Assembly: GCA_964016885.1 (NCBI GenBank)
Contig: OZ024741.1
Span: 281,666,001 to 281,730,000 of the forward strand
Reading direction: 5' to 3'
Length of the DNA: 64,000 nt
DNA from: Eledone cirrhosa
Taxonomy: Eukaryota
A model generated the notes under the pieces. That model was not told the origin of the DNA, did not search any database, and saw nothing but the letters and a program-made list of their open reading frames with translations. Position 1 is the first letter of the stretch; every line of letters begins with the position of its first letter. Positions 1 to 64,000 of this stretch are shown here, in pieces. A program made the position numbers and the translations under genes.

Positions 1-2733
1 AGTGGAATTGAACCCCAGGACCTAATGATTGTGAAGCAAACTCTTTAACCATTCAGATGTACTGTGTTCCATACAGTGGAATTGAACCCCAGGACCTAAT
101 GATTGTGAAGCAAACTCCTTAACCATTCAGATATACTGTGTTCCATACAGTGGAATTGAACCCCAGGACCTAATGATTGTGAAGCAAACTCCTTAACCAT
201 TCAGATGTACTGTGTTCCATACAGTGGAATTGAACCCCAGGACCTAATGATTGTGAAGCAAACTCCTTAACCATTCAGATATACTGTGTTCCATACAGTG
301 GAATTGAACCCCAGGACCTAATGATTGTGAAGCAAACTCCTTAACCATTCAGATATACTGTGTTCCATACAGTGGAATTGAACCCCAGGACCTAATGATT
401 ATGAAGCAAACTCCTTAACCATTCAGATGTACTGTGTTCCATACAGTGGAATTGAACCTCGTGACCTAATGATTGTGAAGCAAACTCCTTAACCATTCAG
501 ATATACTGTGTTCCATACAGTGGAATTGAACCCCAGGACCTAATGATTGTGAAGCAAACTCCTTAACCATTCAGATGTACTGTGTTCCATACAGTGGAAT
601 TGAACCCCGTGACCTAATGATTGTGAAGCAAACTCCTTAACCATTCAGATATACTGTGTTCCATACAGTGGAATTGAACCCCAGGATCTAATGATTGTGA
701 AGCAAACTCTTTAATCATTCAGATGTACTGTGTTCCATACAGTGGAATTGAACCCCAGGACCTAATGATTGTGAAGCAAACTCCTTAACCATTCAGATAT
801 ACTGTGTTCCATACAGTGGAATTGAACCCCAGGACCTAATGATTGTGAAGCAAACTCTTTAACCATTCAGATGTACTGTGTTCCATACAGTGGAATTGAA
901 CCTCAGGACCTAATGATTGTGAAGCAAACTCCTTAACCATTCAGATATACTGTGTTCCATACAGTGGAATTGAACCCCAGGACCTAATGATTGTGAAGCA
1001 AACTCCTTAACCATTCAGATATACTGTGTTCCATACAGTGGAATTGAACCCCAGGACCTAATGATTGTGAAGCAAACTCCTTAACCATTCAGATATACTG
1101 TGTTCCATACAGTGGAATTGAACCCCAGGACCTAATGATTGTGAAGCAAACTCTTTAACCATTCAGATGTACTGTGTTCCATACAGTGGAATTGAACCCC
1201 AGGACCTAATGATTGTGAAGCAAACTCCTTAACCATTCAGATGTACTGTGTTCCATACAGTGGAATTGAACCCCAGGACCTAATGATTGTGAAGCAAACT
1301 CCTTAACCATTCAGATGTACTGTGTTCCATACAGTGGAATTGAACCCCAGGACCTAATGATTGTGAAGCAAACTCCTTAACCATTCAGATATACTGTGTT
1401 CCATACAGTGGAATTGAACCCCAGGACCTAATGATTGTGAAGCAAACTCCTTAACCATTCAGATATACTGTGTTCCATACAGTGGAATTGAACCCCAGGA
1501 CCTAATGATTGTGAAGCAAACTCTTTAACCATTCAGATGTACTGTGTTCCATACAGTGGAATTGAACCCCAGGACCTAATGATTGTGAAGCAAACTCCTT
1601 AACCATTCAGATGTACTGTGTTCCATACAGTGGAATTGAACCCCAGGACCTAATGATTGTGAAGCAAACTCCTTAACCATTCAGATGTACTGTGTTCCAT
1701 ACAGTGGAATTGAACCCCAGGACCTAATGATTGTGAAGCAAACTCCTTAACCATTCAGATATACTGTGTTCCATACAGTGGAATTGAACCCCAGGACCTA
1801 ATGATTGTGAAGCAAACTCCTTAACCATTCAGATATACTGTGTTCCATACAGTGGAATTGAACCCCAGGACCTAATGATTGTGAAGCAAACTCTTTAACC
1901 ATTCAGATGTACTGTGTTCCATACAGTGGAATTGAACCCCAGGACCTAATGATTGTGAAGCAAACTCCTTAACCATTCAGATGTACTGTGTTCCATACAG
2001 TGGAATTGAACCCCAGGACCTAATGATTGTGAAGCAAACTCCTTAACCATTCAGATGTACTGTGTTCCATACAGTGGAATTGAACCCCAGGACCTAATGA
2101 TTGTGAAGCAAACTCCTTAACCATTCAGATATACTGTGTTCCATACAGTGGAATTGAACCCCAGGACCTAATGATTGTGAAGCAAACTCCTTAACCATTC
2201 AGATATACTGTGTTCCATACAGTGGAATTGAACCCCAGGACCTAATGATTGTGAAGCAAACTCTTTAACCATTCAGATGTACTGTGTTCCATACAGTGGA
2301 ATTGAACCCCAGGACCTAATGATTGTGAAGCAAACTCCTTAACCATTCAGATGTACTGTGTTCCATACAGTGGAATTGAACCCCAGGACCTAATGATTGT
2401 GAAGCAAACTCCTTAACCATTCAGATGTACTGTGTTCCATACAGTGGAATTGAACCCCAGGACCTAATGATTGTGAAGCAAACTCCTTAACCATTCAGAT
2501 GTACTGTGTTCCATACAGTGGAATTGAACCCCAGGACCTAATGATTGTGAAGCAAACTCCTTAACCATTCAGATGTACTGTGTTCCATACAGTGGAATTG
2601 AACCCCAGGACCTAATGATTGTGAAGCAAACTCCTTAACCATTCAGATGTACTGTGTTCCATACAGTGGAATTGAACCCCAGGACCTAATGATTGTGAAG
2701 CAAACTCCTTAACCATTCAGATATACTGTGTTC
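1..2733 (-). repeat. 74-bp tandem satellite (about 37 copies, truncated at window start) derived from a tRNA-related SINE head
   Basis: Unit AGTGGAATTGAACCCCAGGACCTAATGATTGTGAAGCAAACTCCTTAACCATTCAGATRTACTGTGTTCCATAC repeats every 74 bp. Its reverse complement has an A-box-like TCTGAATGGTTAAG and a B-box-like GGTTCAATTCC. It resembles dispersed SINE heads at about 8395-8460 and 11268-11512. Confidence 0.95.
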
Positions 2734-2919
2734 ATTATTTTAGAACACACACAATACATTTATACTATCCTGCAATTGAAGAATTTCTACATAGATTGCT
2801 TAGTGGTGTAGAACTAACACACATAGCTAATGGAGCAGGGCGGGGGGTGCTTTAGTGTTGGGATTATTATTTTTTTTTTGCACATTAGTTGAAGAATACA
2901 GACAAACAAGAACATACAC

Positions 2920-3725
2920 CTTCAGATAGGCAGGTTGATATATACACATAGTATGACAGGCAGATACATAGACATACACACATATAGACATATAGACAGG
3001 TAGATATATAGATATACACACATATAGACAGGTAGATATATAGATATATACACACATATAGACAGATAGATATATAGATACATACACACATATAGACAGG
3101 TAGATATATACACATATATAGACAGGTAGATATATAGATACATACAGACATATAGACAGGTAGATATATAGATATACACATATAGACAGGTAGATATATA
3201 GATACATACAGACATATAGACAGGTAGATATATAGATATACACATATAGACTGGTAGATACATAGATATACACACATATAGACTGGTAGATACATAGATA
3301 CATACACACATATAGACTGGTAGATACATAGATACATACAGACATATAGACTGGTAGATACATAGATATACACACATATAGACTGGTAGATACATAGATA
3401 CATACACACATATAGACTGGTAGATACATAGATATACACACATATAGACAGGTAGATATATAGATACATACAGACATATAGACAGGTAGATATATAGATA
3501 TACACACATATAGACTGGTAGATACATAGATACATACAGACATATAGACAGGTAGATATATAGATATACACACATATAGACTGGTAGATACATAGATACA
3601 TACAGACATATAGACAGGTAGATATATAGATATACACACATATAGACTGGTAGATACATAGATACATACAGACATATAGACAGGTAGATATATAGATATA
3701 CACACATATAGACTGGTAGATACAT
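2920..3725. repeat. Compound microsatellite-derived minisatellite (about 30-32-bp units such as ATAGACWGGTAGATAYATAGATAYAYACACAT)
   Basis: Directly visible repetition. It explains the Y/V/C/I-rich spurious ORFs at 2827-3780. Confidence 0.9.
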
Positions 3726-4120
3726 CTTCAGCATTTAGAAGAAGGGAGGTAGGCGTAAAAACCAAACTCGCTATCTTCAATCCAGTAATCGTGCCAACCC
3801 TTACCTATGGCCATGAATCTTGGATAATGACCAAAAGAATACGAGCGCGAATACAAGCGGCCTGAATGGGGGTTCTTCTCAAGTGTCTTTGGAGTAATGT
3901 TACTCGATAAAGTGCGTAACTCAGAGATCAGAGAGTCACTCCAGGTAGAGCCGCTACTTCTCTGAATTGAGAGATCGCAGCTCCGATACTATGGTAATGT
4001 GGGTAGAATGTCTCAGGAAAGAATCACTGGACAGATTTTACGGGCAAAACTAACCAGCTAGAGACCCAGGGGTAGACTCCAAGCAAGATGGTTGGATAAC
4101 ATCCATGAGCTTGGCTGGTC
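3726..4120 (+). mobile_element. Decayed RTE-clade (Expander/Rex3-like) LINE fragment, C-terminal part of the RT ORF
   Basis: Translates as KTKLAIFNPVIVPTLTYGHESWIMTKRIRARIQAA*MG...DKVRNSEIRESLQVEPLLL*IERSQLRYYG...RPRGR, with stops and a frameshift. Motifs recognised from RTE elements. Confidence 0.85.
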
Positions 4121-4424
4121 ACAGGTAGATACATAGATATACAGGTAGATATGTAGATAAACACACATACATAGAGAGGTAGATATGTAGATACACACAC
4201 ACACACACACACCAGCAGGCATACATACATATACAGATAGACAGGCCCATACATACAGATACATACAAACAGACAGGTTGGCACATACACGCATATAGGC
4301 AAACAAACATGTACACAGACTCACTCAGGCAGGTAGACATGTACACAGACAGACATATACACACACAGATATGCATACACATATGAACAGACATATGTAC
4401 ATTGACATACATACACGCACGCAT

Positions 4425-4463
<39 letters not shown>

Positions 4464-4633
4464 GAACAGACATATGTACACTGACACACACACACACACG
4501 AACAGACATGCAAACAGACACACACACACAAACAGATACATGTACACAGACATGTATACACACACACAAGAACAGACATGTATATACACACACACACACA
4601 CACACACATATATATGAACAGGCATGTACATAT
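4121..4633. repeat. Degenerate (CA)n/(TA)n/(CAGA)n microsatellite region
   Basis: Long ACAC and ATAC runs. Confidence 0.9.
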
Positions 4634-5211
4634 GCAAGTGAAGGAAGTTGTCTAATAATGGCTTCTAGCTTCAAGTTAATGAATTCATTCATTTCCGATA
4701 TTCTGTCACAGCAGACAACATAGAGGAACCTAAGTGGACGACGTAACAAGAGAGAGTCCTCTCTAGTTTTCATTCTCATCATAACTGCCAAGAGGATAGA
4801 ATAGAATTAGCAATAAAGAATACAGAACTTTACATTTGAAAATGAATTCTACTTGGAAGGAGAAAAATAGAATTAAAAAAATAATATAATGATATCTAGC
4901 TGATCCATTTACAATATTTTTATTGCCTTCCAACGACATTTTACACATCAATTCCAGTAATATTTGCTGAGTGAAATTTCAGGAACAAAATGAAATTGTA
5001 TTTGCTACTTGTGTTGCTCTGCAGTTAACACAAGTAATCTTATGGTAATCAGACTGAAATATAGAAAAATCTCTAAAAACATTTTGAGATTGGAAATGTA
5101 TTTCAGAAGCAGTTGTTAGAGAAACGAACTGCCTACATTATAGAGAGATATACTTCAAGGAATGCTAGTGAAATATAGAAAATCTCTAAAAATATTTCGA
5201 CATTGGAAAAA

Positions 5212-5536
5212 CAGTGGAACTTTGGTTCATAAACACCTCTCCTGAACAAATCAGTTTACAAACTATTTTTCTGAACATAAAACATTCCGGGTAATGAACA
5301 GTGTCTCGAGTAACGAATATGCAAGCTGGCAACAAGCTGGGAGTATCGACAGGAAAGCGTCACTTGCTGTGCAGTTAGTTAATATGGTGATATCTATCTA
5401 TCTTTCACACACAGTCTCTCTCTCTCTGTATTTCTCTTTCAACATTTCATATAGAAAAAACAGTTTTGATTTACAAACATTTCGGTTGACAATCGCTTTC
5501 AGGAACGAATTAAGTTTGTGAACTGAGGTTCCGCTT
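5212..5536. mobile_element. Tc1/mariner (Tigger/pogo-like) MITE
   Basis: Imperfect terminal inverted repeats CAGTGGAACTTTGGTTCATAAAC ... GTTTGTGAACTGAGGTTCCGCT. It interrupts the second copy of a local direct duplication of about 110 bp (5055-5168 vs 5169-5210 plus 5540-5618). Confidence 0.7.
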
Positions 5537-6347
5537 AATATTTCAGAGGCAGTTGGTTGTTAGAGAGAAAAGAATTGCCTATTTTCTAGAGAGATAATAT
5601 TTCAAGGAATACTATTGAGATTCAGAATGTGAAAGAAATCAATAGCTGCAAGAATAACATTATGATAATATACATCATATCTATAATCTGAATACTATGC
5701 TAATATAGCCAGAAGTCTTGTTGTTTGGCTTTATGTCAATCCTGATTGAGCAGAGCGATAATCAAAGCAGGTCTGCTGTGACCATCTCATCCTTTTATAT
5801 ATCCATTACTACATTATCCAATGTCTCCTTCCTTTTCTAACCTGACTATTATTTCTAGCAGCGTTGGTTAAGAAACAGCCATTTCTTTTTTTTTTTTTTC
5901 ATTTTTGTCAAATACCACAAGAGCTAGGCCTTTTGTTACCTTATTTCTAATGAAAAACATTGTCTATAATTTTCATTTAGTTTTGAAAATAATAAAAAAA
6001 ATTGGAGAGATTTAATAAAATATCTGTTTCATTAATAAACTATTATTTGGAACATAGCTCTTTTGATACCAAACTGCTTAAAATGCTTCTGGTTCTACAA
6101 GACAAAGTTTCTCATTCTAGTGTTCATATAAACCTTTCATCATAATTATATTTAAGAACTTCTTCATAAGTAATGTTCTAAACATCAGCTTCCCAATGAA
6201 AAAGACATTTTACTAAAATCCCCAAAGTTTTGATTATTTTCAAAACTAATTGAAACACATTTGCAAAGTGTTTGAATATAAATATGGCAATGAAAGTAAT
6301 TGAAGGGTTAACAAAAGTTTCTTACATAAAATTATGATGGAAGAATT

Positions 6348-6760
6348 CATCATCATCATCATCATCATCATCACCGTTTTACGTCCGTTCTTCCACGCTA
6401 GCATGGGTTAGACGGGTTGTCCTGTTGTGGGCAGTGTCTGGTCGGCTGACCATGCCTTGCTCATACAGGAACTGATCTGGCTTGATTTCTACAGCTGGAT
6501 GCCCTTCCTAACACCAACCTCATTTACAGTGAGTGCTGGGTGCTTTTTCGTGGCGCCTACACGTCCACTTTACAGTGTGGGCTGGGTGCTTTTTTGCCGT
6601 GGCACCTCCACGGCCACCTTGCGGTGGGGGGGGGGGCATATTGTTTATATGCTTCAGCGTGTACCCATGGGAGGTCGGGTACCCTGTATTACTGCGTGAC
6701 GCCAGAAGTCACGGTCGTGTGTCATTGACTTTGAGAGGTGTAGTTGGGTAAGGTCGGCTT
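6348..6760 (-). mobile_element. 5'-truncated RTE LINE (3' end of ORF, 3' UTR, (GAT)n tail)
   Basis: Reverse complement is very similar to 10235-10660 and has a (CAT)n run at 6348-6372. Confidence 0.9.
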
Positions 6761-7029
6761 TTATTCTAAATTCTAAATAAATATAAACACTTTAAAGTAA
6801 AGAGGAGGTTGTTTCAAGTGGTTTGGTCTCAAAGAGTTAATCTTTCATCTGATTTAACAGCACTACCTAGTCTTTGAGAGCCTTTAGAAAAACCCATTCA
6901 TGAGCCATAGTTTCATCCTACCTTTTACTCCCTTGTTTGGTAAACACTTCAAAATATTCATAAAGGATGCCTTTAAATATTGTTTGGCCCAACCCAGTTA
7001 GCCAGCTTCCCTAATCTGCAACTGTGTAC

Positions 7030-7180
7030 AGTAAATTTAGTCAACTCCAGTATATGATGGGAGCTATTTTATTGACCCTAAAGGGATGAAAGGTCAAATT
7101 AACTTTGGCAGGATTTGAACTTACGATGTAAAGGCATGTAACTAAATACTACAAGATATTTTTCTGATATTCTACAAATT
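7030..7180 (-). mobile_element. tRNA-derived SINE fragment
   Basis: Shares the core TTTTATTGACCC..AAGGGATGAAAGG..AA.TTAAC.TTGGCAGGATTTGAACT with several other copies in the window. Confidence 0.7.
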
Positions 7181-7333
7181 CAAGAACCTTTGTTATGCTT
7201 TGTATCAAACATCTGCTGAATAATGAGTTATATTACTAAATCTTTCCAAATTCATGATTAATTTCAAAATGTTTTCAAAATCATAGGCAGTGTTTTTTTA
7301 ATTTTATTAGAAATATGGTAATGACAGCTTTAA

Positions 7334-7505
7334 CCCTTTTGATAAAAATCTTCCATCATAATTTTATTTAAGAACCTTTGTTATGTTCCAAACATCAGCT
7401 TTAAAATGAGAAAGTTAGTTATATTACCTCCAAATTCTTGATTATTTTCAAAATCATTTTAAATCTAGAGACATGTCTTTCATTAGAAATATGGTAATAA
7501 AAGGG
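7334..7505. mobile_element. TTAA-flanked (piggyBac-like) MITE
   Basis: TTAA|CCCTTTTGATA ... TAATAAAAGGG|TTAA. Related copies at about 5928-6310, 55888-56425, 57195-57830 and 62446-62740. Confidence 0.75.
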
Positions 7506-7819
7506 TTAAACATTTGTCTCCTTTCTTTCAAATAATTCATTGACAACGTTTTACAACTAGAATGAAAATTATGTGCAATAATCTTTTGAAGTGATTGTCA
7601 CTTGCTGTGGACTTGGACGTCTTAAAAACATATTTTCAAAATAAACTGCTTGACCGATTGGGTGGTTAAGACTCTTGACACAATTTACTCTAAATATTTG
7701 CTTTATATAATTAACAGAAAACAAAACAAAAGAATTTAGAAATGTTGGAATCTCTACTGGTGGCTTGACTTGTCAAAAATAGCTGTCAAATCAGTTTGCA
7801 TTATGCCACCATCCAAACA

Positions 7820-8145
7820 TGTATGCATGGTCCTGTAACTCTTAAGAGAGTCGTAGAGGCACCATATTAACATACAGCATTTCTAGAGCATTTTAAAACC
7901 TGGTGGAGCCCAATCCTCTCCAGGTCTGATTACAGCAAATTTCTTTCAGAGAAGGATAGAGTGGGGGGAGAGAATGGAAGTGAGAAAGAGATATAGAGGA
8001 AGAATTGACCCCAGGACTAGACTGGTACTTTTTTTTTATTGACCTCAAAAGGGTGAAAGGCAAAGATTACCTTGGCAGGATTTGAACTCTCAGAGCAGAG
8101 AAATGAATACTGCAAAGCATTCTATCCGATGTTCTAATGACTCAT
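7820..8145 (-). mobile_element. tRNA-derived SINE, long-tail variant
   Basis: Inverted homologue of 12443-12760. B-box on the minus strand (GAGTTCAAATCC) plus the shared SINE core. Confidence 0.75.
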
Positions 8146-8149
8146 TTGC

Positions 8150-8462
8150 ATTTGATGGAATGGACTTCCATCAGTGTTGACAATGAGTGTTCTAGTCCTT
8201 TTATCAATGGAAGAGTCTGCTCATGGAATTAACATGTAAGTGGCTGAGCATTCTACAGATGTGTAACCTTAACGTAATTCTCAGGAACAGTCAGCATGAT
8301 ACAGTGTGTGACAAGGCTGATGGGCTTCCAAACAATTTCTTTCTACATAGTTTCACTCATAAGGTATGGGCTGACACTTGCCCAAACTACCATGCAGTGG
8401 TATCAAACCTGCAACTTAATGATTACAAAGCAAACGTTTTAACCATTTGTCCATACTGCATC
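8150..8462 (-). mobile_element. Second tRNA-derived SINE family (head homologous to the 74-bp satellite)
   Basis: Homologous to 10880-11512 and in part to 14420-14695. Its head CAGTGGTATCAAACCTGCAACTTAATGATTACAAAGCAAACGTTTTAACCATT aligns with the satellite unit. Confidence 0.75.
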
Positions 8463-8847
8463 CATTACATTAAATAATGTAGTCCTATAATCTATAAATA
8501 ATACACTATACCTGAAAATAAAATAGGATGATAATGGCTGATATATCTTTGATCACAGGCATGCTCCATCAGAGACAACCTAGGGCTAAACCATGAGAAA
8601 AAATATTTTGAATTCCATAAGCTTTTACTGTATATAAACTGAAACATGCACCAGGAATGCGACACCTATTCAAAAAAGGATAACTTTGGTGTTGCAAAAG
8701 TATAAATATATGTTGTTTGATAAATTATAGTAAAACTTTTATTTTTGTTATTTTAATGTATTTTCTTTTTTAATATATATTTTGGTTAGAATCAACAGTT
8801 TGGAGAGATTTATTAATATAACCAAGATTCCTACATAAAATTATAAT

Positions 8848-9130
8848 GGTTTCCTATATAAGCACAAGGCCATCAATTTTGGGGGAGGGTAAAGTCGATT
8901 AAATCGACCCCAGTGCGTGACTGGTACTTTATTTTATCGACCCTGTAAGGATGAAAGGCAAAGTTAACCTCGGCGGGATTTGAATTCAGACTGTAAAGGG
9001 GCGTAACTATGCTGCAAAGCATGGCGTCTGACCCTCTACTGATACTGCCAATATTATAATTGTTTCTACTTTTGGCACAAGGCCAGCAATTACCCAGTGA
9101 ATTACTGGTACTTTATTTTATCGACCCCGT
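8848..9130 (-). mobile_element. tRNA-derived SINE (relatively intact, 8848-9050) plus an adjacent 3' fragment (9058-9130)
   Basis: Core ATCGACCCCAGT..GACTGGTACTTTATTTTATCGACCC..AAGGATGAAAGGCAAAGTTAACCTCGGCGGGATTTGAATTCAGA, closely matching 57483-57656. Confidence 0.85.
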
Positions 9131-9475
9131 GGGAGATTTTTAGATAAATAAAAACACTTAAAAACAAACAGTCAAGGAAGGACAAACACGTTTCATTCTA
9201 AACAGATCTATCCATAACAACCTTTACCTGATGTGATACACCATAGAAAGGGAGGGTGAGAAATCTGTCTTCAATGAGCCATTCATTAATTTGGATCAAT
9301 CAAAGCTTTCACAACTCAATGGTTGTGTTCAGAGTGGCGAGTTTAAATCCTATTATCAGAGGTTGTATCACAGCAAGGACACATCATGCTGTCATGAATC
9401 AAACTCATGTCCTTGCAATCATAAACCAAACACCCCTAACCATTACACTATGAACCTTCACTATTAACAGCAATA

Positions 9476-10660
9476 CCTGACAAAGAGTAAGGTCCTTGTA
9501 AGTAGACGAGAAAACAGAACCCAGATCCCCTCAGGGAAATGGCCTTGCTCAGTATGTAGGAAAGGTGTAGGTAGGAACTCCACTCTGCCCCAAATGCAAA
9601 CAATGGGTACACAAGAGATGTAGCGGGATCTCAGGAAGCTTAACTAAGAATGTAGGCTTCACATGTAGCAGCTGTGCTGGGACAGCAAGCAGCAAACAGC
9701 CACAGGAAACAAGTACCACCAAACTCTGGGAGGGCTCTGTAGAAACAGTAGACAGCTTCTGCTACCTAGGTGACCGAATTAGCAGCGGAGGTGGGTGTTC
9801 AGAAAGTACAATAACTAGGGTAAGAACGGAGTGGAAGAAGTTCAGGGAGCTACTGCCACTGCTAGCTGCAAAAGGCCTTTCCCTCAAAATGAAAGGCAGA
9901 CTGTATGATGCGTGTATACAAACAGCAATGTTACATGGTAGTGAGACCTGGGCGCTGTCTGTGGAAGACTTGTGAAGATTAGAAAGAAACGAAGCCTGCA
10001 TGTGCCGATGGATGTGTAATAATAATATAAGCGAACGGCAAAGCATAAATGAATTGAGAGAGAGACTGAGCATAAGAGGAATCAAATGCTGTGTGTGGGA
10101 GAAGCGGTTGCGTTGGTATGGACATGTGATGAGTATGAAGGATGACAGCTGCATAAAAAGGTGCAGAGCACTAGAAGTCGATGGAAACCGCGGAGTGGGG
10201 AGACCCCAGAAGACCTGGGATGAGGTGATAAAAGCCGACCTTACCCAATTACACCTCTCAAAGGCGATGACACATGACCGTGACCTCTGGCGTCACACAG
10301 TAATACAGAAGACCTTACCCCCCCCCCACGGGTACAAGCCGAAGCTGAAGCATATAGACAATATGCCCCCACACCCTCCCACTGCAAAGTGGTTGTGGAG
10401 GTGCCACGGCAAAAAAGCACCCAGCCCACACTGTAAAGTGGACGTGTAGGCACCACAGAAAAAAAGCACCCAACACTCACTGTAAATGAGGTTGGTGTTA
10501 AGAAGGGCATCCAGCTGTAGAAATCAAGCCAGAATCAGTTTCCGTATGAGCAAGACAAGGTCAGCCGACCGGACACTGCCCACAACAGGACAACCCATCT
10601 AACCCATGCTAGCGTGGAAGAACGGACGTAAAACGGTGATGATGATGCTGATGATGATCA
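9476..10660 (+). mobile_element. 5'-truncated RTE LINE: post-RT region with Cys/His finger, C-terminus, 3' UTR and (GAT)n tail
   Basis: Reads KWPCSVCRKGVGRNS..CPKCKQWVHKRCSG...VDSFCYLGD...GRLYDACIQTAMLHGSETWALSVEDL*RLERNEACMCRWMC...RLRWYGHVM...GRPQKTW, with an internal stop and a frameshift. Confidence 0.92.
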
Positions 10661-10879
10661 ATAATGATGTTATTTTATTTAGCCAAGATATAATAGAAAA
10701 CAAAATGTTTTGTACTGCTAGACACCAAATCGTACTGCTAGACACCAAATTTGCTTGGAATGTGTAGAAATATTTAGATCTGCCCTTTAAGAACAGTGAC
10801 AAATTTCAGTACATTTGGCATATGGTTACACTGCAACACAACACCAACAGATTGACAAAAATTCACTTAAACCTTTCAA

Positions 10880-11512
10880 AGTGAAATGGAATGGACTTCA
10901 GTTGGTTATGTTGATGATGTTCCAGTTGTTTGAGCAACAGAACAGCTAACTCATGAACTTAACATTCAAGTGGCTGAGCATTCCACAGACATGTGTACTC
11001 GTAATTCTCAAAGAGAATCAACATGGCACTGTGACAAGGCTTGAATTAGTGGTACAGGCCATCTTGTATTATAATGCAAGTTGTTGAGGATTCCACAGAC
11101 ACGTGTACCCAGGAGAATCAGCAAGAAACAGTATGACAAGGCTGGACCTTTGGATTACAGGTACAATCCATCAGATGGGCTTCCAAACAGTTTCCGTCAA
11201 GCCAGTTTCACTTACATAGCATGGGTTGGCCTGAAGCTTTGGTGAATGACTGGCATAAAATGTCAGGTAGTGGAATAGAAGCCATGATTTAACTCATTAA
11301 CATTCACATTACTCTATATTTACTATTGTATTTTTGCAGTAAAGACTATCTCACATAAGATCAAATCTACGAGATTTTGTCGGTATGAGGTGCTGGTTAC
11401 AGCTGGTTTGAACAGAAAGAGATGAGAGAATTCTAGTCAGATATGGCCAGTTTAAATACTGAAGGGTTAATGATTGTAAAGCAAACTTCTAAACCGTTTG
11501 ACCATGCTGTAC
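10880..11512 (-). mobile_element. tRNA-derived SINE interrupted in its head by a TTAA MITE
   Basis: Homologous to 8150-8462. The head is split into 11268-11290 and 11470-11512. Confidence 0.7.
11293..11466. mobile_element. TTAA-flanked MITE (same family as 57379-57764, opposite orientation)
   Basis: TTAA at 11289-11292 and 11467-11470. The end GAGAATTCTAGTCAGATATGGCCAGTTTAAATACTGAAGGG matches the reverse complement of the start of the 57379 copy. Confidence 0.7.
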
Positions 11513-12199
11513 CTACACTTTTCCATGCAGGTTTCTATAAAACAACCAGAATTCAAGAATATGTACTGAAATAGACAAAACTGTTTACAATAAAAGGAAA
11601 TGAGGCCTCACAGCTTTTTAATCTTTGTTTTTATAACTGAAATATTTGTTTGTATAATAATTGATGTAGTGCATTAATACTTGTTAACCAACTAAATACT
11701 CATTTCATTAGTTTAGAAGAACAAAATACAAGGCTAAAATAATGGCTGTGCGTGTGTGAACCCACACACACACATACATACATACATACATACACGTACA
11801 CACGTGTGTATGAGTATCTGTATAGTTGTCTCTATTCTTACATGTGTGAATGTGTCCAGCATTCTTATATATATATATACCCATGCTAGCGTGGAAGATA
11901 GACGTTAAACGATGATGATGATATATATGGGTGTCTTTTTATGTTTATGTTTGAGTGAAGGTCATCATCATCCTAATATGTCTATGTGTATACATGCATA
12001 TAAAATATACATATCTGTGAGATTAGTGTGTGAAAGGAAAATGAGGGCAGTTCTTGAAAAAGAGGAATGGGCAAATATATTTCCTTTTTCATACATTTGT
12101 ATAAATTAAAAGATAGATTATGAAATGCACGCACACACACATCTACATATATCGATCGACAAGATACCAGACCTCATTTGCTTACGAAGTGAGGTAGAA

Positions 12200-12392
12200 C
12201 TCATCAAATCAAACCAAGGGAATTATGTTTCCATTGGTCTTTCCATTACTGATACTATCTACCAGTCGCAGAAAGAGCAACATGAAATAAAGCGTCTTGC
12301 TCAGGGACATAGTATGTTGACTTGTCCAGGAATTAAACTTTCAACCTCATGATTGAGAATCCAATTCCCTAACCACTAAGCCACACACCTTC
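12200..12392 (-). mobile_element. tRNA-derived SINE (third variant)
   Basis: Minus-strand head GTGTGGCTTAGTGGTTAGGG (A-box-like). The body is an inverted match to about 56668-56745. Confidence 0.6.
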
Positions 12393-12442
12393 ACTAAAAC
12401 TTGAGTACAGGAGGGCAGTATTTGTACTAGTCTATCATAATT

Positions 12443-12760
12443 GAGGCAGTGAATTGGCAGAGTCTTTAGAATTTTGGATAGAGTACTCAGCTCTCTGAGC
12501 TCAAATCCTGCTGAGGTTAACTTTGTCTTTCATCCATTCAAGGTCAATAAAAAAAAGTACCAGTCTAGTACTGGGGTCGATTCTTCCACTATATTGCTTT
12601 CTTACTTCCATTCTCTCACTCTCTATTCTTTTCTGGAAGAAATCTGCTGTTTTCAGACCTGGGGAGGGATGGGCTCTGCCAGGTTTAAAATGCCCTAAAA
12701 ACGCTGTATGTGAATATGGCATCCCTGCAACTCCCCCGGGAGTTACGGGACCATGCAAAC
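12443..12760 (+). mobile_element. tRNA-derived SINE, long-tail variant
   Basis: GGCAGTGAATTGGCAGAGTC...GAGCTCAAATCC...TTTCATCCATTCAAGGTCAATAAA..GTACCAG. Its 3' part matches 7820-8000 inverted. Confidence 0.8.
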
Positions 12761-12990
12761 AGGCATTATAATTGCAGTACCTGAGATTTTCAATGTAAAA
12801 TATTAGACAATAAACACCAATTTTGAGAATTTGAACTATGGAAGGATTTGAACTATGTATTTTTCACTTGCTGTGACCAAATTACTGATTATACATGCTA
12901 TAGCCACCACCTTCCCCCACCCATTCTTAAATCTGGAACTTTACATAAATATAATCAGAAATAAGAGGATAAGACTCATTAATGAAAATT

Positions 12991-13080
12991 ACTTTACCTG
13001 TGTATTATTCCATATATACTTTGTGTATTATTTCATTTAAATATCATCACTTACCTGAAAAAAATAAATAAAAAAGTCTT
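12991..13080 (-). promoter_or_regulatory. Candidate recursive-splicing (ratchet) site with a 57-nt cryptic exon
   Basis: Minus strand reads CTTTTTTATTTATTTTTTTCAG|GTAAGT (junction 13055/13054), followed 57 nt later by CAG|GTAAAG (12998/12997). Motif evidence only. Confidence 0.45.
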
Positions 13081-13276
13081 TAATAAATATGACAAACAAA
13101 ATATGGGGAAAATAATATATATAAGAATATATATATATATACATGCATATATATGATATATTTTCATATTTATTGTTTACTAATCTGAATAAGAACAGCA
13201 GTCAGGTCATTCAGCTAGTGTGTATATATATATATATATATATATACACGGGTGTGTATGATTGTGTATAGAAGAT

Positions 13277-13574
13277 TATATTAATAAAAGGAATTCCAAC
13301 TTTGTCTGATTTACTCGTTTTATTTACAATCCTTTAAAATTTATAATTTGTGTTAATTGAACAAGTACGTTCATGCTTTCGCAATCTTCAGGTTCATACT
13401 GTGTGGTGACAGTCAAGTTTGCAATTTTCAACTGTAATGAGATGGGTAAATTTTGTGCCTTATATACAGTGAAAAATGGCTCCAGAATGCTAAATCTTGC
13501 AAACTAATACCATTATAAATTTTAAAGGATTGTAAATAAAACGAGTAAATCAGACAAAGTTGGAATTCCTTTTA

Positions 13575-13582
<8 letters not shown>
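13277..13582. mobile_element. MITE with perfect terminal inverted repeats of about 71 bp, abutting (TA)n
   Basis: 13277-13347 is the reverse complement of 13512-13582. Confidence 0.88.
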
Positions 13583-13631
<49 letters not shown>

Positions 13632-13707
13632 CGAAGGAGTTGTGGTAAGGAACCAGATGGACCATAACACACCAGAGTACTCAATACTTAGGGTAGCAGA
13701 GTGGTTA

Positions 13708-13824
13708 ATAGGAAAATGTATGACACCGACGGCAGAGCTCAAGCCGTCTTGACGGCTATTTCTAGTCCAGAAATAGCCGTTGAAACGGCTTGAACTCTGC
13801 CGTCGGGGTCATACATTTTCCTAT
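13708..13824. mobile_element. 117-bp palindromic (hairpin) element
   Basis: ATAGGAAAATGTATGAC.CCGACGGCAGAG.TCAAGCCGT...GGCTATTTCT-agtcc-AGAAATAGCC...ACGGCTTGA.CTCTGCCGTCGG.GTCATACATTTTCCTAT. Confidence 0.85.
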
Positions 13825-13825
13825 A

Positions 13826-14222
13826 TATATATAAAACAAATAGTAGAGAGGAAAAAGATATTTTCAGTAGAAAATGCTGAAGAGATTCTTTCAGTATAAT
13901 ACCCACTAACAGAGAACGAAGGACAAACACGGACAGAGATATGAACTCTCTTCTCTAAATATGTATGTAAAAACTAATCATTTTTCGTGACAAAAGTAGA
14001 AACAATTATTTTTCCCCTTTTTATTATTCATATAAATATGCAACATAACTACATTATGTATATCCACAGTTGAAAAAGCATATAATGCTGAAACCAGGAC
14101 CATTATTAAATGTAGAAATTTCCACTTTATAAATAAATGTTTTGATATTATACTGAAAGAATCTCTTCAGCATTTTATACTGAAACAATCTTTTTCCTCT
14201 CTACTATTTGTTTTTATATATA
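13826..14222. mobile_element. MITE with terminal inverted repeats of about 75 bp, flanked by TA repeats
   Basis: AAAACAAATAGTAGAGAGGAAAAAGAT...AAAATGCTGAAGAGATTCTTTCAGTATAATA (13833-13900) is inverted at 14146-14216. Confidence 0.85.
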
Positions 14223-14251
14223 TCAACTTGTGTGTTACTTTTCTACATTCC

Positions 14252-14285
<34 letters not shown>

Positions 14286-14419
14286 ATATATTTCTTTATT
14301 AGATAGATATATTTCTGAGAAAATAGTATATATATAAGAATCCAGATTACTGGAGAGAAGATTTTTTTATGGGTATGGCATTTTATATATTTATAGAAGA
14401 AAAATGTGAAGATTAGTGC

Positions 14420-14695
14420 TCTAGTGGTTTGGGTGTTTGACTCATGATCATATAAAGTCAGGAGTGCAACAAACGGTGGTGTGTTGTGTCCTTGGGCAAG
14501 ATATTTTATTTCACATTACTCCAGTAATTCAAGAGACAGCTTTGTAATACAGTGTCATGTTGAATCTCCCTGAGAACTATGTTAATGGTACATATGTCTG
14601 GAATACTCAGTCACTTGTGTGTCAATTTCTAGAGCAGGCTATTCTGTTGATCAAATCAACTAGAACACTCACTGTCAGAACCAATAGAGATCCAA
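14420..14695 (+). mobile_element. Diverged tRNA-derived SINE
   Basis: TAGTGGTT head and GTTGTGTCCTTGGGCAAG motif. The 3' part is an inverted match to 8170-8310 and 10915-11035. Confidence 0.65.
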
Positions 14696-15059
14696 CACAC
14701 AGACACACATGTATACAAACACCCACACATATACATATACACACATACATCCACACACATACTCATGGAAACAGAAGAGAAGTAAGTAGTTGCATTCATC
14801 TAAACTCAGAGCAAGACAAACTTGATAAACAGCCACACAAACTTGATAAGAAATATGTCTTCTAATGTGGTTTCATGTGGTACAGGACGTTAATAGTTAA
14901 ACAGAGAAAGGAGAAAAAGAAGTGTAGTTTGGTGGAGGTAAAGGGAGGATACATTACTAAAAGTGTTATAATTATCAGACTTGAAAAAAATACTGGAGTT
15001 GATATAATTGACTTAATCAAGAAGGTTCTCCAACATGGCCACAGTCTAATGACTGATTA

Positions 15060-15608
15060 AACAGATATATTTAACCAGATATATCTCCAATACTGTCTAG
15101 ATTTAACCAGACATATCTCTGATACTGACCAGATTTACCCAGATATATAGCAAAAAAGCACCCAGCCCACACTGTAAAGTGGACATGCAGGCGCCACGGA
15201 AAAAAGGCACCCAGCACTGACGGTAAGTGGGGTTGGTGATAGGAAGGGCATCCAGCTGTAGAAATCAAACCAGATTCAGTTGCCGTATGAGCAAGACAAG
15301 GTCAGCCGACCGGACACTGCCCACAACAGGACAACCTGTCTAACCCATGCTAGCGTAGAAGAACGGATATAAAATGGTGATGATGATGATGATGATGATG
15401 ATCTCTGACACTGACCAGATTTAACCAGACATATCCCTGATACTAACCAGATTTAATCAGACATACTGACCAGATTTAACCAGACATATCTCCAATACTG
15501 ACCAAATTTAACCAGATATGTCATATCTCTGATACTAACCAGATTTAACCAGACATCTCTGACACTGACCAGATATATCGCTGACACTGACCAGATTTAA
15601 CCAGACAC
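15060..15608. repeat. Degenerate minisatellite of about 32 bp (CCAGATTTAACCAGACATATCTCTGATACTGA) split by an RTE 3' fragment
   Basis: Units visible at 15060-15148 and 15402-15608. Confidence 0.8.
15149..15402 (+). mobile_element. RTE LINE 3' UTR fragment with (GAT)n tail
   Basis: Closely matches 10408-10660. Confidence 0.9.
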
Positions 15609-15986
15609 ATAATATACATGAAGCAGATGAGATAAATAATTATAGAATTTAGTTCAGTGGTTGATGTGTAATATTTCATGAGAGATTAGAAAAAACCCTC
15701 ACTGCAGCCACCATCACCAAAATAAAATAAAGATTTCATATTTTGTACAAATGCCATGTACTGATAGAAATTTAAAATTAGTCTTAAAAAATTAAAAATT
15801 GTGAAAATAAAAAAAAACACACTTTACTAAAACTATTTAAATAGAAACCTGTCTATTACATACTAATTTGAAACACCTTGTGGTTTGTTTGCATTACAAA
15901 CTGACAAGAGACACCACTAAAATGACATCAATAATTAATTATTCCTGGAGATAAAAACATTGAAAAGTGTCAGCTTTATATGGCAA

Positions 15987-18900
15987 TCAAGGTAACATTA
16001 TATACATCAGAGTACTAATGTTGTTTACTTCATCATCAGCACTGATCAGAGCACTAATGTTGTTTACTTCATCATCAGCACTGATCAGAGCACTAATGTT
16101 GTTTACTTCATCATCAGCACTGATCAGAGTACTAATGTTGTTTACTTCATCATCAGCACTGATCAGAGTACTAGTGTTGTTTACTTCAACACTGATCAGA
16201 GTACTAGTGTTGTTTACTTCAACACTGTTCAGAGCACTAGTGTTGTTTACTTCAACACTGATCAGAGCACTAGTGTTGTTTACTTCATCATCAGCACTGA
16301 TCAGAGTACTAGTGTTGTTTACTTCAACATCAGCACTGATCAAAGCACTAGTGTTGTTTACTTCAACATCAGCACTGATCAGAGCACTAGTGTTGTTTAC
16401 TTCAACATCAGCACTGATCAGAGCACTAGTGTTGTTTACTTCAACATCAGCACTGATCAGAGCACTAGTGTTGTTTACTTCAACATCAGCACTGATCAGA
16501 GCACTAGTGTTGTTTACTTCAACACTGATCAAAGCACTAGTGTTGTTTACTTCAACATCAGCACTGATCAAAGCACTAGTGTTGTTTACTTCAACATCAG
16601 CACTGATCAGAGCACTAGTGTTGTTTACTTCAACATCAGCACTGATCAGAGCACTAGTGTTGTTTACTTCAACATCAGCACTGATCAGAGCACTAGTGTT
16701 GTTTACTTCAACACTGATCAAAGCACTAGTGTTGTTTACTTCAACATCAGCACTGATCAGAGTACTAGTGTTGTTTACTTCAACATCAGCACTGATCAGA
16801 GCACTAGTGTTGTTTACTTCAACATCAGCACTGATCAGAGCACTAGTGTTGTTTACTTCAACACTGATCAAAGCACTAGTGTTGTTTACTTCAACATCAG
16901 CACTGATCAAAGCACTAGTGTTGTTTACTTCAACACTGATCAAAGCACTAGTGTTGTTTACTTCAACATCAGCACTGATCAGAGCACTAGTGTTGTTTAC
17001 TTCAACACTGATCAGAGCACTAGTGTTGTTTACTTCAACATCAGCACTGATCAGAGTACTAGTGTTGTTTACTTCAACACTGATCAGAGCACTAGTGTTG
17101 TTTACTTCAACATTGATCAGAGCACTAGTGTTGTTTACTTCAACACTGATCAGAGTACTAGTGTTGTTTACTTCAACATCAGCACTGATCAAAGAACTAG
17201 TGTTGTTTACTTCAACATCAGCACTGATCAGAGCACTAGTGTTGTTTACTTCAACACTGATCAGAGTACTAGTGTTGTTTACTTCAACATCAGCACTGAT
17301 CAGAGTACTAGTGTTGTTTACTTCAACATCAGCACTGATCAGAGCACTAGTGTTGTTTACTTCAACATCAGCACTGATCAGAGCACTAGTGTTGTTTACT
17401 TCAACACTGATCAAAGCACTAGTGTTGTTTACTTCAACACTGATCAAAGCACTAGTGTTGTTTACTTCAACACTGATCAAAGCACTAGTGTTGTTTACTT
17501 CAACACTGATCAAAGCACTAGTGTTGTTTACTTCAACACTGATCAGAGCACTAGTGTTGTTTACTTCAACATTGATCAGAGCACTAGTGTTGTTTACTTC
17601 AACACTGATCAGAGTACTAGTGTTGTTTACTTCAACATCAGCACTGATCAGAGCACTAGTGTTGTTTACTTCATCATCAGCACTGATCAGAGTACTAGTG
17701 TTGTTTACTTCATCATCAACACTGATCAGAGTATTAGTGTTGTTTACTTCAACATCAGCACTGATCAGAGTACTAGTGTTGTTTACTTCAACACTGATCA
17801 GAGTACTAGTGTTGTTTACTTCATCATCAGCACTGATCAGAGTATTAGTGTTGTTTACTTCAACATCAGCACTGATCAGAGCACTAGTGTTGTTTACTTC
17901 AACACTGATCAGAGTACTAGTGTTGTTTACTTCATCATCAACACTGATCAGAGCACTAGTGTTGTTTACTTCAACACTGATCAGAGCACTAGTGTTGTTT
18001 ACTTCAACATCAGCACTGATCAGAGCACTAGTGTTGTTTACTTCAACATCAACACTGATCAGAGTACTAGTGTTGTTTACTTCAACATCAGCACTGATCA
18101 GAGCACTAGTGTTGTTTACTTCAACATCAGCACTGATCAGAGTACTAGTGTTGTTTACTTCAACATCAGCACTGATCAGAGCACTAGTGTTGTTTACTTC
18201 AACATCAGCACTGATCAGAGTACTAGTGTTGTTTACTTCAACATCAGCACTGATCAGAGTATTAGTGTTGTTTACTTCAACATCAGCACTGATCAGAGTA
18301 TTAGTGTTGTTTACTTCAACATCAGCACTGATCAGAGCACTAGTGTTGTTTACTTCAACATCAACACTGATCAGAGCACTAGTGTTGTTTACTTCAACAT
18401 CAGCACTGATCAGAGCACTAGTGTTGTTTACTTCAACATCAACACTGATCAGAGTACTAGTGTTGTTTACTTCAACATCAGCACTGATCAGAGCACTAGT
18501 GTTGTTTACTTCAACATCAGCACTGATCAGAGTACTAGTGTTGTTTACTTCAACATCAGCACTGATCAGAGCACTAGTGTTGTTTACTTCAACATCAGCA
18601 CTGATCAGAGCATTAGTGTTGTTTACTTCAACATCAGCACTGATCAGAGCACTAGTGTTGTTTACTTCAACATCAACACTGATCAGAGTACTAGTGTTGT
18701 TTACTTCAACATCAGCACTGATCAGAGCACTAGTGTTGTTTACTTCAACATCAGCACTGATCAGAGTACTAGTGTTGTTTACTTCAACATCAGCACTGAT
18801 CAGAGTACTAGTGTTGTTTACTTCAACATCAGCACTGATCAGAGTATTAGTGTTGTTTACTTCAACATCAGCACTGATCAGAGTACTAGTGTTGTTTACT

Positions 18901-21900
18901 TCAACACTGATCAGAGTACTAGTGTTGTTTACTTCATCATCAGCACTGATCAGAGTATTAGTGTTGTTTACTTCAACACTGATCAGAGTACTAGTGTTGT
19001 TTACTTCATCATCAACACTGATCAGAGCACTAGTGTTGTTTACTTCAACATCAGCACTGATCAGAGCACTAGTGTTGTTTACTTCAACACTGATCAGAGT
19101 ACTAGTGTTGTTTACTTCAACATCAGCACTGATCAGAGCACTAGTGTTGTTTACTTCAACATCAACACTGATCAGAGTATTAGTGTTGTTTACTTCAACA
19201 TCAGCACTGATCAGAGTACTAGTGTTGTTTACTTCAACATCAGCACTGATCAGAGTACTAGTGTTGTTTACTTCATCATCAGCACTGATCAGAGTATTAG
19301 TGTTGTTTACTTCAACATCAGCACTGATCAGAGTACTAGTGTTGTTTACTTCATCATCAGCACTGATCAGAGTATTAGTGTTGTTTACTTCAACACTGAT
19401 CAGAGTACTAGTGTTGTTTACTTCATCATCAACACTGATCAGAGCACTAGTGTTGTTTACTTCAACATCAGCACTGATCAGAGCACTAGTGTTGTTTACT
19501 TCAACACTGATCAGAGTACTAGTGTTGTTTACTTCAACATCAGCACTGATCAGAGCACTAGTGTTGTTTACTTCAACATCAGCACTGATCAGAGCACTAG
19601 TGTTGTTTACTTCATCATCAACACTGATCAGAGCACTAGTGTTGTTTACTTCAACATCAGCCCTGATCAGAGTACTAGTGTTGTTTACTTCAACACTGAT
19701 CAGAGTACTAGTGTTGTTTACTTCAACATCAGCACTGATCAGAGTACTAGTGTTGTTTACTTCAACATCAGCACTGATCAGAGTACTAGTGTTGTTTACT
19801 TCAACATCAGCACTGATCAGAGTATTAGTGTTGTTTACTTCAACACTGATCAGAGTACTAGTGTTGTTTACTTCATCATCAGCACTGATCAGAGTATTAG
19901 TGTTGTTTACTTCAACATCAGCACTGATCAGAGTACTAGTGTTGTTTACTTCATCATCAGCACTGATCAGAGTATTAGTGTTGTTTACTTCATCATCAGC
20001 ACTGATCAGAGTACTAGTGTTGTTTACTTCAACACTGATCAGAGTACTAGTGTTGTTTACTTCATCATCAGCACTGATCAGAGTATTAGTGTTGTTTACT
20101 TCAACATCAGCACTGATCAGAGTACTAGTGTTGTTTACTTCAACACTGATCAGAGTACTAGTGTTGTTTACTTCAACATCAGCACTGATCAGAGTACTAG
20201 TGTTGTTTACTTCAACATCAGCACTGATCAGAGTACTAGTGTTGTTTACTTCAACATCAGCACTGATCAGAGTACTAGTGTTGTTTACTTCAACATCAGC
20301 ACTGATCAGAGTATTAGTGTTGTTTACTTCAACACTGATCAGAGTACTAGTGTTGTTTACTTCATCATCAGCACTGATCAGAGTATTAGTGTTGTTTACT
20401 TCAACATCAGCACTGATCAGAGTACTAGTGTTGTTTACTTCATCATCAGCACTGATCAGAGTATTAGTGTTGTTTACTTCATCATCAGCACTGATCAGAG
20501 TATTAGTGTTGTTTACTTCAACATCAGCACTGATCAGAGCACTAGTGTTGTTTACTTCAACATCAGCACTGATCAGAGTACTAGCGTTGTTTACTTCAAC
20601 ACTGATCAGAGCACTAGTGTTGTTTACTTCAACATCAGCACTGATCAAAGCACTAGCGTTGTTTACTTCAACATCAGCACTGATCAGAGTACTAGCGTTG
20701 TTTACTTCAACACTGATCAGAGTACTAGTGCTGTTTACTTCAACACTGATCAGAGTACTAGTGTTGTTTACTTCAACACTGATCAGAGCACTAGTGTTGT
20801 TTACTTCAACATCAGCACTGATCAGAGCACTAGTGTTGTTTACTTCAACATCAGCACTGATCAGAGCACTAGTGTTGTTTACTTCAACATCAGCACTGAT
20901 CAGAGTACTAGTGTTGTTTACTTCAACATCAGCACTGATCAGAGTACTAGTGTTGTTTACTTCAACATCAGCACTGATCAGAGTACTAGCGTTGTTTACT
21001 TCAACACTGATCAGAGCACTAGTGTTGTTTACTTCAACATCAGCACTGATCAGAGTACTAGTGTTGTTTACTTCAGCACTGATCAGAGCACTAGTGTTGT
21101 TTACTTCAACATCAGCACTGATCAGAGTACTAGTGTTGTTTACTTCAACATCAGCACTGATCAGAGTACTAGTGTTGTTTACTTCAGCACTGATCAGAGT
21201 ACTAGTGTTGTTTACTTCAACATCAGCACTGATCAGAGTACTAGTGTTGTTTACTTCAGCACTGATCAGAGCACTAGTGTTGTTTACTTCATCATCAGCA
21301 CTGATCAGAGTACTAGTGTTGTTTACTTCAACATCAGCACTGATCAGAGTACTAGTGTTGTTTACTTCAACATCAGCACTGATCAGAGTACTAGTGTTGT
21401 TTACTTCATCATCAGCACTGTTCAGAGCACTAGTGTTGTTTACTTCAACATCAGCACTGATCAGAGTACTAGTGTTGTTTACTTCAACACTGATCAAAGC
21501 ACTAGTGTTGTTTACTTCAACATCAGCACTGATCAGAGCACTAGTGTTGTTTACTTCAACACTGATCAAAGCACTAGTGTTGTTTACTTCAACATCAGCA
21601 CTGATCAGAGTACTAGTGTTGTTTACTTCAACATCAGCACTGATCAGAGTACTAGTGTTGTTTACTTCAACACTGATCAGAGCACTAGTGTTGTTTACTT
21701 CAACATCAGCACTGATCAGAGCACTAGTGTTGTTTACTTCAACACTGATCAGAGCACTAGTGTTGTTTACTTCAACATCAGCACTGATCGGAGCACTAGT
21801 GTTGTTTACTTCAACACTGATCAGAGTACTAGTGTTGTTTACTTCAACATCAGCACTGATCAGAGTACTAGTGTTGTTTACTTCAACATCAGCACTGATC

Positions 21901-24900
21901 AGAGCACTAGTGTTATTTACTTCAACATCAGCACTGATCAGAGCACTAGTGTTGTTTACTTCAACATCAGCACTGATCAGAGTACTAGTGTTGTTTACTT
22001 CAACATCAGCACTGATCAGAGCACTAGTGTTGTTTACTTCAACACTGATCAGAGCACTAGTGTTGTTTACTTCAACATCAGCACTGATCGGAGCACTAGT
22101 GTTGTTTACTTCAGCACTGATCAGAGTACTAGTGTTGTTTACTTCAACATCAGCACTGATCAGAGCACTAGTGTTGTTTACTTCAACACTGATCAGAGTA
22201 CTAGTGTTGTTTACTTCAACATCAGCACTGATCAGAGTACTAGTGTTGTTTACTTCAACATCAGCACTGATCAGAGCACTAGTGTTGTTTACTTCAACAT
22301 CAGCACTGATCAGAGCACTAGTGTTGTTTACTTCAACATCAGCACTGATCAGAGTACTAGTGTTGTTTACTTCAACATCAGCACTGATCAGAGTACTAGT
22401 GTTGTTTACTTCAACATCAACACTGATCAGAGTACTAGTGTTGTTTACTTCAACACTGATCAGAGCACTAGTGTTGTTTACTTCAACATCAGCACTGATC
22501 AGAGCACTAGTGTTGTTTACTTCAACACTGATCAGAGCACTAGTGTTGTTTACTTCAACATCAGCACTGATCAGAGCACTAGTGTTGTTTACTTCAACAC
22601 TGTTCAGAGTACTAGTGTTGTTTACTTCAACATCAGCACTGATCAGAGTACTAGTGTTGTTTACTTCAACACTGATCAGAGCACTAGTGTTGTTTACTTC
22701 AACATCAGCACTGATCAGAGCACTAGTGTTGTTTACTTCAACATCAGCACTGATCAGAGTACTAGTGTTGTTTACTTCAACATCAGCACTGATCAGAGCA
22801 CTAGTGTTGTTTACTTCATCATCAGCACTGATCAGAGTACTAGTGTTGTTTACTTCAACATCAGCACTGATCAGAGTACTAGTGTTGTTTACTTCAACAT
22901 CAGCACTGATCAGAGCACTAGTGTTGTTTACTTCAACACTGATCAGAGTACTAGTGTTGTTTACTTCAACACTGATCAGAGTACTAGTGTTGTTTACTTC
23001 AACACTGATCAGAGCACTAGTGTTGTTTACTTCAACACTGATCAGAGTACTAGTGTTGTTTACTTCAACACTGATCAGAGTACTAGTGTTGTTTACTTCA
23101 ACACTGATCAGAGTACTAGTGTTGTTTACTTCAACACTGATCAGAGCACTAGTGTTGTTTACTTCAACACTGATCAGAGTACTAGTGTTGTTTACTTCAA
23201 CACTGATCAGAGAACTAGTGTTGTTTACTTCAACACTGATCAGAGCACTAGTGTTGTTTACTTCATCATCAGCACTGATCAGAGTACTAGTGTTGTTTAC
23301 TTCAACATCAGCACTGATCAGAGCACTAGTGTTGTTTACTTCAACATCAGCACTGATCAGAGCACTAGTGTTGTTTACTTCAACATCAGCACTGATCAGA
23401 GTACTAGCGTTGTTTACTTCAACACTGATCAGAGCACTAGTGTTGTTTACTTCAACACTGATCAGAGCACTAGTGTTGTTTACTTCAACACTGATCAGAG
23501 CACTAGTGTTGTTTACTTCAACATCAACACTGTTCAGAGCACTAGTGTTGTTTACTTCAACATCAGCACTGATCAGAGCACTAGTGTTGTTTACTTCAAC
23601 ATCAGCACTGATCAGAGTACTAGTGTTGTTTACTTCAACATCAGCACTGATCAGAGCACTAGTGTTGTTTACTTCAACATCAGCACTGATCAGAGTACTA
23701 GTGTTGTTTACTTCAATACTGTTCAGAGCACTAGTGTTGTTTACTTCAACACTGATCAGAGTACTAGTGTTGTTTACTTCAACACTGATCAGAGTACTAG
23801 TGTTGTTTACTTCAACACTGATCAGAGTACTAGTGTTGTTTACTTCAACACTGATCAGAGCACTAGTGTTGTTTACTTCAACACTGATCAGAGTACTAGT
23901 GTTGTTTACTTCAACACTGATCAGAGCACTAGTGTTGTTTACTTCAACACTGATCAGAGCACTAGTGTTGTTTACTTCAACACTGATCAGAGCACTAGTG
24001 TTGTTTACTTCAACATCAACACTGTTCAGAGCACTAGTGTTGTTTACTTCAACATCAGCACTGATCAGAGCACTAGTGTTGTTTACTTCAACATCAGCAC
24101 TGATCAGAGTACTAGTGTTGTTTACTTCATCATCAGCACTGATCAGAGCACTAGTGTTGTTTACTTCAACATCAGCACTGATCAGAGTACTAGTGTTGTT
24201 TACTTCAACATCAGCACTGATCAGAGCACTAGTGTTGTTTACTTCAACACTGATCAGAGTACTAGTGTTGTTTACTTCAACATCAGCACTGATCAGAGCA
24301 CTAGTGTTGTTTACTTCAACACTGATCAGAGTACTAGTGTTGTTTACTTCAACATCAGCACTGATCAGAGCACTAGTGTTGTTTACTTCAACATCAGCAC
24401 TGATCAGAGTACTAGTGTTGTTTACTTCATCATCAACACTGATCAGAGCACTAGTGTTGTTTACTTCAACATCAGCACTGATCAGAGTACTAGTGTTGTT
24501 TACTTCAACATCAGCACTGATCAGAGTACTAGTGTTGTTTACTTCAACATCAGCACTGATCAGAGTACTAGTGTTGTTTACTTCAACATCAGCACTGATC
24601 AGAGTACTAGTGTTGTTTACTTCAACATCAGCACTGATCAGAGTACTAGTGTTGTTTACTTCAACATCAGCACTGATCAGAGTACTAGTGTTGTTTACTT
24701 CAACACTGATCAGAGCACTAGTGTTGTTTACTTCAACACTGTTCAGAGCACTAGTGTTGTTTACTTCAACATCAGCACTGATCAGAGTACTAGTGTTGTT
24801 TACTTCAACATCAGCACTGATCAGAGTACTAGTGTTGTTTACTTCAACACTGATCAGAGTACTAGTGTTGTTTACTTCAACATCAGCACTGATCAGAGTA

Positions 24901-27900
24901 CTAGTGTTGTTTACTTCAACATCAGCACTGATCAGAGTACTAGTGTTGTTTACTTCAACATCAGCACTGATCAGAGTACTAGTGTTGTTTACTTCAACAT
25001 CAGCACTGATCAGAGTACTAGTGTTGTTTACTTCAACATCAGCACTGATCAGAGTACTAGTGTTGTTTACTTCAACATCAGCACTGATCAGAGTACTAGT
25101 GTTGTTTACTTCAACACTGATCAGAGTACTAGTGTTGTTTACTTCAACACTGATCAGAGCACTAGTGTTGTTTACTTCAACATCAGCACTGATCAAAGCA
25201 CTAGTGTTGTTTACTTCAACATCAGCACTGATCAGAGTACTAGTGTTGTTTACTTCAACATCAGCACTGATCAGAGTACTAGTGTTGTTTACTTCAACAC
25301 TGATCAGAGTACTAGTGTTGTTTACTTCAACATCAGCACTGATCAGAGTACTAGTGTTGTTTACTTCAACATCAGCACTGATCAGAGTACTAGTGTTGTT
25401 TACTTCAACACTGATCAGAGCACTAGTGTTGTTTACTTCAACATCAGCACTGATCAGAGTACTAGTGTTGTTTACTTCAACACTGATCAGAGCACTAGTG
25501 TTGTTTACTTCAACATCAGCACTGATCAGAGTACTAGTGTTGTTTACTTCAACACTGATCAGAGCACTAGTGTTGTTTACTTCATCATCAGCACTGATCA
25601 GAGCACTAGTGTTGTTTACTTCAACATCAGCACTGATCAGAGTACTAGTGTTGTTTACTTCAACACTGTTCAGAGTACTAGTGTTGTTTACTTCAACACT
25701 GATCAGAGCACTAGTGTTGTTTACTTCATCATCAGCACTGATCAGAGCACTAGTGTTGTTTACTTCATCATCAGCACTGATCAGAGCACTAGTGTTGTTT
25801 ACTTCAACACTGTTCAGAGCACTAGTGTTGTTTACTTCATCATCAGCACTGATCAGAGCACTAGTGTTGTTTACTTCAACACTGATCAGAGCACTAGTGT
25901 TGTTTACTTCATCATCAGCACTGATCAGAGCACTAGTGTTGTTTACTTCAACACTGATCAAAGCACTAGTGTTGTTTACTTCATCATCAGCACTGATCAG
26001 AGTACTAGTGTTGTTTACTTCAACACTGATCAGAGCACTAGTGTTGTTTACTTCAACACTGTTCAGAGCACTAGTGTTGTTTACTTCAACACTGTTCAGA
26101 GTACTAGTGTTGTTTACTTCATCATCAGCACTGATCAGAGCACTAGTGTTGTTTACTTCAACACTGTTCAGAGCACTAGTGTTGTTTACTTCAACACTGA
26201 TCAAAGCACTAGTGTTGTTTACTTCAACACTGATCAGAGCACTAGTGTTGTTTACTTCAACACTGATCAGAGCACTAGTGTTGTTTACTTCAACACTGAT
26301 CAGAGCACTAGTGTTGTTTACTTCAACACTGTTCAGAGTACTAGTGTTGTTTACTTCAACACTGTTCAGAGCACTAGTGTTGTTTACTTCAACACTGATC
26401 AAAGCACTAGTGTTGTTTACTTCAACACTGATCAGAGCACTAGTGTTGTTTACTTCAACACTGATCAGAGCACTAGTGTTGTTTACTTCAACATCAGCAC
26501 TGATCAGAGTACTAGTGTTGTTTACTTCAACATCAGCACTGATCAGAGTACTAGTGTTGTTTACTTCAACATCAGCACTGATCAGAGCACTAGTGTTGTT
26601 TACTTCAACATCAGCACTGAACAGAGTACTAGTGTTGTTTACTTCAACACTGATCAGAGCACTAGTGTTGTTTACTTCAACATCAGCACTGATCAGAGTA
26701 CTAGTGTTGTTTACTTCAACACTGATCAGAGCACTAGTGTTGTTTACTTCATCATCAGCACTGATCAGAGCACTAGTGTTGTTTACTTCAACACTGTTCA
26801 GAGTACTAGTGTTGTTTACTTCAATACTGTTCAGAGCACTAGTGTTGTTTACTTCAACACTGTTCAGAGTACTAGTGTTGTTTACTTCAACACTGATCAG
26901 AGTACTAGTGTTGTTTACTTCAACATCAGCACTGATCAGAGTACTAGTGTTGTTTACTTCAACACTGATCAGAGCACTAGTGTTGTTTACTTCAACACTG
27001 ATCAGAGCACTAGTGTTGTTTACTTCAACATCAGCACTGATCAGAGTACTAGTGTTGTTTACTTCAACATCAGCACTGATCAGAGTACTAGTGTTGTTTA
27101 CTTCAACACTGATCAGAGCACTAGTGTTGTTTACTTCAACATCAGCACTGATCAGAGTACTAGTGTTGTTTACTTCAACACTGATCAGAGCACTAGTGTT
27201 GTTTACTTCAACATCAGCACTGATCAGAGTACTAGTGTTGTTTACTTCAACATCAGCACTGATCAGAGTACTAGTGTTGTTTACTTCATCATCAGCACTG
27301 ATCAGAGTACTAGTGTTGTTTACTTCAACACTGATCAGAGCACTAGTGTTGTTTACTTCAACATCAGCACTGATCAGAGTACTAGTGTTGTTTACTTCAA
27401 CACTGATCAGAGCACTAGTGTTGTTTACTTCAACATCAGCACTGATCAGAGTACTAGTGTTGTTTACTTCAACATCAGCACTGATCAGAGCACTAGTGTT
27501 GTTTACTTCAACATCAGCACTGATCAGAGTACTAGTGTTGTTTACTTCAACATCAGCACTGATCAGAGTACTAGTGTTGTTTACTTCAACACTGATCAGA
27601 GCACTAGTGTTGTTTACTTCAACACTGATCAGAGCACTAGTGTTGTTTACTTCAACTTCAACACTGATCAGAGTACTAGTGTTGTTTACTTCAACATCAG
27701 CACTGATCAGAGTACTAGTGTTGTTTACTTCAACACTGATCAGAGCACTAGTGTTGTTTACTTCAACATCAGCACTGATCAGAGTACTAGTGTTGTTTAC
27801 TTCAACATCAGCACTGATCAGAGCACTAGTGTTGTTTACTTCAACATCAGCACTGATCAGAGTACTAGTGTTGTTTACTTCAACATCAGCACTGATCAGA

Positions 27901-30900
27901 GTACTAGTGTTGTTTACTTCAACACTGATCAGAGCACTAGTGTTGTTTACTTCAACACTGATCAGAGCACTAGTGTTGTTTACTTCAACTTCAACACTGA
28001 TCAGAGTACTAGTGTTGTTTACTTCAACATCAGCACTGATCAGAGTACTAGTGTTGTTTACTTCAACACTGATCAGAGCACTAGTGTTGTTTACTTCAAC
28101 ATCAGCACTGATCAGAGTACTAGTGTTGTTTACTTCAACATCAGCACTGATCAGAGCACTAGTGTTGTTTACTTCAACATCAGCACTGATCAGAGTACTA
28201 GTGTTGTTTACTTCAACATCAGCACTGATCAGAGTACTAGTGTTGTTTACTTCAACACTGATCAGAGCACTAGTGTTGTTTACTTCAACACTGATCAGAG
28301 CACTAGTGTTGTTTACTTCAACTTCAACACTGATCAGAGTACTAGTGTTGTTTACTTCAACATCAGCACTGATCAGAGTACTAGTGTTGTTTACTTCAAC
28401 ACTGATCAGAGCACTAGTGTTGTTTACTTCAACATCAGCACTGATCAGAGTACTAGTGTTGTTTACTTCAACACTGATCAGAGCACTAGTGTTGTTTACT
28501 TCAACATCAGCACTGATCAGAGTACTAGTGTTGTTTACTTCAACATCAGCACTGATCAGAGTACTAGTGTTGTTTACTTCATCATCAGCACTGATCAGAG
28601 TACTAGTGTTGTTTACTTCAACACTGATCAGAGCACTAGTGTTGTTTACTTCAACATCAGCACTGATCAGAGTACTAGTGTTGTTTACTTCAACACTGAT
28701 CAGAGCACTAGTGTTGTTTACTTCAACATCAGCACTGATCAGAGTACTAGTGTTGTTTACTTCAACATCAGCACTGATCAGAGCACTAGTGTTGTTTACT
28801 TCAACATCAGCACTGATCAGAGTACTAGTGTTGTTTACTTCAACATCAGCACTGATCAGAGCACTAGTGTTGTTTACTTCAACACTGATCAGAGCACTAG
28901 TGTTGTTTACTTCAACACTGATCAGAGCACTAGTGTTGTTTACTTCAACATCAGCACTGATCAGAGCACTAGTGTTGTTTACTTCAACATCAGCACTGAT
29001 CAGAGCACTAGTGTTGTTTACTTCAACATCAGCACTGATCAAAGCACTAGTGTTGTTTACTTCAACATCAGCACTGATCAGAGCACTAGTGTTGTTTACT
29101 TCAACATCAGCACTGATCAAAGCACTAGTGTTGTTTACTTCAACATCAGCACTGATCAGAGCACTAGTGTTGTTTACTTCAACATCAGCACTGATCAAAG
29201 CACTAGTGTTGTTTACTTCAACATCAGCACTGATCAGAGCACTAGTGTTGTTTACTTCAACATCAGCACTGATCAGAGCACTAGTGTTGTTTACTTCAAC
29301 ATCAGCACTGATCAAAGCACTAGTGTTGTTTACTTCAACATCAGCACTGATCAGAGCACTAGTGTTGTTTACTTCAACATCAGCACTGATCAAAGCACTA
29401 GTGTTGTTTACTTCAACATCAGCACTGATCAGAGCACTAGTGTTGTTTACTTCAACATCAGCACTGATCAGAGCACTAGTGTTGTTTACTTCAACATCAG
29501 CACTGATCAAAGCGCTAGTGTTGTTTACTTCAACATCAGCACTGATCAGAGCACTAGTGTTGTTTACTTCAACATCAGCACTGATCAAAGCACTAGTGTT
29601 GTTTACTTCAACATCAGCACTGATCAGAGCACTAGTGTTGTTTACTTCAACATCAGCACTGATCAGAGCACTAGTGTTGTTTACTTCAACATCAGCACTG
29701 ATCAAAGCACTAGTGTTGTTTACTTCAACATCAGCACTGATCAGAGTACTAGTGTTGTTTACTTCAACACTGATCAGAGCACTAGTGTTGTTTACTTCAA
29801 CATCAGCACTGATCAGAGTACTAGTGTTGTTTACTTCAACACTGATCAGAGCACTAGTGTTGTTTACTTCAACATCAGCACTGATCAGAGTACTAGTGTT
29901 GTTTACTTCAACATCAGCACTGATCAGAGTACTAGTGTTGTTTACTTCAACACTGATCAGAGCACTAGTGTTGTTTACTTCAACATCAGCACTGATCAGA
30001 GTACTAGTGTTGTTTACTTCAACATCAGCACTGATCAGAGTACTAGTGTTGTTTACTTCATCATCAGCACTGATCAGAGTACTAGTGTTGTTTACTTCAA
30101 CACTGATCAGAGCACTAGTGTTGTTTACTTCAACATCAGCACTGATCAGAGTACTAGTGTTGTTTACTTCAACACTGATCAGAGCACTAGTGTTGTTTCC
30201 TTCAACATCAGCACTGATCAGAGTACTAGTGTTGTTTACTTCAACATCAGCACTGATCAGAGCACTAGTGTTGTTTACTTCAACATCAGCACTGATCAGA
30301 GTACTAGTGTTGTTTACTTCAACATCAGCACTGATCAAAGCACTAGTGTTGTTTACTTCAACATCAGCACTGATCAGAGCACTAGTGTTGTTTACTTCAA
30401 CATCAGCACTGATCAAAGCACTAGTGTTGTTTACTTCAACATCAGCACTGATCAGAGTACTAGTGTTGTTTACTTCAACATCAGCACTGATCAGAGCACT
30501 AGTGTTGTTTACTTCAACATCAGCACTGATCAAAGCACTAGTGTTGTTTACTTCAACATCAGCACTGATCAGAGCACTAGTGTTGTTTACTTCAACATCA
30601 GCACTGATCAAAGCACTAGTGTTCTTTACTTCAACATCAGCACTGATCAGTGCACTAGTGTTGTTTACTTCAACATCAGCACTGATCAAAGCACTAGTGT
30701 TGTTTACTTCAACATCAGCACTGATCAGAGCACTAGTGTTGTTTACTTCAACATCAGCACTGATCAGAGCACTAGTGTTGTTTACTTCAACACTGATCAA
30801 AGCACTAGTGTTGTTTACTTCAACATCAGCACTGATCAGAGCACTAGTGTTGTTTACTTCAACATCAGCACTGATCAGAGCACTAGTGTTGTTTACTTCA

Positions 30901-33900
30901 ACACTGATCAAAGCACTAGTGTTGTTTACTTCAACATCAGCACTGATCAGAGTACTAGTGTTGTTTACTTCAACATCAGCACTGATCAGAGCACTAGTGT
31001 TGTTTACTTCAACATCAGCACTGATCAGAGTACTAGTGTTGTTTACTTCAACACTGATCAGAGTACTAGTGTTGTTTACTTCAACATCAGCACTGATCAG
31101 AGTACTAGCGTTGTTTACTTCAACACTGATCAGAGCACTAGTGTTGTTTACTTCAACACTGATCAGAGCACTAGTGTTGTTTACTTCAACACTGATCAGA
31201 GTACTAGTGTTGTTTACTTCAACACTGATCAGAGTACTAGTGTTGTTTACTTCAACACTGATCAGAGCACTAGTGTTGTTTACTTCAACACTGATCAGAG
31301 TACTAGTGTTGTTTACTTCAACACTGATCAGAGCACTAGTGTTGTTTACTTCAACACTGATCAGAGCACTAGTGTTGTTTACTTCAACACTGATCAGAGT
31401 ACTAGTGTTGTTTACTTCAACATCAGCACTGATCAGAGTACTAGTGTTGTTTACTTCAACATCAGCACTGATCAGAGTACTAGTGTTGTTTACTTCAACA
31501 TCAGCACTGATCAGAGTACTAGTGTTGTTTACTTCAACATCAGCACTGATCAGAGTACTAGTGTTGTTTACTTCAACATCAGCACTGATCAGAGTACTAG
31601 TGTTGTTTACTTCAACACTGATCAGAGCACTAGTGTTGTTTACTTCAACATCAGCACTGATCAGAGTACTAGTGTTGTTTACTTCAACATCAGCACTGAT
31701 CAGAGCACTAGTGTTGTTTACTTCAACACTGATCAGAGCACTAGTGTTGTTTACTTCAACATCAGCACTGATCAGAGCACTAGTGTTGTTTACTTCAACA
31801 CTGATCAGAGTACTAGTGTTGTTTACTTCAACACTGATCAGAGCACTAGTGTTGTTTACTTCATCATCAGCACTGATCAGAGTACTAGTGTTGTTTACTT
31901 CAACATCAGCACTGATCAGAGCACTAGTGTTGTTTACTTCAACACTGATCAGAGCACTAGTGTTGTTTACTTCATCATCAGCACTGATCAGAGTACTAGT
32001 GTTGTTTACTTCAACATCAGCACTGATCAGAGTACTAGTGTTGTTTACTTCAACACTGATCAGAGCACTAGTGTTGTTTACTTCAACATCAGCACTGATC
32101 AGAGTACTAGTGTTGTTTACTTCAACACTGATCAGAGCACTAGTGTTGTTTACTTCAACATCAGCACTGATCAGAGTACTAGTGTTGTTTACTTCAACAC
32201 TGATCAGAGCACTAGTGTTGTTTACTTCAACATCAGCACTGATCAGAGTACTAGTGTTGTTTACTTCAACATCAGCACTGATCAGAGTACTAGTGTTGTT
32301 TACTTCAACACTGATCAGAGCACTAGTGTTGTTTACTTCAACATCAGCACTGATCAGAGTACTAGTGTTGTTTACTTCAACATCAGCACTGATCAGAGTA
32401 CTAGTGTTGTTTACTTCATCATCAGCACTGATCAGAGTACTAGTGTTGTTTACTTCAACATCAGCACTGATCAGAGTACTAGTGTTGTTTACTTCATCAT
32501 CAGCACTGATCAGAGCACTAGTGTTGTTTACTTCAACACTGATCAGAGTACTAGTGTTGTTTACTTCAACATCAGCACTGATCAGAGTACTAGTGTTGTT
32601 TACTTCAACACTGTTCAGAGTACTAGTGTTGTTTACTTCAACACTGTTCAGAGCACTAGTGTTGTTTACTTCATCATCAGCACTGATCAGAGTACTAGTG
32701 TTGTTTACTTCAACACTGATCAGAGCACTAGTGTTGTTTACTTCAACATCAGCACTGATCAGAGTACTAGTGTTGTTTACTTCAACATCAGCACTGATCA
32801 GAGCACTAGTGTTGTTTACTTCAACATCAGCACTGATCAGAGTACTAGTGTTGTTTACTTCAACACTGATCAGAGTACTAGTGTTGTTTACTTCAACACT
32901 GATCAGAGTACTAGTGTTGTTTACTTCAACACTGATCAGAGTACTAGTGTTGTTTACTTCAACACTGATCAGAGTACTAGTGTTGTTTACTTCAACATCA
33001 GCACTGATCAGAGCACTAGTGTTGTTTACTTCAACACTGATCAGAGCACTAGTGTTGTTTACTTCAACACTGATCAGAGCACTAGTGTTGTTTACTTCAA
33101 CATCAGCACTGATCAGAGCACTAGTGTTGTTTACTTCAACATCAGCACTGATCAGAGCACTAGTGTTGTTTACTTCAACATCAGCACTGATCAAAGCACT
33201 AGTGTTGTTTACTTCAACATCAGCACTGATCAGAGCACTAGTGTTGTTTACTTCAACATCAGCACTGATCAAAGCACTAGTGTTGTTTACTTCAACATCA
33301 GCACTGATCAGAGCACTAGTGTTGTTTACTTCAACATCAGCACTGATCAAAGCACTAGTGTTGTTTACTTCAACATCAGCACTGATCAGAGCACTAGTGT
33401 TGTTTACTTCAACATCAGCACTGATCAGAGCACTAGTGTTGTTTACTTCAACATCAGCACTGATCAAAGCACTAGTGTTGTTTACTTCAACATCAGCACT
33501 GATCAGAGCACTAGTGTTGTTTACTTCAACATCAGCACTGATCAAAGCACTAGTGTTGTTTACTTCAACATCAGCACTGATCAGAGCACTAGTGTTGTTT
33601 ACTTCAACATCAGCACTGATCAGAGCACTAGTGTTGTTTACTTCAACATCAGCACTGATCAAAGCACTAGTGTTGTTTACTTCAACATCAGCACTGATCA
33701 GAGCACTAGTGTTGTTTACTTCAACATCAGCACTGATCAAAGCACTAGTGTTGTTTACTTCAACATCAGCACTGATCAGAGCACTAGTGTTGTTTACTTC
33801 AACATCAGCACTGATCAGAGCACTAGTGTTGTTTACTTCAACATCAGCACTGATCAAAGCACTAGTGTTGTTTACTTCAACATCAGCACTGATCAGAGCA

Positions 33901-36900
33901 CTAGTGTTGTTTACTTCAACATCAGCACTGATCAAAGCACTAGTGTTGTTTACTTCAACATCAGCACTGATCAGAGCACTAGTGTTGTTTACTTCAACAT
34001 CAGCACTGATCAAAGCACTAGTGTTGTTTACTTCAACATCAGCACTGATCAGAGCACTAGTGTTGTTTACTTCAACATCAGCACTGATCAGAGCACTAGT
34101 GTTGTTTACTTCAACATCAGCACTGATCAAAGCACTAGTGTTGTTTACTTCAACATCAGCACTGATCAGAGTACTAGTGTTGTTTACTTCAACACTGATC
34201 AGAGCACTAGTGTTGTTTACTTCAACATCAGCACTGATCAGAGTACTAGTGTTGTTTACTTCAACACTGATCAGAGCACTAGTGTTGTTTACTTCAACAT
34301 CAGCACTGATCAGAGTACTAGTGTTGTTTACTTCAACATCAGCACTGATCAGAGTACTAGTGTTGTTTACTTCAACACTGATCAGAGCACTAGTGTTGTT
34401 TACTTCAACATCAGCACTGATCAGAGTACTAGTGTTGTTTACTTCAACATCAGCACTGATCAGAGTACTAGTGTTGTTTACTTCATCATCAGCACTGATC
34501 AGAGTACTAGTGTTGTTTACTTCAACACTGATCAGAGCACTAGTGTTGTTTACTTCAACATCAGCACTGATCAGAGTACTAGTGTTGTTTACTTCAACAT
34601 CAGCACTGATCAGAGTACTAGTGTTGTTTACTTCAACACTGATCAGAGCACTAGTGTTGTTTACTTCAACATCAGCACTGATCAGAGTACTAGTGTTGTT
34701 TACTTCAACATCAGCACTGATCAGAGTACTAGTGTTGTTTACTTCAACATCAGCACTGATCAGAGTACTAGTGTTGTTTACTTCAACACTGATCAGAGCA
34801 CTAGTGTTGTTTACTTCAACATCAGCACTGATCAGAGTACTAGTGTTGTTTACTTCAACATCAGCACTGATCAGAGCACTAGTGTTGTTTACTTCAACAT
34901 CAGCACTGATCAGAGTACTAGTGTTGTTTACTTCAACATCAGCACTGATCAAAGCACTAGTGTTGTTTACTTCAACATCAGCACTGATCAGAGCACTAGT
35001 GTTGTTTACTTCAACATCAGCACTGATCAAAGCACTAGTGTTGTTTACTTCAACACTGATCAAAGCACTAGTGTTGTTTACTTCAACATCAGCACTGATC
35101 AGAGCACTAGTGTTGTTTACTTCAACATCAGCACTGATCAGAGCACTAGTGTTGTTTACTTCAACATCAGCACTGATCAAAGCACTAGTGTTGTTTACTT
35201 CAACATCAGCACTGATCAGAGCACTAGTGTTGTTTACTTCAACATCAGCACTGATCAAAGCACTAGTGTTGTTTACTTCAACATCAGCACTGATCAGAGC
35301 ACTAGTGTTGTTTACTTCAACATCAGCACTGATCAAAGCACTAGTGTTGTTTACTTCAACATCAGCACTGATCAGAGCACTAGTGTTGTTTACTTCAACA
35401 TCAGCACTGATCAGAGCACTAGTGTTGTTTACTTCAACACTGATCAAAGCACTAGTGTTGTTTACTTCAACATCAGCACTGATCAGAGCACTAGTGTTGT
35501 GTACTTCAACATCAGCACTGATCAGAGCACTAGTGTTGTTTACTTCAACACTGATCAAAGCACTAGTGTTGTTTACTTCAACATCAGCACTGATCAGAGT
35601 ACTAGTGTTGTTTACTTCAACATCAGCACTGATCAGAGCACTAGTGTTGTTTACTTCAACATCAGCACTGATCAGAGTACTAGTGTTGTTTACTTCAACA
35701 CTGATCAGAGTACTAGTGTTGTTTACTTCAACATCAGCACTGATCAGAGTACTAGCGTTGTTTACTTCAACACTGATCAGAGCACTAGTGTTGTTTACTT
35801 CAACACTGATCAGAGCACTAGTGTTGTTTACTTCAACACTGATCAGAGTACTAGTGTTGTTTACTTCAACACTGATCAGAGTACTAGTGTTGTTTACTTC
35901 AACACTGATCAGAGCACTAGTGTTGTTTACTTCAACACTGATCAGAGTACTAGTGTTGTTTACTTCAACACTGATCAGAGCACTAGTGTTGTTTACTTCA
36001 ACACTGATCAGAGCACTAGTGTTGTTTACTTCAACACTGATCAGAGTACTAGTGTTGTTTACTTCAACATCAGCACTGATCAGAGTACTAGTGTTGTTTA
36101 CTTCAACATCAGCACTGATCAGAGTACTAGTGTTGTTTACTTCAACATCAGCACTGATCAGAGTACTAGTGTTGTTTACTTCAACATCAGCACTGATCAG
36201 AGTACTAGTGTTGTTTACTTCAACATCAGCACTGATCAGAGTACTAGTGTTGTTTACTTCAACACTGATCAGAGCACTAGTGTTGTTTACTTCAACATCA
36301 GCACTGATCAGAGTACTAGTGTTGTTTACTTCAACATCAGCACTGATCAGAGCACTAGTGTTGTTTACTTCAACATCAGCACTGATCAGAGCACTAGTGT
36401 TGTTTACTTCAACATCAGCACTGATCAGAGCACTAGTGTTGTTTACTTCAACACTGATCAGAGTACTAGTGTTGTTTACTTCAACACTGATCAGAGCACT
36501 AGTGTTGTTTACTTCAACACTGATCAGAGTACTAGTGTTGTTTACTTCATCATCAGCACTGATCAGAGTACTAGTGTTGTTTACTTCAACATCAGCACTG
36601 ATCAGAGCACTAGTGTTGTTTACTTCAACACTGATCAGAGCACTAGTGTTGTTTACTTCATCATCAGCACTGATCAGAGTACTAGTGTTGTTTACTTCAA
36701 CATCAGCACTGATCAGAGCACTAGTGTTGTTTACTTCAACATCAGCACTGATCAGAGTACTAGTGTTGTTTACTTCAACACTGATCAGAGCACTAGTGTT
36801 GTTTACTTCAACATCAGCACTGATCAGAGTACTAGTGTTGTTTACTTCAACACTGATCAGAGCACTAGTGTTGTTTACTTCAACATCAGCACTGATCAGA

Positions 36901-39900
36901 GTACTAGTGTTGTTTACTTCAACATCAGCACTGATCAGAGTACTAGTGTTGTTTACTTCAACACTGATCAGAGCACTAGTGTTGTTTACTTCAACATCAG
37001 CACTGATCAGAGTACTAGTGTTGTTTACTTCAACATCAGCACTGATCAGAGTACTAGTGTTGTTTACTTCATCATCAGCACTGATCAGAGTACTAGTGTT
37101 GTTTACTTCAACATCAGCACTGATCAGAGTACTAGTGTTGTTTACTTCATCATCAGCACTGATCAGAGCACTAGTGTTGTTTACTTCAACACTGATCAGA
37201 GTACTAGTGTTGTTTACTTCAACATCAGCACTGATCAGAGTACTAGTGTTGTTTACTTCAACACTGTTCAGAGTACTAGTGTTGTTTACTTCAACACTGT
37301 TCAGAGCACTAGTGTTGTTTACTTCATCATCAGCACTGATCAGAGTACTAGTGTTGTTTACTTCAACATCAGCACTGATCAGAGTACTAGTCTTGTTTAC
37401 TTCAACACTGTTCAGAGCACTAGTGTTGTTTACTTCAACATCAGCACTGATCAGAGTACTAGTGTTGTTTACTTCAACACTGTTCAGAGTACTAGTGTTG
37501 TTTACTTCAACACTGTTCAGAGCACTAGTGTTGTTTACTTCATCATCAGCACTGATCAGAGTACTAGTGTTGTTTACTTCAACATCAGCACTGATCAGAG
37601 TACTAGTGTTGTTTACTTCAACACTGTTCAGAGCACTAGTGTTGTTTACTTCAACATCAGCACTGATCAGAGTACTAGTGTTGTTTACTTCATCATCAGC
37701 ACTGATCAGAGTACTAGTGTTGTTTACTTCAACATCAGCACTGATCAGAGTACTAGTGTTGTTTACTTCAACACTGATCAGAGCACTAGTGTTGTTTACT
37801 TCAACATCAGCACTGATCAGAGTACTAGTGTTGTTTACTTCAACATCAGCACTGATCAGAGCACTAGTGTTGTTTACTTCATCATCAGCACTGATCAGAG
37901 TACTAGTGTTGTTTACTTCAACATCAGCACTGATCAGAGTACTAGTGTTGTTTACTTCAACACTGATCAGAGCACTAGTGTTGTTTACTTCAACATCAGC
38001 ACTGATCAGAGTACTAGTGTTGTTTACTTCAACATCAGCACTGATCAGAGCACTAGTGTTGTTTACTTCATCATCAGCACTGATCAGAGTACTAGTGTTG
38101 TTTACTTCAACACTGATCAGAGCACTAGTGTTGTTTACTTCAACATCAGCACTGATCAGAGTACTAGTGTTGTTTACTTCAACACTGATCAGAGCACTAG
38201 TGTTGTTTACTTCAACATCACCACTGATCAGAGCACTAGTGTTGTTTACTTCATCATCAGCACTGATCAGAGTACTAGTGTTGTTTACTTCAACATCAGC
38301 ACTGATCAGAGCACTAGTGTTGTTTACTTCAACACTGATCAAAGCACTAGTGTTGTTTACTTCAACACTGATCAGAGCACTAGTGTTGTTTACTTCAACA
38401 TCAGCACTGATCAGAGTACTAGTGTTGTTTACTTCAACACTGATCAGAGTACTAGTGTTGTTTACTTCAACATCAGCACTGATCAGAGCACTAGTGTTGT
38501 TTACTTCAACATCAGCACTGATCAGAGCACTAGTGTTGTTTACTTCATCATCAGCACTGATCAGAGTACTAGTGTTGTTTACTTCATCATCAGCACTGAT
38601 CAGAGTACTAGTGTTGTTTACTTCAACATCAGCACTGATCAGAGTACTAGTGTTGTTTACTTCAACATCAGCACTGATCAGAGCACTAGTGTTGTTTACT
38701 TCAACACTGATCAAAGCACTAGTGTTGTTTACTTCATCATCAGCACTGATCAGAGCACTAGTGTTGTTTACTTCAACATCAGCACTGATCAGAGCACTAG
38801 TGTTGTTTACTTCAACATCAGCACTGATCAGAGCACTAGTGTTGTTTACTTCAACATCAGCACTGATCAGAGCACTAGTGTTGTTTACTTCATCATCAGC
38901 ACTGATCAGAGTACTAGCGTTGTTTACTTCAACATCAGCACTGATCAGAGTACTAGTGTTGTTTACTTCATCATCAGCACTGATCAGAGCACTAGTGTTG
39001 TTTACTTCAACATCAGCACTGATCAGAGTACTAGTGTTGTTTACTTCAACACTGATCAGAGCACTAGTGTTGTTTACTTCAACATCAGCACTGATCAGAG
39101 CACTAGTGTTGTTTACTTCAACATCAGCACTGATCAGAGCACTAGTGTTGTTTACTTCAACATCAGCACTGATCAGAGCACTAGTGTTGTTTACTTCAAC
39201 ATCAGCACTGATCAGAGCACTAGTGTTGTTTACTTCAACATCAGCACTGATCAGAGCACTAGTGTTGTTTACTTCAACATCAGCACTGATCAGAGCACTA
39301 GTGTTGTTTACTTCATCATCAGCACTGATCAGAGTACTAGCGTTGTTTACTTCAACATCAGCACTGATCAGAGTACTAGTGTTGTTTACTTCATCATCAG
39401 CACTGATCAGAGCACTAGTGTTGTTTACTTCAACATCAGCACTGATCAGAGTACTAGTGTTGTTTACTTCAACACTGATCAGAGCACTAGTGTTGTTTAC
39501 TTCAACATCAGCACTGATCAGAGTACTAGTGTTGTTTACTTCATCATCAGCACTGATCAGAGTACTAGCGTTGTTTACTTCAACATCAGCACTGATCAGA
39601 GCACTAGTGTTGTTTACTTCAACACTGATCAGAGTACTAGTGTTGTTTACTTCAACATCAGCACTGATCAGAGCACTAGTGTTGTTTACTTCATCATCAG
39701 CACTGATCAGAGTACTAGTGTTGTTTACTTCAACATCAGCACTGATCAGAGCACTAGTGTTGTTTACTTCAACACTGATCAGAGCACTAGTGTTGTTTAC
39801 TTCATCATCAGCATTGATCAGAGCACTAGTGTTGTTTACTTCAACACTGTTCAGAGTACTAGCGTTGTTTACTTCAACATCAGCACTGATCAGAGTACTA

Positions 39901-42900
39901 GTGTTGTTTACTTCAACATCAGCATTGATCAGAGCACTAGTGTTGTTTACTTCAACACTGTTCAGAGTACTAGCGTTGTTTACTTCAACATCAGCACTGA
40001 TCAGAGTACTAGTGTTGTTTACTTCAACATCAGCACTGATCAGAGCACTAGTGTTGTTTACTTCAACATCAGCATTGATCAGAGCACTAGTGTTGTTTAC
40101 TTCAACACTGTTCAGAGTACTAGCGTTGTTTACTTCATCATCAGCACTGATCAGAGCACTAGTGTTGTTTAATTCAACACTGTTCAGAGTACTAGCGTTG
40201 TTTACTTCATCATCAGCACTGATCAGAGCACTAGTGTTGTTTACTTCAACACTGTTCAGAGTACTAGCGTTGTTTACTTCATCATCAGCACTGATCAGAG
40301 TACTAGCGTTGTTTACTTCATCATCAGCACTGATCAGAGCACTAGTGTTGTTTACTTCAACACTGTTCAGAGTACTAGTGTTGTTTACTTCAACATCAGC
40401 ACTGATCAGAGTACTAGTGTTGTTTACTTCAACATCAGCACTGATCAGAGTACTAGTGTTGTTTACTTCAACATCAGCACTGATCAGAGTACTAGTGTTG
40501 TTTACTTCAACATCAGCACTGATCAGAGCACTAGTGTTGTTTACTTCAACACTGTTCAGAGTACTAGCGTTGTTTACTTCATCATCAGCACTGATCAGAG
40601 TACTAGTGTTGTTTACTTCAACATCAGCACTGATCAGAGCACTAGTGTTGTTTACTTCAACATCAGCACTGATCAGAGTACTAGTGTTGTTTACTTCAAC
40701 ACTGATCAGAGTACTAGCGTTGTTTACTTCATCATCAGCACTGATCAGAGTACTAGTGTTGTTTACTTCAACATCAGCACTGATCAGAGTACTAGTGTTG
40801 TTTACTTCAACACTGATCAGAGTACTAGCGTTGTTTACTTCATCATCAGCACTGATCAGAGTACTAGCGTTGTTTACTTCATCATCAGCACTGATCAGAG
40901 CACTAGTGTTGTTTACTTCAACACTGTTCAGAGTACTAGCGTTGTTTACTTCATCATCAACACTGATCAGAGCACTAGTGTTGTTTACTTCATCATCAGC
41001 ACTGATCAGAGCACTAGTGTTGTTTACTTCAACACTGTTCAGAGTACTAGTGTTGTTTACTTCAACATCAGCACTGATCAGAGTACTAGTGTTGTTTACT
41101 TCAACATCAGCACTGATCAGAGTACTAGTGTTGTTTACTTCAACATCAGCACTGATCAGAGTACTAGTGTTGTTTACTTCAACATCAGCACTGATCAGAG
41201 TACTAGTGTTGTTTACTTCAACATCAGCACTGATCAGAGTACTAGTGTTGTTTACTTCAACATCAGCACTGATCAGAGTACTAGTGTTGTTTACTTCAAC
41301 ACTGATCAGAGCACTAGTGTTGTTTACTTCAACACTGATCAGAGCACTAGTGTTGTTTACTTCAACACTGATCAGAGCACTAGTGTTGTTTACTTCAACA
41401 CTGTTCAGAGTACTAGTGTTGTTTACTTCAACACTGTTCAGAGTACTAGTGTTGTTTACTTCAACACTGTTCAGAGTACTAGTGTTGTTTACTTCATCAT
41501 CAGCACTGATCAGAGCACTAGTGTTGTTTACTTCAACATCAGCACTGATCAGAGCACTAGTGTTGTTTACTTCAACATCAGCACTGATCAAAGCACTAGC
41601 GTTGTTTACTTCATCATCAGCACTGATCAGAGCACTAGTGTTGTTTACTTCAACACTGTTCAGAGCACTAGTGTTGTTTACTTCAACACTGTTCAGAGCA
41701 CTAGTGTTGTTTACTTCAACATCAGCACTGATCAGAGTACTAGTGTTGTTTACTTCAACATCAGCACTGATCAGAGCACTAGTGTTGTTTACTTCATCAT
41801 CAGCACTGATCAGAGCACTAGTGTTGTTTACTTCATCATCAGCACTGATCAGAGCACTAGTGTTGTTTACTTCAACATCAGCACTGATCAGAGCACTAGT
41901 GTTGTTTACTTCAACATCAGCACTGATCAGAGTACTAGTGTTGTTTACTTCATCATCAGCACTGATCAGAGCACTAGTGTTGTTTACTTCAACATCAGCA
42001 CTGATCAAAGCACTAGCGTTGTTTACTTCAACATCAGCACTGATCAGAGTACTAGTGTTGTTTACTTCAACATCAGCACTGATCAGAGTACTAGTGTTGT
42101 TTACTTCAACATCAGCACTGATCAGAGCACTAGTGTTGTTTACTTCAACATCAGCACTGATCAGAGCACTAGTGTTGTTTACTTCATCATCAGCATTGAT
42201 CAGACCACTAGTGTTGTTTACTTCAACACTGTTCAGAGTACTAGTGTTGTTTACTTCAACACTGATCAGAGTACTAGTGTTGTTTACTTCAACATCAGCA
42301 CTGATCAGAGTACTAGTGTTGTTTACTTCAACACTGATCAGAGTACTAGTGTTGTTTACTTCAACATCAGCACTGATCAGAGCACTAGTGTTGTTTACTT
42401 CAACATCAGCACTGATCAGAGTACTAGTGTTGTTTACTTCAACACTGATCAGAGTACTAGTGTTGTTTACTTCAACATCAGCACTGATCAGAGTACTAGT
42501 GTTGTTTACTTCAACATCAGCACTGATCAGAGTACTAGTGTTGTTTACTTCAACATCAGCACTGATCAGAGTACTAGTGTTGTTTACTTCAACACTGATC
42601 AGAGTACTAGTGTTGTTTACTTCAACATCAGCACTGATCAGAGTACTAGTGTTGTTTACTTCAACATCAGCACTGATCAGAGCACTAGTGTTGTTTACTT
42701 CAACATCAGCACTGATCAGAGTACTAGTGTTGTTTACTTCAACACTGATCAGAGTACTAGTGTTGTTTACTTCAACATCAGCACTGATCAGAGTACTAGT
42801 GTTGTTTACTTCAACATCAGCACTGATCAGAGTACTAGTGTTGTTTACTTCAACATCAGCACTGATCAGAGTACTAGTGTTGTTTACTTCAACATCAGCA

Positions 42901-45900
42901 CTGATCAGAGCACTAGTGTTGTTTACTTCAACATCAGCACTGATCAGAGTACTAGTGTTGTTTACTTCAACACTGATCAGAGTACTAGTGTTGTTTACTT
43001 CAACATCAGCACTGATCAGAGTACTAGTGTTGTTTACTTCAACATCAGCACTGATCAGAGTACTAGTGTTGTTTACTTCAACATCAGCACTGATCAGAGT
43101 ACTAGTGTTGTTTACTTCAACACTGATCAGAGTACTAGTGTTGTTTACTTCAACATCAGCACTGATCAGAGCACTAGTGTTGTTTACTTCATCATCAGCA
43201 CTGATCAGAGTACTAGTGTTGTTTACTTCAACATCAGCACTGATCAGAGTACTAGTGTTGTTTACTTCAACACTGATCAGAGTACTAGTGTTGTTTACTT
43301 CAACATCAGCACTGATCAGAGTACTAGTGTTGTTTACTTCAACATCAGCACTGATCAGAGTACTAGTGTTGTTTACTTCAACACTGATCAGAGTACTAGT
43401 GTTGTTTACTTCAACATCAGCACTGATCAGAGCACTAGTGTTGTTTACTTCATCATCAGCACTGATCAGAGTACTAGTGTTGTTTACTTCAACATCAGCA
43501 CTGATCAGAGTACTAGTGTTGTTTACTTCAACATCAGCACTGATCAGAGCACTAGTGTTGTTTACTTCATCATCAGCACTGATCAGAGTACTAGTGTTGT
43601 TTACTTCATCATCAGCACTGATCAGAGTACTAGTGTTGTTTACTTCAACATCAGCACTGATCAGAGTACTAGTGTTGTTTACTTCAACACTGATCAGAGT
43701 ACTAGTGTTGTTTACTTCATCATCAGCACTGATCAGAGTACTAGTGTTGTTTACTTCAACATCAGCACTGATCAGAGCACTAGTGTTGTTTACTTCAACA
43801 TCAGCACTGATCAGAGTACTAGTGTTGTTTACTTCAACATCAGCACTGATCAGAGTACTAGTGTTGTTTACTTCATCATCAGCACTGATCAGAGTACTAG
43901 TGTTGTTTACTTCAACATCAGCACTGATCAGAGCACTAGTGTTGTTTACTTCAACATCAGCACTGATCAGAGTACTAGTGTTGTTTACTTCAACATCAGC
44001 ACTGATCAGAGCACTAGTGTTGTTTACTTCATCATCAGCACTGATCAGAGTACTAGTGTTGTTTACTTCAACATCAGCACTGATCAGAGTACTAGTGTTG
44101 TTTACTTCATCATCAGCACTGATCAGAGTACTAGTGTTGTTTACTTCAACACTGTTCAGAGCACTAGTGTTGTTTACTTCAACACTGTTCAGAGCACTAG
44201 TGTTGTTTACTTCAACACTGTTCAGAGCACTAGTGTTGTTTACTTCAACACTGTTCAGAGCACTAGTGTTGTTTACTTCAACACTGTTCAGAGCACTAGT
44301 GTTGTTTACTTCAACACTGTTCAGAGCACTAGTGTTGTTTACTTCAACACTGATCAGAGCACTAGTGTTGTTTACTTCAACACTGTTCAGAGCACTAGTG
44401 TTGTTTACTTCAACACTGTTCAGAGCACTAGTGTTGTTTACTTCAACACTGATCAGAGTACTAGTGTTGTTTACTTCATCATCAGCACTGATCAGAGCAC
44501 TAGTGTTGTTTACTTCAACATCAGCACTGATCAGAGCACTAGTGTTGTTTACTTCAACATCAGCACTGATCAGAGCACTAGTGTTGTTTACTTCAACATC
44601 AGCACTGATCAGAGCACTAGTGTTGTTTACTTCAACATCAGCACTGATCAGAGCACTAGTGTTGTTTACTTCATCATCAGCACTGATCAGAGTACTAGCG
44701 TTGTTTACTTCAACATCAGCACTGATCAGAGTACTAGTGTTGTTTACTTCATCATCAGCACTGATCAGAGCACTAGTGTTGTTTACTTCAACATCAGCAC
44801 TGATCAGAGTACTAGTGTTGTTTACTTCAACACTGATCAGAGCACTAGTGTTGTTTACTTCAACATCAGCACTGATCAGAGTACTAGTGTTGTTTACTTC
44901 ATCATCAGCACTGATCAGAGTACTAGCGTTGTTTACTTCAACATCAGCACTGATCAGAGCACTAGTGTTGTTTACTTCAACACTGATCAGAGTACTAGTG
45001 TTGTTTACTTCAACATCAGCACTGATCAGAGCACTAGTGTTGTTTACTTCATCATCAGCACTGATCAGAGTACTAGTGTTGTTTACTTCAACATCAGCAC
45101 TGATCAGAGCACTAGTGTTGTTTACTTCAACACTGATCAGAGCACTAGTTTTGTTTACTTCATCATCAGCATTGATCAGAGCACTAGTGTTGTTTACTTC
45201 AACACTGTTCAGAGTACTAGCGTTGTTTACTTCAACATCAGCACTGATCAGAGTACTAGTGTTGTTTACTTCAACATCAGCATTGATCAGAGCACTAGTG
45301 TTGTTTACTTCAACACTGTTCAGAGTACTAGCGTTGTTTACTTCAACATCAGCACTGATCAGAGTACTAGTGTTGTTTACTTCAACATCAGCACTGATCA
45401 GAGCACTAGTGTTGTTTACTTCAACATCAGCATTGATCAGAGCACTAGTGTTGTTTACTTCAACACTGTTCAGAGTACTAGCGTTGTTTACTTCATCATC
45501 AGCACTGATCAGAGCACTAGTGTTGTTTACTTCAACACTGTTCAGAGTACTAGCGTTGTTTACTTCATCATCAGCACTGATCAGAGCACTAGTGTTGTTT
45601 ACTTCAACACTGTTCAGAGTACTAGCGTTGTTTACTTCATCATCAGCACTGATCAGAGTACTAGCGTTGTTTACTTCATCATCAGCACTGATCAGAGCAC
45701 TAGTGTTGTTTACTTCAACACTGTTCAGAGTACTAGTGTTGTTTACTTCAACATCAGCACTGATCAGAGTACTAGTGTTGTTTACTTCAACATCAGCACT
45801 GATCAGAGTACTAGTGTTGTTTACTTCAACATCAGCACTGATCAGAGTACTAGTGTTGTTTACTTCAACATCAGCACTGATCAGAGCACTAGTGTTGTTT

Positions 45901-48900
45901 ACTTCAACACTGTTCAGAGTACTAGCGTTGTTTACTTCATCATCAGCACTGATCAGAGTACTAGTGTTGTTTACTTCAACATCAGCACTGATCAGAGCAC
46001 TAGTGTTGTTTACTTCAACATCAGCACTGATCAGAGTACTAGTGTTGTTTACTTCAACACTGATCAGAGTACTAGCGTTGTTTACTTCATCATCAGCACT
46101 AATCAGAGTACTAGTGTTGTTTACTTCAACATCAGCACTGATCAGAGTACTAGTGTTGTTTACTTCAACACTGATCAGAGTACTAGCGTTGTTTACTTCA
46201 TCATCAGCACTGATCAGAGTACTAGCGTTGTTTACTTCATCATCAGCACTGATCAGAGCACTAGTGTTGTTTACTTCAACACTGTTCAGAGTACTAGCGT
46301 TGTTTACTTCATCATCAACACTGATCAGAGCACTAGTGTTGTTTACTTCATCATCAGCACTGATCAGAGCACTAGTGTTGTTTACTTCAACACTGTTCAG
46401 AGTACTAGTGTTGTTTACTTCAGCACTGATCAGAGTACTAGTGTTGTTTACTTCAACATCAGCACTGATCAGAGTACTAGTGTTGTTTACTTCAACATCA
46501 GCACTGATCAGAGTACTAGTGTTGTTTACTTCAACATCAGCACTGATCAGAGTACTAGTGTTGTTTACTTCAACATCAGCACTGATCAGAGTACTAGTGT
46601 TGTTTACTTCAACATCAGCACTGATCAGAGTACTAGTGTTGTTTACTTCAACATCAGCACTGATCAGAGTACTAGTGTTGTTTACTTCAACACTGATCAG
46701 AGCACTAGTGTTGTTTACTTCAACACTGATCAGAGCACTAGTGTTGTTTACTTCAACACTGATCAGAGCACTAGTGTTGTTTACTTCAACACTGTTCAGA
46801 GTACTAGTGTTGTTTACTTCAACACTGTTCAGAGTACTAGTGTTGTTTACTTCAACACTGTTCAGAGTACTAGTGTTGTTTACTTCATCATCAGCACTGA
46901 TCAGAGCACTAGTGTTGTTTACTTCAACATCAGCACTGATCAGAGCACTAGTGTTGTTTACTTCAACATCAGCACTGATCAAAGCACTAGCGTTGTTTAC
47001 TTCATCATCAGCACTGATCAGAGCACTAGTGTTGTTTACTTCAACACTGTTCAGAGCACTAGTGTTGTTTACTTCAACACTGTTCAGAGCACTAGTGTTG
47101 TTTACTTCAACATCAGCACTGATCAGAGTACTAGTGTTGTTTACTTCAACATCAGCACTGATCAGAGCACTAGTGTTGTTTACTTCATCATCAGCACTGA
47201 TCAGAGCACTAGTGTTGTTTACTTCATCATCAGCACTGATCAGAGCACTAGTGTTGTTTACTTCAACATCAGCACTGATCAGAGCACTAGTGTTGTTTAC
47301 TTCAACATCAGCACTGATCAGAGTACTAGTGTTGTTTACTTCATCATCAGCACTGATCAGAGCACTAGTGTTGTTTACTTCAACATCAGCACTGATCAAA
47401 GCACTAGCGTTGTTTACTTCAACATCAGCACTGATCAGAGTACTAGTGTTGTTTACTTCAACATCAGCACTGATCAGAGTACTAGTGTTGTTTACTTCAA
47501 CATCAGCACTGATCAGAGCACTAGTGTTGTTTACTTCAACATCAGCACTGATCAGAGCACTAGTGTTGTTTACTTCATCATCAGCATTGATCAGACCACT
47601 AGTGTTGTTTACTTCAACACTGTTCAGAGTACTAGTGTTGTTTACTTCAACACTGATCAGAGTACTAATGTTGTTTACTTCAACATCAGCACTGATCAGA
47701 GTACTAGTGTTGTTTACTTCAACACTGATCAGAGTACTAGTGTTGTTTACTTCAACATCAGCACTGATCAGAGCACTAGTGTTGTTTACTTCAACATCAG
47801 CACTGATCAGAGTACTAGTGTTGTTTACTTCAACACTGATCAGAGTACTAGTGTTGTTTACTTCAACATCAGCACTGATCAGAGTACTAGTGTTGTTTAC
47901 TTCAACATCAGCACTGATCAGAGTACTAGTGTTGTTTACTTCAACATCAGCACTGATCAGAGTACTAGTGTTGTTTACTTCAACACTGATCAGAGTACTA
48001 GTGTTGTTTACTTCAACATCAGCACTGATCAGAGTACTAGTGTTGTTTACTTCAACATCAGCACTGATCAGAGCACTAGTGTTGTTTACTTCAACATCAG
48101 CACTGATCAGAGTACTAGTGTTGTTTACTTCAACACTGATCAGAGTACTAGTGTTGTTTACTTCAACATCAGCACTGATCAGAGTACTAGTGTTGTTTAC
48201 TTCAACATCAGCACTGATCAGAGTACTAGTGTTGTTTACTTCAACATCAGCACTGATCAGAGTACTAGTGTTGTTTACTTCAACATCAGCACTGATCAGA
48301 GCACTAGTGTTGTTTACTTCAACATCAGCACTGCTCAGAGTACTAGTGTTGTTTACTTCAACACTGATCAGAGTACTAGTGTTGTTTACTTCAACATCAG
48401 CACTGATCAGAGTACTAGTGTTGTTTACTTCAACATCAGCACTGATCAGAGTACTAGTGTTGTTTACTTCAACATCAGCACTGATCAGAGTACTAGTGTT
48501 GTTTACTTCAACACTGATCAGAGTACTAGTGTTGTTTACTTCAACATCAGCACTGATCAGAGCACTAGTGTTGTTTACTTCATCATCAGCACTGATCAGA
48601 GTACTAGTGTTGTTTACTTCAACATCAGCACTGATCAGAGTACTAGTGTTGTTTACTTCAACACTGATCAGAGTACTAGTGTTGTTTACTTCAACATCAG
48701 CACTGATCAGAGTACTAGTGTTGTTTACTTCAACATCAGCACTGATCAGAGTACTAGTGTTGTTTACTTCAACACTGATCAGAGTACTAGTGTTGTTTAC
48801 TTCAACATCAGCACTGATCAGAGCACTAGTGTTGTTTACTTCATCATCAGCACTGATCAGAGTACTAGTGTTGTTTACTTCAACATCAGCACTGATCAGA

Positions 48901-51900
48901 GTACTAGTGTTGTTTACTTCAACATCAGCACTGATCAGAGCACTAGTGTTGTTTACTTCATCATCAGCACTGATCAGAGTACTAGTGTTGTTTACTTCAT
49001 CATCAGCACTGATCAGAGTACTAGTGTTGTTTACTTCAACATCAGCACTGATCAGAGTACTAGTGTTGTTTACTTCAACACTGATCAGAGTACTAGTGTT
49101 GTTTACTTCATCATCAGCACTGATCAGAGTACTAGTGTTGTTTACTTCAACATCAGCACTGATCAGAGCACTAGTGTTGTTTACTTCAACATCAGCACTG
49201 ATCAGAGTACTAGTGTTGTTTACTTCATCATCAGCACTGATCAGAGTACTAGTGTTGTTTACTTCAACATCAGCACTGATCAGAGCACTAGTGTTGTTTA
49301 CTTCAACATCAGCACTGATCAGAGTACTAGTGTTGTTTACTTCAACATCAGCACTGATCAGAGCACTAGTGTTGTTTACTTCATCATCAGCACTGATCAG
49401 AGTACTAGTGTTGTTTACTTCAACATCAGCACTGATCAGAGTACTAGTGTTGTTTACTTCATCATCAGCACTGATCAGAGTACTAGTGTTGTTTACTTCA
49501 ACACTGTTCAGAGCACTAGTGTTGTTTACTTCAACACTGTTCAGAGCACTAGTGTTGTTTACTTCAACACTGATCAGAGCACTAGTGTTGTTTACTTCAA
49601 CATCAGCACTGATCAGAGCACTAGTGTTGTTTACTTCAACATCAGCACTGATCAGAGCACTAGTGTTGTTTACTTCATCATCAGCACTGATCAGAGTACT
49701 AGCGTTGTTTACTTCAACATCAGCACTGATCAGAGTACTAGTGTTGTTTACTTCATCATCAGCACTGATCAGAGCACTAGTGTTGTTTACTTCAACATCA
49801 GCACTGATCAGAGTACTAGTGTTGTTTACTTCAACACTGATCAGAGCACTAGTGTTGTTTACTTCAACATCAGCACTGATCAGAGTACTAGTGTTGTTTA
49901 CTTCATCATCAGCACTGATCAGAGTACTAGCGTTGTTTACTTCAACATCAGCACTGATCAGAGCACTAGTGTTGTTTACTTCAACACTGATCAGAGTACT
50001 AGTGTTGTTTACTTCAACATCAGCACTGATCAGAGCACTAGTGTTGTTTACTTCATCATCAGCACTGATCAGAGTACTAGTGTTGTTTACTTCAACATCA
50101 GCACTGATCAGAGCACTAGTGTTGTTTACTTCAACACTGATCAGAGCACTAGTGTTGTTTACTTCATCATCAGCATTGATCAGAGCACTAGTGTTGTTTA
50201 CTTCAACACTGTTCAGAGTACTAGCGTTGTTTACTTCAACATCAGCACTGATCAGAGTACTAGTGTTGTTTACTTCAACATCAGCATTGATCAGAGCACT
50301 AGTGTTGTTTACTTCAACACTGTTCAGAGTACTAGCGTTGTTTACTTCAACATCAGCACTGATCAGAGTACTAGTGTTGTTTACTTCAACATCAGCACTG
50401 ATCAGAGCACTAGTGTTGTTTACTTCAACATCAGCATTGATCAGAGCACTAGTGTTGTTTACTTCAACACTGTTCAGAGTACTAGCGTTGTTTACTTCAT
50501 CATCAGCACTGATCAGAGCACTAGTGTTGTTTACTTCAACACTGTTCAGAGTACTAGCGTTGTTTACTTCATCATCAGCACTGATCAGAGCACTAGTGTT
50601 GTTTACTTCAACACTGTTCAGAGTACTAGCGTTGTTTACTTCATCATCAGCACTGATCAGAGTACTAGCGTTGTTTACTTCATCATCAGCACTGATCAGA
50701 GCACTAGTGTTGTTTACTTCAACACTGTTCAGAGTACTAGTGTTGTTTACTTCAACATCAGCACTGATCAGAGTACTAGTGTTGTTTACTTCAACATCAG
50801 CACTGATCAGAGTACTAGTGTTGTTTACTTCAACATCAGCACTGATCAGAGTACTAGTGTTGTTTACTTCAACATCAGCACTGATCAGAGCACTAGTGTT
50901 GTTTACTTCAACACTGTTCAGAGTACTAGCGTTGTTTACTTCATCATCAGCACTGATCAGAGTACTAGTGTTGTTTACTTCAACATCAGCACTGATCAGA
51001 GCACTAGTGTTGTTTACTTCAACATCAGCACTGATCAGAGTACTAGTGTTGTTTACTTCAACACTGATCAGAGTACTAGCGTTGTTTACTTCATCATCAG
51101 CACTAATCAGAGTACTAGTGTTGTTTACTTCAACATCAGCACTGATCAGAGTACTAGTGTTGTTTACTTCAACACTGATCAGAGTACTAGCGTTGTTTAC
51201 TTCATCATCAGCACTGATCAGAGTACTAGCGTTGTTTACTTCATCATCAGCACTGATCAGAGCACTAGTGTTGTTTACTTCAACACTGTTCAGAGTACTA
51301 GCGTTGTTTACTTCATCATCAACACTGATCAGAGCACTAGTGTTGTTTACTTCATCATCAGCACTGATCAGAGCACTAGTGTTGTTTACTTCAACACTGT
51401 TCAGAGTACTAGTGTTGTTTACTTCAGCACTGATCAGAGTACTAGTGTTGTTTACTTCAACATCAGCACTGATCAGAGTACTAGTGTTGTTTACTTCAAC
51501 ATCAGCACTGATCAGAGTACTAGTGTTGTTTACTTCAACATCAGCACTGATCAGAGTACTAGTGTTGTTTACTTCAACATCAGCACTGATCAGAGTACTA
51601 GTGTTGTTTACTTCAACATCAGCACTGATCAGAGTACTAGTGTTGTTTACTTCAACATCAGCACTGATCAGAGTACTAGTGTTGTTTACTTCAACACTGA
51701 TCAGAGCACTAGTGTTGTTTACTTCAACACTGATCAGAGCACTAGTGTTGTTTACTTCAACACTGATCAGAGCACTAGTGTTGTTTACTTCAACACTGTT
51801 CAGAGTACTAGTGTTGTTTACTTCAACACTGTTCAGAGTACTAGTGTTGTTTACTTCAACACTGTTCAGAGTACTAGTGTTGTTTACTTCATCATCAGCA

Positions 51901-54900
51901 CTGATCAGAGCACTAGTGTTGTTTACTTCAACATCAGCACTGATCAGAGCACTAGTGTTGTTTACTTCAACATCAGCACTGATCAAAGCACTAGCGTTGT
52001 TTACTTCATCATCAGCACTGATCAGAGCACTAGTGTTGTTTACTTCAACACTGTTCAGAGCACTAGTGTTGTTTACTTCAACACTGTTCAGAGCACTAGT
52101 GTTGTTTACTTCAACATCAGCACTGATCAGAGTACTAGTGTTGTTTACTTCAACATCAGCACTGATCAGAGCACTAGTGTTGTTTACTTCATCATCAGCA
52201 CTGATCAGAGCACTAGTGTTGTTTACTTCATCATCAGCACTGATCAGAGCACTAGTGTTGTTTACTTCAACATCAGCACTGATCAGAGCACTAGTGTTGT
52301 TTACTTCAACATCAGCACTGATCAGAGTACTAGTGTTGTTTACTTCATCATCAGCACTGATCAGAGCACTAGTGTTGTTTACTTCAACATCAGCACTGAT
52401 CAAAGCACTAGCGTTGTTTACTTCAACATCAGCACTGATCAGAGTACTAGTGTTGTTTACTTCAACATCAGCACTGATCAGAGTACTAGTGTTGTTTACT
52501 TCAACATCAGCACTGATCAGAGCACTAGTGTTGTTTACTTCAACATCAGCACTGATCAGAGCACTAGTGTTGTTTACTTCATCATCAGCATTGATCAGAC
52601 CACTAGTGTTGTTTACTTCAACACTGTTCAGAGTACTAGTGTTGTTTACTTCAACACTGATCAGAGTACTAATGTTGTTTACTTCAACATCAGCACTGAT
52701 CAGAGTACTAGTGTTGTTTACTTCAACACTGATCAGAGTACTAGTGTTGTTTACTTCAACATCAGCACTGATCAGAGCACTAGTGTTGTTTACTTCAACA
52801 TCAGCACTGATCAGAGTACTAGTGTTGTTTACTTCAACATCAGCACTGATCAGAGTACTAGTGTTGTTTACTTCAACATCAGCACTGATCAGAGTACTAG
52901 TGTTGTTTACTTCAACACTGATCAGAGTACTAGTGTTGTTTACTTCAACATCAGCACTGATCAGAGTACTAGTGTTGTTTACTTCAACATCAGCACTGAT
53001 CAGAGCACTAGTGTTGTTTACTTCAACATCAGCACTGATCAGAGTACTAGTGTTGTTTACTTCAACACTGATCAGAGTACTAGTGTTGTTTACTTCAACA
53101 TCAGCACTGATCAGAGTACTAGTGTTGTTTACTTCAACACTGATCAGAGTACTAGTGTTGTTTACTTCAACATCAGCACTGATCAGAGCACTAGTGTTGT
53201 TTACTTCAACATCAGCACTGATCAGAGTACTAGTGTTGTTTACTTCAACACTGATCAGAGTACTAGTGTTGTTTACTTCAACATCAGCACTGATCAGAGT
53301 ACTAGTGTTGTTTACTTCAACATCAGCACTGATCAGAGTACTAGTGTTGTTTACTTCAACATCAGCACTGATCAGAGTACTAGTGTTGTTTACTTCAACA
53401 CTGATCAGAGTACTAGTGTTGTTTACTTCAACATCAGCACTGATCAGAGTACTAGTGTTGTTTACTTCAACATCAGCACTGATCAGAGCACTAGTGTTGT
53501 TTACTTCAACATCAGCACTGATCAGAGTACTAGTGTTGTTTACTTCAACACTGATCAGAGTACTAGTGTTGTTTACTTCAACATCAGCACTGATCAGAGT
53601 ACTAGTGTTGTTTACTTCAACATCAGCACTGATCAGAGTACTAGTGTTGTTTACTTCAACATCAGCACTGATCAGAGTACTAGTGTTGTTTACTTCAACA
53701 TCAGCACTGATCAGAGCACTAGTGTTGTTTACTTCAACATCAGCACTGATCAGAGTACTAGTGTTGTTTACTTCAACACTGATCAGAGTACTAGTGTTGT
53801 TTACTTCAACATCAGCACTGATCAGAGTACTAGTGTTGTTTACTTCAACATCAGCACTGATCAGAGTACTAGTGTTGTTTACTTCAACACTGATCAGAGT
53901 ACTAGTGTTGTTTACTTCAACATCAGCACTGATCAGAGCACTAGTGTTGTTTACTTCATCATCAGCACTGATCAGAGTACTAGTGTTGTTTACTTCAACA
54001 TCAGCACTGATCAGAGTACTAGTGTTGTTTACTTCAACACTGATCAGAGTACTAGTGTTGTTTACTTCAACATCAGCACTGATCAGAGTACTAGTGTTGT
54101 TTACTTCAACATCAGCACTGATCAGAGTACTAGTGTTGTTTACTTCAACACTGATCAGAGTACTAGTGTTGTTTACTTCAACATCAGCACTGATCAGAGC
54201 ACTAGTGTTGTTTACTTCATCATCAGCACTGATCAGAGTACTAGTGTTGTTTACTTCAACATCAGCACTGATCAGAGTACTAGTGTTGTTTACTTCAACA
54301 TCAGCACTGATCAGAGCACTAGTGTTGTTTACTTCATCATCAGCACTGATCAGAGTACTAGTGTTGTTTACTTCATCATCAGCACTGATCAGAGTACTAG
54401 TGTTGTTTACTTCAACATCAGCACTGATCAGAGTACTAGTGTTGTTTACTTCAACACTGATCAGAGTACTAGTGTTGTTTACTTCATCATCAGCACTGAT
54501 CAGAGTACTAGTGTTGTTTACTTCAACATCAGCACTGATCAGAGCACTAGTGTTGTTTACTTCAACATCAGCACTGATCAGAGTACTAGTGTTGTTTACT
54601 TCAACATCAGCACTGATCAGAGTACTAGTGTTGTTTACTTCATCATCAGCACTGATCAGAGTACTAGTGTTGTTTACTTCAACATCAGCACTGATCAGAG
54701 CACTAGTGTTGTTTACTTCAACATCAGCACTGATCAGAGTACTAGTGTTGTTTACTTCAACATCAGCACTGATCAGAGCACTAGTGTTGTTTACTTCATC
54801 ATCAGCACTGATCAGAGTACTAGTGTTGTTTACTTCAACATCAGCACTGATCAGAGTACTAGTGTTGTTTACTTCATCATCAGCACTGATCAGAGTACTA

Positions 54901-55202
54901 GTGTTGTTTACTTCAACACTGTTCAGAGCACTAGTGTTGTTTACTTCAACACTGTTCAGAGCACTAGTGTTGTTTACTTCAACACTGTTCAGAGCACTAG
55001 TGTTGTTTACTTCAACACTGTTCAGAGCACTAGTGTTGTTTACTTCAACACTGTTCAGAGCACTAGTGTTGTTTACTTCAACACTGTTCAGAGCACTAGT
55101 GTTGTTTACTTCAACACTGATCAGAGCACTAGTGTTGTTTACTTCAACACTGTTCAGAGCACTAGTGTTGTATACTTCAACATCAACACTGTTCAAGCAG
55201 AC
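15987..55202 (-). CDS. Hypothetical giant repetitive acidic, N-glycosylation-sequon-rich polypeptide ((AD)VEVNNTS(A/T)LIS)n; coding status unproven
   Basis: Uninterrupted frame of about 13,070 codons. No ATG start or signal peptide, so it could only be a spliced exon. The frame opens right after ...AATCATAG| at 55203. May be a by-product of a stop-free 3n unit. Confidence 0.2.
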   Translation of the reverse strand, partial: VCLNSVDVEVYNTSALNSVEVNNTSALISVEVNNTSALNSVEVNNTSALNSVEVNNTSALNSVEVNNTSALNSVEVNNTSALNSVEVNNTSALNSVEVNNTSTLISADDEVNNTSTLISADVEVNNTSTLISADDEVNNTSALISADVEVNNTSTLISADVEVNNTSALISADVEVNNTSTLISADDEVNNTSTLISADVEVNNTSTLISADVEVNNTSALISADVEVNNTSTLISADDEVNNTSTLISVEVNNTSTLISADVEVNNTSTLISADDEVNNTSTLISADDEVNNTSALISADVEVNNTSTLISADVEVNNTSTLISADDEVNNTSALISADVEVNNTSTLISVEVNNTSTLISADVEVNNTSTLISADVEVNNTSTLISVEVNNTSTLISADVEVNNTSTLISADDEVNNTSALISADVEVNNTSTLISVEVNNTSTLISADVEVNNTSTLISADVEVNNTSTLISVEVNNTSTLISADVEVNNTSALISADVEVNNTSTLISADVEVNNTSTLISADVEVNNTSTLISADVEVNNTSTLISVEVNNTSTLISADVEVNNTSALISADVEVNNTSTLISADVEVNNTSTLISVEVNNTSTLISADVEVNNTSTLISADVEVNNTSTLISADVEVNNTSTLISVEVNNTSTLISADVEVNNTSALISADVEVNNTSTLISVEVNNTSTLISADVEVNNTSTLISVEVNNTSTLISADVEVNNTSALISADVEVNNTSTLISADVEVNNTSTLISVEVNNTSTLISADVEVNNTSTLISADVEVNNTSTLISADVEVNNTSALISADVEVNNTSTLISVEVNNTSTLISADVEVNNISTLISVEVNNTSTLNSVEVNNTSGLINADDEVNNTSALISADVEVNNTSALISADVEVNNTSTLISADVEVNNTSTLISADVEVNNASALISADVEVNNTSALISADDEVNNTSTLISADVEVNNTSALISADVEVNNTSALISADDEVNNTSALISADDEVNNTSALISADVEVNNTSTLISADVEVNNTSALNSVEVNNTSALNSVEVNNTSALISADDEVNNASALISADVEVNNTSALISADVEVNNTSALISADDEVNNTSTLNSVEVNNTSTLNSVEVNNTSTLNSVEVNNTSALISVEVNNTSALISVEVNNTSALISVEVNNTSTLISADVEVNNTSTLISADVEVNNTSTLISADVEVNNTSTLISADVEVNNTSTLISADVEVNNTSTLISADVEVNNTSTLISAEVNNTSTLNSVEVNNTSALISADDEVNNTSALISVDDEVNNASTLNSVEVNNTSALISADDEVNNASTLISADDEVNNASTLISVEVNNTSTLISADVEVNNTSTLISADDEVNNASTLISVEVNNTSTLISADVEVNNTSALISADVEVNNTSTLISADDEVNNASTLNSVEVNNTSALISADVEVNNTSTLISADVEVNNTSTLISADVEVNNTSTLISADVEVNNTSTLNSVEVNNTSALISADDEVNNASTLISADDEVNNASTLNSVEVNNTSALISADDEVNNASTLNSVEVNNTSALISADDEVNNASTLNSVEVNNTSALINADVEVNNTSALISADVEVNNTSTLISADVEVNNASTLNSVEVNNTSALINADVEVNNTSTLISADVEVNNASTLNSVEVNNTSALINADDEVNNTSALISVEVNNTSALISADVEVNNTSTLISADDEVNNTSALISADVEVNNTSTLISVEVNNTSALISADVEVNNASTLISADDEVNNTSTLISADVEVNNTSALISVEVNNTSTLISADVEVNNTSALISADDEVNNTSTLISADVEVNNASTLISADDEVNNTSALISADVEVNNTSALISADVEVNNTSALISVEVNNTSALNSVEVNNTSALNSVEVNNTSTLISADDEVNNTSTLISADVEVNNTSTLISADDEVNNTSALISADVEVNNTSTLISADVEVNNTSALISADVEVNNTSTLISADDEVNNTSTLISADVEVNNTSALISADVEVNNTSTLISADDEVNNTSTLISVEVNNTSTLISADVEVNNTSTLISADDEVNNTSTLISADDEVNNTSALISADVEVNNTSTLISADVEVNNTSTLISADDEVNNTSALISADVEVNNTSTLISVEVNNTSTLISADVEVNNTSTLISADVEVNNTSTLISVEVNNTSTLISADVEVNNTSTLISADDEVNNTSALISADVEVNNTSTLISVEVNNTSTLISADVEVNNTSTLISADVEVNNTSTLISADVEVNNTSTLISVEVNNTSTLSSADVEVNNTSALISADVEVNNTSTLISADVEVNNTSTLISADVEVNNTSTLISADVEVNNTSTLISVEVNNTSTLISADVEVNNTSALISADVEVNNTSTLISADVEVNNTSTLISVEVNNTSTLISADVEVNNTSTLISADVEVNNTSTLISADVEVNNTSTLISVEVNNTSTLISADVEVNNTSALISADVEVNNTSTLISVEVNNTSTLISADVEVNNISTLISVEVNNTSTLNSVEVNNTSGLINADDEVNNTSALISADVEVNNTSALISADVEVNNTSTLISADVEVNNTSTLISADVEVNNASALISADVEVNNTSALISADDEVNNTSTLISADVEVNNTSALISADVEVNNTSALISADDEVNNTSALISADDEVNNTSALISADVEVNNTSTLISADVEVNNTSALNSVEVNNTSALNSVEVNNTSALISADDEVNNASALISADVEVNNTSALISADVEVNNTSALISADDEVNNTSTLNSVEVNNTSTLNSVEVNNTSTLNSVEVNNTSALISVEVNNTSALISVEVNNTSALISVEVNNTSTLISADVEVNNTSTLISADVEVNNTSTLISADVEVNNTSTLISADVEVNNTSTLISADVEVNNTSTLISADVEVNNTSTLISAEVNNTSTLNSVEVNNTSALISADDEVNNTSALISVDDEVNNASTLNSVEVNNTSALISADDEVNNASTLISADDEVNNASTLISVEVNNTSTLISADVEVNNTSTLISADDEVNNASTLISVEVNNTSTLISADVEVNNTSALISADVEVNNTSTLISADDEVNNASTLNSVEVNNTSALISADVEVNNTSTLISADVEVNNTSTLISADVEVNNTSTLISADVEVNNTSTLNSVEVNNTSALISADDEVNNASTLISADDEVNNASTLNSVEVNNTSALISADDEVNNASTLNSVEVNNTSALISADDEVNNASTLNSVEVNNTSALINADVEVNNTSALISADVEVNNTSTLISADVEVNNASTLNSVEVNNTSALINADVEVNNTSTLISADVEVNNASTLNSVEVNNTSALINADDEVNKTSALISVEVNNTSALISADVEVNNTSTLISADDEVNNTSALISADVEVNNTSTLISVEVNNTSALISADVEVNNASTLISADDEVNNTSTLISADVEVNNTSALISVEVNNTSTLISADVEVNNTSALISADDEVNNTSTLISADVEVNNASTLISADDEVNNTSALISADVEVNNTSALISADVEVNNTSALISADVEVNNTSALISADVEVNNTSALISADDEVNNTSTLISVEVNNTSALNSVEVNNTSALNSVEVNNTSALISVEVNNTSALNSVEVNNTSALNSVEVNNTSALNSVEVNNTSALNSVEVNNTSALNSVEVNNTSALNSVEVNNTSTLISADDEVNNTSTLISADVEVNNTSTLISADDEVNNTSALISADVEVNNTSTLISADVEVNNTSALISADVEVNNTSTLISADDEVNNTSTLISADVEVNNTSTLISADVEVNNTSALISADVEVNNTSTLISADDEVNNTSTLISVEVNNTSTLISADVEVNNTSTLISADDEVNNTSTLISADDEVNNTSALISADVEVNNTSTLISADVEVNNTSTLISADDEVNNTSALISADVEVNNTSTLISVEVNNTSTLISADVEVNNTSTLISADVEVNNTSTLISVEVNNTSTLISADVEVNNTSTLISADDEVNNTSALISADVEVNNTSTLISVEVNNTSTLISADVEVNNTSTLISADVEVNNTSTLISADVEVNNTSTLISVEVNNTSTLISADVEVNNTSALISADVEVNNTSTLISADVEVNNTSTLISADVEVNNTSTLISADVEVNNTSTLISVEVNNTSTLISADVEVNNTSALISADVEVNNTSTLISADVEVNNTSTLISVEVNNTSTLISADVEVNNTSTLISADVEVNNTSTLISADVEVNNTSTLISVEVNNTSTLISADVEVNNTSALISADVEVNNTSTLISVEVNNTSTLISADVEVNNTSTLISVEVNNTSTLNSVEVNNTSGLINADDEVNNTSALISADVEVNNTSALISADVEVNNTSTLISADVEVNNTSTLISADVEVNNASALISADVEVNNTSALISADDEVNNTSTLISADVEVNNTSALISADVEVNNTSALISADDEVNNTSALISADDEVNNTSALISADVEVNNTSTLISADVEVNNTSALNSVEVNNTSALNSVEVNNTSALISADDEVNNASALISADVEVNNTSALISADVEVNNTSALISADDEVNNTSTLNSVEVNNTSTLNSVEVNNTSTLNSVEVNNTSALISVEVNNTSALISVEVNNTSALISVEVNNTSTLISADVEVNNTSTLISADVEVNNTSTLISADVEVNNTSTLISADVEVNNTSTLISADVEVNNTSTLISADVEVNNTSTLNSVEVNNTSALISADDEVNNTSALISVDDEVNNASTLNSVEVNNTSALISADDEVNNASTLISADDEVNNASTLISVEVNNTSTLISADVEVNNTSTLISADDEVNNASTLISVEVNNTSTLISADVEVNNTSALISADVEVNNTSTLISADDEVNNASTLNSVEVNNTSALISADVEVNNTSTLISADVEVNNTSTLISADVEVNNTSTLISADVEVNNTSTLNSVEVNNTSALISADDEVNNASTLISADDEVNNASTLNSVEVNNTSALISADDEVNNASTLNSVELNNTSALISADDEVNNASTLNSVEVNNTSALINADVEVNNTSALISADVEVNNTSTLISADVEVNNASTLNSVEVNNTSALINADVEVNNTSTLISADVEVNNASTLNSVEVNNTSALINADDEVNNTSALISVEVNNTSALISADVEVNNTSTLISADDEVNNTSALISADVEVNNTSTLISVEVNNTSALISADVEVNNASTLISADDEVNNTSTLISADVEVNNTSALISVEVNNTSTLISADVEVNNTSALISADDEVNNTSTLISADVEVNNASTLISADDEVNNTSALISADVEVNNTSALISADVEVNNTSALISADVEVNNTSALISADVEVNNTSALISADVEVNNTSALISADVEVNNTSALISVEVNNTSTLISADVEVNNTSALISADDEVNNTSTLISADVEVNNASTLISADDEVNNTSALISADVEVNNTSALISADVEVNNTSALISADVEVNNTSALISADDEVNNTSALISVEVNNTSALISADVEVNNTSTLISADVEVNNTSTLISADDEVNNTSTLISADDEVNNTSALISADVEVNNTSALISADVEVNNTSTLISVEVNNTSTLISADVEVNNTSALISVEVNNTSALISVEVNNTSALISADVEVNNTSTLISADDEVNNTSALISGDVEVNNTSALISVEVNNTSTLISADVEVNNTSALISVEVNNTSTLISADDEVNNTSALISADVEVNNTSTLISADVEVNNTSALISVEVNNTSTLISADVEVNNTSTLISADDEVNNTSALISADVEVNNTSTLISADVEVNNTSALISVEVNNTSTLISADVEVNNTSTLISADDEVNNTSTLISADVEVNNTSALNSVEVNNTSTLISADVEVNNTSTLISADDEVNNTSALNSVEVNNTSTLNSVEVNNTSTLISADVEVNNTSALNSVEVNKTSTLISADVEVNNTSTLISADDEVNNTSALNSVEVNNTSTLNSVEVNNTSTLISADVEVNNTSTLISVEVNNTSALISADDEVNNTSTLISADVEVNNTSTLISADDEVNNTSTLISADVEVNNTSTLISADVEVNNTSALISVEVNNTSTLISADVEVNNTSTLISADVEVNNTSALISVEVNNTSTLISADVEVNNTSALISVEVNNTSTLISADVEVNNTSALISADVEVNNTSTLISADDEVNNTSALISVEVNNTSALISADVEVNNTSTLISADDEVNNTSTLISVEVNNTSALISVEVNNTSTLISVEVNNTSALISADVEVNNTSALISADVEVNNTSALISADVEVNNTSTLISADVEVNNTSALISVEVNNTSTLISADVEVNNTSTLISADVEVNNTSTLISADVEVNNTSTLISADVEVNNTSTLISADVEVNNTSTLISVEVNNTSALISVEVNNTSALISVEVNNTSTLISVEVNNTSALISVEVNNTSTLISVEVNNTSTLISVEVNNTSALISVEVNNTSALISVEVNNASTLISADVEVNNTSTLISVEVNNTSTLISADVEVNNTSALISADVEVNNTSTLISADVEVNNTSALISVEVNNTSALISADVEVHNTSALISADVEVNNTSALISVEVNNTSALISADVEVNNTSALISADVEVNNTSALISADVEVNNTSALISADVEVNNTSALISADVEVNNTSALISADVEVNNTSALISADVEVNNTSALISADVEVNNTSALISADVEVNNTSALISVEVNNTSALISADVEVNNTSALISADVEVNNTSALISADVEVNNTSTLISADVEVNNTSALISADVEVNNTSTLISADVEVNNTSALISVEVNNTSTLISADVEVNNTSTLISADVEVNNTSTLISADVEVNNTSALISVEVNNTSTLISADVEVNNTSTLISADVEVNNTSALISVEVNNTSTLISADDEVNNTSTLISADVEVNNTSTLISADVEVNNTSALISVEVNNTSTLISADVEVNNTSTLISADVEVNNTSALISVEVNNTSTLISADVEVNNTSALISVEVNNTSTLISADVEVNNTSALISADVEVNNTSALISADVEVNNTSALISADVEVNNTSALISADVEVNNTSALISADVEVNNTSALISADVEVNNTSALISADVEVNNTSALISADVEVNNTSALISADVEVNNTSALISADVEVNNTSALISADVEVNNTSALISADVEVNNTSALISADVEVNNTSALISADVEVNNTSALISADVEVNNTSALISADVEVNNTSALISADVEVNNTSALISADVEVNNTSALISADVEVNNTSALISADVEVNNTSALISADVEVNNTSALISADVEVNNTSALISADVEVNNTSALISADVEVNNTSALISADVEVNNTSALISADVEVNNTSALISADVEVNNTSALISVEVNNTSALISVEVNNTSALISADVEVNNTSTLISVEVNNTSTLISVEVNNTSTLISVEVNNTSTLISVEVNNTSTLISADVEVNNTSALISADVEVNNTSTLISADVEVNNTSALISVEVNNTSTLISADDEVNNTSALNSVEVNNTSTLNSVEVNNTSTLISADVEVNNTSTLISVEVNNTSALISADDEVNNTSTLISADVEVNNTSTLISADDEVNNTSTLISADVEVNNTSTLISADVEVNNTSALISVEVNNTSTLISADVEVNNTSTLISADVEVNNTSALISVEVNNTSTLISADVEVNNTSALISVEVNNTSTLISADVEVNNTSALISVEVNNTSTLISADVEVNNTSTLISADDEVNNTSALISVEVNNTSALISADVEVNNTSTLISADDEVNNTSALISVEVNNTSTLISVEVNNTSALISADVEVNNTSALISVEVNNTSALISADVEVNNTSTLISADVEVNNTSALISVEVNNTSTLISADVEVNNTSTLISADVEVNNTSTLISADVEVNNTSTLISADVEVNNTSTLISADVEVNNTSTLISVEVNNTSALISVEVNNTSALISVEVNNTSTLISVEVNNTSALISVEVNNTSTLISVEVNNTSTLISVEVNNTSALISVEVNNTSALISVEVNNASTLISADVEVNNTSTLISVEVNNTSTLISADVEVNNTSALISADVEVNNTSTLISADVEVNNTSALISVEVNNTSALISADVEVNNTSALISADVEVNNTSALISVEVNNTSALISADVEVNNTSALISADVEVNNTSALISADVEVNNTSALISADVEVKNTSALISADVEVNNTSALISADVEVNNTSALISADVEVNNTSALISADVEVNNTSTLISADVEVNNTSALISADVEVNNTSALISADVEVNNTSALISADVEVNNTSTLISADVEVNNTSALISADVEVNNTSTLISADVEGNNTSALISVEVNNTSTLISADVEVNNTSALISVEVNNTSTLISADDEVNNTSTLISADVEVNNTSTLISADVEVNNTSALISVEVNNTSTLISADVEVNNTSTLISADVEVNNTSALISVEVNNTSTLISADVEVNNTSALISVEVNNTSTLISADVEVNNTSALISADVEVNNTSALISADVEVNNTSALISADVEVNNTSALISADVEVNNTSALISADVEVNNTSALISADVEVNNTSALISADVEVNNTSALISADVEVNNTSALISADVEVNNTSALISADVEVNNTSALISADVEVNNTSALISADVEVNNTSALISADVEVNNTSALISADVEVNNTSALISADVEVNNTSALISADVEVNNTSALISADVEVNNTSALISADVEVNNTSALISADVEVNNTSALISADVEVNNTSALISVEVNNTSALISVEVNNTSALISADVEVNNTSTLISADVEVNNTSALISADVEVNNTSTLISADVEVNNTSALISVEVNNTSTLISADVEVNNTSALISVEVNNTSTLISADDEVNNTSTLISADVEVNNTSTLISADVEVNNTSALISVEVNNTSTLISADVEVNNTSALISVEVNNTSTLISADVEVNNTSTLISVEVEVNNTSALISVEVNNTSALISVEVNNTSTLISADVEVNNTSTLISADVEVNNTSALISADVEVNNTSTLISADVEVNNTSALISVEVNNTSTLISADVEVNNTSTLISVEVEVNNTSALISVEVNNTSALISVEVNNTSTLISADVEVNNTSTLISADVEVNNTSALISADVEVNNTSTLISADVEVNNTSALISVEVNNTSTLISADVEVNNTSTLISVEVEVNNTSALISVEVNNTSALISVEVNNTSTLISADVEVNNTSTLISADVEVNNTSALISADVEVNNTSTLISADVEVNNTSALISVEVNNTSTLISADVEVNNTSALISVEVNNTSTLISADDEVNNTSTLISADVEVNNTSTLISADVEVNNTSALISVEVNNTSTLISADVEVNNTSALISVEVNNTSTLISADVEVNNTSTLISADVEVNNTSALISVEVNNTSALISVEVNNTSTLISADVEVNNTSTLISVEVNNTSTLNSVEVNNTSALNSIEVNNTSTLNSVEVNNTSALISADDEVNNTSALISVEVNNTSTLISADVEVNNTSALISVEVNNTSTLFSADVEVNNTSALISADVEVNNTSTLISADVEVNNTSTLISADVEVNNTSALISVEVNNTSALISVEVNNTSALISVEVNNTSALNSVEVNNTSTLNSVEVNNTSALISVEVNNTSALISVEVNNTSALISVEVNNTSALISVEVNNTSALNSVEVNNTSALISADDEVNNTSTLNSVEVNNTSALNSVEVNNTSALISVEVNNTSTLISADDEVNNTSALISVEVNNTSALISADDEVNNTSALISVEVNNTSALISADDEVNNTSALNSVEVNNTSALISADDEVNNTSALISADDEVNNTSALISVEVNNTSTLNSVEVNNTSTLISADVEVNNTSALISADDEVNNTSALISVEVNNTSTLISADVEVNNTSALISVEVNNTSTLISADVEVNNTSALISVEVNNTSTLISADVEVNNTSTLISADVEVNNTSTLISVEVNNTSTLISADVEVNNTSTLISADVEVNNTSALISADVEVNNTSALISVEVNNTSTLISVEVNNTSTLISADVEVNNTSTLISADVEVNNTSTLISADVEVNNTSTLISADVEVNNTSTLISADVEVNNTSTLISADVEVNNTSTLISVEVNNTSTLISADVEVNNTSTLISADVEVNNTSALNSVEVNNTSALISVEVNNTSTLISADVEVNNTSTLISADVEVNNTSTLISADVEVNNTSTLISADVEVNNTSTLISADVEVNNTSTLISADVEVNNTSALISVDDEVNNTSTLISADVEVNNTSALISADVEVNNTSTLISVEVNNTSALISADVEVNNTSTLISVEVNNTSALISADVEVNNTSTLISADVEVNNTSALISADDEVNNTSTLISADVEVNNTSALISADVEVNNTSALNSVDVEVNNTSALISVEVNNTSALISVEVNNTSALISVEVNNTSTLISVEVNNTSALISVEVNNTSTLISVEVNNTSTLISVEVNNTSTLISVEVNNTSALNSIEVNNTSTLISADVEVNNTSALISADVEVNNTSTLISADVEVNNTSALISADVEVNNTSALNSVDVEVNNTSALISVEVNNTSALISVEVNNTSALISVEVNNASTLISADVEVNNTSALISADVEVNNTSALISADVEVNNTSTLISADDEVNNTSALISVEVNNTSSLISVEVNNTSTLISVEVNNTSALISVEVNNTSTLISVEVNNTSTLISVEVNNTSTLISVEVNNTSALISVEVNNTSTLISVEVNNTSTLISVEVNNTSALISADVEVNNTSTLISADVEVNNTSTLISADDEVNNTSALISADVEVNNTSTLISADVEVNNTSALISADVEVNNTSALISVEVNNTSTLISADVEVNNTSTLNSVEVNNTSALISADVEVNNTSALISVEVNNTSALISADVEVNNTSALISVEVNNTSTLISVDVEVNNTSTLISADVEVNNTSTLISADVEVNNTSALISADVEVNNTSALISADVEVNNTSTLISADVEVNNTSTLISVEVNNTSALISADVEVNNTSTLISAEVNNTSAPISADVEVNNTSALISVEVNNTSALISADVEVNNTSTLISADVEVNNTSALISADVEVNNTSALISADVEVNNTSTLISADVEVNNTSTLISVEVNNTSAPISADVEVNNTSALISVEVNNTSALISADVEVNNTSALISVEVNNTSTLISADVEVNNTSTLISADVEVNNTSALISVEVNNTSALISADVEVNNTSALISVEVNNTSTLISADVEVNNTSALNSADDEVNNTSTLISADVEVNNTSTLISADVEVNNTSTLISADDEVNNTSALISAEVNNTSTLISADVEVNNTSTLISAEVNNTSTLISADVEVNNTSTLISADVEVNNTSALISAEVNNTSTLISADVEVNNTSALISVEVNNASTLISADVEVNNTSTLISADVEVNNTSTLISADVEVNNTSALISADVEVNNTSALISADVEVNNTSALISVEVNNTSTLISVEVNSTSTLISVEVNNASTLISADVEVNNASALISADVEVNNTSALISVEVNNASTLISADVEVNNTSALISADVEVNNTNTLISADDEVNNTNTLISADDEVNNTSTLISADVEVNNTNTLISADDEVNNTSTLISVEVNNTNTLISADVEVNNTSTLISADVEVNNTSTLISADVEVNNTSTLISADVEVNNTSTLISVEVNNTSTLISADVEVNNTNTLISADDEVNNTSTLISVEVNNTSTLISADDEVNNTNTLISADDEVNNTSTLISADVEVNNTNTLISADDEVNNTSTLISVEVNNTNTLISADVEVNNTSTLISADVEVNNTSTLISADVEVNNTSTLISVEVNNTSTLIRADVEVNNTSALISVDDEVNNTSALISADVEVNNTSALISADVEVNNTSTLISVEVNNTSALISADVEVNNTSALISVDDEVNNTSTLISVEVNNTNTLISADDEVNNTSTLISADVEVNNTNTLISADDEVNNTSTLISADVEVNNTSTLISADVEVNNTNTLISVDVEVNNTSALISADVEVNNTSTLISVEVNNTSALISADVEVNNTSALISVDDEVNNTSTLISVEVNNTNTLISADDEVNNTSTLISVEVNNTSTLISADVEVNNTNTLISADVEVNNTSTLISADVEVNNTSTLISADVEVNNTSALISADVEVNNTSTLISVDVEVNNTSALISADVEVNNTNALISADVEVNNTSALISADVEVNNTSTLISADVEVNNTSALISADVEVNNTSTLISVDVEVNNTSALISADVEVNNTSALISVDVEVNNTSALISADVEVNNTNTLISADVEVNNTNTLISADVEVNNTSTLISADVEVNNTSALISADVEVNNTSTLISADVEVNNTSALISADVEVNNTSTLISVDVEVNNTSALISADVEVNNTSALISVEVNNTSALISVDDEVNNTSTLISVEVNNTSALISADVEVNNTNTLISADDEVNNTSTLISVEVNNTSTLISADVEVNNTNTLISVDDEVNNTSTLISADDEVNNTSALISADVEVNNTSTLISVEVNNTSALINVEVNNTSALISVEVNNTSALISVEVNNTSALISVEVNNTSALISVEVNNTSALISVEVNNTSALISADVEVNNTSALISADVEVNNTSTLISADVEVNNTSTLISVEVNNTSALISADVEVNNTSSLISADVEVNNTSTLISVEVNNTSALINVEVNNTSALISVEVNNTSTLISADVEVNNTSALISVEVNNTSALISADVEVNNTSALISVEVNNTSALISADVEVNNTSALISVEVNNTSALISADVEVNNTSALISADVEVNNTSTLISADVEVNNTSALISVEVNNTSALISADVEVNNTSALISADVEVNNTSALISADVEVNNTSALISADVEVNNTSALISVEVNNTSALISADVEVNNTSALISADVEVNNTSALISADVEVNNTSALISADVEVNNTSALISADVEVNNTSTLISADDEVNNTSALISVEVNNTSALNSVEVNNTSTLISVEVNNTSTLISADDEVNNISTLISADDEVNNISALISADDEVNNISALISADDEVNNISTLMYIMLP
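16006..55195. repeat. 39.2-kb tandem array of interspersed 33-bp and 39-bp units (roughly 1,050 units)
   Basis: Unit CTGATCAGAGYACTAGTGTTGTTTACTTCAACA (33 bp) with or without TCAGCA (39 bp). Very homogeneous, sharp boundaries, no inserted elements and no frameshift. Unit count is estimated from length. Confidence 0.99.
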
Positions 55203-55454
55203 CTATGATTTAAGGCAGTCAAGTCATAACAATTTTCAGAAATAGTATACCTTTAACCAGGCCCCGATTTTGACATTGTGGGGCTCAGGATAGTTGAGGT
55301 TTGATGAGCCCCTCATATAACAACACACACAGACACACATAGATATGTGTGTGTATGTATGTATATACATAAGCAAGCAAGAATAGGGAGAGATAGAGAA
55401 AGAAGGGGCCCCAATAAATCTAGCCCTGTGTTTAACTGCATCATCCAATGAGAT

Positions 55455-55792
55455 GGCGCCTTAATAAAATGCACCTAGTACCTCCTGTAAAGTGTTAATG
55501 TTGGTACCATGATAAGATGCACGCAGTCTGTTCTTTAAAGTGGTAGTATTGGTGTCACAAAAAACACACTTGTGCTGGTGTTATAAGAAACGCACACATT
55601 TTGGTGCCATAAAAAAGTGAACCCAGCATACTTTATAAAGTGATTGGTGTTAAAAAAGGCATCCAACCATTGAGACCATACTAAATATGGAATGTAATAA
55701 GCAAGATAGGTTGCTCTAGCTCATTTGGTCACAGACTGTGACAACATATCCAACCCATGCAAGTGAGGAAAGGGAACATATGATGATGATGT
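55455..55792 (+). mobile_element. Diverged RTE 3' UTR-like element with internal tandem subrepeats
   Basis: AAAAAAGTGAACCCAGCATACTTTATAAAGTGATTGGTGTTAAAAAAGGCATCCAACC...CAACCCATGCAAG..GGAA..(GAT)n. Confidence 0.65.
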
Positions 55793-55959
55793 GGTTGATG
55801 GAGATTTTGCAGTGATTTCTAGAAAGTTGAATGCCCATGTAAAAATACTGTTGTATAGGGAGGTCATTCTGTTATGATCAATATTTCACCCTTTTGTTAC
55901 TATATTTCTGATGAAATAGTCTATTATTTTCAATTAACTTTCATAAAGTTATGTTGATA

Positions 55960-56244
55960 CCACAACATCCAGTCCAAACTAATGAGATTGTGTAGGTGTC
56001 ACGACAAAAAAACAGAGTTCACGCTGTAATGTGGTCGTGTAGGTAACATGGTAAAAAGCTCCCAGTCCACACTGTAAATGTGGTTGGTGTTAAGAAGGGC
56101 ATCCAGCCATAGAAAACCTGCCAGATTGTCCTATACAAGCGAGATTCGGTCACCCGACCAATCTTGCCTCAAGTGGGACAACTCCCATCTAACCCATGCT
56201 AGTATGGAAGATAGACGTTAAACGATTATGATGATGATGATGAT
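55960..56244 (+). mobile_element. RTE 3' UTR fragment nested in a TTAA-family MITE (about 55888-56425)
   Basis: CCCAGTCCACACTGTAAA..GGTTGGTGTTAAGAAGGGCATCCAGC...AACCCATGCTAGTATGGAAGATAGACGTTAAACG(ATG)n. Confidence 0.8.
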
Positions 56245-56439
56245 TTCAAACTAATCAAGAATTTTGAGGGATTTAGTAATATAATTAAATATTTAATTCT
56301 TAAGCTGGTGTTTGGAATATAACAAAATTTTCTTAAATAAAATTATGACAAGATTTAAATTAAAGTGTGAATACTTTAAAACAAATAGCTTTACATCATA
56401 GAATGAAAGACAGTTTCAAACAGTTTCACATTATAGATG

Positions 56440-56760
56440 ACAAATTGGAAGAGTCATTATGACGTTGGATGAAATGCTTCTGAATTTGTATCAGGTCACT
56501 GCACACTGATTTCAAAACCTGCCGAAGTCAACTGTCTTTTATCTTAACAGGGTTGATAAAAAAAAATACTAGTCGAGGGGCAGTGGATCAACAGAATTGT
56601 TAAAGAGTTGGAAAAAATGCTTTGCAGTATTTAATTTGGTTCTGTGTTCTGAGTTCAAATCCCACACCCTTCTGCCAGTTGTGACCAGCAGATAGTATCA
56701 GTAATAGAAAGACCAATGGAGACATTGTTTCCTTGGTCCATTCTAATGATCAGCACCTTT
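56440..56760 (+). mobile_element. Two adjacent diverged SINEs
   Basis: B-box-like GAGTTCAAATCCC at about 56650, SINE core at 56510-56575, and similarity to 12200-12275 inverted. Confidence 0.6.
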
Positions 56761-57378
56761 CCTTTTTAAAATAGTCATATATTTATTGTTTTATTATATA
56801 TGTCTATAATTTGTGTATACATGCAAAGATGCTTTCTTTGATTGTCTATCATTTTATCCACAATAAAAAACAAAACAAAAAAAACAATGGAAACATTGTT
56901 TCAATGGTCCAATCTTATGATCAACTCCTTTCTTTTCCATTTTGGTATCAGAAGGCATAGGCTTAAGAACTATATAATAAAACTGCATTTACTTGAAATT
57001 ACCTTCTTGATTGTATTTTCTTTTCACACACACTAAACTCACCCAGTTATCACCAGCCTTCATCTACAAACACTTAAAACTGTTTACGAGCACTACACCT
57101 CATTGACACTCTATCGAGGATAATTGGCTGTCATACAGTTAAACATCAATAACTACAGGCTGTGCTGAAATATCTATTGCTATAATGTGTATATAACCCT
57201 TTCATTTCTATATTTTTAATGAAAGAAGCTGCTTATGATTTTTAAAATAATCAAGAATCTGGAGGGATTTAGTAATGTAACTATCTTTCTTGTTATTAAG
57301 CTGGTATTTTGGAACATAACTTAAAGGTTCTTACATAAAATAAGATGGAAGGTCTTTAGATAAATATAAACACTTTAA

Positions 57379-57764
57379 CCCTTTAGCATTTAAACCGGCC
57401 ATATATGGCCAGAATTCTCTCATATTTTCCCGTTCAAACCGGCCAGCCATACTGACATTAAGATATTGTTCTCAAAATAAATGTTTCTACTTTTGGCACA
57501 AGGCCAGCAATTATCCCAGTGCATTACTTTATTTTATCGACCCCGTAAGAATGAAAGGCAAAGTTAACTTCGGTGTGATTTGAACTCAGATTGTAAAGGC
57601 CCGGAACTCCATGCTGCAAAGCCTCTACCGATACTGCCAATCCACCACCAATCCACTGTTCTCAAAATAAATAATAACACCATCAAAAACTCATAGATTC
57701 CATATTATGTGAGATAAAAGCCTTTACTATGAAAATATAATAGAGTAATGTAAATGCTAAAGGG
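57379..57764. mobile_element. piggyBac-like MITE with TTAA target duplication, containing a SINE
   Basis: TTAA(57375-78)|CCCTTTAGCATTTA ... TAAATGCTAAAGGG|TTAA(57765-68); perfect 14-bp terminal inverted repeat. Confidence 0.9.
57483..57656 (-). mobile_element. tRNA-derived SINE with 16-bp target-site duplication
   Basis: TGTTCTCAAAATAAAT at 57467-57482 and 57657-57672. The body matches 8848-9130. Confidence 0.9.
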
Positions 57765-57859
57765 TTAAAATAAACAGTTTTATATAATAGAATCAAGAGC
57801 AGCTTCATGTGGTTTGGTAACAAAAAGTGAAATATATATAATGGGGGGGGGGGGTTTAC

Positions 57860-60362
57860 AGTACCAGGACAGATTAGTTGAGTTCACAGTAGCTATAATT
57901 ATGGCTCAAGAATGAAGAGAGATTGAGGCTCCTGGAATTCTGTGACACAAATTTCAGGAAACCAGCCAGCCACCTGTTCTCATATCAGTATCTGGTAAAC
58001 ACACAAATCAAATTGATTACTTACTTGCATGGCAATAAGGTATGTACTGTAATAAATACTAAGTTCTTCCCTAGGGAAAAATACATCACCCAACACAAGT
58101 TAGTTATTAGTGACATCAAAATAAACACAAGTCAGAATAAAATACACAGGAAAATATGGAGGAGTTTGGAAGCTAAAGGACCTTTCAGTTAAATATAGCT
58201 TTAAAAAGGCCCTATGGGTTGCATTTGATGAGAGGGGTGATGAGCTAGTTACATATAACATAGAGGACAACTGGTAATTCTTGCATGACAACCTTTTGTG
58301 AACTACTGACAAGACATGTGGCTGGAGTAAAGAACCAGCCAGACAGGGTGACCTGATGGTGGAACAGCACAGTGGATAGTGCCATTAAAGCTAAGAGCAG
58401 ATATGGAAGGACTGGAAAAATGGGGGTAGCAGAGACCAGTACCAAGTAGCTAAGAGAGAACTTAGACAACAGGTATACACAGCTCAGAGAGAGGATGAAG
58501 AAAGAAAGTTTGACAATGTCTTCAGACATGAGGATCAGAAAAATGAAGTGTTCCACATTGCAAGGCAGTGTGGCAGTGTAAATTGAGATGTTGGGGGAAA
58601 ATATGTTAGAAATGACACTGGTGCACTTAGCACCACTGATGCCCAAAAGAAAGAGGCCTGGAAACGTTACTATGAGAGGTTGAGGAATGTAGAGAATGAA
58701 TGGGAGGAAGAGAAACTACCCCAACTTACTCAACAGAAGGACTAGCTATTGAAGTTAACAATTATAGGATTAAAGAAATAATCAAAGAGATGAAGAATGG
58801 TAAAGCTGCAGGATCATCAGAGATAGAGGCTGAGATGTTTAAAAGCATCATGAGAAATAGGAATCAATCAGGTTATACGTAATGACTGGTGCAGCAGTAC
58901 AATCATAAGTTGCTACAAGGACAAAAGTGATACTCTAGAAAGGATCAACTACAGAGGAATAAAACCAATGGAACAAGTTATGAAAGTGACCAAAAGAGTT
59001 ATAGTTCAGCTAATTAGGGAAAGAGTCAAATTAGATGAGATGCAGTTTGGTTTTCTGCCCAAGAAAAGTACTACAGATGCCCTCTTTTTAGTGAGGCAAC
59101 TACAATAGAGGTTCTTAGCCAAGAACAAGCCTATATATTTAGCTTGTGTTGATTTAGAAAAGGCTTTTGACAGAGTACCTCGATTTATTATCTGGTGGTC
59201 CTTAAGGAAATTAGGTGCAGAAGAATGGCTTGTGAGAGCAGTGCAGGTTATGTAAAGCGAGAGTAGAAAGTGATTTTAGTAAGGAATTCAAGGTACAGGT
59301 AGGAATTTGTCAATGCTCAGTTCTTAGCCCACTACTATTCATCATAGTTATTCAGGCCATAACAGAAGAGTTTAAGACTGGCTATCCATGGGAACTTCTC
59401 TATGCAGATGATTTGGTCCTTATAGCTGAATCCATAAAAGAACTAGAAAATAAGTTCTGACTATGTAAACAGAATTTGTAATCAAAAGGTCTTAGAGTTA
59501 ACTTAGCCAAAACTAAAGTGCTAGTGAGTTGGAAAGAAGATAGGACCCCGATTCCTTCAAGGGAGTAGCCCGGCTCAATATGTAGAAAAGGAGTAGGCAT
59601 AAACTCCATACGATGTACACAATGTAAATCTTGGAGACACAAGAAATGTATTGGGATAATGAGTAGACTAACATGAAAGGAAGACTTTGTATGCAGAAGA
59701 TGCACAGGGGTAATCCAGGGGAAGAGTGTCAGTGATATAAACTTTTTCTAGTCACAAGAAGTGTCAATAAAAGTGGTTGATAGCTTCTGCTATCTAGGTG
59801 GCTTAATTAGAAGTGGAGGAGGGTACTCTGAAAGCATAATAGCTAGAATATAATAGAATAGAAAACGTTTAGGGAGCTACTCCCACTGTTGACTACGAAA
59901 GGACAACTGTGTGCCATCTGTGTACAAAGTGCAATATTGCATGGTAGTGAAACATCGGCTGTAACTACAAAGGACATGCATAGACTGGAGAGAAATGAAG
60001 CAACCATGCTTCGTTGGATGTGCAATGTAAGTGTGAGAGAAAGGCAGAGTTGAATGAGTTGAGGGAGAAACTGGGTTTAAGAAGAATCTGAGGTGGTGTG
60101 CAAGAGAGAAGACTGCATTGGTACAGGCATGTGATGCGCATGGATGAATTGCCAGCAAATCCATGTAGAAGGAAGCAACAATAAAGGTAGACCAAGAAAG
60201 AGCTAGGCAGAGGTGGTGAGAGCTGACTTCAAATCACTGAGACTCACAGAGGTGATGAAGGAATGCAACAAGTGAAGAGATGCTGTGTGGAGAAGGACTT
60301 GATTAACCCATGCAAGTGTAGAAATATTGACATAAAAATGATGAGGAGGAGGATGATGATCA
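57860..60362 (+). mobile_element. Long decayed RTE LINE (end of AP endonuclease, reverse transcriptase, Cys/His finger, C-terminus, tail)
   Basis: RLLEFC/TNFRKPASHL/QIDY/QHKLVI; MQFGFLPKKSTTDALFLVRQLQ; DLEKAFD at 59151-59171; YADD at 59401-59412; VDSFCYLG; ILHGSET. Many stops and frameshifts; (GAT/GAG)n tail. Confidence 0.93.
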
Positions 60363-60625
60363 AGCATAAGACAATAAATCTTATCAAACAGCAAGAGAGC
60401 AGAAAAAGAAATATTCTTCTACTCTCGTACTGGTTCCAATATTGAGGCATCTTATTACAGCATGGTTTCTACAACTGGATGCTCTCCTTAATGCCAACCA
60501 CTTTGTAAGAATACCAAACCTAGAATACCATACCAGCAGTCGGACCCATATCTGGTGAACTAATAGTAACTAAATGTTACACACCAATACATACACACTA
60601 TCATATCTATATGTATATATACATA

Positions 60626-60718
60626 TAGTGTGTCCCCTAAAAATGTATACACCATTCTAATAAATATTGCCTATACAGGTAATCAAAGTGTGTGTACATT
60701 TTGTGGGGGGACACCCTG
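60626..60718. mobile_element. Small Tc1/mariner-like MITE
   Basis: TA|TAGTGTGTCCCCTAAAAATGTATACAC ... GTGTACATTTTGTGGGGGGACACCCTG imperfect inverted termini of the CAGGGTGTCCC type. Confidence 0.65.
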
Positions 60719-60897
60719 TGTGTGTATATATATATATATATATATTTATTTATTTATTTAGGTTTGTTGGTTAACCACTGGATAGAACTGGTCATTCCGT
60801 ATGGTCAACCTCGATGTAATATTATGGAGAGCACTCAACGTAATGCAACTCACCCATCTACGTTTGTGTAGTTGGTGGTGCGAGTATGGAGTTAATT

Positions 60898-61307
60898 ATT
60901 ATAAAATAACAGGAGGCTGGACTGGTGTAATTCCTTAAAAGGTTTATTATACTACGATCATTTCAATGACCGGGTTTAGTATGAATCCGGTGAGATCATC
61001 AGGTATTCGGAATATAACAAAGTAATATAATAAACAAAATCCATGGGGCTGAAAATCAGAGACATGAGGGCGACCGAACATTTAGCAGCTTCTTCCCCGG
61101 TCGGCCGCCCTCAAGAAGCTGCTAAATGTTCGGTCGCCCTCATGTCTGATTTTCAGCCCCATGGATTTTGTCAATTATATTCCTTTGTTATATTTCGTAT
61201 ACCTGATGATGTCACCGGATTCATACTGAACCCGGTCATTGAAATAATCATAGTATAGTAAACCTTTTAAGGAATTACACCAGTTCAGCCTCCTGTTATT
61301 TTATAAT
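60898..61307. mobile_element. 410-bp foldback element (arms of about 195 bp, 18-nt loop)
   Basis: 60898-61094 is the near-perfect reverse complement of 61113-61307. Followed by (TA)n. Confidence 0.92.
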
Positions 61308-61308
61308 T

Positions 61309-61353
<45 letters not shown>

Positions 61354-61441
61354 AGAGAGAGAGAGAAGTTTAACAAGTTCTCTATTAGTCATCTAAAATT
61401 TAGATACATCAAAAACAAACTGGACAGAAAATGAAATACAT

Positions 61442-61622
61442 TCATCATCATCATTTTACATCCGCTTTTCCCTACTTGCAAGGGTGGGACGGGTCTTATT
61501 CAGCACGGTCCTTCGTCATCTCCACCGTGAGCTTCAGCGATCTGAGGTCTGTTCTCACCACCTCCGCCCATGTTTTTCGTGGTCTACCTCTACCACGTCT
61601 TCCTTCAACTGGTATTTCCTGG
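61442..61622 (-). mobile_element. RTE LINE 3' fragment (third subfamily)
   Basis: Minus strand reads VEGRRGRGRPRKTWAEVVRTDLRSLKLTVEMTKDRAE, then CCCACCCTTGCAAGTAGGGAAAAGCGGATGTAAA(ATG)n. Confidence 0.85.
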
Positions 61623-62069
61623 CACATTATGCATTATAAATACTTTAGTACATTCCAGAAAGTAGCTAAGATGGCAAACTATTACAAATGAATCTAAAGA
61701 GGTTTCTTGCTATAATCTATAACATACCACTTAGTTTATGTATTTAAAAAAAAAAAATTTAAAATTCTAAATCCATTAAGTATGTCATTTAAGTACAGTA
61801 TTTGTAAAAGTTTATTGATAGAAATGATTTTCTGCTTTAGTTGATTTGATAAAGCATTCAGAGCTATTTGTGCTTTAGATAATCCAATACTTAATTATAT
61901 TTGTGATCTGGTATGATAAACAACAAGCAACTAAGTAAACTTTGATTCCATATTAAGATTAATCTTTAGGATGCTGAATTTTTTTGATGAATTACTTCCT
62001 TTGACACTGCATTATGAATTAAGGGGAAATTATTCTTGTTGCAATGGAGTCATAGGGTTGATGTTCTAA

Positions 62070-62265
62070 CACACTGCATGTCTTGGACATTTCAAAACTG
62101 ACAGAGCACCTCTCTCTCTCTCTCTTTCCAGTTGATTTCTTTCAAAAACAGAACGAATCGACCCCTGTAATTAACTGGTATTTTATTATTTATTGAGGAT
62201 GAAAGGTAAAGTTGACCTTGGCAGCATTTGAACTCAGAATACAATATGTCGGATGAAAATTCTCA
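62070..62265 (-). mobile_element. Diverged SINE
   Basis: ATCGACCCC..AACTGGTA..GGATGAAAGGTAAAGTTGACCTTGGCAGCATTTGAACTCAGA core. Confidence 0.7.
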
Positions 62266-62445
62266 TGATAATTTGTTCTAACATCAACTATGTTTCAGTG
62301 TGGACAGTGCTTTTTGTCATGTCACCAGCATGACCACATTACAGGGTGGATTGGGAGCTTTTTGTTATGCCACCAACATGACCATGTTACAAGATGGAGT
62401 GGCACTGGATCAACATACAGATTTTTCCTTCAGTATGTGGCTTAA

Positions 62446-62740
62446 CTCTTTTGTTACTATATTTCTAATGAAAAACACTGCCATAATTTTCAAATCAATT
62501 TGATAATAATCAAGCTGGTGTTTTGAACATAGAGGTTCTTACTTAAAAATATGGTGGAAAGATTTTTGTATCAGATTTGTATCATATAACCAAGGGCTGT
62601 TTCAGGGGGTTTGGAACATAACTTAATAAATGTCCTTATATAAAATTATGATTGATAGTATTTTAGATAAATAAACAATTTAAAACAAACAGTATTGTAT
62701 CATAGAAGCAGAAGTTTCAGGTGGGTCGGTATCAAAAGGG
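62446..62740. mobile_element. TTAA-flanked MITE
   Basis: TTAA(62442-45)|CTCTTTTGTTAC ... GTATCAAAAGGG|TTAA(62741-44). Confidence 0.75.
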
Positions 62741-63236
62741 TTAAATTAAGCAAAGATATGTGCCATTAAAAAAGCTAGCTAAAGTAACCATACATTTATC
62801 ATAAATTTAAACATTTTTTCATGTATAATAACTGAAAGTCGACTCCAAATAGATATCAAACTGAGCATTTTTAAATAAGCTAATGTTGAATTTTTTGTTT
62901 GTTTTTATTTCTTATTCTTTATTTTTTAACAACTTTTATTTGAAAATAATGAAGTCCTATATATATAAACAACTTTTTACCAACATAAACCTATACAACA
63001 ACTAAAAAACAAAACCACAAAAAAAAGATCTTTTTTTGTATTTATTTCTTTTTGATGATGTATACTATGTAGGAACTGAGTTGGAAGACTGACATGTTTA
63101 TTTCAGCTGAGTTTTCCTTTTTCATAATAAACAAGGGGTGGGGGGAAATTGTTTTGGGTTATATTTGTTTTAGTTTTTTTATATAGTTTTTTTGTTATTT
63201 TTAGTGTATCTTTTTAAAAATTATTTTTTGGGTTTG

Positions 63237-63390
63237 GATTAGCAGAATCGTTTGAAGGTTGAAGAGAATGTTTTAAAGTATTCAGGTATTCTGTCTGCAC
63301 TAAGTTCAAATCCTGCCATGGCTCTCAAGTTTGCTTTTCACAATTCTGAGGTCGATAAAATAAGTAGCAGTCAAGTACTGGGGTCAATGT
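63237..63390 (+). mobile_element. tRNA-derived SINE (a matching tail fragment lies at about 63522-63563)
   Basis: AAGTTCAAATCCTGCC B-box and GAGGTCGATAAAATAAGTAGCAGTCAAGTACTGGGGTCAAT core. Confidence 0.75.
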
Positions 63391-63774
63391 GTACAAGCTG
63401 GAGAAAAAATTTCCAAACTGACAACTGACATGTGCTTTGATTAATAATTATTAATCACCGTGTAACATTTTTCGTTCCCTGGTTCTAAGTATCATTTCCT
63501 GGTTTGTTATATCCCATTTGGGTAGTTGCTGGCCTTGTGCCTAAAGTAGAAACAATTATTATAAAAAAAACACTATTATTTAATCAGAAGTTTGGGTTTG
63601 TGGTCAGGAGTTTGATATTTCAAAATTTTCATATTTTTCAAGAAAAAACACATTTTTTTTAAATTTATCAGTTCATATAATTAAATCAACAGAGTATATA
63701 TTTATTTTATTACACAAGCTTATCAAAAGCAAACAAGTAAAAACAAATAACACTTATAAAGCAACTTATACACG

Positions 63775-63999
63775 TCAGAAACAACTGGATTTCCTGGATT
63801 TGCGGTTGTAGCCCAGGTCGCATTCCCGCACTAGCCCCCAGATGTAGTCCCCCATCATTTTTTCTTTGTAGTGGCCCTGGTACCTCCGCTCTATCTCTTT
63901 CACATCTTGGTGGAATCATTCGCCTTGTTCTTCTGAGTAGGCGCCCATATTGTCCTTGAATTTTTCCAAGTGAGCGTCCAGCATATGAAGTTTAAGCGA
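63775..63999 (-). pseudogene. C-terminus of a Chapaev(3)-like DNA transposase with an in-frame stop; runs off the window end
   Basis: Minus strand reads SLKLHMLDAHLEKFKDNMGAYSEEQGE*FHQDVKEIERRYQGHYKEKMMGDYIWGLVRECDLGYNRKSRKSSCF*. It matches the remembered SLKxHxLxxHL...SxEQGERFHQD...RYQG...DYxW motif. TGA at 63916-63918 replaces the expected Arg. Possible element terminus CACCGTGTAAC at 63456. Confidence 0.75.
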
Positions 64000-64000
64000 C

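Follow-up and report, generated by a model that had tools for sequence, protein, structure and literature searches.

The 39-kb tandem array in the window, that is, the whole 64,000-nucleotide stretch of Eledone cirrhosa DNA analyzed here, is best explained (with a probability of roughly 0.87) as a minisatellite (VNTR) that is young, non-coding and confined to one locus and that sits in the predicted first intron of neuralized, the gene for a Notch-pathway E3 ligase, with its giant reading frames being a by-product (Table 1). The original prediction had posed two options, namely a very young non-coding minisatellite or one giant exon of a repetitive structural or secreted protein. Shuffles of the unit, the substitutions, the splice scores and the position within neuralized favor the former, whereas the latter found no start codon, leader, usable splice sites, synonymous excess or homologue on its side. 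The array is locally unusual in size, and its open frames are not beyond chance: they probably reflect a unit length that is a multiple of three in an array too young for stops or frameshifts to have accumulated.

Table 1. Features of the window, with positions counted from its first nucleotide.
Feature	Position	Strand	Basis or relation
Predicted neuralized first intron, holding the whole window	1..64000	-	homology to Octopus isoforms
Recursive-splice-like site, polypyrimidine-CAG then GTAAGT at 13054	12998..13103	-	sequence motif
Minisatellite array, single locus in the assembly	16006..55195	.	unit scan and genome pattern search
Block of 116-124 units, 2 copies, more diverged	28503..37436	.	
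Higher-order block, 3 tandem copies of 134-144 units (about 5.0-5.4 kb) each	39120..54914	.	
Minus stop-to-stop ORF, 13,071 codons, (AD)VEVNNTS(T/A)LIS repeat	15987..55202	-	sense to neuralized
Plus stop-to-stop ORF, 13,093 codons, very hydrophobic	15964..55245	+	antisense to neuralized
Third frame, antisense of the minus ORF codon for codon, one stop	15996..55208	+	
Candidate phase-0 acceptor, the sole one at the minus-ORF start, weak	55202..55218	-	matrix score
Exon-like single-copy stretch, ATG at 57063, phase-0 GTGAGT donor	57043..57164	-	sequence, genome search

The array has 1,056 unit starts; of its 1,055 complete units, 722 measure 39 bp and 333 measure 33 bp, with no third length, just as had been foreseen. 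The shorter unit matches the longer one except that 6 bp are missing from a stretch of nearly identical 6-bp repeats. Copies differ little from one another, only 15 singleton changes being counted across 39,216 bp, and the variation amounts to 55 distinct unit sequences that differ by 31 substitution types and the one 6-bp length variant. The expectation of an array free of transposable elements between flanks dense in them was also borne out: every base from the first to the last unit start is unit sequence, with no foreign insert, while interspersed repeats make up 46-47% of the flanks, with 26 segments over 13.3 kb on one side and 13 over 8.8 kb on the other. All 829 matches in the genome to a 31-base unit pattern lie inside the window. 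Minisatellites, or VNTRs, are head-to-tail units at one locus with interspersed variant units and block duplications, and the array, with head-to-tail units in the range of ~10-100 bp at one locus, belongs among them. Any two of the three tandem blocks share 127-128 identical unit types, with 4-5 mismatches and 4-14 gap positions, and each block has private differences; the comparison of the more diverged two-copy block gave 96 identical, 10 mismatched and 28 gap positions. This pattern of shared variants and block duplications suggests turnover by slippage and unequal exchange. At 39 kb, the array is at or beyond the usual upper length range of minisatellites; of 18 further arrays listed across 664 kb, the largest measures 5.6 kb.

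Overlapping ORFs of about 13,000 codons are indeed present on both strands, and the two stop-free frames originally described are joined by a third, which is open save for a single TAA at 40170-40172. However long, these frames need no special explanation, as the 39-bp unit is stop-free in three of its six frames and such units are common by chance. When the unit was shuffled 20,000 times by mononucleotide and as often by dinucleotide, 71% and 60% of the shuffled 39-mers, respectively, were open on both strands, and 44% and 33% had at least three open frames. The earlier caveat that few substitutions can create a stop in the minus frame holds, since just 1 of 117 single-base changes to the most frequent unit does so, and the chance that at least two of the three frames are still open after 31 substitution types is 0.50. 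Weighing against the non-coding reading, an open frame in which each unit has two N-glycosylation sequons that overlap was seen in only 0.6-0.8% of the shuffles, although this feature was chosen post hoc.

Selection on an encoded protein is not supported in any of the three frames, as none has an excess of synonymous changes, although with only 31 substitution types the test has little power. In the minus frame, 26 types are non-synonymous and 5 synonymous, against 25% synonymous expected (P(≥5) = 0.92); 10 of 31 are synonymous in the plus ORF (33% expected) and 6 of 31 in the third frame (21% expected), which moreover acquired a stop. Amino-acid replacements might also be acceptable in a spacer of the mucin kind. 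Frame preservation is equally unexceptional. Eight control arrays with complex units hold 118 substitution types and 5 non-triplet indel classes, a rate at which 1.3 such classes are expected in the 39-kb array and P(0) is 0.27; four low-complexity control arrays (20-, 22-, 44- and 66-bp units) were excluded; they have more indels, and their inclusion would lower P(0). Neighboring non-triplet arrays are roughly as poor in indels as the 39-kb array. Against a non-coding reading stand the triplet lengths of both main units and the location of the minus ORF on the sense strand of the host gene.

The predicted minus-strand product carries the repeat as originally written and is acidic (pI 4.05) with few K/R (4), but it is not hydrophilic as had been claimed (GRAVY +0.13). 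It has 2,029 N-x-S/T sequons, and despite 28% S+T it has only 3 prolines in 13,071 residues, so that it is not Pro/Thr/Ser-rich in the manner of mucins. Its first Met comes at residue 13,066, each end adds ~10 non-repeat residues with no unique terminal domain beyond those, and inspection by eye, rather than with a predictor, revealed no hydrophobic leader or signal peptide; sequons in a product without such a leader would go unused.

The assignment to neuralized comes from the flanking exons. The NHR1 exon, running from C2:281492025 downward, is 99% identical to XP_014768780.1 (PF07177, E 1e-43), and a distal exon 1 at G000:C2:281898066-281898033 matches at 11 of 12 residues; its terminal donor is in phase 1, as is the acceptor of the NHR1 exon, so that the two are compatible. 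The array would then lie between exons joined in known isoforms, and its intronic status is predicted by this homology; two alternative first exons of neuralized lie downstream of it. The array and the NHR1 exon share one gap-free stretch, with distal exon 1 outside it; two 200-N scaffold gaps separate that exon from the array, and the intron length of 406 kb is hence nominal. The array repeat is absent from all 12 neuralized proteins of Octopus that were listed, and for the optional Octopus neuralized exon "FGTRPA" only copies of a dispersed repeat matched. No domain exon other than those of neuralized was found on the same strand in 664 kb.

The same intron has three sense-strand recursive-splice-like sites (C2:281780751, 281679054 and 281590673) that split it near-equally and have second donors 51, 57 and 34 nt on. 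The site at 13054, 2.9 kb 3' of the array, fits the ratchet-point motif in its juxtaposed acceptor and donor, sense orientation, long intron and second donor 57 nt downstream. Intronic ratchet points of Drosophila include cryptic RS-exons whose second donor follows after about 50 nt, as outlined in PMC8605326, and share both the juxtaposition and the nearby second donor with the present candidate sites, which were recognized by their motif and bear on the host intron rather than the array. Genome-wide, a strict version of the motif occurs 14 times, several of them duplicates, against 4 occurrences of a one-base control and 12 of a reversed one. Sites 13054 and C2:281590673 were considered as ends of signal-peptide exons and dropped, the resemblance being mere T-richness. 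Our literature search found nothing on recursive splicing in octopus, and "cephalopod" was absent from the related matches listed.

How far the assembled length reflects the animal is a separate matter. The array 31-mers have a depth of 2.7-3.6 per assembled copy in seven contig pieces, and the pooled depth over three runs, which behave as DNA of one sample, perhaps the source of the assembly, is 9.3 in the array versus 22.6 in the right flank and 31.2 at the left junction. The resulting ratio of 0.30-0.41 compares with expectations of 1 for two equal alleles and 0.5 for one long and one absent, and indicates either a short second allele or an overlong assembly. It is possible, though unlikely, that the 39 kb are largely an assembly product, with alleles joined or blocks duplicated and a much shorter true array, a reading for which the ratio falling below 0.5 speaks and which can coexist with a young VNTR. 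On the other hand, contigs span both array junctions, contig depths above 1,700, while no copy number, imply that hundreds of unit copies exist, and the three privately differing 5-kb blocks are more versions than two haplotypes can supply.

We consider it very improbable that the minus ORF is a 39-kb coding exon of a same-strand gene nested in the neuralized intron. Such a gene would draw on 13,071 open codons, two sequons per unit and triplet unit lengths, and its ORF begins exactly after an AG. The single-copy stretch 1.8 kb upstream, with its in-phase ATG and GTGAGT donor, is the sole route to a start codon that we noticed, and could, for example, be spliced from 57063-57043 to the acceptor at 55202 to yield a 1.35-MDa acidic, sequon-dense protein. 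However, this acceptor, the best in phase 0 for a frame in which we found neither a start codon nor a strong acceptor, scores 0.4 on our own hand-made, approximate matrix (not trained on Eledone cirrhosa), against 5.8-8.3 for the acceptors and 4.6-6.9 for the donors of neuralized; the first AATAAA comes 1.5 kb past the stop, and the lack of a unique terminal domain, synonymous excess and homologue also weighs against it. Equally little credence goes to the fuller scenario of a nested 39-kb exon born from a minisatellite, with ~2,000 sequons, in a recursively spliced neuralized intron. We give still less to an alternative neuralized cassette exon, for which the sense orientation of the minus ORF speaks, or to an intronless gene in the plus ORF, which offers Met codons at residues 19-58. 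A cassette needs phase 1, for which the best acceptor inside the minus ORF scores -3.0 and the best donor -0.1, and a splice from exon 1 into the acceptor at 55202 would shift to a frame with stops; the plus product has a GRAVY of 1.58 over 13,093 residues and no Pfam match.

An array that is non-coding yet selected, as a length-variable pre-mRNA block that tunes the duration of transcription, splicing or the editing of double-stranded RNA, is likewise improbable. Its transcription would come with the distal neuralized isoform only, and intronic repeats have been proposed, in PMC11207136, to slow the polymerase in giant genes. Folding of 300 nt gave a z of -2.72 versus plain shuffles, but any special RNA structure vanishes against tandem arrays of shuffled units, 8.7% of 300 of which fold as well; the array also seems very young and has many similar arrays nearby.

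Searches for relatives gave no homologue of the minus product among 8,000 scored candidates per protein search in a collection that includes Octopus proteins, though fast-evolving or unannotated repeats may escape such searches. The 10 of 184 phmmer matches that we looked up are unrelated repeats (elm, frog, hydrozoan, fish, nematode, abalone and yak included), the lone match of one protein search, a springtail neurotactin (E 0.05), was discarded, and the Pfam matches of 400-aa pieces cut from the three frames all had zero significant stretches, so that we regard them as repeat artefacts. The best ESM Atlas match (score 0.87, recognition 720) is a lead at most. At the DNA level, an origin from a local transposon or flank found no support, as matches within 664 kb did not exceed 17 bases. 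In line with the non-coding reading, C1 has an 8.5-kb array built mainly of 31- and 29-bp units, free of inserts and with no ORF above 90 aa, which has 16 of 18 bases of a core in common with the 39-kb array; this 18-base core may point to kinship or be chance. A second triplet array (24/18-bp units) with a 726-codon Thr/Pro-rich frame was rejected as a mucin exon, since a TAA precedes the frame. Our literature searches yielded nothing on cephalopod intronic minisatellites or a comparable giant ORF.

Under the minisatellite reading, the history would begin with a 39-bp unit, three of whose six frames happened to lack stops, together with a variant of 33 bp, shorter by 6 bp. Growth would have proceeded through slippage and later unequal crossing-over or gene conversion, with 4-5-kb blocks being duplicated threefold and twofold. 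Minus-sense transcription of the array would start only from the distal promoter, and the array would be removed with the intron, possibly within a segment ending at the recursive-splice-like site 13054. The depth suggests that the two chromosomes differ strongly in allele length or that the assembled copy is too long. The array may give the pre-mRNA of one neuralized isoform a length polymorphism of tens of kb. More generally, triplet-length satellites can present giant ORFs on both strands without selection, which annotation pipelines may mistake for genes. The evenly spaced ratchet-like sites have a wider reach than the array, as they offer a direct test case for cephalopod recursive splicing.

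As a non-coding VNTR, the array is ordinary: it resembles other single-locus minisatellites in its head-to-tail 33-39-bp units, its few shared variants and its block duplications, may also vary in allele length as they do, and differs from them in a unit that is stop-free in three of six frames. The aggregate spidroin AgSp1 of spiders, whose coding sequence of 42,270 bp is divided between two exons of similar size as described in PMC6553539, and the PTS exons of mucins are alike in having kilobases of in-frame tandem repeat. However, AgSp1 is reported there with a conserved N-terminal domain and RNA support, in contrast to a minus ORF without start, terminal domain or strong splice site, which as a single 39-kb exon would be nearly twice the size of each AgSp1 exon. 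A further parallel is provided by the gigantic, satellite-filled introns of dystrophin and of Drosophila kl-3 and kl-5, as presented in PMC11207136, which likewise place a tandem block within a very long intron, with co-transcription with the host gene being predicted for the array; here, it is one 39-kb block of complex units in a TE-rich intron of nominally 406 kb.

The array comprises 1,055 complete units (1,056 unit starts) when split on its minus-strand frame; 722 of them are 39 bp long and 333 are 33 bp long. This agrees with the original prediction of these two unit lengths only and of a roughly 39-kb run with open reading frames of about 13,000 codons on both strands. There are 55 distinct unit sequences, and the sole length variant, a loss of 6 bp, comes from a stretch of 6-bp near-repeats. 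A third frame (plus strand, 15996-55208) is interrupted by one TAA at 40170-40172. A 31-base array pattern has 829 matches in the 3.0-Gb assembly, all 829 of them in the window. The flanks are repeat-rich as anticipated (46-47% interspersed repeat); the minus-strand product is indeed acidic, with a pI of 4.05, but its GRAVY of +0.13 shows that it is not hydrophilic. We read the array as an unusually long, otherwise ordinary intronic minisatellite whose giant ORFs are likely incidental (probability about 0.87). This favors the young non-coding minisatellite offered in the original prediction: open frames are common in shuffled units, singletons are few, and homology places the array in an intron.

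Coordinates of the array, comparison arrays, host gene and intron sites (C1 and C2, sequences of the assembly G000; L numbers, pieces of its DNA)
Feature	Location	Strand	Details
Tandem array	window 16006-55195		period 39; Tandem Repeats Finder
Stop-to-stop minus ORF	window 15987-55202	-	13,071 aa
Stop-to-stop plus ORF	window 15964-55245	+	13,093 aa
Control array, 74-bp unit	window 1-2733 and L020		54 copies, 97% match, without indels
C1 minisatellite	G000:C1:386990843-386999334 (L103, L091)		8.5 kb; one-mismatch search
neuralized orthologue	G000:C2:281898066-281431000 (L065 to L045)	-	
Ratchet-like site	window offset +114751 = G000:C2:281780751 (L026)	-	
Ratchet-like site	window 13054	-	
Ratchet-like site	window offset -75327 = C2:281590673 (L013)	-	

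The surroundings were examined for 300 kb on either side of the window. Among the long ORFs listed within 100 kb, those recognisable outside tandem repeats are transposon-like by eye. An exon scan further out recovered minus-strand NHR-domain exons with 99% identity to Octopus bimaculoides neuralized XP_014768780.1 (Pfam PF07177, E = 1e-43), which marks the host as an octopod. All three kinds of first exon seen among the 12 Octopus neuralized proteins of the cluster were found here. Two of these (69% and 85% identity) fall between the array and the NHR1 exon, at distances of 20 and 40 kb from the latter. The short Met-Gly exon maps nowhere but at C2:281898066, which places it 177 kb upstream of the array; 11 of its 12 residues match (E = 0.003 within the 664 kb), and its phase-1 donor is compatible with the NHR1 exon, whose acceptor is also phase 1. 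The array is spanned only by the isoform using this distal exon, whose predicted first intron of 406,007 bp contains two 200-N scaffold gaps (window offsets +92.6 and +201.4 kb). Between the NHR1 exon and the gap at +92.6 kb, an interval that includes the array, the sequence is unbroken and holds no distal exon 1; on this predicted gene structure the array is therefore intronic for the distal isoform at any gap size. The same intron houses a 22.5-kb degenerate TA-repeat block (G000:C2:281861189-281883706, L062-L064) containing one scaffold gap. The next gene upstream, on the same minus strand, has exons in L078:2231-5569, L076 and L075 with a weak, sub-cut-off vinculin-family match (E = 0.007). 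Separately, an optional 10-12-residue insert of Octopus neuralized isoforms (P0081, P0086, P0087, P0089) resembles a translated abundant dispersed repeat and is possibly an exonised SINE.

The open frames are not surprising: when the unit was shuffled 20,000 times by mononucleotide and 20,000 times by dinucleotide, 71% and 60% of the shuffles, respectively, had an open frame on both strands, and 44% and 33% had at least three. One feature, chosen after the fact, points away from chance, namely the sequon-bearing open frame (two N-x-S/T per unit), which appears in 0.6-0.8% of shuffles. The 31 substitution types of the array, 15 of them singletons, divide into 26 non-synonymous and 5 synonymous in the minus frame (25% synonymous expected), 21 and 10 in the plus ORF (33%), and 24, 6 and one stop in the third frame (21%). 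No synonymous excess was found over these 31 types in the minus, plus or third frame (P = 0.92, 0.58 and 0.68). If the 31 types were neutral, the frames would remain free of stops with probabilities of 0.80, 0.26 and 0.45 in the same order, and at least two would stay open in half of cases, the frames being taken as independent. Eight complex-unit control arrays together hold 5 classes of non-triplet indel for 118 substitution types, a rate that predicts 1.3 such classes here (P of none = 0.27); the exclusion of low-complexity-unit arrays, in which indels are more numerous, favors the non-coding reading.

The competing proposal, a giant exon of a repetitive protein, would require splicing for translation, as the first Met of the minus ORF is at residue 13,066. 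On a hand-made matrix, the real neuralized sites score 8.3 and 5.8 (acceptors) and 5.6, 4.6 and 6.9 (donors), and the best phase-1 sites inside the minus ORF -3.0 (acceptor) and -0.1 (donor), which argues against an in-frame cassette of neuralized. Some room for a nested gene is left by a single-copy stretch 1.8 kb upstream that carries both an ATG (57063) and a GTGAGT donor in phase 0, and by the AG directly preceding the minus ORF (phase 0, score 0.4); however, the leader of such a gene lacks a hydrophobic core as judged by eye, nor does the minus product have a unique domain. Two word-based protein searches (8,000 candidates scored in each; 220-702 and 271-2,000 aa) returned no match at E 0.001 and a single one at E 0.05. 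Searching 1.84 billion representatives, phmmer gave 184 matches at E 0.001; the five whose sequences were inspected and the ten identified by name all proved to be unrelated repeats of matching period, with no named cephalopod among their sources; one is an abalone mucin-12-like protein (32%). Pfam and ESM Atlas searches contributed nothing further. With poor splice sites, no synonymous excess, no relative in these searches and no unique domain, a coding role for the minus ORF, and the giant exon with it, appears highly improbable. Also near the array, on the minus strand, are an upstream exon-like stretch of 46 nt (58025-58070) whose splice sites are reasonable and a strong acceptor at 15944, 43 nt past the minus ORF stop.

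Depth was taken from three runs of one sample, possibly the assembly's own, that behave as long-read DNA and whose contigs span both array junctions. Seven array pieces have a depth of 2.7-3.6 per assembled copy, and pooled depth is 9.3 in the array, whereas the flanks reach 22.6 and 31.2 (ratio 0.30-0.41, contig depth being a rough measure). By this rough measure, the array has hundreds of copies but not two 39-kb alleles: one allele is short, the assembled array is too long, or the reads under-represent the satellite.

Singletons are sparser in the array (15 in 39.2 kb) than in the neighboring 74-bp array (7 in 4.0 kb), pointing to its more recent homogenisation, which likely accounts for the lack of transposons within it. 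The 74-bp unit itself resembles, by eye, a derivative of a SINE-like head. Unit types recur in order as a 134-144-unit block present three times and a 116-124-unit block present twice, with private changes in every copy, a pattern suggesting growth by single-unit slippage with unequal exchange on top. The C1 minisatellite (280 pieces, mostly 31 and 29 bp) has 16 of 18 core bases in common with the array, a likeness that may reflect kinship or chance; it displays no insert and no ORF above 90 aa, and thus has the same architecture but neither triplet period nor ORFs. Other repeats nearby include a 2.1-kb array (G000:C2:281587256-281589433, L013) built mostly from 24- and 18-bp units. Its three minus frames are all open, and one of them reads as a mucin-like Thr/Pro/Ser repeat over 726 codons, with a stop just before it. 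A perfect 66-bp inverted repeat (window 13282-13347 / 13512-13577) and, by eye, a second long inverted-repeat element (60900-61300) are probably MITE-like.

The predicted intron also contains three sites, all sense to neuralized, at which a strong acceptor is immediately followed by GTAAGT; none was found antisense, and none on either strand in the 258 kb outside the intron (0.08 expected per strand). A further, weaker site, lying in a repeat, did not reach the threshold. The segments of the intron that the three sites delimit measure 117, 102, 88 and 99 kb, with gaps falling in the first two. Two of the sites are mutually homologous (75-78%), leaving only two independent sites. A genome-wide count of the motif gave no clear outcome in either direction, and we found no literature on recursive splicing in octopus. 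The sites make the neuralized first intron a candidate for recursive splicing in a cephalopod, possibly of more interest than the array.

As for known systems, the two exons of spider AgSp1 together amount to 42,270 bp (PMC6553539), so that the minus-ORF exon, if real, would be nearly twice the length of each. The intron sites have second donors 51, 57 and 34 nt beyond them, a spacing that, at the level of motifs, is like the cryptic exons of about 50 nt at Drosophila ratchet points, as described in PMC8605326.
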